Positions 1 through 64,000 of a stretch of DNA of 64,000 nucleotides are shown piece by piece (the first letter of the stretch is position 1; every line of letters begins with the position of its first letter). This DNA is from Myxococcota bacterium (GTDB lineage Bacteria > Myxococcota_A > SURF-8 > G963663525), in NCBI GenBank assembly GCA_963676915.2, contig CAXXVK010000073.1, forward strand, positions 8,560 to 72,559. Reading direction: 5' to 3'. Both the position numbers and the translations under genes were made by a program. The notes under the pieces are model-generated. The model saw nothing but the letters and a program-made list of their open reading frames with translations, did not search any database and was not told where the DNA came from.

Positions 1-1238
1 GATTTCAATACAACGTGAATGTTTTGAAAGATGGGGCGGTCTGCCTGAAACGATAACCACACGTTGCCATTTCGAATTCCCCCGGCGACACTGCAACCCG
101 AAAAATTTTCATCCAAACCTCGAGCCAGCGATGTAACAATGTTTCGATCCGTCCCGAGAGAGGATTCGTGAATATCGTAAAACCCGCTCGGTATCACGAC
201 AGGAATGAAATTGAAATTATACGTTTGCCCACCAAAAGTCTCCGTGGTCAAATTCAGGTAAACTCGATCGTTTGCTTGCCATTCTCCATTCACGAATCGG
301 TTGTCTATCCACACGGCATCTGCAAGCTGCGCCGTTCCACGGTTGCGATTTACAGGCGTATCCAACATGGCCAGCAGCGATTGAGCCTCCAACGCAACGC
401 TTGTCGCACTTTCAGGCTCGACACGCACAAGGACGCCACTCCAAACGATGCTACCCCCTTCCCGGATCTGTATCACACGACCCGCAAGAAACGGATTGCC
501 CGAAAAAACCTTGGTGCTTTCCGTATGATCGTTCGACTTTGTAAAGCACGCTCCTCGCGTACAGGAAGAAAAGACATTCCCCGTTTGATCCCCGAGAACA
601 ACGCATTCACTTCCAAGAAAGATTTTCTGTCCAGTCTCGAATCCGTTGCTGTCGCCCAACTCGATTTCGGTATCTTCCGGCCCGAGCGCCTGAACCAGCA
701 GTGTCGAGGTTCGATCCATGCCATACAAATCGAATTCTTCGGTCCACCGATGGTTCAAATCCACGAGGTACAACGTCATACCGTCGAGATCGGTTTTGCC
801 CTCTTTCAAATTGACCCGTTGTGAAAACGATTCGCTGGACCGTTCGATATCCAGATAACGCGAAGGAATACTTCCCACGCCTTCTACTTCGATTTCGATC
901 TGATGAGGATTCCAGAAACGTCCGACAGACAGGTTGAAATCGGCATCGACAACAGCGGCATCACAAACCAAGCGGTACACACGATCGTGAATCTGGTGTG
1001 AAACCCGCACATCGATGGCTATAATCTCAAGGGGTTTTCCCGGTTTTGTAACGAATGTCACCGAAAGCGGAATTTCATCCTCGCAGGATAGCCATTGGGC
1101 CGAGTCCGAATAGTATTCCAATTGCCAGTGCGACAGATCGGTAAGCGATACGATTTGGTTCCTCGGCACGGATTCGTCGAGTTCGATCCTCCATTTCATG
1201 CCGATGGCAATAGTTCTGGATCTGAATCTACATGTCAT
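1..1238 (-). CDS. Phage-like tail hub/baseplate protein, partial (runs off left edge)
   Basis: Not in the ORF track. Hand translation from ATG 1238 (MTCRFRSRTIAIGMKWRIELD...ECVVLGDQTGNVFSSCTRGACFTKSNDH...) stays open to the window edge. It starts 2 nt after the upstream gene's stop and lies after the tape measure and Dit-like genes. Confidence 0.6.
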   Translation of the reverse strand, partial: MTCRFRSRTIAIGMKWRIELDESVPRNQIVSLTDLSHWQLEYYSDSAQWLSCEDEIPLSVTFVTKPGKPLEIIAIDVRVSHQIHDRVYRLVCDAAVVDADFNLSVGRFWNPHQIEIEVEGVGSIPSRYLDIERSSESFSQRVNLKEGKTDLDGMTLYLVDLNHRWTEEFDLYGMDRTSTLLVQALGPEDTEIELGDSNGFETGQKIFLGSECVVLGDQTGNVFSSCTRGACFTKSNDHTESTKVFSGNPFLAGRVIQIREGGSIVWSGVLVRVEPESATSVALEAQSLLAMLDTPVNRNRGTAQLADAVWIDNRFVNGEWQANDRVYLNLTTETFGGQTYNFNFIPVVIPSGFYDIHESSLGTDRNIVTSLARGLDENFSGCSVAGGIRNGNVWLSFQADRPIFQNIHVVLK

Positions 1239-1239
1239 T

Positions 1240-2022
1240 TCAATCCACCTCCGTGAACGAAAGAGCGACGGTGCCGTAACGAGGCTGTGGAGCCGCCCAT
1301 GTTGCGGAATGCTTCAAATCGAACGTCTCCGGCAACAACCGTATCCATCCGTTCGAACTGCCTGCAACCACATCAGCATCCGATTGCCAGCAAAGGTCCA
1401 GCAACAAAGCCGGAATACCGGGTACCTCAACGTTCGTATTTGCAATCATCGACGAAACCATGCTTACAAGACGGTTCCACTGGGTATCAGAAAGAGCTTC
1501 GAGTGTGAGCCGCCTTGTTTGGGACATTCCGTTCAACGTCGCCTCCACATTGCCGGAGATCGACGTACCGTGACTGACGTTGGGATGTATTTTCCCGTAA
1601 TCGTGAAACGAAACGCCCTCTGAAATCAGCACGTTTTGAGGCGAGTTTTCGGAATTCAATGCATCTACATTCGTAAAGGCATAGCTGTCCGGCGTATCCG
1701 AGGCGGTTTTCGAAAAGCCGCAAAGCATTCCGATGTGACTGGAGTCGGGAAATCGCAGACGACAATCCGCCGCCACTTCACTTTGAAATCCCAGCTTCGT
1801 TCGAACCTCTTCCCCATTCGAAGAACGCACGATAGACCAACGGAACGCAGTATGGACCGTTTCGGACTGTGTTTGCATGGTCGCAAGGAGATCGGCAAAC
1901 GTTGGATACGTTCCAGCATCCACCGATACGTTCTGGTAGTTCGCTCCGCCATTCACGGACAATTCCCAAGCTCCGCAGTCCTCTTCGACCACAACCGGAG
2001 CATACAAAGCGATGAGGTTCAT
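1240..2022 (-). CDS. Distal-tail (Dit)-like protein 2
   Basis: 260-aa intact ORF, ATGA-coupled to the upstream gene and second after the tape measure. Beta-rich, ending YGTVALSFTEVD. Function inferred from position. Confidence 0.5.
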   Translation of the reverse strand: MNLIALYAPVVVEEDCGAWELSVNGGANYQNVSVDAGTYPTFADLLATMQTQSETVHTAFRWSIVRSSNGEEVRTKLGFQSEVAADCRLRFPDSSHIGMLCGFSKTASDTPDSYAFTNVDALNSENSPQNVLISEGVSFHDYGKIHPNVSHGTSISGNVEATLNGMSQTRRLTLEALSDTQWNRLVSMVSSMIANTNVEVPGIPALLLDLCWQSDADVVAGSSNGWIRLLPETFDLKHSATWAAPQPRYGTVALSFTEVD

Positions 2023-2750
2023 GATTTCACCAGCAAATCCAAGCTAAAGGAGAAATAGGTGCCGCTATCGTTCCACGAAACATTCGGAGTGTGTGCCCCG
2101 GAAGAAAGAACGTAGGTTCCGACTTCTTCGAGACCATCGAAAAGTCTAATAGGCATATAGCCTTCCACAGCCCGATCGTTGGAAGACGCCATGGTGTGCC
2201 ATAGTCGAAAGCGTTCGTATTCTTCGGCAGGAACCCAATCCATGCGCATCCGAACGGTTCGCCGAGATCCAAACCCCGCCGCTATTTTTTCACCACTGGC
2301 CGCCAGGGAGGATTCCACGGTGGATTCCAACCCTTCCGGTGCCACATCGCACAATCCATGAGAAAACATCGCCCAGGGCTTATGGGATGCTGTGTGGCTC
2401 GTAGACAACTCGTAGGTTCGTGCGCAACTGAAACCGATCCATTCCCAAAGCATGTTCTGCTGGGATACAAGCAAATCCTGCGCCGCAAACAGCGGTTTCC
2501 ATGCCTCCGGTCCCGTGATCGAAAAATGTCCGCACTCCTCCATCACCCAAGAAAATCCAGGGCTTCCCAAAGAAGCGCTTTCATTCATGCGGCTGCAAAG
2601 GTTATCCAGCAACATGAACAAACTTGTTGGTGTTTGAGACGATACGGAGCAAGAGTACTCGTTTTCCCCCACAGCGAACCGAAGACTTGTTGCGTCGAAA
2701 CCATTCGTCACATGCAACAGGGAATGCAAATGAAGCGATTTCAAGCCCAT
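2019..2750 (-). CDS. Distal-tail (Dit)-like protein 1
   Basis: Start reassigned to ATG 2750 (MGLKSLHL...), immediately after the tape measure stop at 2752. Ends YFSFSLDLLVKS. Function inferred from position. Confidence 0.5.
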   Translation of the reverse strand: MGLKSLHLHSLLHVTNGFDATSLRFAVGENEYSCSVSSQTPTSLFMLLDNLCSRMNESASLGSPGFSWVMEECGHFSITGPEAWKPLFAAQDLLVSQQNMLWEWIGFSCARTYELSTSHTASHKPWAMFSHGLCDVAPEGLESTVESSLAASGEKIAAGFGSRRTVRMRMDWVPAEEYERFRLWHTMASSNDRAVEGYMPIRLFDGLEEVGTYVLSSGAHTPNVSWNDSGTYFSFSLDLLVKS

Positions 2751-2751
2751 A

Positions 2752-3636
2752 TCACACCCCCAACACTTTTGCAGGTGTCGAAGAAGCCGTAGAACCGTAG
2801 CGGTCGAGAGAATCCAAAACGGCACGAGCCAATACCGGACCATCCGAGCGACGCCCGACGGTCGGGGAATAATTCAGCGTCAGGTACACCACGTTCGATT
2901 CACCCTGCCCGGAACTCTGACCCATCAACGAACCGGATGAACTGTACGTATTCACTCCGTAGGAGGGAGCGGTATACACCGGTTGCGAAATGGACGACCC
3001 CGCCGAACCACGCCCCGACCCACTTCGTGCAAGAGCACTGGACAAGGCGATCATCACGCCACCGGCAGCGATCAACGCTACCGAAGCCGCCATCGCGCCA
3101 AACCAGTTTCCACTGAAAAACGAGAGCCAGGCTTTGCTGGCAAACAGCAACGCCGTACCCAGCGCAACCATCGCCGTACCGACGATCTTGAGAAAGTCGG
3201 CCAGAAATTCCTTCATCGTGATCGGTGCGGAAGAAAACAGCGACCCCAAATACTGCATCAGCAAGATGTAGCTTTGCGTCAGGCTCTGAGCCACGGTCGA
3301 TGCGAAGGATCGAGCGATCTTTTCGTTGTAGGAGAGTATGGCCTGCGTCTTCTGGCGCTCCAGCTTATCCTGAGCGATCACCTTTTTACGGGTGATTTCG
3401 ATTTCCTCCTCGGCCAATCTTCGTGCCGAATCCAAACGCTCCTGTTCTCCCGAGGTTTCGTTCTGACCACTTATTTCCGCCGTGGCTCCTCCAAGAACAC
3501 CGGCAGCCTGTTGATAACTGTCCACGATGGACTGCGCGCCCTGAGCCAGTTTCTGCCAAGCCTGCCATAGTTTCTCGTTTCCACTCCCTTCGACCGTAGA
3601 ACCGGAATTACCGGCCGAATTTCGTTGGTACGCCAT
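2752..3636 (-). CDS. Short tape measure protein (~294 aa)
   Basis: ATG 3636 (MAYQRNSAG...). Ala/Gln/Ser-rich helical N-half, then hydrophobic segments (IVGTAMVALGTALLFA; FGAMAASVALIAAGGVMIAL). Directly follows the G/GT chaperone pair. Confidence 0.7.
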   Translation of the reverse strand: MAYQRNSAGNSGSTVEGSGNEKLWQAWQKLAQGAQSIVDSYQQAAGVLGGATAEISGQNETSGEQERLDSARRLAEEEIEITRKKVIAQDKLERQKTQAILSYNEKIARSFASTVAQSLTQSYILLMQYLGSLFSSAPITMKEFLADFLKIVGTAMVALGTALLFASKAWLSFFSGNWFGAMAASVALIAAGGVMIALSSALARSGSGRGSAGSSISQPVYTAPSYGVNTYSSSGSLMGQSSGQGESNVVYLTLNYSPTVGRRSDGPVLARAVLDSLDRYGSTASSTPAKVLGV

Positions 3637-4021
3637 GATTGTTTTCCTTTGCTTTTTCCATTTCCTTGTGCAGCGAAAACCGTTGCCGGGTCTGGGTATC
3701 CGCGACCAGCATGGACAGCAGATCCATGGTTTCCACGTAGACGTTGGGTTGATCGAACCAACCGCCTTGCAGTGGCAACACGCCTTTTTTGTATCGGAAA
3801 TACCAACCGAACGGATCACCCAGCGGCAGCGGATGACGTTGCAGATGTTTTCGAGGGCAACAAGTAGGCTCGATCGGGTTTCGTCCCATCTCTTTGGGCC
3901 ATTGGGCTTTCCAGCCGCTTGTATTCGTTTCGCATCGCCTACCGAACGGACAATTGGAGCAACCGAAAAGAAACTCCGGTTTGTCCACATCATCGAGACG
4001 GTAGGCGATCAGCAGTTTTTT
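3608..4021 (-). CDS. Tail assembly chaperone GT C-terminal extension (-1 frameshift frame)
   Basis: The -1 frame from the slip site reads KKLLIAYRLDDVDKPEFLFGCSNC... and joins ORF 3608..3988 in frame. It contains LPLQGGWFDQP, a motif I recognise from tail-chaperone C-termini. Confidence 0.7.
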   Translation of the reverse strand, partial: KKLLIAYRLDDVDKPEFLFGCSNCPFGRRCETNTSGWKAQWPKEMGRNPIEPTCCPRKHLQRHPLPLGDPFGWYFRYKKGVLPLQGGWFDQPNVYVETMDLLSMLVADTQTRQRFSLHKEMEKAKENNHGVPTKFGR

Positions 4022-4485
4022 GCGTCGCCCTCGCCAAGTCGGGACCGGTTCAAGATTGCAAGCCCGATTTCCTGAACCGTTTCGAAGTGCAGGTTCTCGT
4101 CAATCCAGCGTTCCGAAACCAGCGGCGGATTTCCTTTGACAATGGCTTTATCATTCCATCCATCGAAGTTTTCCATCGCCACTACGCCGTGCCGAAACGC
4201 CAGCCAGACCATCGAGCCGAAACCAATGGCGGTGCCATCCTTGCGCTGAATCGGCGCATCCTGAATACCCCGCATTTCACCCGCCGTAAGACCACGGCAA
4301 ACGAAAAACGTCGGCGACATGCCGGAGTGATACGTCAGATGTTCCGGGTTGTATTCCATATCTTCGGCATAAGCGGCCAGATCGCTGTTTTCCCGATCGA
4401 TCGCATCGTCTCGAATCGAAACCAGGCGGAAATCATCCATCGATCCCGCCTTTTTTTTCAAGGCCATATCCTTCTCCGTCAGCAA
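4009..4485 (-). CDS. Tail assembly chaperone (gpG-like)
   Basis: 158-aa intact ORF ending at the slippery site, located between tail tube and tape measure. Confidence 0.7.
   Translation of the reverse strand: MLTEKDMALKKKAGSMDDFRLVSIRDDAIDRENSDLAAYAEDMEYNPEHLTYHSGMSPTFFVCRGLTAGEMRGIQDAPIQRKDGTAIGFGSMVWLAFRHGVVAMENFDGWNDKAIVKGNPPLVSERWIDENLHFETVQEIGLAILNRSRLGEGDAKNC
4015..4021 (-). other. Programmed -1 ribosomal frameshift slippery heptamer A AAA AAC
   Basis: Minus strand GCA AAA AAC TGC TGA at the end of the chaperone gene: an X XXY YYZ pattern whose -1 frame is open into the next ORF, upstream of the tape measure as in lambda G/GT. Confidence 0.75.
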
Positions 4486-4489
4486 AATT

Positions 4490-5026
4490 TTAGGAAATTT
4501 TTCGAGTGAATACTCGCCCGCCGCAATACGCCGTATGTCGAATGGCCGCTTTTACGGCCCGCTCGACGATGGCTTCCGGCTCGGTTGAACTCTCTGCAAG
4601 CGTGTCCATCACTCCCAACGCGACTTCAGAACCCGAACCTACGGCGTCGTAATTGAAGCGGCTTTTCGTGACGGTAAGATCTCCGTTGCAACGGTAGCAA
4701 TCGCTCGAAGTGACCAATAGAGCCTGAAAATCCAGCCCGTCTCCCGCTTCCACTCCCGCCACAGCTTCCACGCCGTCGGAACAGGCGAATTCCCAGAAAA
4801 ATCGCCTTGCCTCTTTCAACGAGCGAATGCGCCGGATATGTGATACCGAGCGGATGTACTCGTTCATCAAGCCGTAATACAAGGCGTGTCCCACGATCAT
4901 CACCGCACCGAACGGCAACCGCTCCCACTTGGGACCAACCCACAGACGGTCGTTTCCCGCCTCGGCCTGGGCGTCGGAGCCGATCCAGGTTTCGCCGTTT
5001 TTCCGAATCGCGACACATACGCTCAT
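4490..5026 (-). CDS. HslV/proteasome-beta-like Ntn hydrolase
   Basis: ATG 5026, 2 nt after the tail tube stop. MSVCVAIRKNGETWIGSD N-terminal strand, a K in VGPKW, YDAVGSGSEVALGVM (GSG motif) and C-terminal AAIRHTAYCGG match the proteasome-beta/HslV pattern. Residue 1 after Met removal is Ser rather than Thr. Confidence 0.75.
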   Translation of the reverse strand: MSVCVAIRKNGETWIGSDAQAEAGNDRLWVGPKWERLPFGAVMIVGHALYYGLMNEYIRSVSHIRRIRSLKEARRFFWEFACSDGVEAVAGVEAGDGLDFQALLVTSSDCYRCNGDLTVTKSRFNYDAVGSGSEVALGVMDTLAESSTEPEAIVERAVKAAIRHTAYCGGRVFTRKIS

Positions 5027-5027
5027 A

Positions 5028-6296
5028 TCAGACAACCTTTCCGAAAAAGGCCAACGTCCAGTCGGGACAGTTCTCCCCAACATCTGAAGCATCGAAATAT
5101 TCGTTCGGATCGAGCGGCGTCAGTTCGAGCGTCTGTGCGAGGCGACCCTGCACTTCTTCCTCATCGGCCACACGGATTTCGCAGGCCGGAGCGTGAAACG
5201 CGATACCATTGGCCGGATCGCCGACATTCCACAGCACCGAAACAACACTTCCGTTTCGATAAGCACTGTGATGGCTTTCGGCGAAATAAACTCCGAGAGT
5301 GACTTTCGGCGAGTAGCTACGGATATCCCACGGCGCTAAGCCTTGAGAGGCGGACATGTCGTGTTTCTCGGGGTATTCCATACCGGGATCGAAAGCGAAT
5401 TTGTAGTACGGATACGCCACTCCATTGATCTGCAAACCTCCTGAAAGCGCCAGCATATCGGGAGGATACACGGCATACGGTCCACCGCTTGACACCCCTT
5501 TCACAACCGCCGGTACAACGTGCGTTTCCTCTACGAACAACCCGCCGTCCTCCTGAACGGCGTGCGTCAATCCGTGAAGATCGAATTCAATCAGCACCCG
5601 GCTGTTGGCCGAGGTGTCATCGATTTTCGCATTACCAACCAGTCCCGTGAGATAGCGGCTGAAATACTCGCCCCCCATCTCGATAGAACGCTGTTGCAGG
5701 CTCAGTGTATTTGGATTTGAGGGAGAAGGCGTAAACGATACGGCGGCAGACAACGAGCTGCCTTGCGCCGCGTGAGCGATCGAATACCGCCCGTTCCAGT
5801 CCCAATATATTTCGTTCGTATCGGAATCGATGCTGGCGATAGCACATGGCTCATACCTACCGTTCGAATCCGGACCGACCATGATCACGTCGCCAACCGC
5901 AAAATCCTCAGCCGGATCACTTACCAACACACCTTTGGCAGTCGTCGTACCTTCTTGAAGTGTCGCCCCTTTTCCGATGTGACCATCCCCCAACGTCGCC
6001 CGCAGCAAATGACCGAGTTCGTTCGGATATGTAGCATATTGATTCACTGCGGCGCGATCGCCACCCGAACGTGCAGCCAGTTTCAATTTTGCCTGGTTAC
6101 GCAAAGCACCGCGCAACGAACGGGTTTGCGACAGATCGGCGCGCATCGGCGATCGTTCGAGCAAACTTGTTTCGACCTTGATTTCCGCGTCGTCGTCGGG
6201 ACGAATTTCCGTCCAGCCATCGGCTTCGCCGGGTAACGTGTCGAAACTATCTTCCAGGCGACAGATGACTCGATGTCGTTTGTATGGATAACTCAT
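5028..6296 (-). CDS. Major tail tube protein (422 aa, with probable inserted domain)
   Basis: Position between terminator-like and chaperone genes. Tube-like N-terminus (VICRLEDSFDTLPG...LLERSPMRADLSQTRSLRG) and C-terminal beta strands. Confidence 0.6.
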   Translation of the reverse strand: MSYPYKRHRVICRLEDSFDTLPGEADGWTEIRPDDDAEIKVETSLLERSPMRADLSQTRSLRGALRNQAKLKLAARSGGDRAAVNQYATYPNELGHLLRATLGDGHIGKGATLQEGTTTAKGVLVSDPAEDFAVGDVIMVGPDSNGRYEPCAIASIDSDTNEIYWDWNGRYSIAHAAQGSSLSAAVSFTPSPSNPNTLSLQQRSIEMGGEYFSRYLTGLVGNAKIDDTSANSRVLIEFDLHGLTHAVQEDGGLFVEETHVVPAVVKGVSSGGPYAVYPPDMLALSGGLQINGVAYPYYKFAFDPGMEYPEKHDMSASQGLAPWDIRSYSPKVTLGVYFAESHHSAYRNGSVVSVLWNVGDPANGIAFHAPACEIRVADEEEVQGRLAQTLELTPLDPNEYFDASDVGENCPDWTLAFFGKVV

Positions 6297-6322
6297 GGAT
6301 TCTCTTTCTGCGTTTTTTCAGG

Positions 6323-6766
6323 TTATGGCTCGATCCAATCGACCGTAAATCGATGAACGGCCTTTGTTACGTGCCTTTCACGTATCGGCGCGTCGCTGCC
6401 TTGGTAGGAAATCAAACGCACGCCGCCAGGCCATTGATCAGGATCTTCGAACGCCTGACGAATCAGGTCCATGTCCCCTTCTACGAAAGACTCGTCGAAC
6501 GCCCGAGAACGGCTTCTCGGATACAGCACGGTAAGAACGCACGCAGCGCTGTATTCGCGACCCGTGGATACTCTCGACACGGAACGCACCTCACCCGCAT
6601 CGAGCACGAAACGTCGAAACGACTGAGCATTCGAAAGATCTTTCGCATCCAATGGAGCATCCAGCCTGATAAAACCTGCGTCAAAGGGCGCTTCATCACC
6701 CACCGGAAGGCCCGAAAGGCTCTCCAGAACCGTCGCCAGAGACTGCAAAATCGTTGCGTAGCTCAT
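6323..6766 (-). CDS. Putative tail terminator/completion protein
   Basis: 147 aa, ATGA-coupled to the upstream gene and directly before the tail tube. Size and alpha/beta pattern fit; call is positional. Confidence 0.5.
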   Translation of the reverse strand: MSYATILQSLATVLESLSGLPVGDEAPFDAGFIRLDAPLDAKDLSNAQSFRRFVLDAGEVRSVSRVSTGREYSAACVLTVLYPRSRSRAFDESFVEGDMDLIRQAFEDPDQWPGGVRLISYQGSDAPIRERHVTKAVHRFTVDWIEP

Positions 6767-7458
6767 GGTGCCAGCCTCGCCGTGGCCAGAGTTTTTTCGA
6801 CCTCCCCTACCCCACCGCTTTCGGCATCGACACGAACGGAGGACAAGAAACGTTCCAGCTCGTTTTCGTACCGGTCATGTGTGGCTACGAATTTATCCAT
6901 GTAAATGTCGTCGCCATGACTCATCGAGAAATACATCCGAGCCTGCGCAAGACTCAGTAACAGCCGGTCGAGCCACACCTGGTCGTAAACGGTTCCCGGC
7001 CAGATGCCATCCTGTTCGAGCCGTAGCCGCAATTCGATTTCGGAGGTTCCAAGCACTTTTTTCCGCGTCCAGCCATCCGGGTCGTGAGCTTCGAACGACG
7101 GGTCCATGTCGGAAAGATCTTCGCCCGACACGTTGGGTGTCCAGGTTTTTCGACTGACCCGAAATCCCCTTACAACCGTGGGGAGACTGTCGTATTCGAC
7201 CGTTGCACGGTACCCGTCGGAAACGGTCCATGGCTGTGGAGACGATGTATTCAGGCTGCAATAGCAAACGCCATCGTCCCCATTCCACAGCATGGCTTTT
7301 TCTGTAACAAGAGCGTTTCCGTCCGGATCGTTCACCGTCAAAAGGGCTTGCGGGTTTTCTTCCACCTCACCCCACGAATCGGTAGGAACGACCCAAAACG
7401 TCGTGGCTGGCTCATCCGTCGGGATTTCCCGTGGAAAGAGAAGATAACTGTGTGCCAT
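6763..7458 (-). CDS. Putative head-tail adaptor (Ig-like N-terminus, helical C-terminus)
   Basis: 231-aa intact ORF with upstream AAGGGA RBS. Beta-rich first half, helical second half. Call is positional. Confidence 0.45.
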   Translation of the reverse strand: MAHSYLLFPREIPTDEPATTFWVVPTDSWGEVEENPQALLTVNDPDGNALVTEKAMLWNGDDGVCYCSLNTSSPQPWTVSDGYRATVEYDSLPTVVRGFRVSRKTWTPNVSGEDLSDMDPSFEAHDPDGWTRKKVLGTSEIELRLRLEQDGIWPGTVYDQVWLDRLLLSLAQARMYFSMSHGDDIYMDKFVATHDRYENELERFLSSVRVDAESGGVGEVEKTLATARLAP

Positions 7459-7476
7459 GTCGTTTCCCTTTCTTGG

Positions 7477-9796
7477 TTACGCGATCGTTTCCCAGGTTTT
7501 TGAATTGTGGTGGTACTTGAGCGTAACGGCCTCGTTTTGTGAAAAAGCTTTGGTCGCCGAACCGCCGATGGTATCGCTTTCGTGAATTGCGAAACGTCGC
7601 GGCTACATCCGGAGCATGCGTCCATGAGGACGACACCGTGGCTTTCCAATATTCCTTGGTCGTAGCCGAGGTATCGCCGCTAACGTCGGATGCCTCAAGA
7701 CCGGCAGCGGAGATCGTAGCCGTAGAAGGATCGGTATCGTCTGAAAACCCCGTAAGGCTTCCGTCCGCAAAATCGCCATCATCACTCGTCAACGAACTCT
7801 GCGTAAACGTCAACCAGTCTGTACCGACACCGGCAACGACAATACCGGAATGCTGGCGGCGACTCAGAGTCAGCGTGTTGGCACCTTTGGACAACACCGA
7901 CACTTCGAGCGCATCTTCTTCGGAGGCCACACTCGGAAGATACAGTGTAAGGTTGCTCGAAGATGTGTCCACGCGCAGGCATTTTCCTTCGCACTCGCTT
8001 ACGGCCAGCACATCCTGGTCGTTTGCTGCCGTTTTTTCGAGCCATGCGAGCCGCAGGTTCCTTTTTTCGACCAACTCGCCACTGATTTTCTGGGCCGACC
8101 AGAGATCGGTCGTTCCCGAAGCGGCGTCGTCGATTTCCCGGTGAGTATCCGTGCTATCGACATGCGCCCGCAATTCAGAAGCAGAAACTTCGTTGGCACC
8201 GCCCTCGTCGAGCTTCGCATCCGTTCCGCTCGTATGACGTACAGCAGTGTTCGCCGCCACATCGGTATGCGCCGTGATGCTCGCCGTCATATCGGTAACA
8301 TCTGTCGCCGTGTGCGTATGATCCTTATCGGACTTACCGGAAAGACCATGATCCACCACGGCAAAGGGAATTTCATCCGTTCCCAAAGCATAGGCAAAAG
8401 CCGTACCGTCGGCGACATTTGCAAGCAACTGATCCAACGGTCGTTCCACAAATTTCTTGCCCGATAGCGTCGCCGCATTCAGCACGCGTCCGTCAAAGCA
8501 GGAACCGATGTACGCGGACACCTCATAGTTTTCCGCAGGTTCTGGAAATACAGGCGTATTGTCCGTTGTGTGATGAAACGCGATGTCCCAGGTATAATCG
8601 TCCGCTCCCTGGTTCCAACTGTCCCACACGCCCTCGTAAAAGATGTCGTGGTAGGGGTAACCGCTGGCTGTATGCAGGTTGTCCGTGTTCGTATACGAAG
8701 CGCCACGGGTATGAAGCGTTTCCGTTCCTTCCGCTCCATTCCAATACATTTCTATCACGATGAAAAAGTATTCTTCGTTTGCAATACCGCTTACGGATTG
8801 GAACGGAAACTCGGAAACGAAGGAACCACTTGAGTCGATCTGCCCTTCCAACTCCCACGATACCGTGCCGATGGGAGGCGTACAGTTGTACCATTCCGTC
8901 TCGCCACGAACATCCGTCATATTCGGAAGACCGCTGCCATCCACACCCACGACGTAGAATTTGAAATAGAGCGAGCTGGAAATTGCCGCCACAGTTTGGA
9001 GTTGTGCCTCTGAAACGCTTGTCGGATAGATCGTCGCAGCGTCGTACGGTGACGTTCGAACATTGCGCATTTTTCGGCTCGTCTTACGACGTCGGTAGGC
9101 ACTGCTCGGACCGCCATTGTCGATTTTATCGTTTGCCGTAGGGTGGCCGTAAACCTGCTCTACAGTTGTTAATACCGCCATACACCGGTCGAAATACGCC
9201 GGTTTCCTTATGGTGTTCGATAATGGCAAGCCGGTTGATTCCAGAAGCCAGCGGGAAACCGTACCGATCAGGTGCGCTGTCGGCAGCAAGCCACGCATAG
9301 CCTTCAACGTTTCCCAAGGATGCAGGATCATCGCCATCCAATGTACCCGTCGTCAGATCGAGTTCGACCGTTCCCCCGGATTTCAGCCGTGGTACCGTCG
9401 TTTGCGGGTAACGTCGCCCTCCGACCGTCCCGTTTTCAAACACACGCAGGCCGGGAAGAATTCTCAAACGACAATCCGCTTCCGGAGCGTTTTCATACAC
9501 GAGTAGCGAGCCGGGAAGATGATTTTCATGTTCTGCAAAATCCTGACAGAATCGATCTCCACCGATGTCTTCGACGCACTCCAAAACTTTTGTGCATCAC
9601 CCGTTCCAGCGTCGTCATCCAGTGCAAGACCACTGTCGGCCAAATCGCCGCTTTCATCGAAACTCGCAAGGTTGCCGTCCGTAGCCTCATCCACTTTTGC
9701 TGCTTTATCGCTCAGCAAGGAATCGGCCTGTTCTTTCGTATAATAACGATCGTCGTTGGTTTTCGGCGGCACCCAGCGAATGTTGGATGTACCCAT
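7477..9796 (-). CDS. Fibre/decoration-like virion protein (~770 aa), split by frameshifts
   Basis: GGAGG RBS and ATG 9796. Joins ORFs 9464..9796, 9126..9584, 7412..9337 and a final frame ending IGGSATKAFSQNEAVTLKYHHNSKTWETIA-TAA (7477). Fibre-type motifs YYTKEQADSLLSDKA, ATDGNLASFDESGDLADSG, HTHTATDVTD and a repeated DD..GT...WSA.K. Confidence 0.6.
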
Positions 9797-9805
9797 CGTT
9801 ACCTC

Positions 9806-10100
9806 CTAGTTGTTGAACGAAAGCACCATGCGCCACGGTTCCGGTCGTGGCTGTCACGTTTCCACGCACCTCGTACCAACCGAAATCTTCGATGTGGATC
9901 GCCGTGTCGTCCGTCTCGCAGGTTTCGAGCGTCATCCAGTTTTCGTTTTTCTGCCGTGCCTGCAACTCGACCGTCGCCGTATCGGAAATTCCGATCGTCA
10001 CGATGTAACGCCCATGTCTACGGCGATTGAGCTGAAACGCCTCACCGGAACCGGTTGTATCGACGTCGTCAAGCAGGATCACTTTGTGCGAATAGCTCAT
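9806..10100 (-). CDS. Small beta-rich virion protein (spike/decoration base-like), one frameshift
   Basis: MSYSHKVILLDDVDTTGSG...ATVELQAR...WYEVRGNVTATTGTV. Removing one G near 9833 gives RMVLSFNN-TAG, overlapping the next gene's GGAGG. Confidence 0.5.
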
Positions 10101-10226
10101 GAAGTGTCTCCATCATAAAAACGGTCCGTGCGCACCGGGGCCTGATCATTCCGCTGGACGTAAGCGCGGGTGCGCACGAACCGAAATGTTTGCCATTCCT
10201 CTTCACATTTTCCCATTTAGGAGAGA

Positions 10227-10245
10227 GGGGAGGACATACCTCCCC
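10227..10245 (-). terminator. Hairpin downstream of major capsid gene (possible weak terminator)
   Basis: GGGGAGG-N5-CCTCCCC followed by a pyrimidine run on the minus strand; no true U-tract. Confidence 0.35.
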
Positions 10246-10321
10246 CATGAGAAGAGAAACAAGAGAGAAGGAATTCACGAGCTTATTCAACACATGAATT
10301 CCCATGGAAGGTTGAGTCGGA

Positions 10322-11257
10322 TTATCCAACCGCCTTGGTCACGCCTTTCAGACGCGCCGCCGCTTTGGAATGCAGGATGATGATGCTCGCCGCCCATTCG
10401 ATGACGGTGAGGTATTTCATGTCGGACTGCAGGCCCATGTCGATCACGTCCATCATCTTGTTCTGCACGCCACAGAGGTATTCCTCCGCTCCGAAACGCA
10501 CGGCATAGATGGACCGGTGTCTTCGTCTTCTCCCTGCGTTTCGTCGAATCCCAGGATGGTATTGCCTTCGTGGTCTTCTTCGATCACACGGATAGGAACG
10601 CCGCCGTAGTGGCTGCATTCCCGGCCGAAAGCATCGGGACCGTAACAGATGCGGCTGTCGTTGCGCAGCAGTTTCGAAACCTCGCGACGCATGGCCTTGC
10701 TCATCAGCAACATGTCCGGTCCGCCGCTGACGGCATCGCAGAGGTCGTCGAGCATATCGGTGGTCAAGTCGGCGCCATCGGCATCCGACGCACCGCCCGC
10801 GTACAGAAGTTGCGACCCGGTCAGACGAGCATTGAGACCGTCGACTGACGGGAGTCTTCGCCGGAGTTGCCGTCGAAGAACATTTTCGTAAAGAAAAGTG
10901 CCGCCGCTTTGGCTTTGAGACGATCGTGTACAGCTCGGACGGCTCCAATGCCCAGGCCATCGGCACCTTGCCCACGCGATTCGGCCAACACCTTGTCCAC
11001 TTTCGATTTTCCACCGAAAATCTTCGTCGTCTCGACCAACTGTTGGAGCACACCGGTGGATTCGCTGTAATCTTCGTTGATTCCACGAAAAGCGATACCG
11101 GGAAGCGTGTCCTCACGGTTGTAGATGAAACTGCCGCCGGGAACGTCGATGAACGGCAGAGCTTCGAGAATGGAGAGTTGTAAGGGAACGTGACCACCAC
11201 GTTTCGTTTGACATGATCGTCGATCAGTTTCGAGGCTTCCAGTAAAGTCAGTGCCAT
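10322..11257 (-). CDS. Major capsid protein (HK97-fold type), three frameshifts
   Basis: Reconstructed MALTLLEASKL...ILEALPFIDVPGGSFIYNREDTLPGIAFRGINEDYSESTG...FDG...SIYAVRFG...HSKAAARLKGV from ORFs 10322..11257, 10821..11270 and 10453..10767. GGAGG RBS. Confidence 0.85.
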   Translation of the reverse strand: MALTLLEASKLIDDHVKRNVVVTFPYNSPFSKLCRSSTFPAAVSSTTVRTRFPVSLFVESTKITANPPVCSNSWSRRRRFSVENRKWTRCWPNRVGKVPMAWALEPSELYTIVSKPKRRHFSLRKCSSTATPAKTPVSRRSQCSSDRVATSVRGRCVGCRWRRLDHRYARRPLRCRQRRTGHVADEQGHASRGFETAAQRQPHLLRSRCFRPGMQPLRRRSYPCDRRRPRRQYHPGIRRNAGRRRRHRSIYAVRFGAEEYLCGVQNKMMDVIDMGLQSDMKYLTVIEWAASIIILHSKAAARLKGVTKAVG

Positions 11258-11260
11258 TGT

Positions 11261-11722
11261 TTACCTCCATGGCTTCGGGGTTTGATTCGCAGCGTAGGCA
11301 TAGGCCGCACGCCGCTGAATGGTTTGAGGATCGAGCGATAGCGCATCCAAATCCGCCGTGCGCCGCGCTTCCGTAGGAAAACGGGGCGGAGCATTGGGCG
11401 TTTGTCCGCGAAATCGCTTCAAAAGTTTTTTCGAATCTTCGGCGGCTTCGAGATCGTCGAGAAACCGCGCAGGGGTTGATGTATCACCGGGTTCGTTGTT
11501 TTTTCCGATCCAATCTTCGAACCGGCTTTTCAGGGTATCGATAGATATTGGCACGAGGTTTCTTCGCGCCATCGTTTCGAGAACCACACTCCACGACGCT
11601 GCAAAATTATTTTGAGAAGGTTTCCGGCTTGCGGTTTCTTCGTCGGGATTTTCACGAACCGGCGAATCGATCTCTTCCGACTCGGACGAACCGGCCTGTC
11701 CTTCCATAGTCTCCACTTTCAT
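11261..11722 (-). CDS. Putative capsid scaffold protein
   Basis: ~153 aa with an acidic low-complexity N-terminus, directly upstream of the capsid gene. Call is positional. Confidence 0.5.
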   Translation of the reverse strand: MKVETMEGQAGSSESEEIDSPVRENPDEETASRKPSQNNFAASWSVVLETMARRNLVPISIDTLKSRFEDWIGKNNEPGDTSTPARFLDDLEAAEDSKKLLKRFRGQTPNAPPRFPTEARRTADLDALSLDPQTIQRRAAYAYAANQTPKPWR

Positions 11723-11745
11723 AGCCACTCTTGATTTTGGGATTG

Positions 11746-11784
11746 AAAAAAAACGGGGCGACGATGGATATCGCCGCCCCGTTT
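11746..11784 (-). terminator. Intrinsic terminator between portal and scaffold genes
   Basis: Minus strand AAACGGGGCG-GCGATATCCATCGT-CGCCCCGTTT followed by further T's (8 T in total). Confidence 0.65.
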
Positions 11785-11914
11785 CGGGCTTGTTCGCGGT
11801 TTTTTGTTTCGGACGCAAAAGTGCTTGATCGATAGTTCAGCACATAATCACGAATCGTTCAACGCAACGATTCTCAACAATTGCGCCGAAAAGGAACAAG
11901 ACGTTCCGAAACGT

Positions 11915-13348
11915 TCACGATTCGTCCGTTTCGTTCTCGTTTTCCTTTTCCTCCAAGTCCTTGCGCGCCGTTTCCCGGTCCTGGCCATGATCCTCGGCGT
12001 AGAAAATCGTAGCGATCCGCCGTGCCGAGTTCGATTTCGATCCGCCGGTTCTCCAGCACTTCGTGCCGCGAAAGCGGAATTTCCGCCTCGGGAAAAACGG
12101 TTGCGGCTTCGAGATCCTGCAAAGCAACGAAATCCGTCGCAAAGGGATCGAACATTGCCGTAAGTTCGAACAGTCGCCGCACCACCTGCGTATCGGCCCT
12201 TTGCCAGATCGGTATCATATCCTGGCGGTATTCACTTCGCATTGCTTGTCGTGGAACTTCGCCACTCCGATTGTACCCTTGGCTCCAGGCTGAACGTGGA
12301 TGTGGAAAGGCCGTGGTTCTGCGCGAAAATTTTCAGGAAGAACTGCAAGTTCTCGTTGCGCTCACTTTCACGCGTTTGAACGGGAATCGGTTCGAGTCTT
12401 TTATTCTCGTCACCCAGACAGAAAATCGCGCCCGCTCCCCGTCGCCGGGTTGAGCTGCCCCAGTTCGGAGAGCGTCCCGTTGTAAACATACGCCGGAAAA
12501 TCGGCCTGTCGCGTATTGAGTGCCCCCCGCGTCAGTTCGTGATCGACCAGCGTGAAGCATGCAGATATTCGTGCGGAAACCGTCGGGAAACATTTCACTG
12601 CCCGGCAATGCCACTTTGGACACGGCAACAAACGGATACTGTGAAAACTCCGCTTCGTTGTAAGCGCGAATCCAATCCGGCTGATCCCGCATGGGCAGCG
12701 GTTCGAGTTTTCATCGCACAACGTAACCTGCACGACTCTCGCACCCTCCCCCGAAATTTTGTATTTCAGGTGACGCACCGGCGTACTCGCGCCCTGCCCT
12801 ACTCCGTCCGGTGCGCCTCCCAACGGCACGGCGATCCACCGCGCAGCCGCCAGATCCTGCGGGTTGTCCGGGTCCGGTTCGACGAGTAGATCGTGCGCAA
12901 ACACGCAGCGCACCCGCGCCTTTCCAGCAACGGGATCGGCCTGTACCCACAACACGATGCAGTTGAGCAACTCACACCAGCGGTTCGCCCATTTCATCGT
13001 CTCGTTGAGATTGGCCGCAGTAAGGTAACGCTCGACCAACGCCGTATTTCCGAATGACTCGCCGTTCTCGTAAAAGCGCCGCATCGGCTTTTTCTTGTAG
13101 ATCATCGCCTTGGTATCGACGATCCGCTTGACGACGTTGAGGCGTAACAGGTTTTCGCTCATCAAGGCGGCGTTGTTTGGATACAGCGTCTGAAGTCTAC
13201 GGCGCAAATCCAGAATGCTGTTTCCGGTATCCAGATAGCGGTCGATCAACTCCTCGGCAGCCGTCACCCAATCGCGACGTGACGCCCACTTGGTTTCGAT
13301 CAAGGCACGTGGCACGGCCTCGGTCGTGTTTCGGTTCCAGAACATCAA
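11915..13348 (-). CDS. Portal protein (SPP1-like), several frameshifts
   Basis: ATGA overlap with the terL stop. LNVVKRIVDTKAMIYKKKPMR, YPFVAV, FLKIFAQNHGLS...QSG and an acidic C-terminus ENENETDES, assembled from ORFs 12410..13348, 12333..12692, 12232..12489, 11874..12242 and 11915..12142. Confidence 0.75.
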
Positions 13349-14713
13349 AATCCTCCGTGAATGGTTACGGGATGGCGATGGCTTTGGGCCATACTGTCGG
13401 CAATGAAGTAGTCCAGTGCATCTCCGGGGTGATCGATTTCGAAACGTTTGTCCGACGGGTCGGCAATCTTCAACTTTCGCCAGGTTCCAGGATGCCAGCG
13501 CGTCAATTCCAGTGATTTAATCAACGCCTTGCAACGCGGATGCACGCGCAGCTTCGGCGCTCGTCCGATTTCCTGCAACGACAACCTGACGGCGGCGGTA
13601 CGCTCTTTGATCGGCGGGTTGGCGCGACCTCGTACGGGATGAATCGTCAATTGCGATACACCGCCCAGCCATCGACGAATGGTGTCGTAATCGCTTTCTA
13701 GCCCGCGATGACTCCGGCTGTAGCCCGATGCGTCTCCGTGCACCTCCACGGGACCGCTATGGCGAGCCACCGTAGGATTGGCCAGCACGGCACGGCAGAG
13801 GTCGTTGGTATCGCATCCACCGCGCAACACCACCTCATCGATCAGAGCCGTAACGCCTTGCGGCCATTGCTGAACAGCAGACAGAACATGAAATCACGTT
13901 GAAATCGAACGACAGATGCAGCGGTAGATCGTCCCGGTAAGACAGTTCCCGGTCGATGTGTTTTTCCCTGTCGAAACCGGCGTACACCCGTTTTCCCTGC
14001 ATCGAACCGGTTTTGCCTTCGATGTAGACCTCCCGGTTTCCTTCGTCGAGTTGATTTTCCAGCATGTTTACGACTCGGGTTGACGTTCCAGCAGAAACGA
14101 TTTTCCCGCGTGGACGCCTGTATGAAACGAATATTTTCGGGCGCTTCAGGATCTTGGAACACGTCGTACAGCCAACCGGGATCTTCCTCGGGATTGCCGG
14201 TCAAAAACAGCCGGTAGACCGGTTTCGGTTTACCGGAACGTCCCGGAATTTCGTAACGTAAACGGGACAACAGCACCATGAACAGCTTGTGCGAAATCTG
14301 CGACGCTTCCTCGACGTGAATCCAGTTGAATTCGCTCGACAGCAACCGCCCAGGATCGGACAAATGCCGAAAGCGGATCTCGGAACCGTTGGTCAGCCGC
14401 AGGTTGTCAGGATTTTTCGACCAGCTTTCGATCATTCTGCGCGGCGTCAGTTCTTCCCATTTTCCACGCGTCGTGTCGCGCAGCAGCGTGTAATCCCTTG
14501 CCCCAACCAATCCTCGACTGTTTGGAACGTATACGCCAGCATCAGGCCAAGCAATACACCCACCGTGGTCTTTCCCGCGCCGACACCGCCTTGGTAAAAG
14601 CAGATATCCGTGTCAACGTCGTGAGGAATCTCCACGAACTCCACCTGCTTTGGAAGCAGGTCGAACGACCTTTTTCGGATCTGCTCCTCGGATAAGCAGG
14701 CATTCGATTTCAT
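13345..14713 (-). CDS. terL: Terminase large subunit (PBSX-like), several frameshifts
   Basis: LLPKQ Q-motif, Walker A GGVGAGKT, Walker B WIHVEEASQ, motif III LTGNP, nuclease motifs SFDFN, HGDASG and DHPGDALDY, across ORFs 14447..14782, 13842..14510, 13835..14065 and 13345..13833. Confidence 0.9.
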
Positions 14714-15188
14714 CGCCTTTTCCTTGTTGTTTTGTCGAACCGGACGTTTTTGCACAGTGGCGCGACATGGCCGAGTCCGCAATGGCCCAGAGATTTTTCA
14801 GCGTTTTTTCGTCCAGCTTTTTTCTTCGCCGTTGGTGGCGTCTTCTTCCATGCGCCGAAGCAGGCGGTCCACGAGAGCAAGAACCCGATGGGAAAGCTCT
14901 CGCTGCAATGCGGGATCAGCAGGCAGAGAATCATCCGTACCGTCCTCGCCTCGTTGCTCGCAGATTTTTTTGTAAAGCCAGGCTCGTTTTTTCCACTCGA
15001 ATCGAGCGCCGTTTTTCGAAAGAAAAAATGCGAAACGCCCGTGTCTCCCCCGAACGTTCCCATGCCGTAGAAAGTACGAGATCCTGTACGATGATCTTTC
15101 GACGACAACGAAGCAGTCCGGGAGAGAGGTTTTCCTCTCCCGAAGCAAGCGCAAGCGGATGCGTCACCAACGCGAATCGTGGTTGCAT
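14613..15188 (-). CDS. Putative terminase small subunit, frameshifted
   Basis: AAGGA RBS and ATG 15188. Helical fragments WKKRAWLYKK...LSHRVLALVDRLLRRME...LDEKTLKNLWAIADSAM...ECLLIRGADPKKV, directly upstream of and overlapping terL. Boundaries uncertain. Confidence 0.5.
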
Positions 15189-15330
15189 GAAATAGCCATC
15201 CTTTTTGAAATGTATTTTATGCGTCCGACGATGATTTTTTCTTTGTCTGTTTTCGAACGCAATGGTGGATGGGTAAATCCTGCCCCAAAATCACCGTCGC
15301 GCTACAGACAAATACCGAAAGGTCACGTCA

Positions 15331-15370
15331 AGATCCGACGAAATCCGACAAAACGTGCCGAATCATACCG
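15331..15370. promoter_or_regulatory. 10-bp-period direct repeats upstream of the virion cluster
   Basis: agatccgacg / aaatccgaca / aaacgtgccg / aatcataccg; ATCCGAC is repeated exactly at 10-bp spacing. Confidence 0.35.
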
Positions 15371-15440
15371 TTTGTGACGGCATTCTGTTTCATGCCTTAT
15401 AAGGATTGGTTGTAAGTGCTTTTTTATCCGATCAGCAACG

Positions 15441-16631
15441 CTATCCGATGGTTTCGAGGTCGCGCATGGCGACGAGATCGGCGGTCCGCTCCAGTAAAGC
15501 GTCTACATCGTTTTCATCGAGATCGGCACGAAGCGACAACCTCAAGCGACACGATCCCGGCGGCACCGTCGGCGGTCGCAAAGCGCGAACGTAAAACCCC
15601 TCTCGCCGCAACAGGCTTTCCGCCTCCAAAGCTACGCGCTCGCTGCCCATCACGAGCGGAAAAATCTGGTCGCGGCAGGCACCGAGCCACCACCCCTGAT
15701 CCAGTAGCGCTTTCCGTAGTTTCACGTTCAAAGTACTCAGGCGTTCGCGGGCTTGCCGTCCCTCTTTGGTATCAAGCAATTGCAGCGCCGCCAAGCTTGT
15801 TGCCGCCACGGAAGGAGGCAGCGAAGTACTGAATATGAAACTTCGCGCACGATTGCGCAAAACATCGCAGGCCGCACGACTGGTCGCGGCGTACGCCCCG
15901 AAACTTCCAAGGGCTTTCGAAAACGTACCTACCAGCAAATCGATGTTTTCCAGGACGTCGTCCTCTTCGACGGTTCCCAAGCCACTGGCTCCCACGGCTC
16001 CGACACCGTGTGCATCGTCCACGACAACCACGGTATCGAACTGTTTCGCAAGTTCTATCTGCTGCGCCAACGGGGCACGGTCGCCGTCCACACTGAAAAG
16101 TCCGTCCGTGACGAAAAACCGCTGTCCCCGGCACGGCGTTGTGGAAATCCAGTAGAGCAATGCGTCAGGACTGGCATGGGGAACCACCACCTTTTTCGCC
16201 GGTGAAAGGCGACAGCCATCCACAATGCTGGCATGGCAAAAAGCGTCCGAGAAAATCACATCGTCGGCACCCGCCAGTGACGACAGAATACCCACGTTCG
16301 CCTGATAACCCGAGTTGAACAACAAGGCATCCTGCTTACCGAAACGCTGTGCAACTTCTCGTTCCAAAGCACGATGAGGCGGCAAATCCCCCGCGACAAG
16401 CCTAGCCGAACCCGAGCCCGTCCCCCAACGTTCTACGGCATCGTGAGCCGCTTTCTTCAGCGTCTCATGAGAAGAAAAGCCCAAGTAATCATTGCTGGAA
16501 AAATTGACGAGTATCCCTTCCGGCGTCTCGATCCGCGCCCCCTGGCCTGAGTCCAACGGAAACGTTTTACGCAGCAAGTGCTTTCGTTCGAGATCCTCAA
16601 GTCGTTGTTTCAATTGCCGATCGAAGGTCAT
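15441..16631 (-). CDS. bioF: 8-amino-7-oxononanoate synthase
   Basis: NFSSNDYLG, GTGSGSARLVAG, SGYQAN, HASIVDG, DDAHGVG, GTFSKALG (PLP Lys) and RPPTVP. Start reassigned to MTFDRQ. Confidence 0.92.
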   Translation of the reverse strand: MTFDRQLKQRLEDLERKHLLRKTFPLDSGQGARIETPEGILVNFSSNDYLGFSSHETLKKAAHDAVERWGTGSGSARLVAGDLPPHRALEREVAQRFGKQDALLFNSGYQANVGILSSLAGADDVIFSDAFCHASIVDGCRLSPAKKVVVPHASPDALLYWISTTPCRGQRFFVTDGLFSVDGDRAPLAQQIELAKQFDTVVVVDDAHGVGAVGASGLGTVEEDDVLENIDLLVGTFSKALGSFGAYAATSRAACDVLRNRARSFIFSTSLPPSVAATSLAALQLLDTKEGRQARERLSTLNVKLRKALLDQGWWLGACRDQIFPLVMGSERVALEAESLLRREGFYVRALRPPTVPPGSCRLRLSLRADLDENDVDALLERTADLVAMRDLETIG

Positions 16632-16635
16632 TGCG

Positions 16636-17353
16636 TCAATCCGCACCCAGATCACCGGCCAGAAGTTTACCAATGGTCTTGCCGACATCCGGCCTGCGCG
16701 GTTTTTCGGGCATCTGGAACGCTTCGAAAAGGCTGAAGACCTGGGCAGGGTCGGGTACGGCAGGTTCAGGAGGAACAAGGTCCACATCACCGGAAGCACT
16801 TGCTTCGTCTTCTTCCTCGATAAACTCTACATCCTCTTCGCCTAGCACCAGTTCAACCACCGTGCTTTGCTCGGCTTTTTGAGAATCCGAAATTTCCTCG
16901 GTAGGCTGCGACTCGCTGTTCTCATGAACGGGTTGCGGTGACTCCTCCATAGGCAAGGTTTCCTCGGAGGAAGGAAGCTCTTTAGGCTTGGAAGGAGCGC
17001 TTCGTTCGACAGGCTGGGGAGCCACGGGACGTTTGACTTTGCGTTTGACCCGCTTTTTTTTTCTTTTTCTTTTGGCCACCTACGCCATCAAGACCATCGT
17101 AACCGCCCGTGATCAGCTTTTGAATCATCAGGCGATGGGAACGCCGCATGATTTTTTTGACTTCCTCGTCCACCTGCTCGTCGCTTGTATTTCCATCTAG
17201 CAACTCGTCGTATTTTGTTTTTTCGGTCGCCAGAATCGTCCCGTCATCGAACAGATGGGAAATCACGTGGCCATAATTTTTCCCCGAATCTTCCGTTTGG
17301 ATATGGAAAATCCGCCCCAGGTGCTTGACGTTCGTGTTCAATCCTATATTCAT
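16636..17353 (-). CDS. Conserved hypothetical protein (HIQTEDSG motif) with acidic tail; frameshift in A-run
   Basis: MNIGLNTNVKHLGRIFHIQTEDSG...SHLF.GTILA. ORFs 16982..17353 and 16636..17079 join at an A8 run near 17055-17062. Confidence 0.6.
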
Positions 17354-17378
17354 GGTTCGATTTCTTTCATCGCCCCGA

Positions 17379-18438
17379 TCAGAGGTTCAAATCTTTTTCT
17401 TCCAGTCCGGTGATCCTGCTTTCGACAAATTGCCGGTCCACCACGATTTCCTGGCCTTGGAGTTCCGGTGCGTCGAACATGACTTCGTGCATGGTTTCTT
17501 CCATGATCGTTCGCAACCCACGCGCTCCCACGTCCCGTTTGACGGCATAATCTGCCATCGCTTTCAAGCCGTCGAGACGGAAATCCACCCGCACGTCATC
17601 GCAGGAAAGCAACTGGCTGTATTCCCTGACCAGACTATCCGGCGGCTCGACCAGAATGCGCACGAGATCCTCGGGCTTCAATTCATCGAGTTGCACGGCA
17701 ACCGGCAAACGCCCTAGCAACTCAGCAATCATACCGTATTCGAGAAGCTGCCGATGCCCGACGCCCCGGCGCACGGTTCGGGTTTTCTGCTTGTTTTCGA
17801 AGCCGATCGGCGGGTTTTCGTACTTCCGCACATCGGTGAACGTTCCCGCACAGATAAACAGAATGTTCGAAGTATCCACTTCCACGAAATCGTGTTTGTT
17901 CCAATGCTGGGTTACGTTGAGCGGCACGAAGACCCGGCGGCCTTCGAGCAATTTCAACAACCCTTGCTGAACGCCCTCGCCACCGATATCCCTGGCTCCC
18001 GCCCCGGTCCCGCATCCCGCCGCTACGACGAGCGATTTTGTCGATTTCGTCGATGAAAATGATACCGCGCTCGCATTCCTGAATATTCTGATTGCAGGCA
18101 TACAGCAGCTCGGCAATCATCACTTCCACATCTTTGCCGTAATACCCCGCTTCGGTGTATTCGGTAGCATCGACGACGGCAAACGGCAGATCCAAAGCCT
18201 GGGCCAGATTGCGCGCAATATGGGTTTTTCCGCAACCCGTCGGACCGATCAGCAGAATATTCGACTTTTTCAGAAGGCTGGCCTCGCTACGAGACAAGCC
18301 GATGCGTTTGAAATGGTTGTAAGCTCCCAGCGCCACGGTACGTTTGGCGCGTTCCTGCCCGATAACGTAGCGATCGAGGCGCTCGTAAATCTCTCGGGGA
18401 GTCATCGAAATCATATCTGTGCGTTCTTTTTGGTTCAT
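17379..18438 (-). CDS. clpX: ClpX-family ATPase lacking the N-terminal Zn-binding domain; one frameshift
   Basis: YVIGQERAK, KSNILLIGPTGCGKT, DATEYTEAGYYG, IFIDEIDKIAR, RDIGGEGVQQ, IGF loop and GARGLR. One extra G near 18010 splits the ORF. Confidence 0.9.
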
Positions 18439-18530
18439 CGAACGTCCAAGTCACCTTTCACAAAATGTCGTTGAAATCCTTCGTCGATCCACCCAGGCGA
18501 CAACCCGCCCGATGCTCGACGAAACCGGTC

Positions 18531-21500
18531 TCACACGCGAAAAGCGGGTTTTCTACTCCCTCTTCTGCGCCAAACAACCAGCCATAATACTATACTCGCG
18601 AGACAGTAAAAAGGGAAGGAGTTGTCCGAAATTCGAGCGTGACGGCAATCGCCGCAACCCGAACCTCCCAGATGACCTGGATCGGTCGTTTCCGATTCGG
18701 TCGTTTCCGTGCTTTCCGTGTCGAATTCGATGTCCGATTCGTCCACGTCGTCGTCCTCATCGCCTCCGGTTGGACAGCCTTCATCAGTCAACCCATCGCA
18801 ATCGTTGTCTTTTTCGTCACAAAGGCTTTCTTGCGACTGGTGGGTTTCCGGCATCCGACAACGCCACCCTCCGGTTCCCATGCAAACGACCTCGGCTTCC
18901 AGGCAAACGCCCTCGCCACCGCACATCCATCGGGCATCGGGAGCCTCTAGATCCTCATCGATGAACCCATCGCAATCGTTGTCCATACCGTCACAGATCG
19001 TCTCGACATCTTCGTAATCGTCCACGTCCGAGCACAACCAACCGTGACTTCCCGCACAAAACGGAGACCCGTTCTCGCACACGCCCACCTGAGGGCATTC
19101 GATCTCGGGGGGTAGCTGAAGACCTTCGTCCGTCAGGCTATCGCAATCGTTGTCCAAGCCGTCACAAGTCGTTTCGGTTTCTTCGTAGGTATCCGGCCAG
19201 CTACACTTCCAACCACTAGCCCCCATGCATTGAGCCTCACCATCCCGACAAACACCCACCCCTTTGCAATCCAACGTATCGTTGACAAGATCCTCGTCGG
19301 CCACACCATCGCAATCGTTGTCCAAACCGTCACAGGTGCTTTCCACAGCCTCGTAATTTTGCGGCCATTGGCAAACCCAACCCGCTTCACCCCTGCATTC
19401 CGGTTCGGTGTCGATACAAACGCCTTCGCTCGGACATACACCCGAAGCTTGTGCAGGGAGCGTTTCAAACTCATCCACTACGCCATCGCAGTCGTTATCC
19501 AAGCCATCGCATACTTCGTCAGCCGGAACACTCGGCGTGCAGCAGGGTTCTTCATCCGTCTGATCGTCGCAATTGTCGTCCTCTCCATTGCCGCAGATCT
19601 CCGGCAGATCCGACAGCGCCAAAGCTCGCAATCCTCTTGTATGGCATAGCAATATCCATCCGTCTCGCAAGCCGAATACGCGGGACAGGACAACTCTCCA
19701 TCGCAAGATGCAAGACAATATCCCGTTTCATCCGGGCCAACCAGCAAACACCGACCGGACGAACATTGGTCGGGAAAGCGACAGGCTTCGCAAAATCCGA
19801 GTTCCTGAGTGCAGACATCCCCTTCATCGGTTTCACCGTCGCAGTCGTCGTCTTCGCCATTGCAGGATTCCGCCTGAGCGACACAGCCGGAGAATTCCAC
19901 GGCAGCGGCTACGGCGGCGGCGGCATCGACCCGTCCCCAACCGTAATACTGACTGAAGCCTTCCGGAGTCCATCCTCCGCCGGTTTCATCAACCTTCACC
20001 GCCGTCTGTTTCAGGATTTCAACCACCTGTTTCCAACCGAGATCCGGTCTGACCGACAAGATCAACGCCGCCACACCCGCCACGCCAGGCGACGCCGCCG
20101 ACGTACCGCCAAAAGAGGTGTGATAATCGCCCGAAACATACCCCGGCGCTCCACTGCGGTCGGTGGTGACGATACCCGTTGTCATCGCACCGTCACGATA
20201 CCGATTTCCACGCGAGGGACTGACGAAATCCAGCTCCGGTCCATAATCGCTGTAATAACAACGAATTCCGACATCGTTGACGCTTCCTACGGCAAGTACA
20301 TATTCGTACGCGGCGTAGCCATCCCAAGACACCAGTTCGTCCCCGTTTCCCGAGGCCCAGGTCCAGATCACTCCCAAACCATTGCGTCCGTGATGCACGC
20401 CGTAATCGAGCGCACTTTTTACAACATCCGGCAAAGGAGCTTCCCCTTGATTGTCGGGCGGTCCCCAGGAGTTGTTCGCGATCCACGCACCATGAGACAC
20501 GGCCCAAGCCAGGGATTGCGCCTCGGTGATTTCACTCTGGTTCGGTCCAAGCAGACGAACCGGCAGGATTTTGCACTCGGGACAGATCCCCGCCACACCG
20601 ATCCCGTTGTCGGTCCGTGCCGCAACAAGTCCCGAAACGCAGGTTCCGTGACCGTCTCCCGTTTCCGGGGAGGGGTCGTCATCGTCACCCACGAAATCGT
20701 AACCCGTCGTCAACACTGCACCTTCCAGATCGATGTGATCCGCCTGCACGCCGTCGTCGATCACCGCCACCACCACGTTTTCACTTCCGAACGTCGTATC
20801 CCAGGCTTCGGGCACGCCAAGATCCTCGCCCGGCGTCGCACCGTTTTGTCCGGTATTTTCCAAATGCCATTGCTCGGAAAACAGCGGGTCGTCCACCGTA
20901 CGCCGCGCTTGCAGAGGATGAATAAAATCAGGATGCGCCCACAACGCGCCGAAATCTTCCACAAGTCGGTTGGCCGCTTCAACGGGGCACACCGAGGCAG
21001 ACGCGACCTTCAGACGAAACGCGCCTTTGAGCCAGGATAAAGGTTCGACAAACTCCAAACCCAGTTTTTGCACCAAACGCACCACTCGTTTTTCGGAATA
21101 CGACGGCGGAAACGCCGCCGCCACCTCACCGGTAAGTCCACGCACCAATTTCGAGGAAACACTCAGACGATACGCTTCGTGAACGAACGAAACGCGAGTG
21201 TCATCAACCATGGACTTCCAATGCTTCTCCAGGGTTGCCCGGCTCATGGTGCGACCCGACCAGACATAGTACAAGCTTTTATACGGCAAGACTTTTTCCA
21301 ACTGCGCTTTTTCGAATCCATGCGCCTTGCAGACCTCGCGGGGATGTTCGCTTTGCAAAACGAAGACATCGTTTCGTGAAATCAGAGGTATTTTTCGCCC
21401 GCCGCTATAATAGGAGGAAGACTCCCCCGCCGACGCCATGGAAAACGGCACGAGGCAAACAACCCACACCATCAGCCACAACGAAAAACCATTTGAAATC

Positions 21501-21583
21501 TCGCATTTTTTCGGAAGCTTGTTGACGAATCCTTTTTCAAAGAAACAAGAACCAACACTACTTTTCGAGAAACAACCCATCAA
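18531..21583 (-). CDS. Secreted S8 subtilisin-like protease with Cys-rich MopE-like repeats and MYXO-CTERM-like anchor; one frameshift near 19620
   Basis: VAVIDDG, HGTCVSG and FGGTSAASP catalytic triad, then repeated E.CDGLDNDCDG..DE units, ending GGSGC...hydrophobic helix...RRR. The true start may be somewhat downstream. Confidence 0.85.
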
Positions 21584-21895
21584 GACCTCTTGGGTTCGGC
21601 GGTTTTTCGATGATTATCAGCCGGATGGGTCATACTGTCAATGGAGGGTTCAAACCCAAAACGGGATAGGGCATATATTAAAACAAAGGAAAAGGTTTAA
21701 AAAGCATGGATTCAATATGATTTTGAACGTCACCAGGTGAAATTATCCAACCTACGATCTTCCCCAAAAATCCACACTCCTTGGGTTTTCGTTCCAAGAA
21801 CTTGTGCTTTGGTCGTTGTGGAGTACTATGGTTTCCCAGATGGGACTCCCTTGGAAACAACGGAGAAAACAACAACCTTTTCGGAGACTTTCACG

Positions 21896-22789
21896 ATGAG
21901 CCTGCTCGGAACGATCCTTGCCATAGCGCTGCTGTATGTGGCCGTACACTTCGCCCTTTCGGGATTTCTGTTCTTTTTGCTCTGGTTCGATACCGCCAAT
22001 CGGCTACAAACCGGAGGAGATGACGAGTTGTCGTTCGCTCCCGATCGCTGGATCGATGCATGGATCGCTGAAGCGCTTTCCAGCGCTTATATGATTCTGC
22101 TGCTTCCCCTTGGTTGGTTGGGATTGCGCAACGACAAAACCAACGCCGACCTCGGCAACGATGCCCCGCCGGTGCTTTTCGTACACGGTTGGATGATGAA
22201 CGGCTCTTGCTGGTGGCCGATGATCAAAGAGTTAAAAAAACGCAGAAAAACCCGCAAGTTGTACACAATGAGCCTCCATCCTACGTTTGCGTCGATTGCC
22301 GACTATCCGGCTTTGGTTCACGAACAGGTCGAAAGCCTTTGTCGCCTGACCGGGCACGACAAAGTGGTGCTGGTGGGACACTCCATGGGTGGGTTGATCA
22401 TTCGCCGATACCTGGCCGATTATGGTCCCGAGCGGGTAGAAAAAGCGATTTCGCTGGGTTCCCCGCACCATGGCACACGCCTGGCGATCATCTCCCACAG
22501 TCGCAACGGAAAACAGATGAAGCTCGACAGCAAGTTTCTTATCGATCTGGCTGACCGTGACCGGTATCGAGAGATCGAATTCCACAGCTTCTATTCGGTA
22601 CATGACAACTACGTCTGGCCGTTCACGACTTCCAAGCTGGACGGTGCACAGAACCACCGGCTCGAAGGTTACGGACATACCCGCCTGCAACTGGCTCCCG
22701 AAGTGATCGATCGCTTGGAAGATTTGGTCTATTTCGGAACAACCGACTCCGAATCGGTTCAAAATCCCGTGCCGGGACTCGAATCCTGA
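21896..22789 (+). CDS. Membrane-anchored alpha/beta hydrolase (lipase-like)
   Basis: N-terminal TM segments, VLFVHGW, GHSMGG nucleophile elbow, LGSPHHGT, a D in HDNYV and an H in GYGH. Confidence 0.85.
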   Translation: MSLLGTILAIALLYVAVHFALSGFLFFLLWFDTANRLQTGGDDELSFAPDRWIDAWIAEALSSAYMILLLPLGWLGLRNDKTNADLGNDAPPVLFVHGWMMNGSCWWPMIKELKKRRKTRKLYTMSLHPTFASIADYPALVHEQVESLCRLTGHDKVVLVGHSMGGLIIRRYLADYGPERVEKAISLGSPHHGTRLAIISHSRNGKQMKLDSKFLIDLADRDRYREIEFHSFYSVHDNYVWPFTTSKLDGAQNHRLEGYGHTRLQLAPEVIDRLEDLVYFGTTDSESVQNPVPGLES

Positions 22790-24100
22790 ATGGCTTCCGA
22801 CGGTCGTAAAACGGAAACGCTTCCTTTGGAACACCGTGCTGCGGGGTTGTTGCGTCCTTTGTTGGCGTCGCTGGCCTCGGCGCATCCACGGCTTCGTCAA
22901 GGAATGCACGAACGCCTGTACCCACCCTGGAAAAACACAGAACCCAAACGTGGACCGCGTATATGGATTCATGCTGCCTCGGTGGGTGAGGTTTCGGTGT
23001 TGGAAGACTACGTTCGACGCATGAAGCAGAACATTCCCGAGCTGTTCCTTTTCGTTACCTGCAATACCACGACCGGACAGGCGCGTGCTCGGCGCATGTG
23101 TTATCCGCCGGATGCGGTCGCCCTGTTTCCTTTCGATCTTCCCCCGGCTTTGCGTCGTTTGCTGGATGAGGTGCAGCCCGATCTGATCGTGCTTGTCGAA
23201 CGCGAAATCTGGCCGGGTCTGATCGCTCTGGCCGAGGCGCGTTCGATTCCGGTGCAGGTCGTCAACGCCCGTTTGTCGAAGCCATCCGTTGCGGGGGTGC
23301 GCTGGCTTCGGAGACGTTACCCGGTTGTAAGCCGTCATCCCCGCTGGCTCGTGCGAGAGGAAACCGACCTGGCCCATTTGCATGAGGCAGGCATTCCCCT
23401 GGAACACATGGCCGTTCATGGTGAAATGCGCCTGGATGCTTTGTCGGAAATTTCTCCCGGATCGCAATACCCTGAAGCGCCATTCGACGCTTGGCCGCTG
23501 TTTGTGGCGGGTTCAACCCATCCTGGAGAAGAAAAAATCCTGCTCGATGCCTTCCTCCTCGCCAGAAAACGGGAACCGCGCTTGAAAATGCTTGTCGCTC
23601 CACGGCATCTCCATCGTTGTCGGGAGATTCTGTCCCACATCGAGAATCTGGAGTTGAAGGGCGAAACCGTGTCCCGGACCGAATTCGGTACACTGCCGGA
23701 TGTACTGGTGCTCGATCGCATGGGCGAGTTGCTCGACTGGTACGATCGTGCGTCACTGACCTTTGTCGGCGGTAGCCTGATCGAAGGGGTGGGGGGGCAC
23801 AACGTATTGGAACCTCTCGCGAAACTCCGTCCGGTTCTTTTTGGAAAATATTGCACGAATTGGACGTCCTGGTGTGCTATGATAGACAGGTACGATGCGG
23901 GTAGCTATGTGACGCAGGCAGCGGATATCGCTGAAAAAATCCTGCTCGTACTTGGGAATCGGCAGGATGTCGGCCGTGCGGTCAAGCTGTGTTGGATCAC
24001 CGTACAAGGTCGGAACGGCGCAAGTGACCGTAACGTTCGAGCCGCTCGGCAGGCGCTTGATGGGGAGGATCCCTGTGTCTGGAACGACTCACTGGTATAA
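22790..24100 (+). CDS. waaA: Kdo transferase
   Basis: WIHAASVGE, PFDLP, EREIWPG, AGSTHPGEE, APRHL, DRMGEL and GGSL..GGHNVLEP. Confidence 0.92.
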   Translation: MASDGRKTETLPLEHRAAGLLRPLLASLASAHPRLRQGMHERLYPPWKNTEPKRGPRIWIHAASVGEVSVLEDYVRRMKQNIPELFLFVTCNTTTGQARARRMCYPPDAVALFPFDLPPALRRLLDEVQPDLIVLVEREIWPGLIALAEARSIPVQVVNARLSKPSVAGVRWLRRRYPVVSRHPRWLVREETDLAHLHEAGIPLEHMAVHGEMRLDALSEISPGSQYPEAPFDAWPLFVAGSTHPGEEKILLDAFLLARKREPRLKMLVAPRHLHRCREILSHIENLELKGETVSRTEFGTLPDVLVLDRMGELLDWYDRASLTFVGGSLIEGVGGHNVLEPLAKLRPVLFGKYCTNWTSWCAMIDRYDAGSYVTQAADIAEKILLVLGNRQDVGRAVKLCWITVQGRNGASDRNVRAARQALDGEDPCVWNDSLV

Positions 24101-25133
24101 TTCGTGGCTGGGTCCGGTATCGGATTGGTACAAGGGTATCGTTCGTGCACGACGCAGTGCCTACCGCGATGGTCGCCACCCCGCGATGCACCTGCCTCGC
24201 CCCGTCATTTCGGTGGGAAACCTCTCTGTGGGTGGTACCGGAAAAACCCCGGCGGTGATTTTTCTTGCCCGCGAACTCGCTTCCTATGGACATGTGGCCG
24301 TGCTCAGTCGTGGGTATCGTCGCCGCTCTCCTCGTACCTATCTCACCTTGCCTCGTTCCCGGCGTCTCGATTACGATGCCTGCAAGATTTTCGGGGACGA
24401 ACCGGTGATGATCGCCTACCAGAACCTGAACAACATCTCGGTACATGTCGGTGTAGATCGCTACCGTTGCGGCATCATGGCGCTACAACGCACACCCGCC
24501 GACGTGTTTCTGCTCGACGATGGTTTTCAGCACATGGGTCTGCACCGGGATCTCGATATCGTGCTGATCGATGGCACCCGCGATCCGTCCAACCTCGATC
24601 TCTTCCCCGCCGGTCCCTTGCGCGAACCGGTGGAGAATCTTGCCAACGCGGATGTTATCTGGATCACCCGTTGCGCTACCGATGGTTCCCACAAGATCGA
24701 CCTAAAAAACCTTGCCCGGATTTCTCCGGATTCCCTAGTGGTTACAAGTCGTTACAAAGCACACAAAGTCTGTAGTCTGGTGGATCATAGCACCTGTTCG
24801 CTTACCCAGATCGAAAATCGCAACCTCTTTGCTTTTTGTGCGGTAGGTACTCCCGAAGGTTTTTACGACACCTTGAGGGAATGCGGCGCAAACCTCACCG
24901 GCACCGCCTCGTTTCCCGACCATCATTGCTATACGAAACGGGAGCTGGAAAAGCTGTTTCGCAAGGCGAAAGCATCCGGCGCTACGGCGCTGATCACCAC
25001 CGAAAAAGACGCCGTACGGGTGGAAAACAGCCCGGGTTGGCCGATGCCGGTACTCGAACTCCGGGTCAAAATCAACCTTTTGTCGGGTTACGAAGCGCTA
25101 ATGGAGCGCGTACTTGAAACCTGCGGGTTCTGA
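24075..25133 (+). CDS. lpxK: Tetraacyldisaccharide 4'-kinase
   Basis: VISVGNLSVGGTGKTP, SRGY, GDEP, LDDGFQH, PAGPLREP, FPDHH and TTEKDAVR. GTG start after GGAGG. Confidence 0.93.
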   Translation: MSGTTHWYNSWLGPVSDWYKGIVRARRSAYRDGRHPAMHLPRPVISVGNLSVGGTGKTPAVIFLARELASYGHVAVLSRGYRRRSPRTYLTLPRSRRLDYDACKIFGDEPVMIAYQNLNNISVHVGVDRYRCGIMALQRTPADVFLLDDGFQHMGLHRDLDIVLIDGTRDPSNLDLFPAGPLREPVENLANADVIWITRCATDGSHKIDLKNLARISPDSLVVTSRYKAHKVCSLVDHSTCSLTQIENRNLFAFCAVGTPEGFYDTLRECGANLTGTASFPDHHCYTKRELEKLFRKAKASGATALITTEKDAVRVENSPGWPMPVLELRVKINLLSGYEALMERVLETCGF

Positions 25134-25142
25134 GACTGTCAA

Positions 25143-25185
25143 TGTGACATAAATCATAACTCTAAATATTATTTTATCGTATAAT
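25143..25185 (+). promoter_or_regulatory. CRP/FNR-like site plus -10 box (class II geometry)
   Basis: TGTGA-CATAAA-TCATA (25143-25158; 9/10 match to TGTGA-N6-TCACA) and a perfect TATAAT at 25180-25185. Confidence 0.55.
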
Positions 25186-25228
25186 TTCAAATGGTTATGT
25201 ATTTTCAATCAACCCGTTGGTGAAAACT

Positions 25229-25756
25229 ATGAAAATCTCAACCCGTCTGCAACTTTTCGTTGTGTTGCTTCCTGTTTTGGTTCTCGGAGGTTGTCTCGGA
25301 GAAGATGACGGAGGAGATTCTTCCGGCGACCTGGATCAGTCTGCCGATACGGAAGAAATCACGGAAACAGACGAGGGTGCGGAAATTTCCACCGAGTCGG
25401 AAGCTCCCGAAAACAGTGCCGGCGACCTGGATGACGAATCGTTTGCCGACGCTGAAGAAACCACCGGCGAGCAGGAAGAAATTCAGGAAAACACGTCACC
25501 CGCCGGTCATAGCGAGAATATGAACGGCGTTTTCCACAAACTGGGAAAAGATGATCCCCTCGACAATTGTACCTCCTGCCACGGTGCGAAACTCGATGGT
25601 GGCGTGCTCAGTTGCTATACCTGCCACAACAATGACGACCACACCCGCTCGCATCACGGCGTCCTACACAGAAGCGGAACGTCGAACACCTGCAACGCCT
25701 GCCACGGTCCAAACAACAGTGGCGGCCTTGGTCCCGCTTGCAGTAAATGCCACTGA
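25229..25756 (+). CDS. Tetraheme cytochrome c lipoprotein
   Basis: Lipobox VLGGC, acidic linker and four CxxCH motifs (CTSCH, CYTCH, CNACH, CSKCH). Confidence 0.85.
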   Translation: MKISTRLQLFVVLLPVLVLGGCLGEDDGGDSSGDLDQSADTEEITETDEGAEISTESEAPENSAGDLDDESFADAEETTGEQEEIQENTSPAGHSENMNGVFHKLGKDDPLDNCTSCHGAKLDGGVLSCYTCHNNDDHTRSHHGVLHRSGTSNTCNACHGPNNSGGLGPACSKCH

Positions 25757-25790
25757 TTGGGATTCCGAAATTACCAGACGAAGTTTTACT

Positions 25791-26573
25791 TCAATACATC
25801 ACCTGGCAGCGATTGTGCGCGATAAGCTCTTCCTGAATTTTCTTTCCTTCCAGGTCGTGGATGATTCGCCAGATGCGGTTTTCCCGCATTTTTTGACCGT
25901 TTTCTTCGAAAAATCGATGATCTCGTTCTTCAATTTGAATCTTGTAGCGTGCAGGGAAGACACTGAAGATGCTGCCTGTAAGTTCTCCGTTTTCGATGCG
26001 CATTCGAATCTGAAGTTTATCCGGTAATTTGTTTTCGAAACGTAAGTCCCGGTAGTTGTAAAAAACCGTGGCTCCGCATCCGAAAGGTACGCGGCGATCA
26101 CAGTCCGGGAATAGATCCAATCCATGTCGGTGACGTTCTACAATCTGCAACCCTGAGTTCAGTGCCAGCCAGTACAGCATGTTGCTAACCATGCAGCAGC
26201 CTCCGCCAACACCACCTTGCTTTTCACCATCGTGAAGTTCAAGTCCTTTGCGGAATCCACGCAGGAGAGAAGGTCGTCCGACCAGCTTATGATAAGAAAA
26301 TAATCCTTCAGGTTGAATCACTACACCGTCGATGGCTCGAGCGGCAAGAGCAACATTGCGTTCTTTTCCACGTTGGAGTTTCGGATCGCCTTGGTAATTT
26401 GGACGTTTCAGAGGGGATTGAGCTTGGAAAAGAAGGTATGGAAAGGAGTTGTTGCCGGATTTCTCGATCTGGAGACGCGGAGCCGTAGAAAGATCCTGTA
26501 TCGTTCGGAGAACGCGTAAGCCTTCTACCCGGAGCCAAAAAGGAAGGGATCGTTTGAGAGAAAATTTATCCAT
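25791..26573 (-). CDS. VanW-family protein
   Basis: NVALAARAIDGVVIQP..FSY..VG, GVGGGCCMVSN, ERHRH, GATVFYNY.DLRFEN. Confidence 0.85.
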   Translation of the reverse strand: MDKFSLKRSLPFWLRVEGLRVLRTIQDLSTAPRLQIEKSGNNSFPYLLFQAQSPLKRPNYQGDPKLQRGKERNVALAARAIDGVVIQPEGLFSYHKLVGRPSLLRGFRKGLELHDGEKQGGVGGGCCMVSNMLYWLALNSGLQIVERHRHGLDLFPDCDRRVPFGCGATVFYNYRDLRFENKLPDKLQIRMRIENGELTGSIFSVFPARYKIQIEERDHRFFEENGQKMRENRIWRIIHDLEGKKIQEELIAHNRCQVMY

Positions 26574-26659
26574 ATCTTCCTTGAATGGCTAAAAATCAGG
26601 TTTTGACCACTCCCCCGGCTCGCCTTCGGCGAACCGGGAAGAGCTTGTTTCGCTACGAT

Positions 26660-27994
26660 TTACGATTTTCCCGAGAATTTCAGAGCTTGGAAGCGCATGG
26701 CGGGAGACTGGATCGACATGTAGGGGTAGGGGTCGTTGCCCATTTCCTCGATTTTCGGCAGCAATTCCAGCAGGTTGCCCGCTAAATTCATTTCCGTGAC
26801 GGGAATGAACTCGCCGTTTTCCACATAAAAGCCTCGGACGCCGGTCGAAAAATCGCCCGTAACCGAGTTGTAGTTACCGCCGATGAAATTGTTGATGTAG
26901 ATGCCTTTGTCCAGCGCTTTGGCCATTTCTTCGCCCGAGCGGGTTCCCGTATCGAACAGCAGGTTCGAGCTTCCACCCGTGGTCGGTTCCACACCCTGTT
27001 TCCGTGCCCAGTAGGTGTCGAAATAAAAAGTTTTCAATACGCCTTTTTCGATCACCGGACGGCGTTTGGCAACCATGCCTTCTCCGTCGTATTGCTTGCT
27101 GGCCTGTCCTTTGGGCAGCAACGGATCGTCTACGATGGTCAGAATCGGCGAGGCGATGGCTTTGTCTTTTTTGTCGGCCAGAACGGTCATTTTGCGGTAG
27201 ACCGATGAACCACCCAACGAGCGCAGCAGCAGTCCGGTCAGGTAGTCGCCCCAGTAGTTGGCCACGACCACGGGATATTCCCCGGTTTCGATGGGTTTCG
27301 AGCCACGCATTTCCAAGGCTCGTTGTGCCGCGGTTTTTCCGATGGTTTCGGTATCCGTACGGTCGTTCCAATGTCGCCACGAGCGGTAGTCCCAACCGAC
27401 CTGCTTGCGGTCTTCTCCGTCTTTGACGTAAGCCGCGCTACCAATCGTAAAATTCGTCGAGCGACGTTCACCCACAAAGCCGTCCGAGGTCATCAGTACC
27501 CCGGCGTAATCGGATTCTTTGTACTCGGCCTCGGCGTGAAAAATCTCCGGGTCGGCGCCTTTGGCGGAAGTTGTGATTTTTTTACACAGCGCTTCGCTTT
27601 GTTCCTTTTTCGACGAAGCAATGGCCGGATCGAACAATTGCAGGTCTGCGGAGGGAAGTGGGGAGGTAAAAGCCGCTTCAGGAAGACCACGAGCCGGATC
27701 GGGATCGGTCAGCTTGACCATTTCGATGGCTTTGGTTACGAAATCCTTGACGTTTTCGGCTTTTACGTCCGATGTTCCGAACGAACCGTAGCGACCGTCC
27801 ACGAAAAGGTCCAGGTCGATGCCTTTCGAATTGCTTTCGGTCAGCAACTCGATCTCGCCGTTTTTGGTGGAAAGGTTATACGTGCGATTCGTGCCCAACG
27901 ACAGCCGAACGTGATCGGCACCGGCGCTTTTCGCCATTTTCAGAGCCGCGCCCGCTTCGTCACGCAGGGTTTCGAGGATATTTTTCGTCGTCAT
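26660..27994 (-). CDS. tldE: TldE/PmbA protein
   Basis: Directly downstream of tldD. IVDDPLL...YDGEG, IEKGVL, TGDFS, NLAGN; no HExxxH. Confidence 0.85.
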   Translation of the reverse strand: MTTKNILETLRDEAGAALKMAKSAGADHVRLSLGTNRTYNLSTKNGEIELLTESNSKGIDLDLFVDGRYGSFGTSDVKAENVKDFVTKAIEMVKLTDPDPARGLPEAAFTSPLPSADLQLFDPAIASSKKEQSEALCKKITTSAKGADPEIFHAEAEYKESDYAGVLMTSDGFVGERRSTNFTIGSAAYVKDGEDRKQVGWDYRSWRHWNDRTDTETIGKTAAQRALEMRGSKPIETGEYPVVVANYWGDYLTGLLLRSLGGSSVYRKMTVLADKKDKAIASPILTIVDDPLLPKGQASKQYDGEGMVAKRRPVIEKGVLKTFYFDTYWARKQGVEPTTGGSSNLLFDTGTRSGEEMAKALDKGIYINNFIGGNYNSVTGDFSTGVRGFYVENGEFIPVTEMNLAGNLLELLPKIEEMGNDPYPYMSIQSPAMRFQALKFSGKS

Positions 27995-29566
27995 TTACGA
28001 CCTTCCTTTCATCGAACGTCCGCCCACGTTGACCCGCGAGATTCTCAGATGCGGTACGCCGTAGTTTACCGTGACCCTCTGGCCGCCCTTACCGCAGTAC
28101 CCTGAAGCGCTGTCGGGAACCGCCATGTCGTTCCCGATGCGATCCACCCGTGAGAGCGATTCCGGACCGTTGCCGACAATGTTGACATCCTTGATCGGTG
28201 CAGTGATTTTGCCGTTTTCGATCAGATAGCCGTAATTGACGAAGAACGTGTAGTCTCCAGCTCCGATGTTGACCTGTCCGTTGGTGAAATCGATGGCGTA
28301 GATGCCTTTTTCGATCCCTTCGAAGACTTCTTCTTTCGAATGCGGGCCGTTGAGCATCAGGGTGTTGGTCATACGTGGCAGCGGCGGATGTTTGTACGAT
28401 TGACGCTTACCGTTGCCTGTAGGTTCGGTCTTGAAGAATTTTGCCGAAATCCGGTCCTGCATGTAGCCGCGCAACACGCCGTTTTCGATCAGTACGGTAC
28501 GTTTGGAGGGGCTGCCCTCGTCGTCGAAGCTGATCGAGCCGTCCCGGTTGGCCAGCGTACCGTCATCCACAATGGTGCAGATGTCGGAAGCGACTTTTTC
28601 GCCGATGCGGTCAGCGTAGATCGAGACTTTTTTGCGGTTGAAGTCGGCTTCCAAACCGTGACCGATGGCTTCGTGAAGCAGAATGCCGGAATGTCCCGGA
28701 CCCAGCACGACAGGCATTTCTCCGGCGGGAGGTGTGATGGCTTCCATGCTGATTTCAGCCCTTTTGACTGCTTCCTCGGCGATGGATTCAGGCTTGTTCC
28801 CCGCGAAAAATCCCTGGTCGAGCCGTCCGCCTTCGGCGTAGTAGTTGCGCTCCTGCCGCTCTCCCTTTTTCAGGGTGACGAAGCAACCCAGCGAGGTGCG
28901 CGGGCGGGCATCGGTCAGCACCTGTCCATCGGAACGGTAGATCATCACCCGGCGGTATTCGTTGCTGTGCCATGTGAGCGCTACCTGCAGAAGGTCCGAT
29001 TTTTTCCGAGCGGCGGCGTCCATACGTCGCAGGAAATCCATTTTATCCGCTACGGGAAACTCGGTCGGAGCGAATTTTATGGGGTAGCGCGATTCCACTT
29101 TGACGGCTTTGTAATCCGGCAGGGTTCCTTGTGCCTTGCCTCGGGCGATCATCGAGGCAGTCTGCGCGGCGCGCAAAAGAGCCTCTTCGGAAAGATCTTC
29201 CGTGTAGGCGTAACCCGACTGGTCGCCCACAACCACACGAACACCAGCACCAAGCGTTATCGAAGCCGACGCTTCATTGACTTTGCCTTCTTCCAGTCTA
29301 AGGGAGTCGTAGGCCGTGTGTTCCAGGTACAGTTCGGCGAAATCTCCGCCGTGTTGCAGCGCTCGGCCAATCACGTTTTTGGCGTTTTCATCCGAAACGT
29401 TGAAAAACGCCGAGGCATCCGCCAGCGCGTTGATCTGTCCCGGTTGTGTCGCCTGGAGCGTTGTTCCCCGGGGTTTGGCGCATCCCGGCAGGACCGGTGC
29501 CAGGGCGACCAGTCCCGTTCCTACGAGCGCGCCCGAAACGAATTCCCTTCGGGTCATCAAATCCAT
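27995..29566 (-). CDS. tldD: TldD metalloprotease with Tat signal peptide
   Basis: LLHEAIGHGLEAD, PRMTNT, CGKGGQ. N-terminus MDLMTRREFVSGALVGTGLVALAPVLPGC. Confidence 0.9.
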   Translation of the reverse strand: MDLMTRREFVSGALVGTGLVALAPVLPGCAKPRGTTLQATQPGQINALADASAFFNVSDENAKNVIGRALQHGGDFAELYLEHTAYDSLRLEEGKVNEASASITLGAGVRVVVGDQSGYAYTEDLSEEALLRAAQTASMIARGKAQGTLPDYKAVKVESRYPIKFAPTEFPVADKMDFLRRMDAAARKKSDLLQVALTWHSNEYRRVMIYRSDGQVLTDARPRTSLGCFVTLKKGERQERNYYAEGGRLDQGFFAGNKPESIAEEAVKRAEISMEAITPPAGEMPVVLGPGHSGILLHEAIGHGLEADFNRKKVSIYADRIGEKVASDICTIVDDGTLANRDGSISFDDEGSPSKRTVLIENGVLRGYMQDRISAKFFKTEPTGNGKRQSYKHPPLPRMTNTLMLNGPHSKEEVFEGIEKGIYAIDFTNGQVNIGAGDYTFFVNYGYLIENGKITAPIKDVNIVGNGPESLSRVDRIGNDMAVPDSASGYCGKGGQRVTVNYGVPHLRISRVNVGGRSMKGRS

Positions 29567-29760
29567 GGTATCTCCTTCTCGTTTCCTGCAAGAAGTTGGT
29601 AAACGATTCAAACGAAAGCAGTCTCTTCACCGATGCAAGGAGATTCTACTTTCATCATATTGTTTGAAAATATACCTTCCCGAATGCCGGATGACAATGG
29701 CTTCGGAGGACAAAGAATGAAAATTGTCCGAAATGGCAAAAATTGTAGGGAATCGACCGA

Positions 29761-31218
29761 TCAGCCTTCTTGACTTTCCTCTGAGGCAATCGGAGTTTCT
29801 TCCGGGCGGGAGAGAAAATCGACATAAACCCACATGGCCAGCAGAAAAGAAAACACGCGAAAGGTACTTTTTAAATCGTAGCTGATCATGGACACCAAAA
29901 AGTATCCAATGAACAACGGAAACAACAGGGAACCGTTCGAGGTTCTGAATTTTGGGATTTTGCGAAAATACCGTATCAAAAAGAAAAGGATGGCAAATCC
30001 GGCAATCGAAACGGTACCAACAAGACCTGTTTCGGTAAGTAGCTCAAAAAGCAAATTGTGTGCATAGGCACCTTCACCAGGAGCAGAGTAGCCATCGATA
30101 TAGTATCCTCCCAATCCGTGTCCCCAAATGGGTTCTTCTTCTATTCTTCGAACAGCAGCTTCCCAGTTGGTATCTCGATTGACACGGTGGGCGAAAGATT
30201 CCTCTGTGGCGAACATTTTTGTGATGACTTGGTTCTGACTTTTTAATCCTAACCAGACCACGGTTGTTGAAAACAGGGCAAGGATAATAAAAATCAGCAA
30301 GAAAACCCCTTTGTTTTTGTTTTGAAGGAATACCGTACCCAGTAAAACCATAATTGGAATAAGGACAAACTGCCGCTCTCCTACGGAGTTTAAGAACACA
30401 AGGGCAATAAAGGTAAGCAAAACCAAAACGATCAGTTTTCTACGGCTCGTTTTTGCGCTGAAATAGCCAAGTAGCAGGATCATTCCGGTGCTGCACATCA
30501 ATCCGACGGTTTGCAGAGGAGTCAGGATGGTCTTGGCATCTAAATCTGAAAGAAATGTACGCATACCGGCAAGTTCGAAAATGGTCGTGGGTTTATAACC
30601 GGGAATAAGAAAAATCCCACCAGAATACAAAATACTACTCATGATGATGCAAAGAAATCCCAACTGGTAAAAGTCGGAATCGGGGTGAGTAATGAGTACA
30701 TATGTGGAATAAAAGAAAAAGACCAGCATAACGGAAAACATCAGTAGCTTGCTTAGGCTGTACCCTGTTTGAGGGCCGTATAAATAGGAGAAGATCATCA
30801 CCGATTCGACAATGAATGCCCAAACCAATGGCAGGAACCAGCTCCCCTTGATCTCCTTTCGGATTCCTCCATTATTGATCAATAATAAGATACTCAGCCC
30901 CAGAGCGAAGGGGGTTCCAAGACCGACAATACCGAACATATTGAAAAAGAATCCGAAAACCGCCGGACCGAATTGAAGAAGAAAAACCGCAACCGTTACC
31001 TGGTTTACAGCGAAAAGGGCAAAAAAGGAGGCCAGTATAGCCAGTGAAAGACCCAGGTATCCGCCAGGGAACCAGAAGAAATAAACCAACAAGAAAAAAA
31101 TCGAAATGTATGTGGGAAACGCTCGCAGGTGGTCCGTCAACAACGTGGATTCCATTGAGGTCGATGGCGGATTTTGGCTCCATGAAGTTGAAGCAGTTGA
31201 TGTCGATGAAAGGTTCAT
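29761..31218 (-). CDS. O-antigen ligase/polymerase (WaaL/Wzy-like)
   Basis: Many TM helices; R..WEAAVRRIEEEPIWGHGLGGY...YAHNLLFELLTETGLVG. More AT-rich than neighbouring genes. Confidence 0.8.
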   Translation of the reverse strand: MNLSSTSTASTSWSQNPPSTSMESTLLTDHLRAFPTYISIFFLLVYFFWFPGGYLGLSLAILASFFALFAVNQVTVAVFLLQFGPAVFGFFFNMFGIVGLGTPFALGLSILLLINNGGIRKEIKGSWFLPLVWAFIVESVMIFSYLYGPQTGYSLSKLLMFSVMLVFFFYSTYVLITHPDSDFYQLGFLCIIMSSILYSGGIFLIPGYKPTTIFELAGMRTFLSDLDAKTILTPLQTVGLMCSTGMILLLGYFSAKTSRRKLIVLVLLTFIALVFLNSVGERQFVLIPIMVLLGTVFLQNKNKGVFLLIFIILALFSTTVVWLGLKSQNQVITKMFATEESFAHRVNRDTNWEAAVRRIEEEPIWGHGLGGYYIDGYSAPGEGAYAHNLLFELLTETGLVGTVSIAGFAILFFLIRYFRKIPKFRTSNGSLLFPLFIGYFLVSMISYDLKSTFRVFSFLLAMWVYVDFLSRPEETPIASEESQEG

Positions 31219-31261
31219 TCGGTTTTTGCCCAGGCTATTGTTCCGATAAATCAGGAACGTT

Positions 31262-32452
31262 TCATGGTTTCAAAGCGGCTTTCAAAATGGTATCGGCGTT
31301 TTTCTTCCACGTATGTTCCGTGAGGATTTCTTTTTGCAATTGTGCTCCCATTGCTGCACGGGCGTTCTCGTCCTTGGCGAGTTCGATGAGTTTTCGAACC
31401 ATATCGGCGACATTTTTCTTCTCGAAAATCATCCCGTTTTCTCTTTGGCGGAGAACTTCCAGAATCGGATCGTAATCGGGCATGAGCACCGCTTTACCCA
31501 TAGCGCCATATTCGAACAGTTTCATCGGAGAACCGTAATGCAAAACTTCCGGTGAATAGCAGATATCCATAGCTTCCACATGGGTCGGTACGTCCGTCTG
31601 AGGTACACGCCCGGTGAAAGTGAACGAGTCGTCAAGACCTTTTTCGCGAATTGCGGCGGTGAATTTTTTCTTTTCCTCATCGGAGCCGAAGCCGCCTACC
31701 AGCAGAAAATGAGCATTGGGAATTTCCCGCTTGACCTGTTGGCAGACCTCCGGGAAATATTGAAGACCGTGAAACCATTGCATCGTACCGACAAATCCGA
31801 TGACCAACCGGTCATCAATGTTGTACTTTTGACGCATGGCTTGTCGCTGATTATTTTCCCGGAAAAGATCCAGGTCGATTCCGTTGTGAACGACGATGAT
31901 TTTTTCGGGGTCGATGCCGCAGTCTACCAGATAGTTTTTCAGATATCCGCTCACCACCACAACGAGGGTGGCCATACGGGCGATGTCCAGTTGTTTTTTG
32001 ATGTAAAGCCATTCGAAATTGCCGCGTTGGTAGAATCGGCGTTCTTCGAAATTGGCATGCATATGCGTAATGTACGGGATACCGTTTTCCATGGCGAAAC
32101 GGGCGGCGGCATCGTTGAAATGGCAAAAACGTTCCCAGATCAGATCGGGTGGAGAATCGAGGAGAAGAGAACGATAAACGTTGTAATATCGGCGAGTTGA
32201 CCACAAGATGAAAGCATCTTTGGCGTAGTCGGTTGCGATTTTAGGGACGAACTTCTTCAGTTGACTGTATATTTTGTATTGCCAGTTGAACGTGGGAGTC
32301 GTTTTTCCGTCCGAACCTTGAAGGGGCGGATAGCGGACAACCTCGTGACCGAGTTCCTCGAAAGCCTGGCTCATCGAGTCACAGAACACGGAATCGCCGG
32401 AGGCTTTGTTGAAGCCATCGGAAACCGAAACCGCAATGTGAAAGATTTTCAT
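31262..32452 (-). CDS. GT4 glycosyltransferase
   Basis: VVHNGID, IGFVG, FTGRVP, SPMKLFEYGAMG. Confidence 0.85.
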   Translation of the reverse strand: MKIFHIAVSVSDGFNKASGDSVFCDSMSQAFEELGHEVVRYPPLQGSDGKTTPTFNWQYKIYSQLKKFVPKIATDYAKDAFILWSTRRYYNVYRSLLLDSPPDLIWERFCHFNDAAARFAMENGIPYITHMHANFEERRFYQRGNFEWLYIKKQLDIARMATLVVVVSGYLKNYLVDCGIDPEKIIVVHNGIDLDLFRENNQRQAMRQKYNIDDRLVIGFVGTMQWFHGLQYFPEVCQQVKREIPNAHFLLVGGFGSDEEKKKFTAAIREKGLDDSFTFTGRVPQTDVPTHVEAMDICYSPEVLHYGSPMKLFEYGAMGKAVLMPDYDPILEVLRQRENGMIFEKKNVADMVRKLIELAKDENARAAMGAQLQKEILTEHTWKKNADTILKAALKP

Positions 32453-32487
32453 CGAATCGTTCTCCCGTTTTTCCGCCGGTTTGTCGC

Positions 32488-33636
32488 TCAGGAACCGTTT
32501 GCAACCTTCGTGAGTACATCTTGCCAGCGATCACGCCACGTTTTCAGGTTGAAGGCCTGTTTGGCCGTTTCGAACCCGTTTCGAGCCATTCGTTTCCTAA
32601 GGGCCGTATCTTCGATCAGCAACCGGAGTTTTTGTACGAGATCGTTTGCTTCCGGCATGACCAACGAGCCGTTGAAACCATCGATGATCATGTTTGTGAC
32701 ACCACCGATGTTGGTGGCTACGACTGCACAACCTGCTCCCATGGCTTCGGCGACGGAAATCGACGTACCTTCCGATCCAAGCGATGGCACCACGGAAATA
32801 TCGTAGTCCAAATGAACGTCCAGCGTGTCTTTCGGTTCATATTTCGTAACGGTGACGCGAGAGTCGCCTTTGAAAGACTCTCGGATCGTATCTTCCAACG
32901 GTCCTTCCCCTGCGAAAGCGAACTGAATATCTTTGTACTCTTCCAGGAGTTGGCGAGCGGCTTCAATCATCAGTTCGGTACCACGATGTTCGGTGAAACG
33001 CCGAGCGAAGATGATGCGCATCGGGCCTTTCCGTTTGAGTTTTTCGGAAACCTGGCCGTTGGTGGCGATGGAAGGAGTGAAATTGGGAATGACCCAGATA
33101 TGCCCCTCGGGGTCTCCGGTGATGGTCGTTTTGTACCAATTCAGGAAATTGTGATCCACACAGACGCGATTCGGTGCGTTGCGGAAAAACTGTATCTGCC
33201 GTGCGAGAATCCACTTTTTATAAAGAAAATCAATACCTTTGACTCTGAAGAAATCGCGATGGGCGAAAAAACGGACCGGCAAATCAAAACCGATACCGTG
33301 CTGAATGGAAATCGCTCGGGGGTAGTCGGTTTTGGTTCCCCACTGGTCCGCACCGAAAATGATGATGTCTTTGGAAGGGTCGATGCGTTTCATCGCCTCT
33401 TCATACAACCGTTGTTTGAACTGCTTTGATTTCAAACCGGCGATGGGCACGCCTTCGATGGGCAAGCCATCGAGTTCATGTGTAAATGGTTTGCTGGCAC
33501 CTTGGAGGATCAATGGCTCCCAACCCATGTCGCGAATGAGTTCGCCCAATTGCAATACATACGTCTGGACTCCTCCCAGCGTTCGTTGCTCTCCATCGGG
33601 TTCCAAGATCCAGGAATAGGTAATAACGACTTTCAT
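32488..33636 (-). CDS. GT4 glycosyltransferase
   Basis: FARRF...RG, AGEGPL, VVPSLGSEGTSISVAEAMGAG. Confidence 0.85.
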   Translation of the reverse strand: MKVVITYSWILEPDGEQRTLGGVQTYVLQLGELIRDMGWEPLILQGASKPFTHELDGLPIEGVPIAGLKSKQFKQRLYEEAMKRIDPSKDIIIFGADQWGTKTDYPRAISIQHGIGFDLPVRFFAHRDFFRVKGIDFLYKKWILARQIQFFRNAPNRVCVDHNFLNWYKTTITGDPEGHIWVIPNFTPSIATNGQVSEKLKRKGPMRIIFARRFTEHRGTELMIEAARQLLEEYKDIQFAFAGEGPLEDTIRESFKGDSRVTVTKYEPKDTLDVHLDYDISVVPSLGSEGTSISVAEAMGAGCAVVATNIGGVTNMIIDGFNGSLVMPEANDLVQKLRLLIEDTALRKRMARNGFETAKQAFNLKTWRDRWQDVLTKVANGS

Positions 33637-33925
33637 GTTTCGTTCCGGGTTTGAGGTTTCGTGTTCATTATTGGTTGTTAATGGTTCCGTTTTGAATGAC
33701 TTTGATTTGGTAATTTATCTTGAAATTTCAAAAGAATATAGTCAACTTATTGAATTTTCATGAATTTACCACAGCAGATATTACCGTTACATTCAAAAAG
33801 AAACTCCTTTAGCATAGGATTTTTACTTTTCACCAAACAAACAACTTTTCCGACTCGTTCTTAGAAAAGTTGATTCACATCCCCCAAATACTATTCATTA
33901 ACACACTCTATCGAGAATGGAAACG

Positions 33926-35059
33926 TTACAGTCGTTCCTCCAGGATATCCAGAATTCGTTCGTGGGCTTTGCCATCGCCGTAGGGATTGATCGCCCGTGC
34001 CATGGCGTCGTAGGCTTGCGGATCGTCCAGCAGTTTTGCGGTTTCTGTGACGATCGCATCCGGGTCGGTTCCCACGAGCTTCGCGGTTCCGGCCTCAACC
34101 CCTTCTGGACGCTCGGTGGTGTCGCGCATGACGAGTACGGGTTTTCCCAGTGTCGGCGCTTCTTCCTGAATACCTCCCGAATCGGTCAACACGAGGCGGC
34201 AGCGATCCATTAACGTGACAAACGGCAGGTAAGAAAGCGGTTCGATCAGGTGCACGTTGCCGAGGTTCCCGATGCGTCGGAAGACAGGCTCCCTTACGTT
34301 GGGATTCAAGTGCACGGGATAGACGAATTCCGCGTCCGGGTAGCGTTCGGCCAGACGAGCGATGCCGGAGCATAAGTCTTCGAAACCTTTGCCGAAATTC
34401 TCTCGACGATGCGCTGTAACGAGAATCGTTGGTTTTTGGGAAAAATTCGCCACTTGTTCGGTGGAAAGTCCCGGGATTTCGGGAGGATCGCGACGGGTTC
34501 GCTCGACCGCCAGTTGCAGGGCATCGATGACCGTATTGCCGGTGACGAAGACATCCATCTCGGAAATGCCTTCATCCAGCAGGCTTTTTCGAGCCGTATC
34601 GGTTGGCGCGAAGTGCAGATCCGTCAAACGCGAGCAGAGCACGCGGTTGATTTCTTCCGGGAACGGAGAAAAGCGGTTGCCCGTGCGCAGTCCCGCCTCA
34701 ACGTGTCCCACGGGAATCTGATGATAAAAAGCCGCCAGTGCAGCGGAAAAGACGGTGGTGGTGTCGCCCTGGACGAGTACGAGATCGGGATGATCTTCCG
34801 AAAGGTAGTCGTCCAGCGACGTTATGGCTCGGCTGGTCAGTCCGGCTAAGGATTGGTTGGGGCGCATCAGGTCGAGATCCACATCCGGTTCGATGTCGAA
34901 CGCAGCCAATACGTCGTCGAGCATCTGGCGATGCTGCGCCGTGACGCAGATCCGGCAACGAAGCCGATCGCGGTTTTTCATTCCGAGAATCACCGGAGCA
35001 AGTTTGATGGCTTCGGGGCGTGTACCGAAAATGACGCTGACCGTTTTTGTTTCCGCCAC
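33926..35059 (-). CDS. wecB: UDP-GlcNAc 2-epimerase (non-hydrolysing)
   Basis: FGTRPEAIKLAP, TAQHRQML, VQGDT, HVEAGLRT, PFPEE, HRREN, TDSGGIQEEAP, NPYGDG. Confidence 0.95.
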   Translation of the reverse strand: MAETKTVSVIFGTRPEAIKLAPVILGMKNRDRLRCRICVTAQHRQMLDDVLAAFDIEPDVDLDLMRPNQSLAGLTSRAITSLDDYLSEDHPDLVLVQGDTTTVFSAALAAFYHQIPVGHVEAGLRTGNRFSPFPEEINRVLCSRLTDLHFAPTDTARKSLLDEGISEMDVFVTGNTVIDALQLAVERTRRDPPEIPGLSTEQVANFSQKPTILVTAHRRENFGKGFEDLCSGIARLAERYPDAEFVYPVHLNPNVREPVFRRIGNLGNVHLIEPLSYLPFVTLMDRCRLVLTDSGGIQEEAPTLGKPVLVMRDTTERPEGVEAGTAKLVGTDPDAIVTETAKLLDDPQAYDAMARAINPYGDGKAHERILDILEERL

Positions 35060-35273
35060 GTTCGCTTTCCTTTCCTCGTTTTCATCGTGGCCACCGGATC
35101 ATCCCAAAGGAGCCGGGGCGTGGAACTCTTTCGATTTTCCTAGGAAAAACCGAGGGTACGTGTTGATCGTCGGCCTACTCATAGCGTTGGAACGTCGATC
35201 TGTCAACCATTGGACGGTTTCCCAAACCCAACGATTTACCCCACATTCACAAAACAATCACCGAGTCCGGAAA

Positions 35274-36762
35274 TTATGTGCCATAAGGTGTGCAGACGTC
35301 CAGAGAGCGGGCTTTCTGCGTAATCCACCGGTCGAAAATCTGCTGCAACTCCGGGTCATTTTGTGCAAGGCGGTCAAAAAGCAGGTCGAACGAGGCCATG
35401 GCCATTTGACAGCGGCCGTTGGTCGGCATTTGTCCCACGATATCTCCCTGTGTGGAGAAATTGTAGATCGGACAGACGCCGCAATACGGTTTGTAGGCGC
35501 AATCCGAGCAGAGGGGTAAGGCATCCTGGATGCTGGCGGCCAGCAGAGATTTGACCTCCTCGGAGTCGATCATTTCGGGAAGCGTGTTCTCTTTGATATC
35601 GCCGATGCGGAAGATATCGTCCCCCATCCGGGACACCATGCGGCCTTCGTCGCAGGTAAACACTTTTCCATCATAATTGTAGGCAACTTGACCGACCGCC
35701 GCGCCGCAGGGGGAACGAAGTTCCATGTAATTGGGGTCGCGATCGGAAAGAATCCGGGTCAGGTAGATCGCCGCCATGCGCTCGATCATCTGCTGTCCCT
35801 GCCGATTGAGGTCGAGAATGTAGTCCAGACTTTTCTCGTAGAAATCCATAAACTCGTCGGCGGAATAGCCGATTTCATCCCAGGTTTTCTTGACGAAGCC
35901 GAAGGGGTTGAGTGGTCGCAAGTGAACGGACATCAACCCCAGCTTGACGTACTCGTCGATGATCTCTTTCCAAAGCGGCAGGCTTTGGCGGGTGGTCGTC
36001 ATCAGTGCATCGACGTGAAACACGGTCTGATCGAAACCGCGTTTATCGTATTCTTCGTGAAATCGCTCGATCCAGCGCACGGTTTCATCGTAGGAAGAAC
36101 CGCCGGTAAAGGCTCGGTTTTTATCGTGAAGTTCCTTGGGACCGTCCACCGACGTACAGACGTAGATGTTTCGATCCACGAGGTAGGCCAGCTTCTCGTC
36201 GTCCATCAGCGAAAGATTGGATACAAGGGTAAAGGCCAGGTCTTTATCGTATTCCCGGTTCTTTTTCTCGGCATATTCGATGGTTTCGCGCAGCACTTCC
36301 CAGTTGGCCAGCGGTTCGCCACCTTGGAATTCGATATTGATGGCTTCGGAGGTAGTCTCGAAAATCCGATCCACGACCTGACGGGCCGTCTCCGGCGACA
36401 TGTCGTTAGCCGTCGCGACTCATTGCCACGCGGGAAGCATGGCAGTAACGGCAGTTGTAGTTGCAACGCAACGTCAGAATCATGATGTGCAGGTTCGGGC
36501 CGCCGTTGAGAAAATCGTTTCGTGCACGTTGGATGCCCACCGCTCGGTTAAGGAAATCCGGGGAGCGCAGCATTAGTTTTTCTTCCAATTCCTTATATAA
36601 GGGATTGTCAGGTTGGATTTTTCCCTCGACCATCTGAAGAAAATCGGCATAGTCCAAAAGGGTGAAACGCCCATAATCGTTGGTAACCAGCACCCGGTCG
36701 CCACGTCGGCGGAATCGGATGGGGGCAAGAATGGGATCGGCTTGAATCGTTTTAACTGCCAT
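35274..36762 (-). CDS. hxsB: His-Xaa-Ser system radical SAM/SPASM maturase HxsB-like; one-base insertion near 36407
   Basis: GPNLHIMILTLRCNYNCRYCHAS, IEFQGGEPL, ELRSPCGAAVGQVAYNYDGKVFTCDEGRM, C..CAYKPYCGVCP. GGC TAAC GAC ATG restores G-Y-D-M if one A is removed. Confidence 0.85.
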
Positions 36763-36986
36763 TATCGACTCCTGGTAATCGATTCGAACAGAACGTAGTT
36801 GGAAAACTCATCGACGATGCTATCGGCGAATTCGGGGTCGAAATCACTCAACTCAACGTTGAAATGGGTCGGCGTTTCATCCAGTTTTTTTTGACCGATG
36901 AAACCGGCGTATTCCTCAAAAGCCAAATGGATGGCGTCTTCCCGATAAAGCGTTTTTTCGAACGTGATCGTCACGATTTTTTCCAT
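36762..36986 (-). CDS. HxsD-like small protein
   Basis: 74 aa, ITFEKTLYREDAI...IVDEFSNYVL. Its stop overlaps the hxsB start. Confidence 0.7.
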   Translation of the reverse strand: MEKIVTITFEKTLYREDAIHLAFEEYAGFIGQKKLDETPTHFNVELSDFDPEFADSIVDEFSNYVLFESITRSR

Positions 36987-37142
36987 GTCTGATTCCTTCG
37001 GTTACGATTCCGGCGATTCTGCCGGAGTTCTTTGGGTTCCAATTGAGAAATCATGCCCACAGTATCGTTCTCTCCCTTGGGAAACGCAAGCCCTTCCATC
37101 ATAGGAAAAGGATCGAAACCGATTCTTTCGTGAATTTTCACG

Positions 37143-37170
37143 AAAAACCGGCATCCGTGAGGATGCCGGT
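37143..37170 (-). terminator. Intrinsic terminator after the giant lipoprotein gene
   Basis: Minus strand ACCGGCATCC-TCAC-GGATGCCGG-TTTTT. Confidence 0.7.
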
Positions 37171-37197
37171 CGAAGGGTTGCGAATCACGAAAGGGGA

Positions 37198-40100
37198 TTA
37201 GTTGCTGGTGGAGTAATTGCCCGCGTTGGACACCTCCAAGGAGTAGTCTTCGCAAGAAGGCACCGTATGAGGAGCACGGAAGACCTTGATGTAAAACTCC
37301 TGGTTTTCCGCACTGCACAGGTTGTAAATGGGTCGATTGCCCCACGGCCAGCGCATTTCGTTCTCGGGATTGCTTTCCTCGGGGGACCATGCATCGTCCA
37401 CATTGGGATTGATGGTATCGCAAGGATTCTGACCGGGGAACATGTACAGCGGGCTGCGATTTTCGACATGACCGATGTGGTTGTTTTCGTGGTCGGGAGT
37501 CAGATAACCGTTATCCTGAATCGGAACTGCCGTTGCCGCGTATCCAAGGTCATCCCCATAGAAGTCATAGGCGAACGTGAACGGCTCGAGGTTCCCGTCC
37601 GTGGTGTTCGGGTCTGTGGGGCAGATGCGCTCGGAGCAGGTTCTATAGACCTCGAAACGATACTGATTTCGGGGATTTTCGGAAAATGCAATGCGGAAGT
37701 AGAAATTGTCCGCACCGGAATCCGATGTATCAAGCGCTTTGACTCGATACCAGTCTACGTCCGTACACCAAACATCATCACCATCAGCCACCTGGAGGTT
37801 GGCGGGGCAGGTCTGGCCAGTAGATGCGTTGTAACGGAAACGGATGATGTTTCCTCGTAAGAAATCGCTGGTACCTGGAATCTGGTCCCGGAACTCTCCA
37901 CCAAACACTGCATCGGAACAGGTGTCGCCACGATCGGCCTGGTCGTTGTAATCGGTCGGACATTCACAGCCGGTGTCGTAGATATCGTCGATGTCGTAGT
38001 ATTCCGGGTTGCAGTTTTCGATGACACAGGTTCCCGAATCACAGGCCGAGGTTGCATTTGCTGCGTTGCAGACTTTGCCGCAGCCACCGCAGTTGTTGAT
38101 GTCGTCATTATCGCTGGAGAAGCCTTCATCCACCACACAGTCGCAGTCGTTATCGTATCCGTCACAGACTTCGATTCGTTCAGGCAGCATAGGATTGTAG
38201 TCGCTTCCACCCGGTGAGGTGGAGCAGATGGTTCGTTGATGATATGGATCGGAGGAATCGCATTCCCAGCGGCCGAAGATCGGCTCGAGAGTTTCGGGAT
38301 CCAAACCGCACGTTCCACAGGCCTGGCATTTGTTGGCCGGACCTTCCGCAATAAAGTCTTCATCGGTTTTGCCGTCGCAGTCGTTGTCGATACCGTCGCA
38401 GACTTCGACTTCGGGATAGTATTGCGAACCGCCCGGAAGGGTCGAGCAAACCGTTTCGCGAGGATTCAGACCATCGCATTCCCAGCGGCCATCCACGCAG
38501 GTACCCGTACCGAGACAATGCGTGTCGATATCGTAATTGTTGTCGATGATGCCGTCGCAGTCGTTGTCTTTACCGTCGCAGAGTTCCTCGCGAGCCGGAT
38601 CGTAGGGGAACGGCACGTGATCCGAACCACCGGGATCGACCGAGCATTGGACTTCTGAGGCGTTTTTGCATTCGAGTTCACCCGTGATCAAACGACACTC
38701 GCCGGTTCCAACACAGGCCTGCCCAACGTTCAGGCCGGGGATGTCATCGATGTACCCGTTGCAGTCGTTGTCCACTTCATCGCAGATTTCAATGCTCGAC
38801 ACCTGATCATAGGTCGAGCCGCCGATGCCGGTCGAGCAGATCTTGTCGCCACTGCCGTAAGGGTCACATTCCCAAACGCCCGCTCGCGGAACCTGCTGAC
38901 CATCGACGAACTGGAAGCCGCATTGTCCCGGCGCGTAGCAAGGCCACTCGGGGTCGTCCAGGTGGAAATCTTCGTCGATTTCGCCATCGCAATCATTGTC
39001 GATACCGTCACAGATTTCTTCGGTGGAGCGATCCTGGGAACCTCCGGGGCTGGTAGAGCAGATCGTACCGTACAGGTTTTCCGGGTCGCATTGGCCCACG
39101 CCATATTTATCGACCGGTACCGCACCGGAATAATCCTTGCCGCATTGACCGACGCCCTGGCAGGTACAACCAATGTAAATGTCGTCCGAGCCGCTACCGG
39201 GACAGATGTTGTCCGGTGCTTTGTAGACTTCATCGACCTCACCATCGCAGTCGTCGTCTTCGCTGTTGCAAAGCTCGTATTCGGCGCCAGCGTCGTTGCC
39301 TGTACAATAGACGGTCATCTGGTTGGGATCGCTTAGATCACAGCGGAACACGCCGCTCTGACAGTTTCCTTCACCTCGGCAGTAGCGGTTGACGCAATCG
39401 TCGCAAACACCGGAAATATCTTCACGAATAAAGTACGTGCCGTTGTCGATTTCGCCATCGCAGTCGTTGTCGTTTCCGTCGCAGACCTCTTTACGGATTT
39501 CCAGGTTGGGATCGTACTGAGATCCGCCAGGATTGGCCGAGCAGCGCGTTGCAGAGGCTCCGGCACATTCGACGTGTCCCAGGCCGCATTCGCCTTCACC
39601 CAGGCAGAGTTCACCCACGTTCCAGTCTTCATCCACTTCGCCGTCACAGTCGTTGTCACGGTTGTCGCAGCTTTCCGGGGTGGCCCAATGGAGGTATTCC
39701 GAACCGTTGATGTCCGACGAGCAGATCATGCCCAGTTTGGACACAGGGTCGCATTCCCATACACCCACGCCGCAAGCGCCTTCACCATCGCAGCAGTCGG
39801 GATCGCTGGGATCGCTGGGATCACAGCAGTTTGCGGGGTCGGCCTCCGGATCGTTGCAGTACAGTACGCCGACGGCGTAACCGTCATCGATGACACCGTT
39901 GCAATCGTTGTCCAAACCGTCGCAATATTCCACGCGATTAAGTGTTTCGGTGCAGGGGTATTCGCAGTCGGCCGGATTGTCGTCGAGGTCGTGGCTTCCT
40001 TCAGGGCAGTCCATGCCGTCGCCACGGAAATACAATTCCCGCCAGCCGTACCCTTCAGGGCATTTGTTTTCCGAGCTGGGTTCGCCGTATCCGGGGTGGC

Positions 40101-42765
40101 TTTGTACATCCTGAAAGTCGTTGGAACAGATGCCGAGAACCATATCCTGGCGAGTAGGAAGACCGCTGGGACAGAACGTGATGTTGAAGGTAAATTCATC
40201 GCCGTAAATCGAATACGGATGCAAGGTGGTCGGAGGCGTGGGAGTCAGGTCGCTGATGACCCAGCTCGACGTCGTACCACCCAGGTACTGGAGAATGGAA
40301 ATGGAGTAGATTTCCAGTCCGCCCTGACCTTCGTTGTACATTCGAATTTCTAGCGGATCCTGCCCGATGTTGTTGGGGTTCGAGTCGGAACAGGCATTTT
40401 TCATAACGTCGCCCATGTCGATGGGATTGGCGACCGTTCCGAAGGGAACGATTTTCATCGTCGGGTTTACACCGTTACCCAGCAGATCAACGTTGATCTC
40501 GATGTACTCTTCCCGGTAGTCGTTGGTTTCAAACACGAGGCTGCCATCCAGAATGCCGGGGACGACCATCGGTTGGAAATTGACGGTGATTTCCTCTTGC
40601 TGACCGATCGTGATTTCAGGAAGCAAACGAGGGGAAAAACTGTAATATTGGGAGGTTTCCGGTGCAAAGCGGATGTTGCTGATTTCCAGGGCCATGCGGC
40701 CATTGTTTTTCAGGATCAACACTTCATCGAAACCTTCGGGAGAATTCAACGGAACTTCGCCCCAGTCAATCTGGGCATCCAGCGGATCGAAGTTGGCGTT
40801 TCCTTCCAGTTGCATTTCGAGCCACGGCGCGATGGGAATTCCGACGAGCGGAATCGGCCACTCGGGGTCGCGGGCGTTGTCGGTGATCATCACCGCCTGG
40901 CAATTGTCGATGGCCCGGTTGATTTCATCCACTTCGAGCGGCATGTATTCGATAACAAATTCCGAATGACCACCGTTGGGCGGAATCGGTCGCGGCATGG
41001 TGAGTTGGTCGGATACCCGGAGCTGGAAGTCCTCGCAACCCTCACCGAAGAGGAACTGTTCCACCGTCAGATCACCGGCACCCATGTTGGTGACTTCGAT
41101 GGGACACAAGTGCGGTTCCGTCGTGTTGTACGGAACATCCTGATATCTACAACTCGACGGATTGACTTCGATATGAGACATCACCGCTTTGCAGGTAAGC
41201 GAAAGGTACTGCGTGCCCGATTCGTCGTTGGAATGGATCGCAATCACCCCCTGATAAGGGTCGTCCCGGACTTGATCGGGGCTGCATTTGACGGAGAACG
41301 TTACGTACTGGTTCGGCGGAATGCGGTACTCGCCGCCATCGTTGCCATGAAGGTTCAGTTCGAAGACACCGTATTCGTCCTGGAGTTCTACGCCGTCCAC
41401 GCCGTCTCCACCGGTTTCCACGATACCTTGGCAGGTACTACGCAAAACGACTTCCTGGCTGACGGTCGAACCGATGGAAACCTGACCGAAATCGATGCCT
41501 TCGGGAGGTTCGACTTCGAGGCAGGGTTTCACGCCTGCACCTTCCAGCGGAACGACGATCGGATTTTCAAACGTACCGGATGCCGTGTCGGCATCGTGGT
41601 AAATCAACAGGTCGCTGACGTGTGTTCCCTGGTTCTGAGGAATGAAATCGACCGTGATTTGCAGCGACTCGGCGTTGCTGACGTGGTAGGGAGCCAAAAG
41701 AACGTTCCGATAGGTCGCTTCGTCGATAGCGTAATGCGGGTTACGATCTCCGGGGGGATCCAATTCGACTTTGAGGATAGTCAAGACTTTGTTGCTGTCG
41801 GGATCTTCCACCGCGTTGGTGACGGTAATCGTTGTCTGAGCGCTGTCACCCAGATCGATGTTGCCGAAGTTGTAGTCGGAAGGCGACACATCGATATTGG
41901 ATTTTCCTTTGTACTGGGTGGCCATCGGAATGACCGGCTTGCCGTTGGGCGGATAGCAGACATCGTCGCTGTAAATCTGGATGCTGCCGGTGTCGCGTCC
42001 GGCGTCCGTCGGGGTGACTTTGACCTGATAGACGTTGCAAGCCGGGGAGGCTTCCGAACCGGCTGCGATGGTAATGGTGTCGATGCCGGGATCCTGCATC
42101 CACTCGAAATCCGAGGAGGTATCGTCGGTGAACTGGAGAGAGTAAATCGTCAGGGGTTCCGGGCAGGAGTTGCAGAGGTAAAGACTTTGCAACGAAGAAT
42201 TTCGCAACTGAACCACACCGAAGTTCATGTTGGTGGGTTCGAGAGACAGGCAAACCGGACCATCGCAGGAGGAGACATCGTCATCGTCGTCTTCGTCCGT
42301 ACCGGTCTGGCCGGGGATTTCACACAAGCACTGATCGTTGCAGATTTGCTCGGAGTTGGGGCAGTGAAGGTCTTCCGAGCATTGACCGGGGACATCGGCC
42401 CCTTGGATCAGGCAGTGATTGAAATACGCTTCAGGAGCGTCGCAATCCGGGACGAGGCAGCAGTATTCCACACCGGTTTCGCAATCGGCGTTGGAATCGC
42501 AGGAACTGCCGACGGCATTGACGCATGGACCTTCTGCCAGAGGGATGCAGCGATCCTGGTAGCAATATTCGTCGATCGTGCAGTCCGTGTCACGGGTGCA
42601 GCCGTTAGGTACGTCCGAATCGGTGGAGGAAGAATTATCTTTGTCTCCATCGATGGGATCGACCGTGCCTGAACTATCATCGCAACCCGTTCCAACCCCA
42701 AAAGCAATGAGAATCGCCAACACGACCCATAACGAAATGCTTCGACTGGAAATACACCTGCCCAT
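37198..42765 (-). CDS. Giant Cys/Asp-rich surface lipoprotein (~1855 aa) with about six ASH/Ig-like domains and nine MopE-like repeats
   Basis: GAGGAG RBS, signal peptide and lipobox VGTGC. Repeated P...(D/N)FG.V.....+.+.N domains, nine E.C(D/N)..D(N/D)DC.G..D units and a DINNCGGCGKVC motif. Confidence 0.8.
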   Translation of the reverse strand: MGRCISSRSISLWVVLAILIAFGVGTGCDDSSGTVDPIDGDKDNSSSTDSDVPNGCTRDTDCTIDEYCYQDRCIPLAEGPCVNAVGSSCDSNADCETGVEYCCLVPDCDAPEAYFNHCLIQGADVPGQCSEDLHCPNSEQICNDQCLCEIPGQTGTDEDDDDDVSSCDGPVCLSLEPTNMNFGVVQLRNSSLQSLYLCNSCPEPLTIYSLQFTDDTSSDFEWMQDPGIDTITIAAGSEASPACNVYQVKVTPTDAGRDTGSIQIYSDDVCYPPNGKPVIPMATQYKGKSNIDVSPSDYNFGNIDLGDSAQTTITVTNAVEDPDSNKVLTILKVELDPPGDRNPHYAIDEATYRNVLLAPYHVSNAESLQITVDFIPQNQGTHVSDLLIYHDADTASGTFENPIVVPLEGAGVKPCLEVEPPEGIDFGQVSIGSTVSQEVVLRSTCQGIVETGGDGVDGVELQDEYGVFELNLHGNDGGEYRIPPNQYVTFSVKCSPDQVRDDPYQGVIAIHSNDESGTQYLSLTCKAVMSHIEVNPSSCRYQDVPYNTTEPHLCPIEVTNMGAGDLTVEQFLFGEGCEDFQLRVSDQLTMPRPIPPNGGHSEFVIEYMPLEVDEINRAIDNCQAVMITDNARDPEWPIPLVGIPIAPWLEMQLEGNANFDPLDAQIDWGEVPLNSPEGFDEVLILKNNGRMALEISNIRFAPETSQYYSFSPRLLPEITIGQQEEITVNFQPMVVPGILDGSLVFETNDYREEYIEINVDLLGNGVNPTMKIVPFGTVANPIDMGDVMKNACSDSNPNNIGQDPLEIRMYNEGQGGLEIYSISILQYLGGTTSSWVISDLTPTPPTTLHPYSIYGDEFTFNITFCPSGLPTRQDMVLGICSNDFQDVQSHPGYGEPSSENKCPEGYGWRELYFRGDGMDCPEGSHDLDDNPADCEYPCTETLNRVEYCDGLDNDCNGVIDDGYAVGVLYCNDPEADPANCCDPSDPSDPDCCDGEGACGVGVWECDPVSKLGMICSSDINGSEYLHWATPESCDNRDNDCDGEVDEDWNVGELCLGEGECGLGHVECAGASATRCSANPGGSQYDPNLEIRKEVCDGNDNDCDGEIDNGTYFIREDISGVCDDCVNRYCRGEGNCQSGVFRCDLSDPNQMTVYCTGNDAGAEYELCNSEDDDCDGEVDEVYKAPDNICPGSGSDDIYIGCTCQGVGQCGKDYSGAVPVDKYGVGQCDPENLYGTICSTSPGGSQDRSTEEICDGIDNDCDGEIDEDFHLDDPEWPCYAPGQCGFQFVDGQQVPRAGVWECDPYGSGDKICSTGIGGSTYDQVSSIEICDEVDNDCNGYIDDIPGLNVGQACVGTGECRLITGELECKNASEVQCSVDPGGSDHVPFPYDPAREELCDGKDNDCDGIIDNNYDIDTHCLGTGTCVDGRWECDGLNPRETVCSTLPGGSQYYPEVEVCDGIDNDCDGKTDEDFIAEGPANKCQACGTCGLDPETLEPIFGRWECDSSDPYHQRTICSTSPGGSDYNPMLPERIEVCDGYDNDCDCVVDEGFSSDNDDINNCGGCGKVCNAANATSACDSGTCVIENCNPEYYDIDDIYDTGCECPTDYNDQADRGDTCSDAVFGGEFRDQIPGTSDFLRGNIIRFRYNASTGQTCPANLQVADGDDVWCTDVDWYRVKALDTSDSGADNFYFRIAFSENPRNQYRFEVYRTCSERICPTDPNTTDGNLEPFTFAYDFYGDDLGYAATAVPIQDNGYLTPDHENNHIGHVENRSPLYMFPGQNPCDTINPNVDDAWSPEESNPENEMRWPWGNRPIYNLCSAENQEFYIKVFRAPHTVPSCEDYSLEVSNAGNYSTSN

Positions 42766-43147
42766 CCCACATCTCCTCAGTAAATGTCCCGGAAGGATTC
42801 GTCCCCCTGGGATTGTATCGGTTGAAAACGTCGGTTTAGTCTTCATTCGTTTGGAAATACCTATATTAAGCGAAGTCAAAATTTAGTCAAGGGAAACCTC
42901 ATTGCGCCCGATCACAGGAAACCTTAAATTGCCCAAATAATTACAGCTTGTTAGCAATTTGTACGGTTTTCGTATTACGAACCTTCAATCGTGCGTTTCT
43001 AGACTTCCCACCTCCCTTGAAAAAAGGAGTGCCTTCTTCAAAGCGGTTCTTTCTGAACGAATCCTTTCGAAAAACCGCTCATTCGATTAGACGTGCTTCC
43101 CTTCCGGTTTTCGGCATAGGATGCAATTTTTTCAATTTATTGAAGAA

Positions 43148-44182
43148 TTAGGGAGTTTCCAGCGACGGATTTCGTAATTCGTCCGCCGAGAGAATACGCT
43201 CTCCGGCAATGGGTTGTTGTTCGGAAAACCCTCGATGCTCCACATATTCTCCCGGTACGCCGTCGCAAACCAGGAAATAGCGGCAGCTGGCGCAGGAAGA
43301 TGCTTTTAATTTGTAATGACTCCCGGTAACAGAATAGCTTTTTTCCCGCTTTTCCGAGTGCAACGCGACGAATTTCTCGACATGGCGCCGAACGGGGCGG
43401 CGGTTCCAGTACAATTCGTCGGCTACATAAACGTATTCGCCAAGGTGACATAATGGAACGTTGGCCACGGTCAATCGCTGGTTTGCGTCGTCGGCCAATT
43501 TCATTGCCTCGATCAATCCCGGTTCTACGTCCCGATAGGTGGGCACGATGTCTTGAAAATGCTCGTAGGCTCGACCAACGGGTCGCACGAAAGCCCAATG
43601 AATGCGCCCCACCTGCCAGTCTATCAAAAACCTCATCAATTCCGGCAAGTTATTTGCATTGTGCGAGTGAATGACACTCGTGGCCCAGAAGTCGTGACCG
43701 GCCTCTCGGAGGTTTTTCAAAGCAGCATGAAGATCTTCGAAAGCTCCCGGCGATCCGGTAGCGGCATCGTGAACGGCGGCATCGGCTCCGTGAATCGATA
43801 GATTGACCCGACTCAACCCGGCCTCGAAGGCCGCTTGCATGAAATTCCGGTCGGCAAAGCGGCGTCCATTGGTGGTGACGAAAACCGTTCGGTATCGGCA
43901 GCGCCGAGCAAACTCGACCAACTCGACGAAATCCTTGCGGATCGTCGGTTCCCCCCCCAGAAAGGTCAAGTGGTCGTACCCCTGTCGGCGAAGGTCGATC
44001 AATTTCTTCTTGATGGCAACCGTCGAAGTCTTTTGGCGGGCTTCTTCGGCGATTTCGCTGGTTCGGTGGTAGTATTCCGAGCAAAAACAGCAGCGATTGT
44101 TGCAGACGTACCCGAGGCCGATTTCGGCGCGTCGGTCCCGAGGACGTGGAGCGGAAGGGCTCATCGAGCGATCCGAAAACAT
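43148..44182 (-). CDS. Radical SAM protein, HxsC-like
   Basis: CNNRCCFC, FLGGEPTIR, TTNGR, SIHG....HD, NVPLC and C-terminal C..C....CDG. Lies near hxsD/hxsB. Confidence 0.75.
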   Translation of the reverse strand: MFSDRSMSPSAPRPRDRRAEIGLGYVCNNRCCFCSEYYHRTSEIAEEARQKTSTVAIKKKLIDLRRQGYDHLTFLGGEPTIRKDFVELVEFARRCRYRTVFVTTNGRRFADRNFMQAAFEAGLSRVNLSIHGADAAVHDAATGSPGAFEDLHAALKNLREAGHDFWATSVIHSHNANNLPELMRFLIDWQVGRIHWAFVRPVGRAYEHFQDIVPTYRDVEPGLIEAMKLADDANQRLTVANVPLCHLGEYVYVADELYWNRRPVRRHVEKFVALHSEKREKSYSVTGSHYKLKASSCASCRYFLVCDGVPGEYVEHRGFSEQQPIAGERILSADELRNPSLETP

Positions 44183-44519
44183 GAGAAAAGTCTTGTTATT
44201 TCAATGGGATTTGACATCAGATCCATTCTCATAAGTTAGAAAACACCGACCTTGAAGCAACCTTCGTATTTTGCTTGGAAAAGTGTCGTTTGTACAGTAC
44301 CGATTCTATGATTTCAGGGTAAAGCGCTGGCTGTACCTGTCAAGGAAATGTGACAGACAATTGACCGTTTTTTATTTGTCCTGACAAATATAGTTGCAAA
44401 TATGTTTGCAAAGTGTCATTTTATCGAAACTCCGAAGAATTCGGACAGCGGAGGCGTGTTAAAATGACACGATTGCTTTCCTCTTTGAAAAGCAAGAGAT
44501 AGTACCGTAAAGGTTTGGA

Positions 44520-45419
44520 ATGGTTATTGATTTTGCATTTTTTTTCTATTGCCTGGTGTTTAGCCTTCTAGGGCTGATTTCCGGTGCGGTAGTGGTGTTG
44601 ATGCGAATCATCGGCATCGTGTTCGGCTATCTTCTGTCCGATTGGATGGCCCCCGTATTGACCAGGATGCTGGATGAGGAAGGCGGTATCAGTCCCGAAA
44701 CGTTGACCCATGTGTGTTTTGTCACAACGTGGGTGATTTTTTATATCGGAATCGTCGTTTGGGGAAAACATACCAGTGCGGGGCTTGCAGAGAATTCCAA
44801 AAGTTTCAACAAGATCAATACGGCGGGTGGGTTTTTCCTTGGCCTGATTCAGGCTGTGCTGCTTTTTCTCGTGTCGATGTACGCTGTTTCCTTCGTAAAA
44901 GCAACAGTTTACGAAGTTCGTCCCGAAGCTCGCGACTGGGTGATGGAATCGGCGGTGCTCAACTTCTGGGCGGATACGCCTGTGGCGGATCTCGTGCTGC
45001 CAGGTGAAATCGTCGATCTGGCAACGCTGTTCAAACGTCTGGACAACAAAGTAGAGATATCGTCGCTTGGAAAAGCGGAAAACAAATCCGGGAAGAGCGA
45101 AAAAGAAAAACAGGCGATTTGCCGCGAGCGCCGGAAGCGCCTTATGGCCAGCAAAGACGCTCGGGAGATTTTTCAAGATAAAGAGCTGATGGAAACCCTG
45201 AAAAGCGGGAAAGTTTTCGAAGCGATGAAGCATGAAAAGATCCGTGCTTTGTATAGTAATCCTGCGGTGTTATACGGTCTTTTGGAAGAGATGCGGGGAA
45301 TGTTCGACGACGAATGTTCCCTGGAGGATATCGAAAACGAACCTGCCAAAACCCCTCCGAAAAAGTCGAAACGTAGCCGAAAGAAAAAAACACGGAAAAA
45401 GAAACAAAAAGGCGAGTAA
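44520..45419 (+). CDS. CvpA (colicin V production)-family membrane protein
   Basis: Four N-terminal TM helices and INTAGGFFLGLIQA, followed by a soluble C-terminal extension. Confidence 0.7.
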   Translation: MVIDFAFFFYCLVFSLLGLISGAVVVLMRIIGIVFGYLLSDWMAPVLTRMLDEEGGISPETLTHVCFVTTWVIFYIGIVVWGKHTSAGLAENSKSFNKINTAGGFFLGLIQAVLLFLVSMYAVSFVKATVYEVRPEARDWVMESAVLNFWADTPVADLVLPGEIVDLATLFKRLDNKVEISSLGKAENKSGKSEKEKQAICRERRKRLMASKDAREIFQDKELMETLKSGKVFEAMKHEKIRALYSNPAVLYGLLEEMRGMFDDECSLEDIENEPAKTPPKKSKRSRKKKTRKKKQKGE

Positions 45420-45616
45420 TCTTAACTATTTTCGTCCTTTTCCATCTTCTTCTCGCCTATTCCCCGGACGGGAAGAATTGACTTTCTCGGCTTCGACTGA
45501 TAATCACAATGGAATCCCAATTCCGGTGGTCAGTGTTCACAATCCGGAGGGTTTTTCGCTTCGAAACAACAACAAAAAGTGTCTCCGGTTCCTTTTTTAC
45601 GCAAGGAGATCGACTG

Positions 45617-45748
45617 GTGAAAGACGCACTTCTCGTTTTCGCGAATGGAATGGTTGGCGTGTTTGCGGGCATGGCCATTCTTTACATTTCGATTCGTACC
45701 ACATCGTTTGTACTGGATAAACTGGAAGGAAAGAAGGAGCAGTCGTGA
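45617..45748 (+). CDS. Na+-translocating decarboxylase gamma/delta-type subunit (OadG-like)
   Basis: GTG after AAGGAG; single TM GMVGVFAGMAILYISI; overlaps the beta subunit start. Confidence 0.7.
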   Translation: MKDALLVFANGMVGVFAGMAILYISIRTTSFVLDKLEGKKEQS

Positions 45749-46863
45749 ACGATTCGATGTTTTCACTTCTCGATAGTCTCGGCTTGCTGGCGTTGACGCC
45801 CGGAATGCTGGTGATGTGGGTGATCGGCTTTACGCTGATTTTTCTCGCCGTGGCCAAAGAATACGAGCCGTTGCTGCTTTTGCCTATCGGTTTCGGGATT
45901 TTATTGGCCAACCTGCCCATGACGCATCTGATGGAGCCGGGAGAGGGGTTAATCTGGCGCTTTTACCATTACGGCATCGAATGGGAAGTCATTCCGCCGT
46001 TGATTTTCCTTGGACTGGGCGCTCTGACCGATTTCGGTCCGTTGCTGGCCCAACCTCGGCTGATTTTCCTGGGAGCCGCCGCTCAAGCGGGGGTGTACGT
46101 GACCTTTTTCGTTGCTTGGGCCATCGGTTTCGATTTGCAGGAGGCGGCGACGATTGGAATTATCGGAGGGGCGGACGGACCGACGACGATTTTCCTTGCC
46201 TCCAATCTTGCACCCCATCTCTTGGCGAGTTGCGCCGTGGCCGCCTATTCCTACATGGCGATGGTGCCGATTATCCAACCGCCGATCATGAAACTGCTCA
46301 CCACCGAAAACGAGCGCAAAATCAAGATGAAGCGGGGACGCAAAGTGGGGCGCAAGGAAAAACTGCTGTTCCCGATCATCTCCGCCGTGGTAATCCTGCT
46401 GATCGTTCCGGCCTCCGCGCCATTGATTGCCATGTTCATGCTGGGCAACCTCTTCCGTGAGGCCAAAGTGGTTGAGCGCTTAAGCAATGCCGCACAGAAC
46501 GAACTCATGAATATCGTTACGATTTTCCTGGGTGTGTCCATCGGTGCGACGATGACGGCCGAGAACTTTCTCAAGAAAGAAGCGCTTTTTATCTTTTTCC
46601 TTGGACTGTTCGCGTTTATGATCAGTACGGCCACCGGGGTGCTGTTGGCCAAGTTGATGAATTTGTTCACGAAGAACAAAATCAACCCGCTGATCGGAGC
46701 CGCCGGGGTGTCGGCAGTGCCGATGGCGGCACGAGTCGCTCACAAAGTCGGATCGGAAGCGGACAAACGAAACTACTTGCTGATGTTCGCGATGGGACCG
46801 AACATCGCGGGAGTCATCGGCACCGTGATCGCAGCCGGTATCTTTTTGATGTTGTTGAAATAG
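45745..46863 (+). CDS. oadB: Na+-translocating decarboxylase beta subunit
   Basis: YEPLLLLPIGFG, GIIGGADGPT, AAYSYMAMVPIIQPP, GVSAVPMAARV, AMGPNIAGVIG. Confidence 0.93.
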   Translation: MNDSMFSLLDSLGLLALTPGMLVMWVIGFTLIFLAVAKEYEPLLLLPIGFGILLANLPMTHLMEPGEGLIWRFYHYGIEWEVIPPLIFLGLGALTDFGPLLAQPRLIFLGAAAQAGVYVTFFVAWAIGFDLQEAATIGIIGGADGPTTIFLASNLAPHLLASCAVAAYSYMAMVPIIQPPIMKLLTTENERKIKMKRGRKVGRKEKLLFPIISAVVILLIVPASAPLIAMFMLGNLFREAKVVERLSNAAQNELMNIVTIFLGVSIGATMTAENFLKKEALFIFFLGLFAFMISTATGVLLAKLMNLFTKNKINPLIGAAGVSAVPMAARVAHKVGSEADKRNYLLMFAMGPNIAGVIGTVIAAGIFLMLLK

Positions 46864-46886
46864 TTTATCAAACAGGAGAAAAGCAC

Positions 46887-47102
46887 ATGGCCAACGAAGT
46901 ATTCGCTCCTCTGGCGGGAAAAATCGTCAAAGTCAGCATCGAAGTGGGACAGCAGGTCGAGGAAGACGACGAAGCGATGGTGATCGAGGCGATGAAAATG
47001 GAAACGCCGGTGTATTTGGAGTTTTCCGGAACGGTCAAAGAAATCAACGTCAAAGAAGGCCAGCAGGTCGAAGAGGAAGACGTTTTGGCCGTGATCGAGT
47101 AA
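46887..47102 (+). CDS. Stand-alone biotin carboxyl carrier protein
   Basis: 71 aa with the EAMKME biotinylation motif. Confidence 0.9.
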   Translation: MANEVFAPLAGKIVKVSIEVGQQVEEDDEAMVIEAMKMETPVYLEFSGTVKEINVKEGQQVEEEDVLAVIE

Positions 47103-47375
47103 ATTCTCGTAAAACTCTGCAATTACAACTGGTTATGCTGTTTATTGTGCCCGCCGAAACTTGTGTTTCGTGCGGGCGCTTTGTATGAAGATCGAATCGG
47201 AAGGGTGCAGCAGCGTCGTTCGAACGCAGAAAACCCGCCGAAACTCTCGGAAACGTTGCTTTTTTTGCCTGAATTTCTTTTTTTTGTTCGATCCTGGTTC
47301 AATTTTTCTTGCAGGTTGAACGGGCAATGGATACAGTCGCCATGACATGGGAAACCCGGAGATTCTGCTAACAGT

Positions 47376-48854
47376 ATGGGAGTCGCAATGGTGCGGTGGT
47401 TATTGATAGCGTCAATGGTGCTGGTATGGTGCTCCAATGCGTGGGCCAACGATACAACGGTTTTGCCTAAAGGCGTCTTCGTCATTGGTGCAAAATTCGG
47501 TTACCAGTTTTCGGATAAATACTTTCAGAACGAGTGGACGACCAAAACCGAATCGATTGTCGCCGACTACAATATCGAGATTTCGGGTGGCGACCTGGAT
47601 GCCGCGTTGTCGGAATACACCCTCGGGAAACTGGATGTGGAATACGAAGCCTTCGGCATGAACATGACCATGCAGATGGGCTACGGCATCACCGACCAGG
47701 TTTCCGTCGTGATGATGCTGCCGTTCCAGCGTTCGCGAACAGCGGTGAATTTCCGCCTTCTGGGGTCTGATCTGGGAACCTATCTCGACGAAAACGGCAT
47801 CCCTGCAGCCCCGATGCCCTACGATCCGAACAACCCCGAAATGCACTTGCTGGATGGCGACATCCTCGCCACCGCTCTGAGTTGTACCGACCCTAATTCT
47901 CTATTGTGCTCGTTCCGTTACACCTCCCCGCGTGAAACCTTCGACCGCTGGGGTATCGGCGAATTGATCACCGCCATTCGGTATCAGTTTTACCAGTCGG
48001 ACTGGTTCAACCAGGGCATGACGCTGTTCGTGAAATGGCCGACCGGTCGTCATGAAGATCAAAACCACCTGTTCGATATCAACATGGGCGACCAGAACTT
48101 CGATATCGGTTTCTGGTACGGCATGGACTTTGTAGCCTTGCGCGGCCTGCCGGCGGTTCATGAGTTGATGTTCAACCTCACCGTGGGGTACACCGACCAG
48201 CTTCCCGACGTAAAAGAAAAACGAATGATTTCCATGTCCAAAGAGGCTGATGGCTGGGAAGTGGGAACGATTCCGTTGGGTCAATACTGGCAGAAAATGA
48301 AAATTCACCGAGACATCGGTGGTAACTGGGATGTCTACGGCGGTTTCAACTGGGCCTTCGACGAATGGATTTCCCTCTCGCAGGAATATTATTTCTTCTG
48401 GAAATACTACGACAACATCTGGGGTGCCGAACCTGTGCCGAAGGAATACAAATACGGAACGCTGTTCGTTCCCGACTACCGCGCCCTCGAATATGCCACC
48501 GACCAGTCCGCCATCGACATGACCACTGCCGTGGCGCTCAACACCATCGGCTGGTTCTCGCGAGGGAAATTCCCGATTCCGATGATGTTCTCGATCGGCT
48601 ATACCGTGACCATCGCAGGTAAAAACTTCGAACAGAACCACACCTTCTGGGGAAGCCTGGATCTGGCGGGTATGGTCAACCTGGTCGAAATGATGGAGGC
48701 CGAAGGGCAGAAGGTCGAGGAAGAAAACCTGGACGAAGCCGCTGCCAATGCCGAGGAAGATGGCAAAATCACGGCCAAAAGCCTTCAAATGCTGAACAAC
48801 ATGCCGTTGCAGAACGTCGGACCTCGTGCGAAGTTCAAACAATATCCATGGTAA
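47376..48854 (+). CDS. Secreted, probable outer-membrane beta-barrel protein of unknown function
   Basis: Signal peptide (…SNAWA), alternating aromatic beta strands, GIGELITAIRYQF, KWPTG. Confidence 0.55.
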   Translation: MGVAMVRWLLIASMVLVWCSNAWANDTTVLPKGVFVIGAKFGYQFSDKYFQNEWTTKTESIVADYNIEISGGDLDAALSEYTLGKLDVEYEAFGMNMTMQMGYGITDQVSVVMMLPFQRSRTAVNFRLLGSDLGTYLDENGIPAAPMPYDPNNPEMHLLDGDILATALSCTDPNSLLCSFRYTSPRETFDRWGIGELITAIRYQFYQSDWFNQGMTLFVKWPTGRHEDQNHLFDINMGDQNFDIGFWYGMDFVALRGLPAVHELMFNLTVGYTDQLPDVKEKRMISMSKEADGWEVGTIPLGQYWQKMKIHRDIGGNWDVYGGFNWAFDEWISLSQEYYFFWKYYDNIWGAEPVPKEYKYGTLFVPDYRALEYATDQSAIDMTTAVALNTIGWFSRGKFPIPMMFSIGYTVTIAGKNFEQNHTFWGSLDLAGMVNLVEMMEAEGQKVEEENLDEAAANAEEDGKITAKSLQMLNNMPLQNVGPRAKFKQYPW

Positions 48855-49126
48855 GGAATGATCCCGTCCTGACGTTACTGTTGGACGGTCATTGCATCGA
48901 AACCACGGCTCGAATCGCTTTTCGTGATATGGAGCGTTGTGCCCTGGATGGTCGAGAAGTGGATGAATCGGCCTATGAGCTGTTATCCGAATTCCTGCAA
49001 GCCACCGACTTCGGGACACTCCGTACGGAACGTCCAATCCTCGACGGTCGCCGTAAAGTTAAGGTAAAGGTTTACCGAAAAGGCGCAACCTTTGCCATCG
49101 AGGAAATAGATCGCCTCGAAGGATGA
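48848..49126 (+). CDS. Hypothetical protein (92 aa)
   Basis: Overlaps the upstream stop; host-like composition; ELLSEFLQATDFGTLR. Confidence 0.55.
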   Translation: MVRNDPVLTLLLDGHCIETTARIAFRDMERCALDGREVDESAYELLSEFLQATDFGTLRTERPILDGRRKVKVKVYRKGATFAIEEIDRLEG

Positions 49127-49230
49127 TTTGCGTTTTACCTGGACAATTCAAACAATTGAATGATCGAGAATCTTCACGTCGCAAGTGATTCTTCATGAAT
49201 TTATACGGGTTATGAGAATTGACGCGACCA

Positions 49231-49276
49231 CCAACGAAAAAGGTCGGACCAAGCACGGTTCGACCTTTTTCGTTGG
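49231..49276. terminator. Long inverted repeat, probable bidirectional terminator
   Basis: CCAACGAAAAAGGTCG-N14-CGACCTTTTTCGTTGG between convergent genes. Confidence 0.7.
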
Positions 49277-49286
49277 CTTTCAGGTT

Positions 49287-50885
49287 TTATGTAAAATCAT
49301 TTGGAAGTGCAACTATTTCTCTAATTGCATCAACAAGGTCTTTGTTGTTGTTACTAGAAATGATCCTGACTAAAAAATCTTCATACTCTTGTTTTTTTTG
49401 TTTTAGAACTTTGGCAACAATCGACATTATACCTTTGTTTGAGAAAATTTTTAAAGCAGCACTGTAATCCTTATCTTGAATAATTCGATTTATCTCAAGT
49501 AACTTCTCTGAATAAATTCCATCAACATCGGTTTCCGAAATGATTTTCTTTAAAGAATTTTTCAATTCATCGATTCCAATCTTTTTCCTATCAAATTTTT
49601 TCAGCTTTTCTTCCACAAGATAACCAACAATATCGGAAACCACTCGTTCTTTCGAATTTGAAAGAATCTCAAACAATTCATTCTTTATTTCTTCAATAAC
49701 TTCATCAAACTTCCTCTCATAGCGGTTGGACATAACCTCTATAACTTTTTCAGAAGAAAGAAGATTTTCTATTTCTGCAAAAGGCAACGTGAAAACATTT
49801 CTTTTCGCCAAGTACTCGATATCACTTTCAGTTTTAAAATCACGATCAACGATGCCTATACAATCAAGCCGATGAACATCCTTTATTGCTGAAAAAGCTG
49901 TCGTTGAATGAATAACATCCTTACATCCACCACAAGGAACAACAGTATAGTAAGGATAAACATTTCGATAAATGTTGTAATCAAGGCTTGACCGGTCTCC
50001 TTCAATAAATAATACGGGTTTTCGGCTACCTACAATTCCCAACAACTCCTCTTCTGGTAATTCGCTATCAGGTGGTATTTCATACCAATCCCAAGATTTT
50101 CCATCATAATTTCTGAAACATAGCTTTTTCGCCCCACGTCTTGTCGATGCAAAATCGATATCATGGGTAAGATATACGAAAAGGCAATCAGGTCGTTCAG
50201 CTTCGATATTGTCCCAAAGTTTTGCTTGGATCGCTTTATGGAGATGCAATTCAGGTTCATCTACAATAATGATTCCATCTTGCGGCGCGGCCAATGCTTG
50301 ACCGATAAGATAGAAAACAACTCTTTCTCCATCGCTCATTTCGGCACCAGGATACGTCGATTTCTTGTTCGCGATGGATGCCATAATTTTACCGACGTGA
50401 ATGTCCAATTTTCTGTATGGTAAAATAGATTCCCAAATCCTTTTAACACTATCTAGCTTCGTTATTGGGGGGGAGATTTTTTCTCTGCACTCTTCTGATC
50501 GCTTCTTATAAGTAAAAGACTCTTTCCAATCTTCAGAAAAAAGGTATTTCATCAACACATCATAATCTTTTATTAAAAGAGTATTAGGTTTACTTTTCCA
50601 ACGATGTACAGCTTTATGACGAACTTCAGAATCAATACGCCCGTAAAGAATTTCAGACGTTGCTTGTTTAAAAGATATCGGTTGGCAATATTCAGGCATT
50701 TGCAAAGCACGGTGCGCAGATATCCTATGTGCTCGGCGAGCAACACGTATATCAAGTTTTGCCCCATAGCGAGTTTTCCCCGTACCGTTACCTCCAACGA
50801 TAACTACAATCCCATTGGTATCAATTTTAATCCAATTAAGTGGCCAACAATTTGACTCAGGAATAATTAATTTAAATTGTGTCAT
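49287..50885 (-). CDS. ABC-type ATPase fused to DUF4435/TOPRIM-like domain (fused PARIS AriA-AriB-like defence protein)
   Basis: Walker A GGNGTGKT, signature MSDGE, Walker B IIVDEPE, H-loop LTHD; C-terminal LFIEG...GGC...GIVDRD...EIENLL. Clearly AT-rich relative to flanks. Confidence 0.75.
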   Translation of the reverse strand: MTQFKLIIPESNCWPLNWIKIDTNGIVVIVGGNGTGKTRYGAKLDIRVARRAHRISAHRALQMPEYCQPISFKQATSEILYGRIDSEVRHKAVHRWKSKPNTLLIKDYDVLMKYLFSEDWKESFTYKKRSEECREKISPPITKLDSVKRIWESILPYRKLDIHVGKIMASIANKKSTYPGAEMSDGERVVFYLIGQALAAPQDGIIIVDEPELHLHKAIQAKLWDNIEAERPDCLFVYLTHDIDFASTRRGAKKLCFRNYDGKSWDWYEIPPDSELPEEELLGIVGSRKPVLFIEGDRSSLDYNIYRNVYPYYTVVPCGGCKDVIHSTTAFSAIKDVHRLDCIGIVDRDFKTESDIEYLAKRNVFTLPFAEIENLLSSEKVIEVMSNRYERKFDEVIEEIKNELFEILSNSKERVVSDIVGYLVEEKLKKFDRKKIGIDELKNSLKKIISETDVDGIYSEKLLEINRIIQDKDYSAALKIFSNKGIMSIVAKVLKQKKQEYEDFLVRIISSNNNKDLVDAIREIVALPNDFT

Positions 50886-50913
50886 TTTTTACTCTCTACC
50901 GAATCGTTGTTTT

Positions 50914-52581
50914 TCATCCCCCTTCAGTCCAGCACGCTTGCATCCCACTTCGAAGGATCACGTACCAGGTCGCAATCGAGAATCTGGATTCCTCGGAATT
51001 TTTGAACGGTGACCAGCAGGCATCAAGGAAGGCCGGGAAATCCTCGATACGAATCCAGCGTACGTCTTGATCGGCGATATGCTCGGAAGGCCGGTAGTCG
51101 TACGTTCCGTCCTGAACGGAAGTATCCCAGAGGTTCCAGTATTCCCAGTCTTTGTATTGCTCCACTGCCCGTTCGTAGTATTTCATCACCATACGTGCTT
51201 CGTTCTCGTTGAGCGGATACCCCACACTTAGCGCTTGCATCAAACTGCTGGCCAGATCGCGGTCGAATTCGTCCTGCGTCTTGGGAAGATCTTCTTCGGG
51301 TGTGTTCTGGTAACGCTCGTTGCGCTCGACCAGTCCTTGCAGCCCTAAAAGGGCATCTTCGGTGTTGCGGTGAATCAAAGCCTGAAACACCCGGGCCAGA
51401 TGGTGCGAACGAATCAACCAGATATTGAAATAGTGGATACCGATCGCCGCTTCTTCATACGCATTGCCGGACTCCAACTCGCAATTGTTGTCCAATCCTT
51501 CTCCGTAACCATTGTAGGCCACGGCTCGTTTGGCGTTGCATTGAGAGTTGTAGATCACCTCGTCCCAAGCTCCGTAACTGGCAAGATCCCCGGCGCCGTC
51601 ATCCAGTTCTTCGTCGCCGCTCAGACCGGGAATGAAAGGCTCGCCGTACTTGTCTTTCGTGCGAATCCAATAGTCATGATCCACGATATCCTTGAAAAAC
51701 AGGTGCAAATGCTCCCAAGCGTCGCTACAGGCTTCGCGCATGGCTTCGTCTTCGGCGTATTCGGCGGCGTAACGAATCGTGCCGGACAAACGCATCACCC
51801 GCGAAACATCGTCTTTGCTACGCATGTTCGTAATCCACATCGAACCCCATTTCGGGTTGTTCGGAAACTCGAAACGGTGGCAGTTCCAGCCCTGTCCCTC
51901 GTGATACCAGTTGCTGTAATCGACCGAAACTTTGTACCCGTCGAAGGTGGTGTATTCGTGATTGAAGGGAATGACGTTTCTCGCCATCAGGTGGTGCAAC
52001 TCATCGTTTTCGTCGTACACCATGCCTTCCATCTGAGCGGTAACGCCTTTGCAATATTGCTCGGCGACACGCGCCATAGACTCGTCCCCGGTGAGAAGAT
52101 AGCCGGAAATCGCCGACCCCAGGACTTTGATCGTCCGCGTCATCAGATTGTGCCCGCCGTCGGCGGAATCCTCGCTACTGGTTTCGTTATGCACGAACGA
52201 CACGGTATCGCCGTTTTTCTCGGCATGAGAACCCGTCCACCAGACCTGCCAGTCTTCTTTTCCGGTAGAAACATCGACGCCATAGCTGGTACGTCGTAGC
52301 CAGTTAAAATAATCGATTTTCGCCATAAGTCCTACAAGACGTTCGGTAAAAGCCCGAACCTCTTCGTCGGAAATCGGCTCTCCGGGATTTTCACGAGCGA
52401 AAGAAAACGGCAACTCGTTGGGAAGTCCCTCGGGTTCGGCTTCCTGCTCCGTGCTTTCCATTTCCACAACATCGTTATCGCCAGGTTGCACGTTCGCCTC
52501 GGAGTCGTCCTCTCCGCACCCGATCAAACTTAGAACCAACAACATCACGATCGCCCAACGCCATCGACGGCCTGCCTTCAT
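50914..52581 (-). CDS. Lipoprotein of unknown function (helical, possibly alpha/alpha-barrel)
   Basis: MKAGRRWRWAIVMLLVLSLIGC lipobox and acidic linker. Possible frameshift near the 3' end (alternative ending DCDLVRDPSKWDASVLD). Confidence 0.65.
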   Translation of the reverse strand: MKAGRRWRWAIVMLLVLSLIGCGEDDSEANVQPGDNDVVEMESTEQEAEPEGLPNELPFSFARENPGEPISDEEVRAFTERLVGLMAKIDYFNWLRRTSYGVDVSTGKEDWQVWWTGSHAEKNGDTVSFVHNETSSEDSADGGHNLMTRTIKVLGSAISGYLLTGDESMARVAEQYCKGVTAQMEGMVYDENDELHHLMARNVIPFNHEYTTFDGYKVSVDYSNWYHEGQGWNCHRFEFPNNPKWGSMWITNMRSKDDVSRVMRLSGTIRYAAEYAEDEAMREACSDAWEHLHLFFKDIVDHDYWIRTKDKYGEPFIPGLSGDEELDDGAGDLASYGAWDEVIYNSQCNAKRAVAYNGYGEGLDNNCELESGNAYEEAAIGIHYFNIWLIRSHHLARVFQALIHRNTEDALLGLQGLVERNERYQNTPEEDLPKTQDEFDRDLASSLMQALSVGYPLNENEARMVMKYYERAVEQYKDWEYWNLWDTSVQDGTYDYRPSEHIADQDVRWIRIEDFPAFLDACWSPFKNSEESRFSIATWYVILRSGMQACWTEGG

Positions 52582-52650
52582 GATACCTTCGCTTTCCATT
52601 TCGGTGGGTTTTGGATGATGCTCTCTCGAAATTGCAGGCATTCATAGCAT

Positions 52651-52677
52651 AAAAAACCCCGCCTGAAAAGGCGGGGT
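52651..52677 (-). terminator. Intrinsic terminator of hdr-met operon
   Basis: Minus strand ACCCCGCC-TTTTCA-GGCGGGGT-TTTTT. Confidence 0.8.
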
Positions 52678-52716
52678 GAAAACTCTTGCCGGAAACCGGA
52701 AAGGTTTCGTGCTGGA

Positions 52717-53643
52717 TCACACTTCGGGACGGGGGTAAAGGTTCGCCCGTTTGACGATGCCTTCCACCGCTTCTTCCCACTCGATGGCCATGATGTGAAT
52801 ACCGGCCACACCCTCAATTTCCTTCATCTGTTCGATGGTTTCGTTGAGGATGGTCAGACCTTCTTCTTTGGCCTTTTCTTTGCCCGCATCTTTCATGCGC
52901 TTCAGCATTTCCGGGGGCACGTCGATACCGGCGACGTTCTTCGCCATGTAGTTCGCCATACCGAAGGATTTCATCGGGGTGACGCCAGCGAGGATTTTTA
53001 CCTTCTCATGCAAACCGCGATCCACCGCTTCTTTCATCCATTCTTTGAAGCGATCGACGTTGTAAATGCACTGAGTCTGGATAAAGTCCGCTCCCGCCGC
53101 CGCTTTTTTCGCCAGACGCGGCACGCGGATTTTCAGGGGATGAGCGAAGGGGTTGGCCGCCGCACCGATAAAGATGCTGGGACCGCCGAACTTGATCTCT
53201 TTGCCGCCCTGGAAGAAATTCTCGTCCCGCATCGTCTTGACCATGTTGACGAGTTGAATGGAGTCGATGTCGTAGACATTCTTCGCCATCGGGTGATCGC
53301 CGAACTGCTGGTGGTCGCCGGATAGGCAGACGAGATTGTTGATGCCGTGAGCCGCCGCACCGAGAATATCGGACTGCATGGCAATGCGGTTTCGGTCGCG
53401 ACAAACCATCTGCATGATGGGGTCCATGCCTTCATCTTTGACGATCAGAGCCGCCGCGAAGGAGGACATACGAACCATGGCCGTCTGGTTGTCGGTTATG
53501 TTCACGCCATCGACGAAACCTTTGAGCAACCGGGCTTTTTTGCGCACGATTTCTGCGTCCGCGCCTCGTGGCGGTCCACATTCACCGGTAACGGCAAAAT
53601 GTCCTGCGGCTAGAACCTTTTCGAGATTGCTGTTCGATTTCAT
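52717..53643 (-). CDS. metF: Methylenetetrahydrofolate reductase
   Basis: AVTGECGPPRG, NITDNQ, CRDRNRIAMQSD, SGDH, GADFIQTQ, GIHIM. Confidence 0.93.
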   Translation of the reverse strand: MKSNSNLEKVLAAGHFAVTGECGPPRGADAEIVRKKARLLKGFVDGVNITDNQTAMVRMSSFAAALIVKDEGMDPIMQMVCRDRNRIAMQSDILGAAAHGINNLVCLSGDHQQFGDHPMAKNVYDIDSIQLVNMVKTMRDENFFQGGKEIKFGGPSIFIGAAANPFAHPLKIRVPRLAKKAAAGADFIQTQCIYNVDRFKEWMKEAVDRGLHEKVKILAGVTPMKSFGMANYMAKNVAGIDVPPEMLKRMKDAGKEKAKEEGLTILNETIEQMKEIEGVAGIHIMAIEWEEAVEGIVKRANLYPRPEV

Positions 53644-54308
53644 TCAAGATCCTCCCTCACCTGCTTACGTGGTCCACCGTCACGGCTCGTGCTCCAATCC
53701 GGAGTTTCGATCATCTTCTCGTAGGTTTCTTCGAGAACTCCCAGAGAGTCGAGACGATCGATGATCAACTGCCAGCCACAGGGAACATCTTTATCGATTT
53801 CGCAATGCCCGTTTACCGATCCGCCGCACGGACCGTTCATGATGCTTTTGGAGCAACGGGTCACCGGGCAGATACCGCCGGTCAGATGCAACTTGCAATC
53901 ACCGCAAGCCTGGCAGCGTTCACCCCAGTGACCGGCCTTCTCGTTGACACCGATGAAGGTCGTATCCAGGGCCGGTAACACCACCACACCCGGGAAGCGC
54001 TCGGCCATGAACTGGACACCCGCCCCGCAAGCCATGGACAACACAACGTCCACATCCTCGAGGTACTCGTCCAACGGATCGAGGTACTCGGTGTCGCACT
54101 GGCGTTCGACCGTTACTTCCACCACGTCGAGAGGGTTGCCTTGTTCGCGACGCGCCAGTTTCAGCGCCGAGGACAACACACCGACTTCCTTGCGGCCACC
54201 TGCGCTGCATACCGTGACGCAGCCCTTGCAACCGACCAGTAGCACTTTTTTGTAGTCTTTCAGAAACTCCTCAATCTTCGCCAAGGGTTTCTGCTGCGCA
54301 ATGATCAT
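53640..54308 (-). CDS. metV: MTHFR Fe-S subunit MetV
   Basis: GCKGCVTVC, ERQCD, ACGAGVQ, CQACGDC....GGICPVTRCSKSIMNGPCGG...CE...CGW. ATGA-coupled to metF. Confidence 0.9.
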   Translation of the reverse strand: MIIAQQKPLAKIEEFLKDYKKVLLVGCKGCVTVCSAGGRKEVGVLSSALKLARREQGNPLDVVEVTVERQCDTEYLDPLDEYLEDVDVVLSMACGAGVQFMAERFPGVVVLPALDTTFIGVNEKAGHWGERCQACGDCKLHLTGGICPVTRCSKSIMNGPCGGSVNGHCEIDKDVPCGWQLIIDRLDSLGVLEETYEKMIETPDWSTSRDGGPRKQVREDLE

Positions 54309-54351
54309 TGCTCCTCCTTTGCCATCCGCGGCTGATAACTATCGCTTCAAG

Positions 54352-54813
54352 CTAGTCCGCCAATTGAGTGTTCCGTTCTTCCGCAACCGAACTCGGAATA
54401 TCGATCTTACCGGGGCATGGCCCCAGCTCCCGGATTCTCTGAGTAAACTCGTTGAAAAGATTGGCGAGCTTCGGACCTTCGGCAGCGGAATTGTTATGAA
54501 ATTCCAGCCGATCGGCTCCGATGTGAGCATCTTCGAGGATCTGCTTGGCTCGTCGCATCCTTTTTTTGGCTTTGAAATTCCCGCTGATGAAGTGGCAGTC
54601 GCCCTCCATACAGCCGATCACCAACACGCCGTCCGCGCCGTCCAGGAAGGCATCGAGCACTTGCTTGACATCGGCCTTGCCGGAGCATGGAATTCGCACG
54701 ATACGTACGTTGGTGGGGTAATTCAGGCGCATGGAACCCGCTAGATCCGCTGCCGCGAAACCGCAATAGTTGCAACAAAACGCAATAATTCTAGGTTCAA
54801 AGGGTTCGGACAT
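54352..54813 (-). CDS. mvhD: MvhD/FlpD 2Fe-2S subunit
   Basis: IAFCCNYCGFAAADLAG, PCSGK, GADGVLVIGC..GDCHF..GN. Confidence 0.92.
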   Translation of the reverse strand: MSEPFEPRIIAFCCNYCGFAAADLAGSMRLNYPTNVRIVRIPCSGKADVKQVLDAFLDGADGVLVIGCMEGDCHFISGNFKAKKRMRRAKQILEDAHIGADRLEFHNNSAAEGPKLANLFNEFTQRIRELGPCPGKIDIPSSVAEERNTQLAD

Positions 54814-54832
54814 CGATTCACCTCTGCAATAG

Positions 54833-57800
54833 TTAGGCCCGTGATTCGTCGGAGTCATGGCTCGGTTGTGCCGGAAGGGTCGGCAATTCCCCAAAATCAT
54901 CCCCCACCGCAACGCGCGTCATCGCCGCGATTTGTGCGTCGGAGAAATGTTGCAATTGTATTGCCTTACCAGGGCACTCAGAAGCACAGACACCGCAACC
55001 TTGGCACTCGGCCGGTTCGATGTACGCTGCACCGTCTTCGCTATGTATCACGGGAACGCCATATGGGCAAGCTCTTACGCAACAAAGACACACGGCGCAC
55101 TTGTCGGGATCGACAACCGACACTTGTCCGCCGACCATCATTTCGGGTTTTGCCAGTACTGTCGCGGCCTTAGCAGCGGTCGCAGCAGCTTGGGCAATCG
55201 TTTCCTCGGCAGGCTTCGGACCGTGGGCAAGTCCGCACAGGAAGATGCCATCCGACGCAAAACTGACCGGAGCCAGCTTTTGGTGCACCTCCAGGAAGAA
55301 GCCGTCGGTCGTTCGCGGCACCTTGAGCAACTCGGCGACATTCACACTGTCCTTGGGGGGATCGATAGCCGCCGCCAGGGCGATGCGGTCCGCCGGGAGA
55401 CTCAACGGACCGGCGGTATCGTCGTTGACTTCGACCACCGGACGGTCACCGTCGAGTTTGACTTCGGGCAGGTTATCCAGATCGAAACGCACGAAACGCA
55501 CCCCCAGACGGCGAGCTTTCGTGAACAGTTCCTCTTTCAAACCGTAGGAACGCATCTCCCGGAAAAGAATGGTGATATCCCGCTCGGGATCTTCCTCTTT
55601 GAGTTGAATGGAGTTTTTCAACGCCTGCGAGCAACAGAGCTTCGAGCAGTATTTGCGGTTCTCGTCACGGGAACCGACACACTGAATCATCACGAAGTCT
55701 TTGGCATCCTTCAGTTTTTCCGGCTCGTTCCAGACCTGTCCTTCCAACTGCATCTGGGTAACGATTCTGTCGTCCTGGCCATAACCGAAGGTTTCCGGCT
55801 TGGATTCCTGCGCACCGATGGCCACGATGGTCGTGCCGTGGTAGATCGTCCGGGTGGAACCGTCGGCCAACTTGATTTCGCTCTCGAAGTTGCCCAAAAA
55901 TCCACCGGTTTTGTAAAACGTCGCACCCAAATGAAGCGTGATGAGAGGGTGATTCTGAACCTTCTCGATTAACTCCTTCATGTGCTTCTGCACATCCATG
56001 CCGTCGTGGGTACGATAAATGAAACGCATGTTGCCGCCCAAAACGTCGTTTTTCTCGACGAGGGTGACATCGAAGCCCTGATCCGCCATTTGGAGGGCGG
56101 CGGTCATACCCGCCAGTCCGCCACCGAGCACCAAACCGGATTGAATCAACGACTGAGGCCGCTTATACAATGGTTTGAGATGATGGGCGTTGGCGATGGC
56201 CATTCGCACCAGATCCTTGGCCTTGGCCGTGGCTTTTTCCGGCTCGGTGGAATGAACCCAGGAACATTGCTCCCGAATGTTGGCCATGGAGAACAGGTAG
56301 CGGTTGACGCCGGTTTCCTCCAAAGTTTTCTGGAACAGCGGTTCATGGGTACGCGGTGTACAGGAAGCCACCACCAAACGGTTGAGATTGTGCTCTTTGA
56401 TCTGTTTTTTGATGTTTTCCTGGTTGTCCTGGGAGCAGGAGAACAGTACTTCTTCCGAATACACGACGCCCGGCAGCGTCTTGGCGTACTCGGCGACATC
56501 GATAACATCCACCGTACTGGCGATGTTGATACCGCAACGGCAGATAAACACGCCGATACGTGCATCTCCCGAAAAATCCTTCTCGGGCGGAGCTTCGGAA
56601 GTAGAAAGCTGCGTTCCACGTCCCTTTGCTGTGGCCGTCATGGCGTAGGATGCCGCACCGGAAGCCTGGGCGACGGTCTCGGGGATGTCTTTCGGTCCTT
56701 GGAACACACCGGAGACGTACACGCCCGGACGCGTGGTACCAACCGGATCGAAGTTGTTGGTTTTGGCGAAACCGTAATGATTCAGTTCGATATCGAGGCG
56801 TTTGGCAAGTTCTTTGATACCGTCCGTCGGGGTCAATCCGGCGGAAAGCACCAGCATATCGAACTCTTCCTCGTGGGATTTGCCTTCTTCGTCCAGGTAG
56901 GTCACACGGACGTTCTTCGTCTCGGGCATTTCATCGACACGGGAGACCATCGAACGAATGTAGCGCACGCCGTACTTGTTTTTGGCGCGGTCCACGTAAT
57001 CGTCGAAACCTTTTCCGGTCGCCCGCATTTCCATGTAGAAGACCGTAGCATCGAAATCGCCCCCGGCGTGCTCGCTGGCAATGACCGCCTCTTTCGTGGC
57101 GAACATGCAGCAGACACCGGAGCAATAGCCGTGGTCCATTCGCTGATCGCGGCTGGCAACGCATTGAATCCAGGCGACTTTCTTCGGCTCAACACCATCG
57201 GAGGGACGTTTGAGGTGTCCCGAAGAAGGTCCGGTCGCCGACAGCATCCGTTCGAATTCCATACCGGTCAACACGTTTTTCCAACGTCCGTAACCGTACT
57301 CGGCAGCAGCGCGGGCATCGAACTGGTCGAAACCGGGGGCCAACACGACCGAGCCGACTTCGATTTCGTCGATTTTCGGCATCATCGTGTGATCGATCGC
57401 CCCGGCCTTGCAAGCTTCCACACAAAGCATACATTCCGCGCAAATTCCGCAACGCAGACAGCGCTTGGCTTCGTCGATGGCTTCCTCGGCACTCAGCGGT
57501 TTTTCGGAAACTTCGGAGAATCCGTTGAGGCGGTAGTCGAGATCCAGCTTGGATTCGTGATGGCGCGGAACCGGCTTTTCCCCTTCGATACTGGGAATCG
57601 CCACGTCCACTTTCCACTCTCGTCCGGCGCGGATATCCTCGCCTTTGAGCATCCGATCGATGGATTCGGCGGCACGACGTCCGGCGGCAATGGCTTCGAT
57701 CGCCAAAGAAGGTCCGGTTTGCGCGTCACCACCGGCAAAAACCTTGCCGTGGCTGGTTTCCATCGTCACCGGGTTGGCTTTGATGGTGCCACGCGAGGTC

Positions 57801-59332
57801 AACTCTACCCCGTCGGTACCTTCGAGCAGATCGACGGCAAGAATCCGCTGGCCGATGGCGATAATCACCGTATCGCATTCGAAATCGTTGATTTCGTTCT
57901 CGTCGTATTGCGGATTGAAGCGGTGTTCCTCGTCGAACACCTGCGTGCAACGCTTGAACTGGACCGATTTCAGTTTGCCGTCCTCCAGGACGAATTCTTT
58001 CGGTCCCCAGCTATTGTTGATGGTGATATGCTCTTCTTCGAGATCCTCGATATCTTCCTGCCAGGCGGGCATTTCGTCGCGACTTTCCAGGCAGAACATT
58101 TCGACGGATTCCGCACCCAGTCGCAGAGCCGTACGGGCGACATCCGCCGCCACGGCGCCACCACCGACGACCGCCACTTTCTTGCCGACCTCGGAGTGAT
58201 CGCCCAGGTTGACCCGGCGCAGGAAATCGACGCCATGCAACACGCCTTCGGAGTCCTCGCCCGGAAGATTCAGTCGGGAGGAATCGTGAGCGCCGATGGC
58301 CAGGAATACGGCATCGTTGCCGTCCATAAGATCCTGAACGGTGGATTTTCCGTCCTTGCCTACCGGGTAATTCAGTTCGAGTTTCGCGCCCATGCCGGTA
58401 ATGGCCTCGATCTCGCGATCCAGGATTTCGGGGGGGAGGCGATAGTCCGGGATACCCAAACGCAGCATACCGCCCGCTTTGGGTGCGGCATCGTAGATCG
58501 TCGCTTCGTGTCCCTGACGGCGCAGATAATAGGCGGCGGCGAGTCCTGCCGGACCACTACCGACAATCGCCACTTTCTTCCCGGTATCTTCTCCGGGAGG
58601 CGGCGTTTTGGGCTTGCCGTATTTCTCGATCTCGTAATCCGAAAGAAAACGCTTGATCGAACGCACCGCCACGGGATCGTCCACTCCGTTACGGGTGCAA
58701 TTCTGCTCGCAGGGATGGGCGCAGACGCGACCGCAGATGGCGGGCAACGGGTTATCCCGGCGAACGACATCCAGCGCCTCGTCGAAGCGTCCCGCCGCCA
58801 CAAGCGCGACGTAACCCATGGCGCTCTGGTGGGCGGGGCAGGCATCGCGACAAGGTGCCGTTCCGCGTTTCTCGATCGCGTAAGCTCCCGGAATCGCTTG
58901 AGGATAGCGTTTGTAAATTGCTTTGCGTTCGTTGCGGTCCATGTTGTAGGCATTGAGCCGTTCGATGGGACAGACTTTGGCGCATTCACCGCAACCGGTA
59001 CATTTTTCGATATCCACATAGCGGGGATGCCGCAGCACCCGCACCTTCATGTGACCTGGTTCGCCCTCGACGCCCAAAACTTCGGAGCCGGTAAGCAGTT
59101 CAATATCGGGATGACTGCCCACCTCGATCAGTTTCGGGGAAATGATGCACATCGCGCAGTCATTCGTCGGGAAGGTCTTGTCCAATTGCGCCATGCGACC
59201 ACCGATGGCGGTATCTCGCTCGACGAGATAGACTTTGAACCCGGAGTCGGCAAGGTCGATCGAGGCTTGCATGCCACCGATACCGGAGCCAACAACCATA
59301 ATTGCGCCGGACGGTACGTGTTGATCGCTCAT
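54833..59332 (-). CDS. hdrA: Large HdrA-type flavoprotein with inserted GltD-like NAD(P)H-binding module (1499 aa)
   Basis: GGRMAQLDKTFPTNDCAMC; inserted APCRDACP...ICGRVC..PCE, VAIVGSGPAG, VVGGG; second HdrA half ASCTPRTHE, NIREQCSWVH; C-terminal ferredoxin motifs. Confidence 0.92.
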   Translation of the reverse strand: MSDQHVPSGAIMVVGSGIGGMQASIDLADSGFKVYLVERDTAIGGRMAQLDKTFPTNDCAMCIISPKLIEVGSHPDIELLTGSEVLGVEGEPGHMKVRVLRHPRYVDIEKCTGCGECAKVCPIERLNAYNMDRNERKAIYKRYPQAIPGAYAIEKRGTAPCRDACPAHQSAMGYVALVAAGRFDEALDVVRRDNPLPAICGRVCAHPCEQNCTRNGVDDPVAVRSIKRFLSDYEIEKYGKPKTPPPGEDTGKKVAIVGSGPAGLAAAYYLRRQGHEATIYDAAPKAGGMLRLGIPDYRLPPEILDREIEAITGMGAKLELNYPVGKDGKSTVQDLMDGNDAVFLAIGAHDSSRLNLPGEDSEGVLHGVDFLRRVNLGDHSEVGKKVAVVGGGAVAADVARTALRLGAESVEMFCLESRDEMPAWQEDIEDLEEEHITINNSWGPKEFVLEDGKLKSVQFKRCTQVFDEEHRFNPQYDENEINDFECDTVIIAIGQRILAVDLLEGTDGVELTSRGTIKANPVTMETSHGKVFAGGDAQTGPSLAIEAIAAGRRAAESIDRMLKGEDIRAGREWKVDVAIPSIEGEKPVPRHHESKLDLDYRLNGFSEVSEKPLSAEEAIDEAKRCLRCGICAECMLCVEACKAGAIDHTMMPKIDEIEVGSVVLAPGFDQFDARAAAEYGYGRWKNVLTGMEFERMLSATGPSSGHLKRPSDGVEPKKVAWIQCVASRDQRMDHGYCSGVCCMFATKEAVIASEHAGGDFDATVFYMEMRATGKGFDDYVDRAKNKYGVRYIRSMVSRVDEMPETKNVRVTYLDEEGKSHEEEFDMLVLSAGLTPTDGIKELAKRLDIELNHYGFAKTNNFDPVGTTRPGVYVSGVFQGPKDIPETVAQASGAASYAMTATAKGRGTQLSTSEAPPEKDFSGDARIGVFICRCGINIASTVDVIDVAEYAKTLPGVVYSEEVLFSCSQDNQENIKKQIKEHNLNRLVVASCTPRTHEPLFQKTLEETGVNRYLFSMANIREQCSWVHSTEPEKATAKAKDLVRMAIANAHHLKPLYKRPQSLIQSGLVLGGGLAGMTAALQMADQGFDVTLVEKNDVLGGNMRFIYRTHDGMDVQKHMKELIEKVQNHPLITLHLGATFYKTGGFLGNFESEIKLADGSTRTIYHGTTIVAIGAQESKPETFGYGQDDRIVTQMQLEGQVWNEPEKLKDAKDFVMIQCVGSRDENRKYCSKLCCSQALKNSIQLKEEDPERDITILFREMRSYGLKEELFTKARRLGVRFVRFDLDNLPEVKLDGDRPVVEVNDDTAGPLSLPADRIALAAAIDPPKDSVNVAELLKVPRTTDGFFLEVHQKLAPVSFASDGIFLCGLAHGPKPAEETIAQAAATAAKAATVLAKPEMMVGGQVSVVDPDKCAVCLCCVRACPYGVPVIHSEDGAAYIEPAECQGCGVCASECPGKAIQLQHFSDAQIAAMTRVAVGDDFGELPTLPAQPSHDSDESRA

Positions 59333-59333
59333 G

Positions 59334-60179
59334 TTACAGCCCTCTCGATTCCAAAACCCGAACCGGAGAGTTCAGGTGACGTTTCCATAGTGATTTCGCA
59401 AAGTTTCCGTCAAAGGCCAGGGAAAGCAGTTCGGTGAAATAAAACACCGGAAGGAAGCTTTTGCCCGATTCCTTCTGGATTTCGAAGGCCGAACGGTCGA
59501 GATTCATGAAGCACATCGGACAGCCGGTGACGACCGCATCAGCCCCGGAGCGATGTGCCATATCGAGAATCTCACCCGCCAGACGATGCACCGAACCGGG
59601 GTTCGTCATCGTCAGGCTACCGCCGCAGCACATGGTTTTGTATGGCCAGTCGATGACTTCGGCCCCGGCGGCCTCCATCAGGCGGTCCATTCTGACCGGG
59701 TTCTCGGGATTGTCCACGCCGGTGACATCGGGTGGACGAACCGAGAGACAGCCGTAATAACAGACCAGTTTCAGCCCTTTCAACGCATCGTGGGCTTTTT
59801 GCGCCACTTGGCCGATCATCTCGTCCGACAGGAACACATCGAGCATGTTGACGACATCGAGATCGGATCGGATCTCGCCGACACCTTCGGGCGAACCATC
59901 CTCGCGAACGTGCTTCAAAGCCTGCCGAAGCCTCAGATAGCAGGCCGAACAGGTCGTCGCCACGGCTGTAGCGTCGTCTTTGGCAAGCGCAAGATTACGG
60001 GCAGGCAAAGCCACCGCCAAATAGGGATCAGCTCCGTGAGCGCTGGATGCTCCGCAGCACGTCCAGTCGTCCAACTCTTCGAGCGTGATTCCCAGGTGTT
60101 TGCAAACATTGTGCAAAGATTCGTCGAGTTCCCGCCCGGTCGAGTGGGCGGAACAACCCGGATAATACGAGAATTTCAT
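59334..60179 (-). CDS. hdrB: Heterodisulfide reductase subunit B
   Basis: YYPGC, WTCCGAS, CSAC, YYGC, CCGGS, CPMC (two CCG domains). Confidence 0.92.
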   Translation of the reverse strand: MKFSYYPGCSAHSTGRELDESLHNVCKHLGITLEELDDWTCCGASSAHGADPYLAVALPARNLALAKDDATAVATTCSACYLRLRQALKHVREDGSPEGVGEIRSDLDVVNMLDVFLSDEMIGQVAQKAHDALKGLKLVCYYGCLSVRPPDVTGVDNPENPVRMDRLMEAAGAEVIDWPYKTMCCGGSLTMTNPGSVHRLAGEILDMAHRSGADAVVTGCPMCFMNLDRSAFEIQKESGKSFLPVFYFTELLSLAFDGNFAKSLWKRHLNSPVRVLESRGL

Positions 60180-60805
60180 GATTGCCCCCTCTCCGATTCG
60201 GACGCTTCGGCCTCTCGCTCCTTTTTCTTCTCCTCCGCCTTCAGGAAAATCTTACGCAACTGCTGTTTTCCTTTGGAAGGAGTAGGCATCAAGGGAACCT
60301 TGCCTTTGAAAAACAGGTTCATACCCAGCACCATGTCGTCGAAATACGTCCCCGTGGCCATCTTGTATTTGCCGATCATGCTCAGTTCGTGCACCCGGCC
60401 ACGACCTTCGATTTCACTCATGAACGACCGATGGAACGCCTCGATGTTCTTCTCCGTCGGCTCGATACCGCGGCGACGGGCTTCCTGTCGCAGAAAATCG
60501 TTGACCGCGGGAAGATCGACCTTGTTGGGGCAGCGTGTCGCACAGGTGTGGCACCCGACACACATCCATATCGTCTTCGAGTGCAACAGGTCGTCGAGCT
60601 GTCCCATCTGAGCCTTGCGCACCACGGCATGAGGCACCAGGTCCAGGTCAGGCAATAGTGGACACCCTGCAGAACATTTCATGCATTGATAACATTCCAT
60701 CACATTGACGCCACACGCATCCTGGATGCGTCTGGCCAATGAACTGGAGGGCGTGGTTCTCTCCGGCGATACGGAGGGGGTGGGGGTCTTCGCGGATTCT
60801 TCCAT
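60176..60805 (-). CDS. hdrC: Heterodisulfide reductase subunit C
   Basis: CYQCMKCSAGCP and WMCVGCHTCATRCP. Confidence 0.92.
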   Translation of the reverse strand: MEESAKTPTPSVSPERTTPSSSLARRIQDACGVNVMECYQCMKCSAGCPLLPDLDLVPHAVVRKAQMGQLDDLLHSKTIWMCVGCHTCATRCPNKVDLPAVNDFLRQEARRRGIEPTEKNIEAFHRSFMSEIEGRGRVHELSMIGKYKMATGTYFDDMVLGMNLFFKGKVPLMPTPSKGKQQLRKIFLKAEEKKKEREAEASESERGQS

Positions 60806-60905
60806 CGTGACCTCGAAAGATAGGAGTTTTTTTCAACCACAAAACACCGAACGACAGCGGTTTTCTTCATGGAGGGAAATCGCGTAGATTCCCGTGCCTA
60901 TTGAA

Positions 60906-60934
60906 TTTTTAACCAGCCACCGAAATACTGTCAA
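60906..60934 (-). promoter_or_regulatory. Possible sigma70 promoter of hdrC operon
   Basis: TTGACA-N17-TAAAAA on the minus strand, ~100 bp upstream of hdrC. Confidence 0.4.
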
Positions 60935-61162
60935 GGAAACCGATCATAAACAAACTTATGACTATGGCCTTGAAATCGTTATACTTCACCTTGTTTTTTC
61001 ACCAATCCGGTGCGGACGAATATAGAGGATTCGAGGGTCAAAGTCAACAACATCCATAGATCAGTCCCACCATAAAATGTTCAGATTTCCCAACTAGAAG
61101 GATTTTCTCTGCGTTTCCAAGAGATTGCCCCAGAATCCGGTTCGTGCTATGTCTCTCAGGAA

Positions 61163-61756
61163 ATGTCCTCAAACAGAGTGGACTTATCAACAAAGGAACG
61201 CCTCGTGAGACAAACCGCTTGGTTCTTCACCCTCTTCAAAACCCTGCTTTTTTTTCTGTTGGGAGCACTTTTTTTTACGGGAATCGCTTGTGATAAAGCG
61301 CAGGAATCGGCAAAAAGCACCGCCCAGGGCTTCAAAGTTTACGAACGATGGCGAGAGGGCGGCGACAAACTTCGCTCACGAAAGTGGAAAGAAAACGGTG
61401 AAAACTACCGCGAAAACTGCCATATCGATCCCAAAGGAAAAGAGTTGGGTTGTGGAACGATGAAAAACGGGAAAAATTGGGAGGGCTTTTTCATCGTCTG
61501 GCACTCGTACAACAAGCCTTCCGACTCAGGCCGTTCCTATTATGGAAAACCGGCCGAGATTCTGCATTATCACCAAGGCCGGTTGCACGGAAGCTATCGA
61601 AAATATTATCCCAACGGCCAATTGATGCAGGAAATCGAATACCAAAACGGGAATAAGGTGCACTGGAAATCGTTCACTCCCGCTGGGATACCGTACCACG
61701 AAGGAAAACAGGATCGTCCCACCGAAACGACGTCGTCGCATCCAGAGTGGGAATAA
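61163..61756 (+). CDS. MORN-variant/YwqK-like repeat lipoprotein
   Basis: Hydrophobic leader ending TGIAC; YHQGRLHGSYRKYYPNGQLMQEIEYQNG repeat. Start uncertain. Confidence 0.65.
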   Translation: MSSNRVDLSTKERLVRQTAWFFTLFKTLLFFLLGALFFTGIACDKAQESAKSTAQGFKVYERWREGGDKLRSRKWKENGENYRENCHIDPKGKELGCGTMKNGKNWEGFFIVWHSYNKPSDSGRSYYGKPAEILHYHQGRLHGSYRKYYPNGQLMQEIEYQNGNKVHWKSFTPAGIPYHEGKQDRPTETTSSHPEWE

Positions 61757-61895
61757 GGCTTGTATTTTCAATCCGTTGTCGGAGAGAATCCAAATCCATG
61801 CCCAAAAGAAAAACAGAAGTTGGTCCTTCACCGGCACCGATCACCAAGACCCCGGAACCATTAGCAATCTTTACAGATACTCGTAGTCCTCTCCC

Positions 61896-63134
61896 CTACC
61901 GAACCAAAGCGTCCCACATGTCCGGCAGTGAAAATTCCACGTCGTAGATGAGTTGGTCGATGATTTCGACGTGCGTTCCGATGATGAAAAGCGTGCAAAA
62001 ACAAATCAAAAAGAACACCGGCAGGTATACCAGCGCTTGTCGCCGGGTCTTGAGAGAAAGTTTCCAAACGATACTGTTGATCCATGTCAGCAAAATAGCC
62101 GCACCTCCGAAGCCAAGGATCGTGGTCCAGATGAAGGTGGATTTTCCCGAAACGTAAATGACCGCTCCCACGACGAAAGGAATCACGAACAACAGATCCA
62201 GCGGCGGCGGCCAACTGGCACGAATAAACCCTTTTCCCTCACGCCACCAGGAAATCACGGCAAGCAAAAGCGCCGAAAGCACCAAAATCCAGCTAATCAC
62301 GTAAAAAATCTTGCGAAACGTGCTTTCCTCGATGTCGTCCAGCCGCTTCAACGCTACGTCTTTGCCCCAACCTTCCGTAGTGGCTAACGCTTTGAAGTGG
62401 TTCCGAGCATTGGAAACCTGCCCCAGTTCCATCCAGAGTTCGGCCTCTTTCAGACGTGCCTCTCGCCCCTGCCGAGAATCCAAGCCGTAGAGATCGCGCA
62501 TGGTTTCCAACGACTCGATAGCCTGATCCAGATCCCCCAGGCGGGCATGAGCGCCGGCGATCCACTTCATGGCTCGATCCTTCAGCGAGAAATCGGGGTA
62601 ATCTTTCAGCAATTGCTGCATTTGAAGGATACGTGGCTGCAAGCTTTCCTTATCGAAACCCGAGCCGAGGATGGATTCGAAAATTTTGAATGGCTTTTCA
62701 CCGGTCTGCAATGCGACACTGAGTTCCTTCAGTCGAAAACGTGCCTTGCGCGACAGACGCGAGCGGGCAAAGCGTTCGAGAAAGTTTTCATACAACGGAA
62801 CCGCTTGCAGGTATTTTTGCTCGATATTATCGGTAATGCGGCAAATCTCGAATGCCGCGTCATCGACGAACGACCCCTCGGGATATCGACGCATCAGCTC
62901 TTTCAGGGTCGCTTTGGCGGCGTCGATTTCCCCCCGACGCACTTCGGCGAGCGCATCGTAATAGAGGTTTTTTTCCAACTCGCGGGTTTCGGGCTCACTG
63001 GAAGCAGCGAACGATTCGGACGCAAACGGACCAATAACGTTGGAAATGGTAAAACCTGCACAAATTGCAGCAAAAATCAGAAAAATTCGTAGATAGGGAA
63101 AAATCGTCATGAAGCGTGCCCGACCCGGTTGCAA
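61896..63134 (-). CDS. TPR (BamD/YbgF-like) protein with C-terminal TM helices
   Basis: Signal/TM, TPR-like repeats (LMRRYPEGSFVDDAAF; FLERFARSRLSRKARF; LLKDYPDFSLKDRAM) and four C-terminal hydrophobic segments. Confidence 0.7.
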   Translation of the reverse strand: MQPGRARFMTIFPYLRIFLIFAAICAGFTISNVIGPFASESFAASSEPETRELEKNLYYDALAEVRRGEIDAAKATLKELMRRYPEGSFVDDAAFEICRITDNIEQKYLQAVPLYENFLERFARSRLSRKARFRLKELSVALQTGEKPFKIFESILGSGFDKESLQPRILQMQQLLKDYPDFSLKDRAMKWIAGAHARLGDLDQAIESLETMRDLYGLDSRQGREARLKEAELWMELGQVSNARNHFKALATTEGWGKDVALKRLDDIEESTFRKIFYVISWILVLSALLLAVISWWREGKGFIRASWPPPLDLLFVIPFVVGAVIYVSGKSTFIWTTILGFGGAAILLTWINSIVWKLSLKTRRQALVYLPVFFLICFCTLFIIGTHVEIIDQLIYDVEFSLPDMWDALVR

Positions 63135-63171
63135 AACATGGCGACAGGATACCTCGAAACCATAAAAGAAA

Positions 63172-64000
63172 TCATTCCTTTTTCTTTAAAAAGCCAAATA
63201 GGCTGTTTTTCTTTTCTTCCGGTTCCTGGATTTGTCGCTTTTTGCGAGCGTCCAAAAGACGCAACTCGCTTTTGGCTCGGATGTTCTTGGGATTAAGCGC
63301 CAGGCATTTTCGAAAAGCTTTCGCTGCTTTATCCAGATCGCCTGTCAGCTTGAAAATCGTCGCAATGTAAAAATGGGTAACATCCAGTTTGGGGGTCATT
63401 TTGGCCGATTTCGCCAAATACTGGATAGCTTCCCGGGTCTGCTTGGGATCTTTGGAATTCAGGTTGAAGTGCGCCCAACCGAAATGGGCATAGTATTCGC
63501 CTTCGTTGGGATTAAGCTTGATGGCTTCGTTGAATTCCTCTTTTGCCTTGATATAGTTTTTCTTCATCAAGGCCGCCATGCCACCGTGAAAATGGTTCTC
63601 CGCATTGAGGATTTTCGACACTTCGTCCGAAGCGTCGATAGTGGCTCCGGTACGAAGATCCTCTATGTATTTCTTGCGTTTTTCCTCGGTGGATATGGCG
63701 TTGAAGGCTTCGGTAATCAGGTTGAAAATATCCGCACCGAGTTTTCGCACCTGCTCGATTTCCTTGCCGGGCATTGCATCCGGGTGGAATTTTTTCGCCA
63801 TCAAGGCGTAATTTTTCTTGATTTCGGACTGGGCCGTTGTCTGACTGACGTCCAAACGACCGAAATGATTCGCATCGAGCAGTTTTTCCCGATACTTGAA
63901 CAATTCCTTGAACTGTTGATGATATTTGGGTGGAATCTCGGCGAGTTGGGACTTAAATTCCTTCTCACGACGCTGTTCGGGCGTCAACTTCGTGCGGACC
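63172..64000 (-). CDS. J-domain plus TPR protein, partial (5' end outside window)
   Basis: HFGRLDV...IKKNYALMAKKFHPD (HPD motif)...ITEAFNAI, followed by TPR repeats (AIKLNPNEGEYY; CLALNPKN). Confidence 0.8.
   Translation of the reverse strand, partial: VRTKLTPEQRREKEFKSQLAEIPPKYHQQFKELFKYREKLLDANHFGRLDVSQTTAQSEIKKNYALMAKKFHPDAMPGKEIEQVRKLGADIFNLITEAFNAISTEEKRKKYIEDLRTGATIDASDEVSKILNAENHFHGGMAALMKKNYIKAKEEFNEAIKLNPNEGEYYAHFGWAHFNLNSKDPKQTREAIQYLAKSAKMTPKLDVTHFYIATIFKLTGDLDKAAKAFRKCLALNPKNIRAKSELRLLDARKKRQIQEPEEKKNSLFGFLKKKE

Follow-up and report, generated by a model that had tools for sequence, protein, structure and literature searches.

A conserved virion gene cluster in one order of Myxococcota: a candidate gene transfer agent unrelated to RcGTA

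Gene content and surroundings of the cluster

The window (the whole stretch of DNA analysed, 64,000 nucleotides of a contig from a Myxococcota bacterium) holds part of a cluster of about 22 co-oriented, tightly packed genes, which occupies some 20 kb of the minus strand (Table 1). The cluster is bounded by bioF on one side and by a gene pair, cNMP-binding and MFS, on the other. bioF lies at 15441-16604, and the gene at the terS position starts at 15188, 252 nt from the bioF stop, in agreement with a first-pass annotation that described a tight, co-oriented virion run beginning about 250 bp after bioF. That annotation placed the cluster at 1-15440, but it continues for 4.9 kb beyond the left end of the window: g18 crosses the edge, and g19 to g22 were found in the 8.5 kb of contig left of the window (C73, about 3626-6732).

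On the bioF side, the flank within the window comprises bioF and genes for a ClpX-like ATPase, a subtilase, KdtA, LpxK, PmbA and TldD. On the other side, the remaining tail genes are followed by the cNMP-binding gene and then by the MFS/spermine-synthase gene, and the sequence left of the window holds neither an integrase nor a replication or repressor module. On the bioF side, the same annotation had reported neither such modules nor tRNA genes or att repeats, and it had judged the base composition host-like, all of which held: the tRNA search at the cluster returned none, att-like repeats around it did not exceed chance, terminal repeats are absent, and the tetranucleotide distance of the cluster falls at the 77th percentile of 222 windows. 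Among the matches listed, none to the recombinase families PF00589 or PF07508 is nearer than 20 kb to the cluster in any of five genomes. The particle genes are chromosomal, and integration, replication and lysogeny modules do not accompany them. No regulator or lysin was recognised in the cluster, and none of its proteins gave a match to a toxin or lysin domain with Pfam, PHROGs or NCBIfam; this structural-only content is to be read with the caveat that many cluster proteins have no recognised family.

The spacer between bioF and terS contains a conserved non-coding block, in which about 77 of 100 alignment columns are identical between the window genome (G000) and its congener G001, whereas synonymous sites of the neighbouring genes are saturated. 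The block matches neither the sigma-70 consensus nor any Rfam family, and could possibly have a regulatory role, as promoter or operator.

Three identities are verified: TerL, an MCP of the epsilon15 gp7 type and, by fold match, a T5-pb6-like tail tube. The TerL fragment of the window matches PF04466 at 1.7e-12 (47.7 bits). The intact G001 protein matches it at 2.4e-13 (50.5 bits for a gathering cut-off of 23.2), which makes it a member of Terminase_3, and matches phrog_2 at 1.4e-34. The 'PBSX-like' TerL first proposed stands at the level of this family, but not at that of the PBSX equivalog TIGR01547, for which the score (40.9) is below the cut-off of 105. After frame correction, TerL is 86.7% identical to that of G001 (dN/dS 0.064). 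The MCP matches phrog_212 at 1.9e-66 and NF045672 'MCP_gp7_epsi_15' at 7.4e-66 (222.7 bits for a cut-off of 75); it is 95.1% identical to the G001 protein at 84% DNA identity (dN/dS 0.034). Next to it, no match to a prohead protease family was found.

The evidence is weaker for the portal, scaffold, short tape measure and baseplate. An SPP1-like portal had been suggested at first: position, size and an ESM Atlas lead (SPP1_portal clusters, score 0.97, a lead only) agree with this, but Pfam, PHROG and PDB profile searches gave no match. The gene is 75.8% identical to a 526-aa G001 ORF after correction (dN/dS 0.17). The scaffold-position gene (54% identity to G001, dN/dS 0.42) has no match in Pfam or PHROG. 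The terS-position protein, 63% identical to a 192-aa G001 ORF after three frame corrections (dN/dS 0.36), has no Pfam, PHROG or NCBIfam match of any kind and aligns poorly with its counterparts in f4, another family of the same order; it is called TerS by its position only. In the GTAs described in PMC11841831, the small terminase has no recognisable DNA-binding domain. Could g07, which is kept in G007 and in metagenome loci, be a decoration or head completion protein? Its dN/dS of 1.65 is unreliable, because the start call in G001 is over-extended.

Among the tail genes, the accessory, fibre-like g08 has weak 'phage tail repeat' matches, below cut-off. A paralogue is found on contig C29, as part of a distinct contractile-tail element, and g08 is missing from metagenome loci L059 and L061. 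Both g09 and g10 are without a family match and free of frameshifts relative to G001 (76.6% and 52% identity, dN/dS 0.12 and 0.11), and g09 is conserved in f4. The AF2 model of g11 (422 aa; pLDDT 90, pTM 0.89) retrieved from the PDB, with Foldseek, the tubes of T5 (pb6), DT57C and P74-26 as top matches (E 4e-13 to 2e-10, TM 0.52-0.57; for 7qg9_A, E 4.4e-13, probability 1.00, TM 0.57/0.52). The predicted structure has the fused double tube-domain fold of T5 pb6-like tail tubes; it superposes on T5 pb6 (7qg9, 5ngj) and on the P74-26 tube (8ed0) at a sequence identity of only 8-11%. The ESM Atlas lead for g11 is Phage_tube_2, Pfam gave no match at E<=0.01, and 159 relatives were found at E<=1e-3 among 1.84 billion representatives.

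The protease first noted after the tube corresponds to g12, an HslV-family peptidase-like gene with weak NCBIfam and PDB matches and a dN/dS of 0.086. It occurs in family f1 only, and in G004, G005 and G007 it has no equivalent between the tube and g13. No family match was obtained for g13, g14, g16 or g17. In alignment, g15 (242-297 aa across genomes, 242 aa in f4) has a coiled-coil-like region at its N-terminus, together with a conserved, hydrophobic segment rich in Gly and Ala and a linker rich in Ser and Gly; from the coiled coil, the hydrophobic segment and the position we infer a tape measure, short as first proposed. The full-length g18 (L001:6744-9797) is 64% identical to G001 and 23-26% to f4; its PDB profile search was empty and its AF2 model poor (pLDDT 52.8). 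An N-terminal GHDHG-type motif is common to g19 and g20, and g22 is a small membrane protein with one TM helix and a coiled coil, kept in G000, G001, G004, G005 and G007. Searches of Pfam, PHROGs, NCBIfam and PDB sequences returned nothing for terS, scaffold, adaptor, terminator, G/GT, Dit and hub, so that of the labels given at first those of TerL, MCP and tube are confirmed, but these seven reflect position only.

Table 1. Features of the cluster in the window
Feature	Position	Strand	Basis and remarks
Conserved non-coding block, bioF-terS spacer	15266..15364	-	G000/G001 alignment
terS-position gene (terS?)	14616..15188	-	position upstream of TerL; 3 frameshifts
TerL, Terminase_3 / PBSX-type	13345..14713	-	PF04466, phrog_2; 5 frameshifts
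Portal-position gene, SPP1-portal-like lead	11915..13498	-	position, size, ESM Atlas; 7 frameshifts
Scaffold-position gene	11261..11818	-	between portal and MCP
MCP, epsilon15 gp7 type	10322..11257	-	phrog_212, NF045672; three single-base deletions
g07, small protein 3' of MCP	9810..10100	-	ORF 9705-10100; one apparent frameshift
g08, fibre-like, accessory	7477..9796	-	769 aa in G001; 3 frameshifts
g09, head-tail joining position	6763..7458	-	intact; position
g10, head-tail joining position	6323..6766	-	intact; position
g11, major tail tube, T5 pb6-like double-domain fold (predicted)	5028..6296	-	AF2 + Foldseek
g12, HslV/proteasome-beta-like peptidase, 178 aa	4490..5026	-	phrog_1040 at 6.1e-12
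g13, tail assembly chaperone position	4009..4515	-	74% to G001, 38-44% to f4
g14, tail assembly chaperone position	3608..3988	-	72% to G001, 39-41% to f4
g15, short tape-measure-like, 294 aa	2752..3636	-	alignment features, position
g16, distal-tail position	2019..2750	-	64% to G001, 17-20% to f4
g17, distal-tail/hub position	1240..2022	-	54% to G001
g18, tail-tip protein, N-terminal 412 of 1017 aa	1..1238	-	leaves window

Frameshifts in the window copy

The first-pass annotation presented the head and packaging genes as part of a tightly coupled run, but in the window they are frameshifted, which it had not noticed. A frameshift-aware alignment to the intact proteins of the congener calls for 22 shifts of 1-2 nt, in terS, TerL, portal, MCP, g07 and fibre (counts in Table 1), and a DNA alignment of the MCP gene has three 1-nt gaps. 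Two flanking housekeeping genes also have one indel each, all within a single 12-kb patch. There are no in-frame stops in terS, TerL, portal, MCP and fibre, and the three stops reported for g07 fall where the G001 ORF is over-extended, at its N-terminus. Logan contigs of four runs from two studies, otherwise 99-100% identical, carry compensating indels at 9 or more of the 22 sites (12 of 25 indel rows), at depths that are mostly 2-12x and in runs that may include the source sample of the window itself; an independent contig, 94.5% identical, has 19 gaps where 15 shifts had been inferred. Since near-identical contigs from other runs are without these indels, we consider that the 24 or so small indels of the window copy are most likely assembly errors, and not decay.

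Conservation and distribution in the order

In the congener G001 the cluster is intact, at the same locus and with the same genes on both sides. dS (NG86) is 0.8-3.8 for cluster genes and 1.1-1.4 for flanking genes, values which above 1 are saturated and only rough; dN/dS in the G001 comparison is at most 0.18 in 17 of 20 cluster genes. Conservation is highest in TerL, the MCP and the portal-position gene. The occurrence at the bioF locus of a relative and the low dN/dS are what the first-pass reading of a GTA-like or domesticated particle had led to expect; it had also surmised a Deltaproteobacteria- or Myxococcota-like host, and a Myxococcota bacterium MAG (L018) bears the same cluster.

The whole cluster is syntenic in four f4 genomes, and it is intact in G001, G004, G005, G006 and G007. 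Its chromosomal site differs by family, bioF in f1 and other neighbours in f4. The immediate neighbours in G004, G005 and G007, the three f4 genomes with annotated flanks, are cellular genes (adenosine deaminase and acyltransferase; Rpe; ProC, with an IS transposase that adjoins the cluster in G007), and within f4 the downstream flank is common to G004 and G005 only. Pairwise cluster identities follow those of LpxK and KdtA. The ML trees of host and cluster have similar branch lengths and agree in the only supported split, an agreement which, with five taxa and one informative split, has about 1 chance in 10 of arising. In G006, TerL diverges further (32-38%) than the remaining pattern predicts, and this divergence, with the coming and going of g08 and g12, is phage-like mosaicism.

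The cluster is single copy. A close MCP was found in 6 of 10 genomes of the order, and the portal in 7 of 401 Myxococcota genomes, all seven in the order and none among the 391 outside, where the MCP family alone recurs, without the rest of the cluster; two IMG/VR scans returned no relative of the cluster. It was not found in G008 (79% complete), G009, G002 and G003, so that losses must be assumed. Metagenome locus L061 is without g16-g19, and therefore decay does occur. Vertical inheritance and purifying selection, which characterise GTAs, appear to apply here, on a test of limited power with six carriers.

Nature of the putative particle

On balance, the locus is probably a domesticated, chromosomally fixed particle cluster ('viriform') of one Myxococcota order, and a candidate GTA independent of RcGTA. 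Its products would form a headful packaging motor (small-terminase-position gene and Terminase_3 TerL), a head of portal, scaffold and epsilon15-type capsid, and a non-contractile tail made of a T5-pb6-like tube, a short tape measure, tip and fibre proteins; a small membrane protein is encoded at the 3' end. A tape measure of about 240-300 aa implies a short tail. In such a scheme, some host signal would switch on transcription of the operon at the conserved stretch preceding terS, procapsids would assemble, the PBSX-type terminase would load host DNA by headful, and the short-tailed particles released would deliver this DNA to related cells. Because genes for integration, replication and lysogeny control are lacking, host cell division would be the cluster's only means of spread. 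A point against the GTA reading is that, in real phages, capsids of the epsilon15 type hold about 40 kb. The DNA packaged by the GTAs described in PMC11841831 is 4-14 kb, too small for the genes that encode them; the present cluster spans about 20 kb.

RcGTA of Rhodobacter capsulatus and other alphaproteobacterial type I GTAs, as far as they are described in PMC11841831 and PMC5721377, are likewise clusters of about 15-20 kb that consist of structural genes alone and lack those for integrase, replication and lysogeny. From the same descriptions, RcGTA and our cluster have a common order (packaging, head, connector, tube, chaperones, short tape measure, distal tail, large tip), and both are chromosomal, diverge with the host and are under purifying selection. 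However, an RcGTA-like type I GTA can be set aside, given the epsilon15 gp7 MCP and the lack of an adjacent protease family match. The Terminase_3 TerL, the scaffold-position gene, the 422-aa T5-pb6-like tube and the Myxococcota host also differ, and PDB profile searches with the tube, g18 and the portal matched no chain, those of RcGTA included. The first-pass view of a gene set unlike RcGTA is therefore upheld. Its suggestion that the TerL N-terminus resembles chromosomal terminases of Melainabacteria comes down to one TerL, 36% identical, from 'Cyanobacteria bacterium RUI128' (unclassified Cyanobacteriota at NCBI).

Phages share single parts with the cluster. By passing the NF045672 equivalog, the MCP joins the epsilon15/BPP-1/phiCbK-type capsids, and it shares 39-46% identity with MCPs from phages of Paenibacillus, Caulobacter and Brevundimonas. 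In those phages (for example, Paenibacillus phage Tripp) the gene belongs to a complete genome of 50-350 kb that also carries modules for lysogeny, replication and lysis; beyond the order, it is the MCP alone, not the cluster, that is shared. T5 has a far longer tape measure, and the rest of its tail tip was not recognised here. An integrated temperate prophage is rejected, as the virion genes adjoin no integrase (among the recombinase matches listed), no att repeats and no modules for lysogeny or replication; so is a tailocin, as the cluster has a TerL, an MCP and a gene at the portal position.

PBSX of Bacillus subtilis is a defective prophage, or phibacin, which packages random 13-kb pieces of host DNA; it has a contractile tail, and its own repressor (xre) and lysis genes lie within the cluster. 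Our cluster resembles it in its PBSX-family (Terminase_3) TerL and in being chromosomally fixed and not self-propagating. Unlike PBSX, it has a tail predicted to be non-contractile and no recognised regulator or lysin, only the small 3' membrane protein. A domesticated killer of this PBSX-like kind, serving antagonism or kin discrimination, with head DNA incidental, is nevertheless the first alternative to consider. Its comparative signature (structural-only, conserved locus, low dN/dS) would equal that of a GTA, TerL belongs to the same family, and the fibre g08 is 47% identical to the one in the contractile-tail element of the same genome, which suggests selection on target recognition. However, a pure killing device needs no terminase, portal and capsid, which known tailocins have lost and which are kept here at a dN/dS of 0.03-0.17, and the Pfam, PHROGs and NCBIfam searches turned up no toxin or lysin domain in the cluster. 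We regard this scenario as unlikely.

Still less probable is that the cluster represents the structural half of an active or helper-dependent element, with lysogeny and replication genes elsewhere or unrecognisable, or else a module that moves with the help of another element. Unrecognised functions could hide in g07-g10, g13-g14 and g16-g22, where most proteins have no family; the position varies between families, with an IS transposase beside the G007 copy, and true phages widely carry the MCP family (229 records, best identity 46%). In contrast, two species whose dS is saturated have the same flanks on both sides, the cluster is single copy with no recombinase nearby among the matches listed and no terminal repeats, and it was not found in the 391 genomes outside the order or in either IMG/VR scan.

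A decaying, functionless prophage remnant, now being lost in this strain through real frameshifts, is just as doubtful: the 22 frameshifts spread over six genes for head and packaging, the internal deletion in L061 and the failure to find the cluster in 4 of 10 genomes of the order would fit, but the indels are missing from near-identical contigs of other runs, extend in one 12-kb patch to two housekeeping genes and come with no nonsense codons in five well-aligned broken genes, while a remnant would not keep its MCP at 95% protein for 84% DNA identity, hold 17 of 20 genes at dN/dS <=0.18 over a dS of about 1 or more, or remain intact in five other genomes.

We therefore return to the domesticated particle. 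Judged by comparative sequence data, the signature is that of a vertically inherited, GTA-like particle cluster unrelated to RcGTA, which one Myxococcota group has apparently maintained in its chromosome under selection. A new kind of gene transfer agent is a credible but unproven candidate for its function; if the mode of action proposed above is true, this group would possess a gene transfer agent whose origin is independent of RcGTA.

Extent and borders of the cluster

All genes of the cluster lie on the minus strand. The first-pass annotation, made from the sequence alone, had proposed a GTA-like run of phage-particle genes at 1 to 15440, beginning about 250 bp after bioF. The spacer measures 252 nt, but the left end lies farther out: the run continues past position 1, with the 1017-aa tail-tip gene g18 crossing the window edge, followed by g19, g20, g21 and the small membrane protein gene g22 (g07 to g22 being the cluster genes in order after the major capsid protein, MCP). 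Because the run passes position 1 in this way, the whole element is about 20 kb long and comprises about 22 genes. The sequence left of the window, which the first-pass annotation had recommended for inspection, holds these tail genes and then, on the other strand, a cNMP-binding gene and an MFS/spermine-synthase gene. The right flank consists of bioF, a ClpX-like ATPase, a subtilase, a hydrolase, KdtA, LpxK, VanW, PmbA and TldD. Base composition, earlier judged host-like by eye, is also host-like when computed. The ClpX paralogue and the cluster peptidase g12 are both kept in G001, a genome of the same genus.

Positions of the cluster, its flanks and related loci (window coordinates unless a contig or locus is named)
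Feature	Location	Strand	Description
Window	G000:C73:8560-72559		8559 nt of contig precede it on the left
g22, left end of cluster	about C73:3626	minus	last cluster gene
g12	4490-5026	minus	HslV-family peptidase-like, phrog_1040 6e-12; only in family f1
First cluster gene (terS position)	starts 15188	minus
bioF	ends 15441	minus	Aminotran_1_2, 7e-49
ClpX paralogue	17382-18438	minus	352 aa, one gene beyond bioF; matches ClpX residues 57-407 (9e-83), without N-terminal zinc-finger region
Indel patch	about 7594-19608		about 12 kb
Shift in ClpX-like ATPase	~18009	minus
Shift in subtilase/MopE gene	~19608		overlapping ORFs 19478-21583 and 18531-19718
Contractile-tail element (L057, L058)	G000 contig C29, about 36000-59000
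Fibre of contractile-tail element	C29 41366-43093	minus	575 aa
Deleted metagenome copy	L061 10246-11440		truncated g15, then end of g20 and g21; g16-g19 deleted
Duplication upstream of terS	L016 (G004), about 10420-10733		~110-nt direct duplication including first codons of terS-position gene
Distant element	L063/L064, G003:C1 about 3329500-3332700		portal, then TerL

Reading frames of the window copy

Pfam and PHROGs gave almost no matches with the window's own ORFs (for 20 ORFs, only a Terminase_3 fragment and bioF exceeded the Pfam cut-offs) because the head genes are frameshifted: in a stop-to-stop reading, TerL, portal and MCP are scattered across several frames. We therefore used the copy in G001, where the whole cluster is 69 to 75% identical as DNA and the ORFs are intact (456 aa for TerL, 526 aa for the portal, 312 aa for the MCP). 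Aligning the G001 proteins to the window by a frameshift-aware dynamic programme required 22 shifts of 1 to 2 nt (terS 3, TerL 5, portal 7, MCP 3, g07 1, fibre 3). Five of the six shifted genes are free of in-frame stops, and the three stops in g07 correspond to an over-extended N-terminus of the G001 ORF; the MCP DNA alignment contains three clean single-base gaps, and 13 tail genes align without shifts. The N-terminal shifts and stops that seem to occur in g20, g21 and bioF (two shifts and a few stops in g20/g21) likewise reflect over-extended G001 starts and were left out of the count. Two flanking housekeeping genes, the ClpX-like ATPase and the subtilase/MopE gene, carry one shift each, the latter being split by it into two overlapping ORFs, and KdtA, LpxK and TldD farther right align in a single piece. 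About 24 shifts of 1 to 2 nt are thus packed into the patch, with clean sequence on both sides. Since two housekeeping genes are hit while the tail genes and the genes farther right are clean, the indels mark a stretch of sequence rather than a lesion specific to phage genes.

Logan contigs from four public runs of two studies (depths mostly 2 to 12x; the source sample may be among the runs) were compared over positions 7400 to 15300. They are 99 to 100% identical to the window in pieces, yet show indels at the same places as the inferred shifts: nine of the 12 indel rows listed, from a total of 25, fall within 4 nt of nine of the 22 inferred sites (7592, 9169, 11171, 12003, 12437, 12546, 12579, 12706 and 14525), and the row at 9313 varies from run to run. 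Over 11616 to 15296, an independent contig shows 201 differences and has 19 gaps against 15 inferred shifts. The contexts are not homopolymers. An alternative genetic code and programmed frameshifting were both rejected, the shifts being numerous, in both directions, without common context and missing in other samples. Given this comparison, the indels are very probably assembly errors, and the patch looks like locally unpolished assembly. The practical lesson is that such an indel-rich 12 kb makes intact genes resemble pseudogenes.

Particle genes and their divergence among hosts

In the G001 copy, TerL matches phrog_2 (1.4e-34), PF04466 (2.4e-13) and, below its cut-off, TIGR01547 (PBSX family), and the MCP matches phrog_212 (1.9e-66) and NF045672 'MCP_gp7_epsi_15' (222.7 bits vs a cut-off of 75). 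The portal-position gene has zero family and zero PDB matches; its ESM Atlas lead is to SPP1_portal clusters (0.97). The tail tube, g11, has an Atlas lead to Phage_tube_2, and when 1.84 billion representatives were searched by profile, 159 relatives emerged at E<=1e-3, eight of them at E<=1e-30. The top PDB matches of its AF2 model (64-row alignment, pLDDT 90) are the tail tubes of T5 (pb6), DT57C and P74-26 (E 4e-13 to 2e-10), and from this T5 pb6-type fold a non-contractile tail is predicted. A word-based homologue search returned only the query itself and G001 for the tube, and three close and three marginal proteins for g18, whose AF2 model (7-sequence alignment) reached pLDDT 52.8 and pTM 0.28; PDB sequence and profile searches with the tube, g18, portal and g12 gave nothing significant. 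The short g15 has tape-measure features, g19 and g20 have an N-terminal His-rich motif in common, and g22 encodes a single-pass membrane protein with a coiled coil, kept in G000, G001 and three genomes of family f4 (G004, G005, G007); any holin-like function of g22 is a guess. The remaining genes are named by position only. Rfam on 1-17000 returned only CsrC, whose 22 bits fall short of the gathering score (61) and were put down to chance. A promoter scan of the bioF-terS spacer, which contains a conserved block at 15266-15364, gave no promoter site and one terminator-like site, as expected by chance.

The same genome, G000, contains a separate contractile-tail element, with a sheath (phrog_279, 3e-35), a tape measure (phrog_991, 3e-63) and baseplate proteins. 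Its fibre and residues 29-478 of the cluster fibre g08 have 47% identity; two phage-derived machines of one genome thus have a recognition module in common.

Between G000 and G001, dS (NG86) is 0.8 to 3.8 in cluster genes, compared with 1.14 and 1.42 in two flanking genes. The dN/dS comparison, proposed in the first-pass annotation, yielded low ratios (0.18 or less in 17 of 20 cluster genes); they are higher for terS (0.36) and the scaffold gene (0.42), and the value of 1.65 for g07 is unreliable owing to a wrong start call. The MCP is 95% identical as protein and 84% as DNA.

Across the order, LpxK and KdtA served as host markers, because the bioF matches in f4 (33 to 35%) look paralogous and TldD was not found there at E<=1e-30. 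Cluster identities follow these markers: G004, G005 and G007 are mutually closest, and G006, also of f4, and family f1 are distant. A maximum-likelihood host tree (LpxK+KdtA) and one built from eight cluster proteins have similar branch lengths and one supported split in common, {G004, G005, G007} from {G001, G006}, a weak congruence given that five taxa would agree by chance about 1 time in 10.

A close MCP occurs in six of ten genomes of the order, once per genome. The portal profile matched seven of 401 Myxococcota genomes, all within the order; one of the seven, G003, was rejected as a carrier of the same cluster, since its portal and TerL stand in reversed order at 29 to 37% identity and the other cluster proteins are absent. 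G002 (L056, G002:C2) has only distant MCP, TerL and g14 (26 to 32% identity). Four metagenome contigs hold the same cluster, one with an internal deletion, and g08 is missing in loci L059 and L061. Elsewhere, the MCP family alone recurs; TerL has 11 relatives at 45 to 51% identity among 5.8 billion clusters, and IMG/VR scans using profiles of the portal and of the tube, pattern-based and therefore of limited sensitivity, gave no confirmed relative.

A candidate gene transfer agent

The question arises as to what such a cluster is. A tailocin is excluded by the head genes, as tailocins have none. A dead remnant conflicts with a cluster whose genes remain whole and under constraint after synonymous sites have saturated. 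Nor would one expect a live temperate phage, lacking lysogeny or replication genes, to occupy one locus in two species (G000 and G001, the relative in which the same-locus check succeeded).

The search for mobility genes bears on this last reading. The first-pass annotation had noted no integrase, tRNA or att repeat, and none was found near the cluster: no tRNA; at the boundaries, no shared word longer than 10 nt (shuffle mean 9.2), which is not above chance; and, in G000, G001, G004, G005 and G007, no large serine recombinase nearby and no tyrosine recombinase within 20 kb among the PF00589 matches listed (all but eight), the nearest of these lying about 25 kb away from the cluster in G007, with an XerC/D-like score. 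The TerL-to-g21 module is wholly syntenic in G004, G005 and G007, where cellular genes border it directly (adenosine deaminase and acyltransferase; Rpe; ProC, respectively); one IS transposase adjoins the G007 cluster, and the G006 cluster sits on a 20-kb contig.

Two observations concern the relatives themselves. G004 carries a short duplication upstream of terS. G001 has 100 PF00589 matches, many with identical scores (2.4e-44 and 2.0e-43 among them) and many paired with a second, weaker match at a distance of about 400 to 900 nt. The pattern resembles that of an element with two recombinase genes that has multiplied massively, and such expansion may account for the poor long-range synteny with G000 (LpxK, KdtA and TldD are on other contigs).

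Because remnant, temperate phage and tailocin each conflict with the evidence, the remaining reading is that of a putative domesticated particle cluster. Its function is most likely GTA-like DNA packaging, favoured because a complete headful-type packaging machine appears to be kept under the strongest constraint; the chief alternative is a killer role like that of PBSX. GTAs are defined by behaviours such as packaging random host DNA, carrying less DNA than the cluster occupies and being regulated by the host (PMC11841831).

Taking GTA-like packaging further, the cluster may represent an independently domesticated GTA family of one Myxococcota order, combining an epsilon15-type capsid with a PBSX-type headful terminase and a short non-contractile tail like that of T5, co-diverged with its hosts (over family-level distances at which housekeeping proteins are 35 to 59% identical), convergent on the RcGTA layout and the first sequence-defined GTA of the phylum; we offer this complete statement tentatively, leaning slightly against its holding in full. 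No published report of such an element in Myxococcota was found among titles and abstracts.

Genetically defined GTA lineages are only a handful, and dead prophages are hard to distinguish from them. RcGTA-like elements have a comparative signature: they hold structural genes only, stay at a fixed locus, diverge as their hosts do and are under strong purifying selection. The cluster has the same signature, whereas its phylum is different and its building blocks are unrelated; as the first-pass annotation had held of its gene set, it is no relative of RcGTA. If its particles were shown to carry host DNA, they would add an independent GTA origin, give a sequence handle for finding GTAs in Myxococcota metagenomes, and provide a system in which to study why social, predatory bacteria retain such particles.
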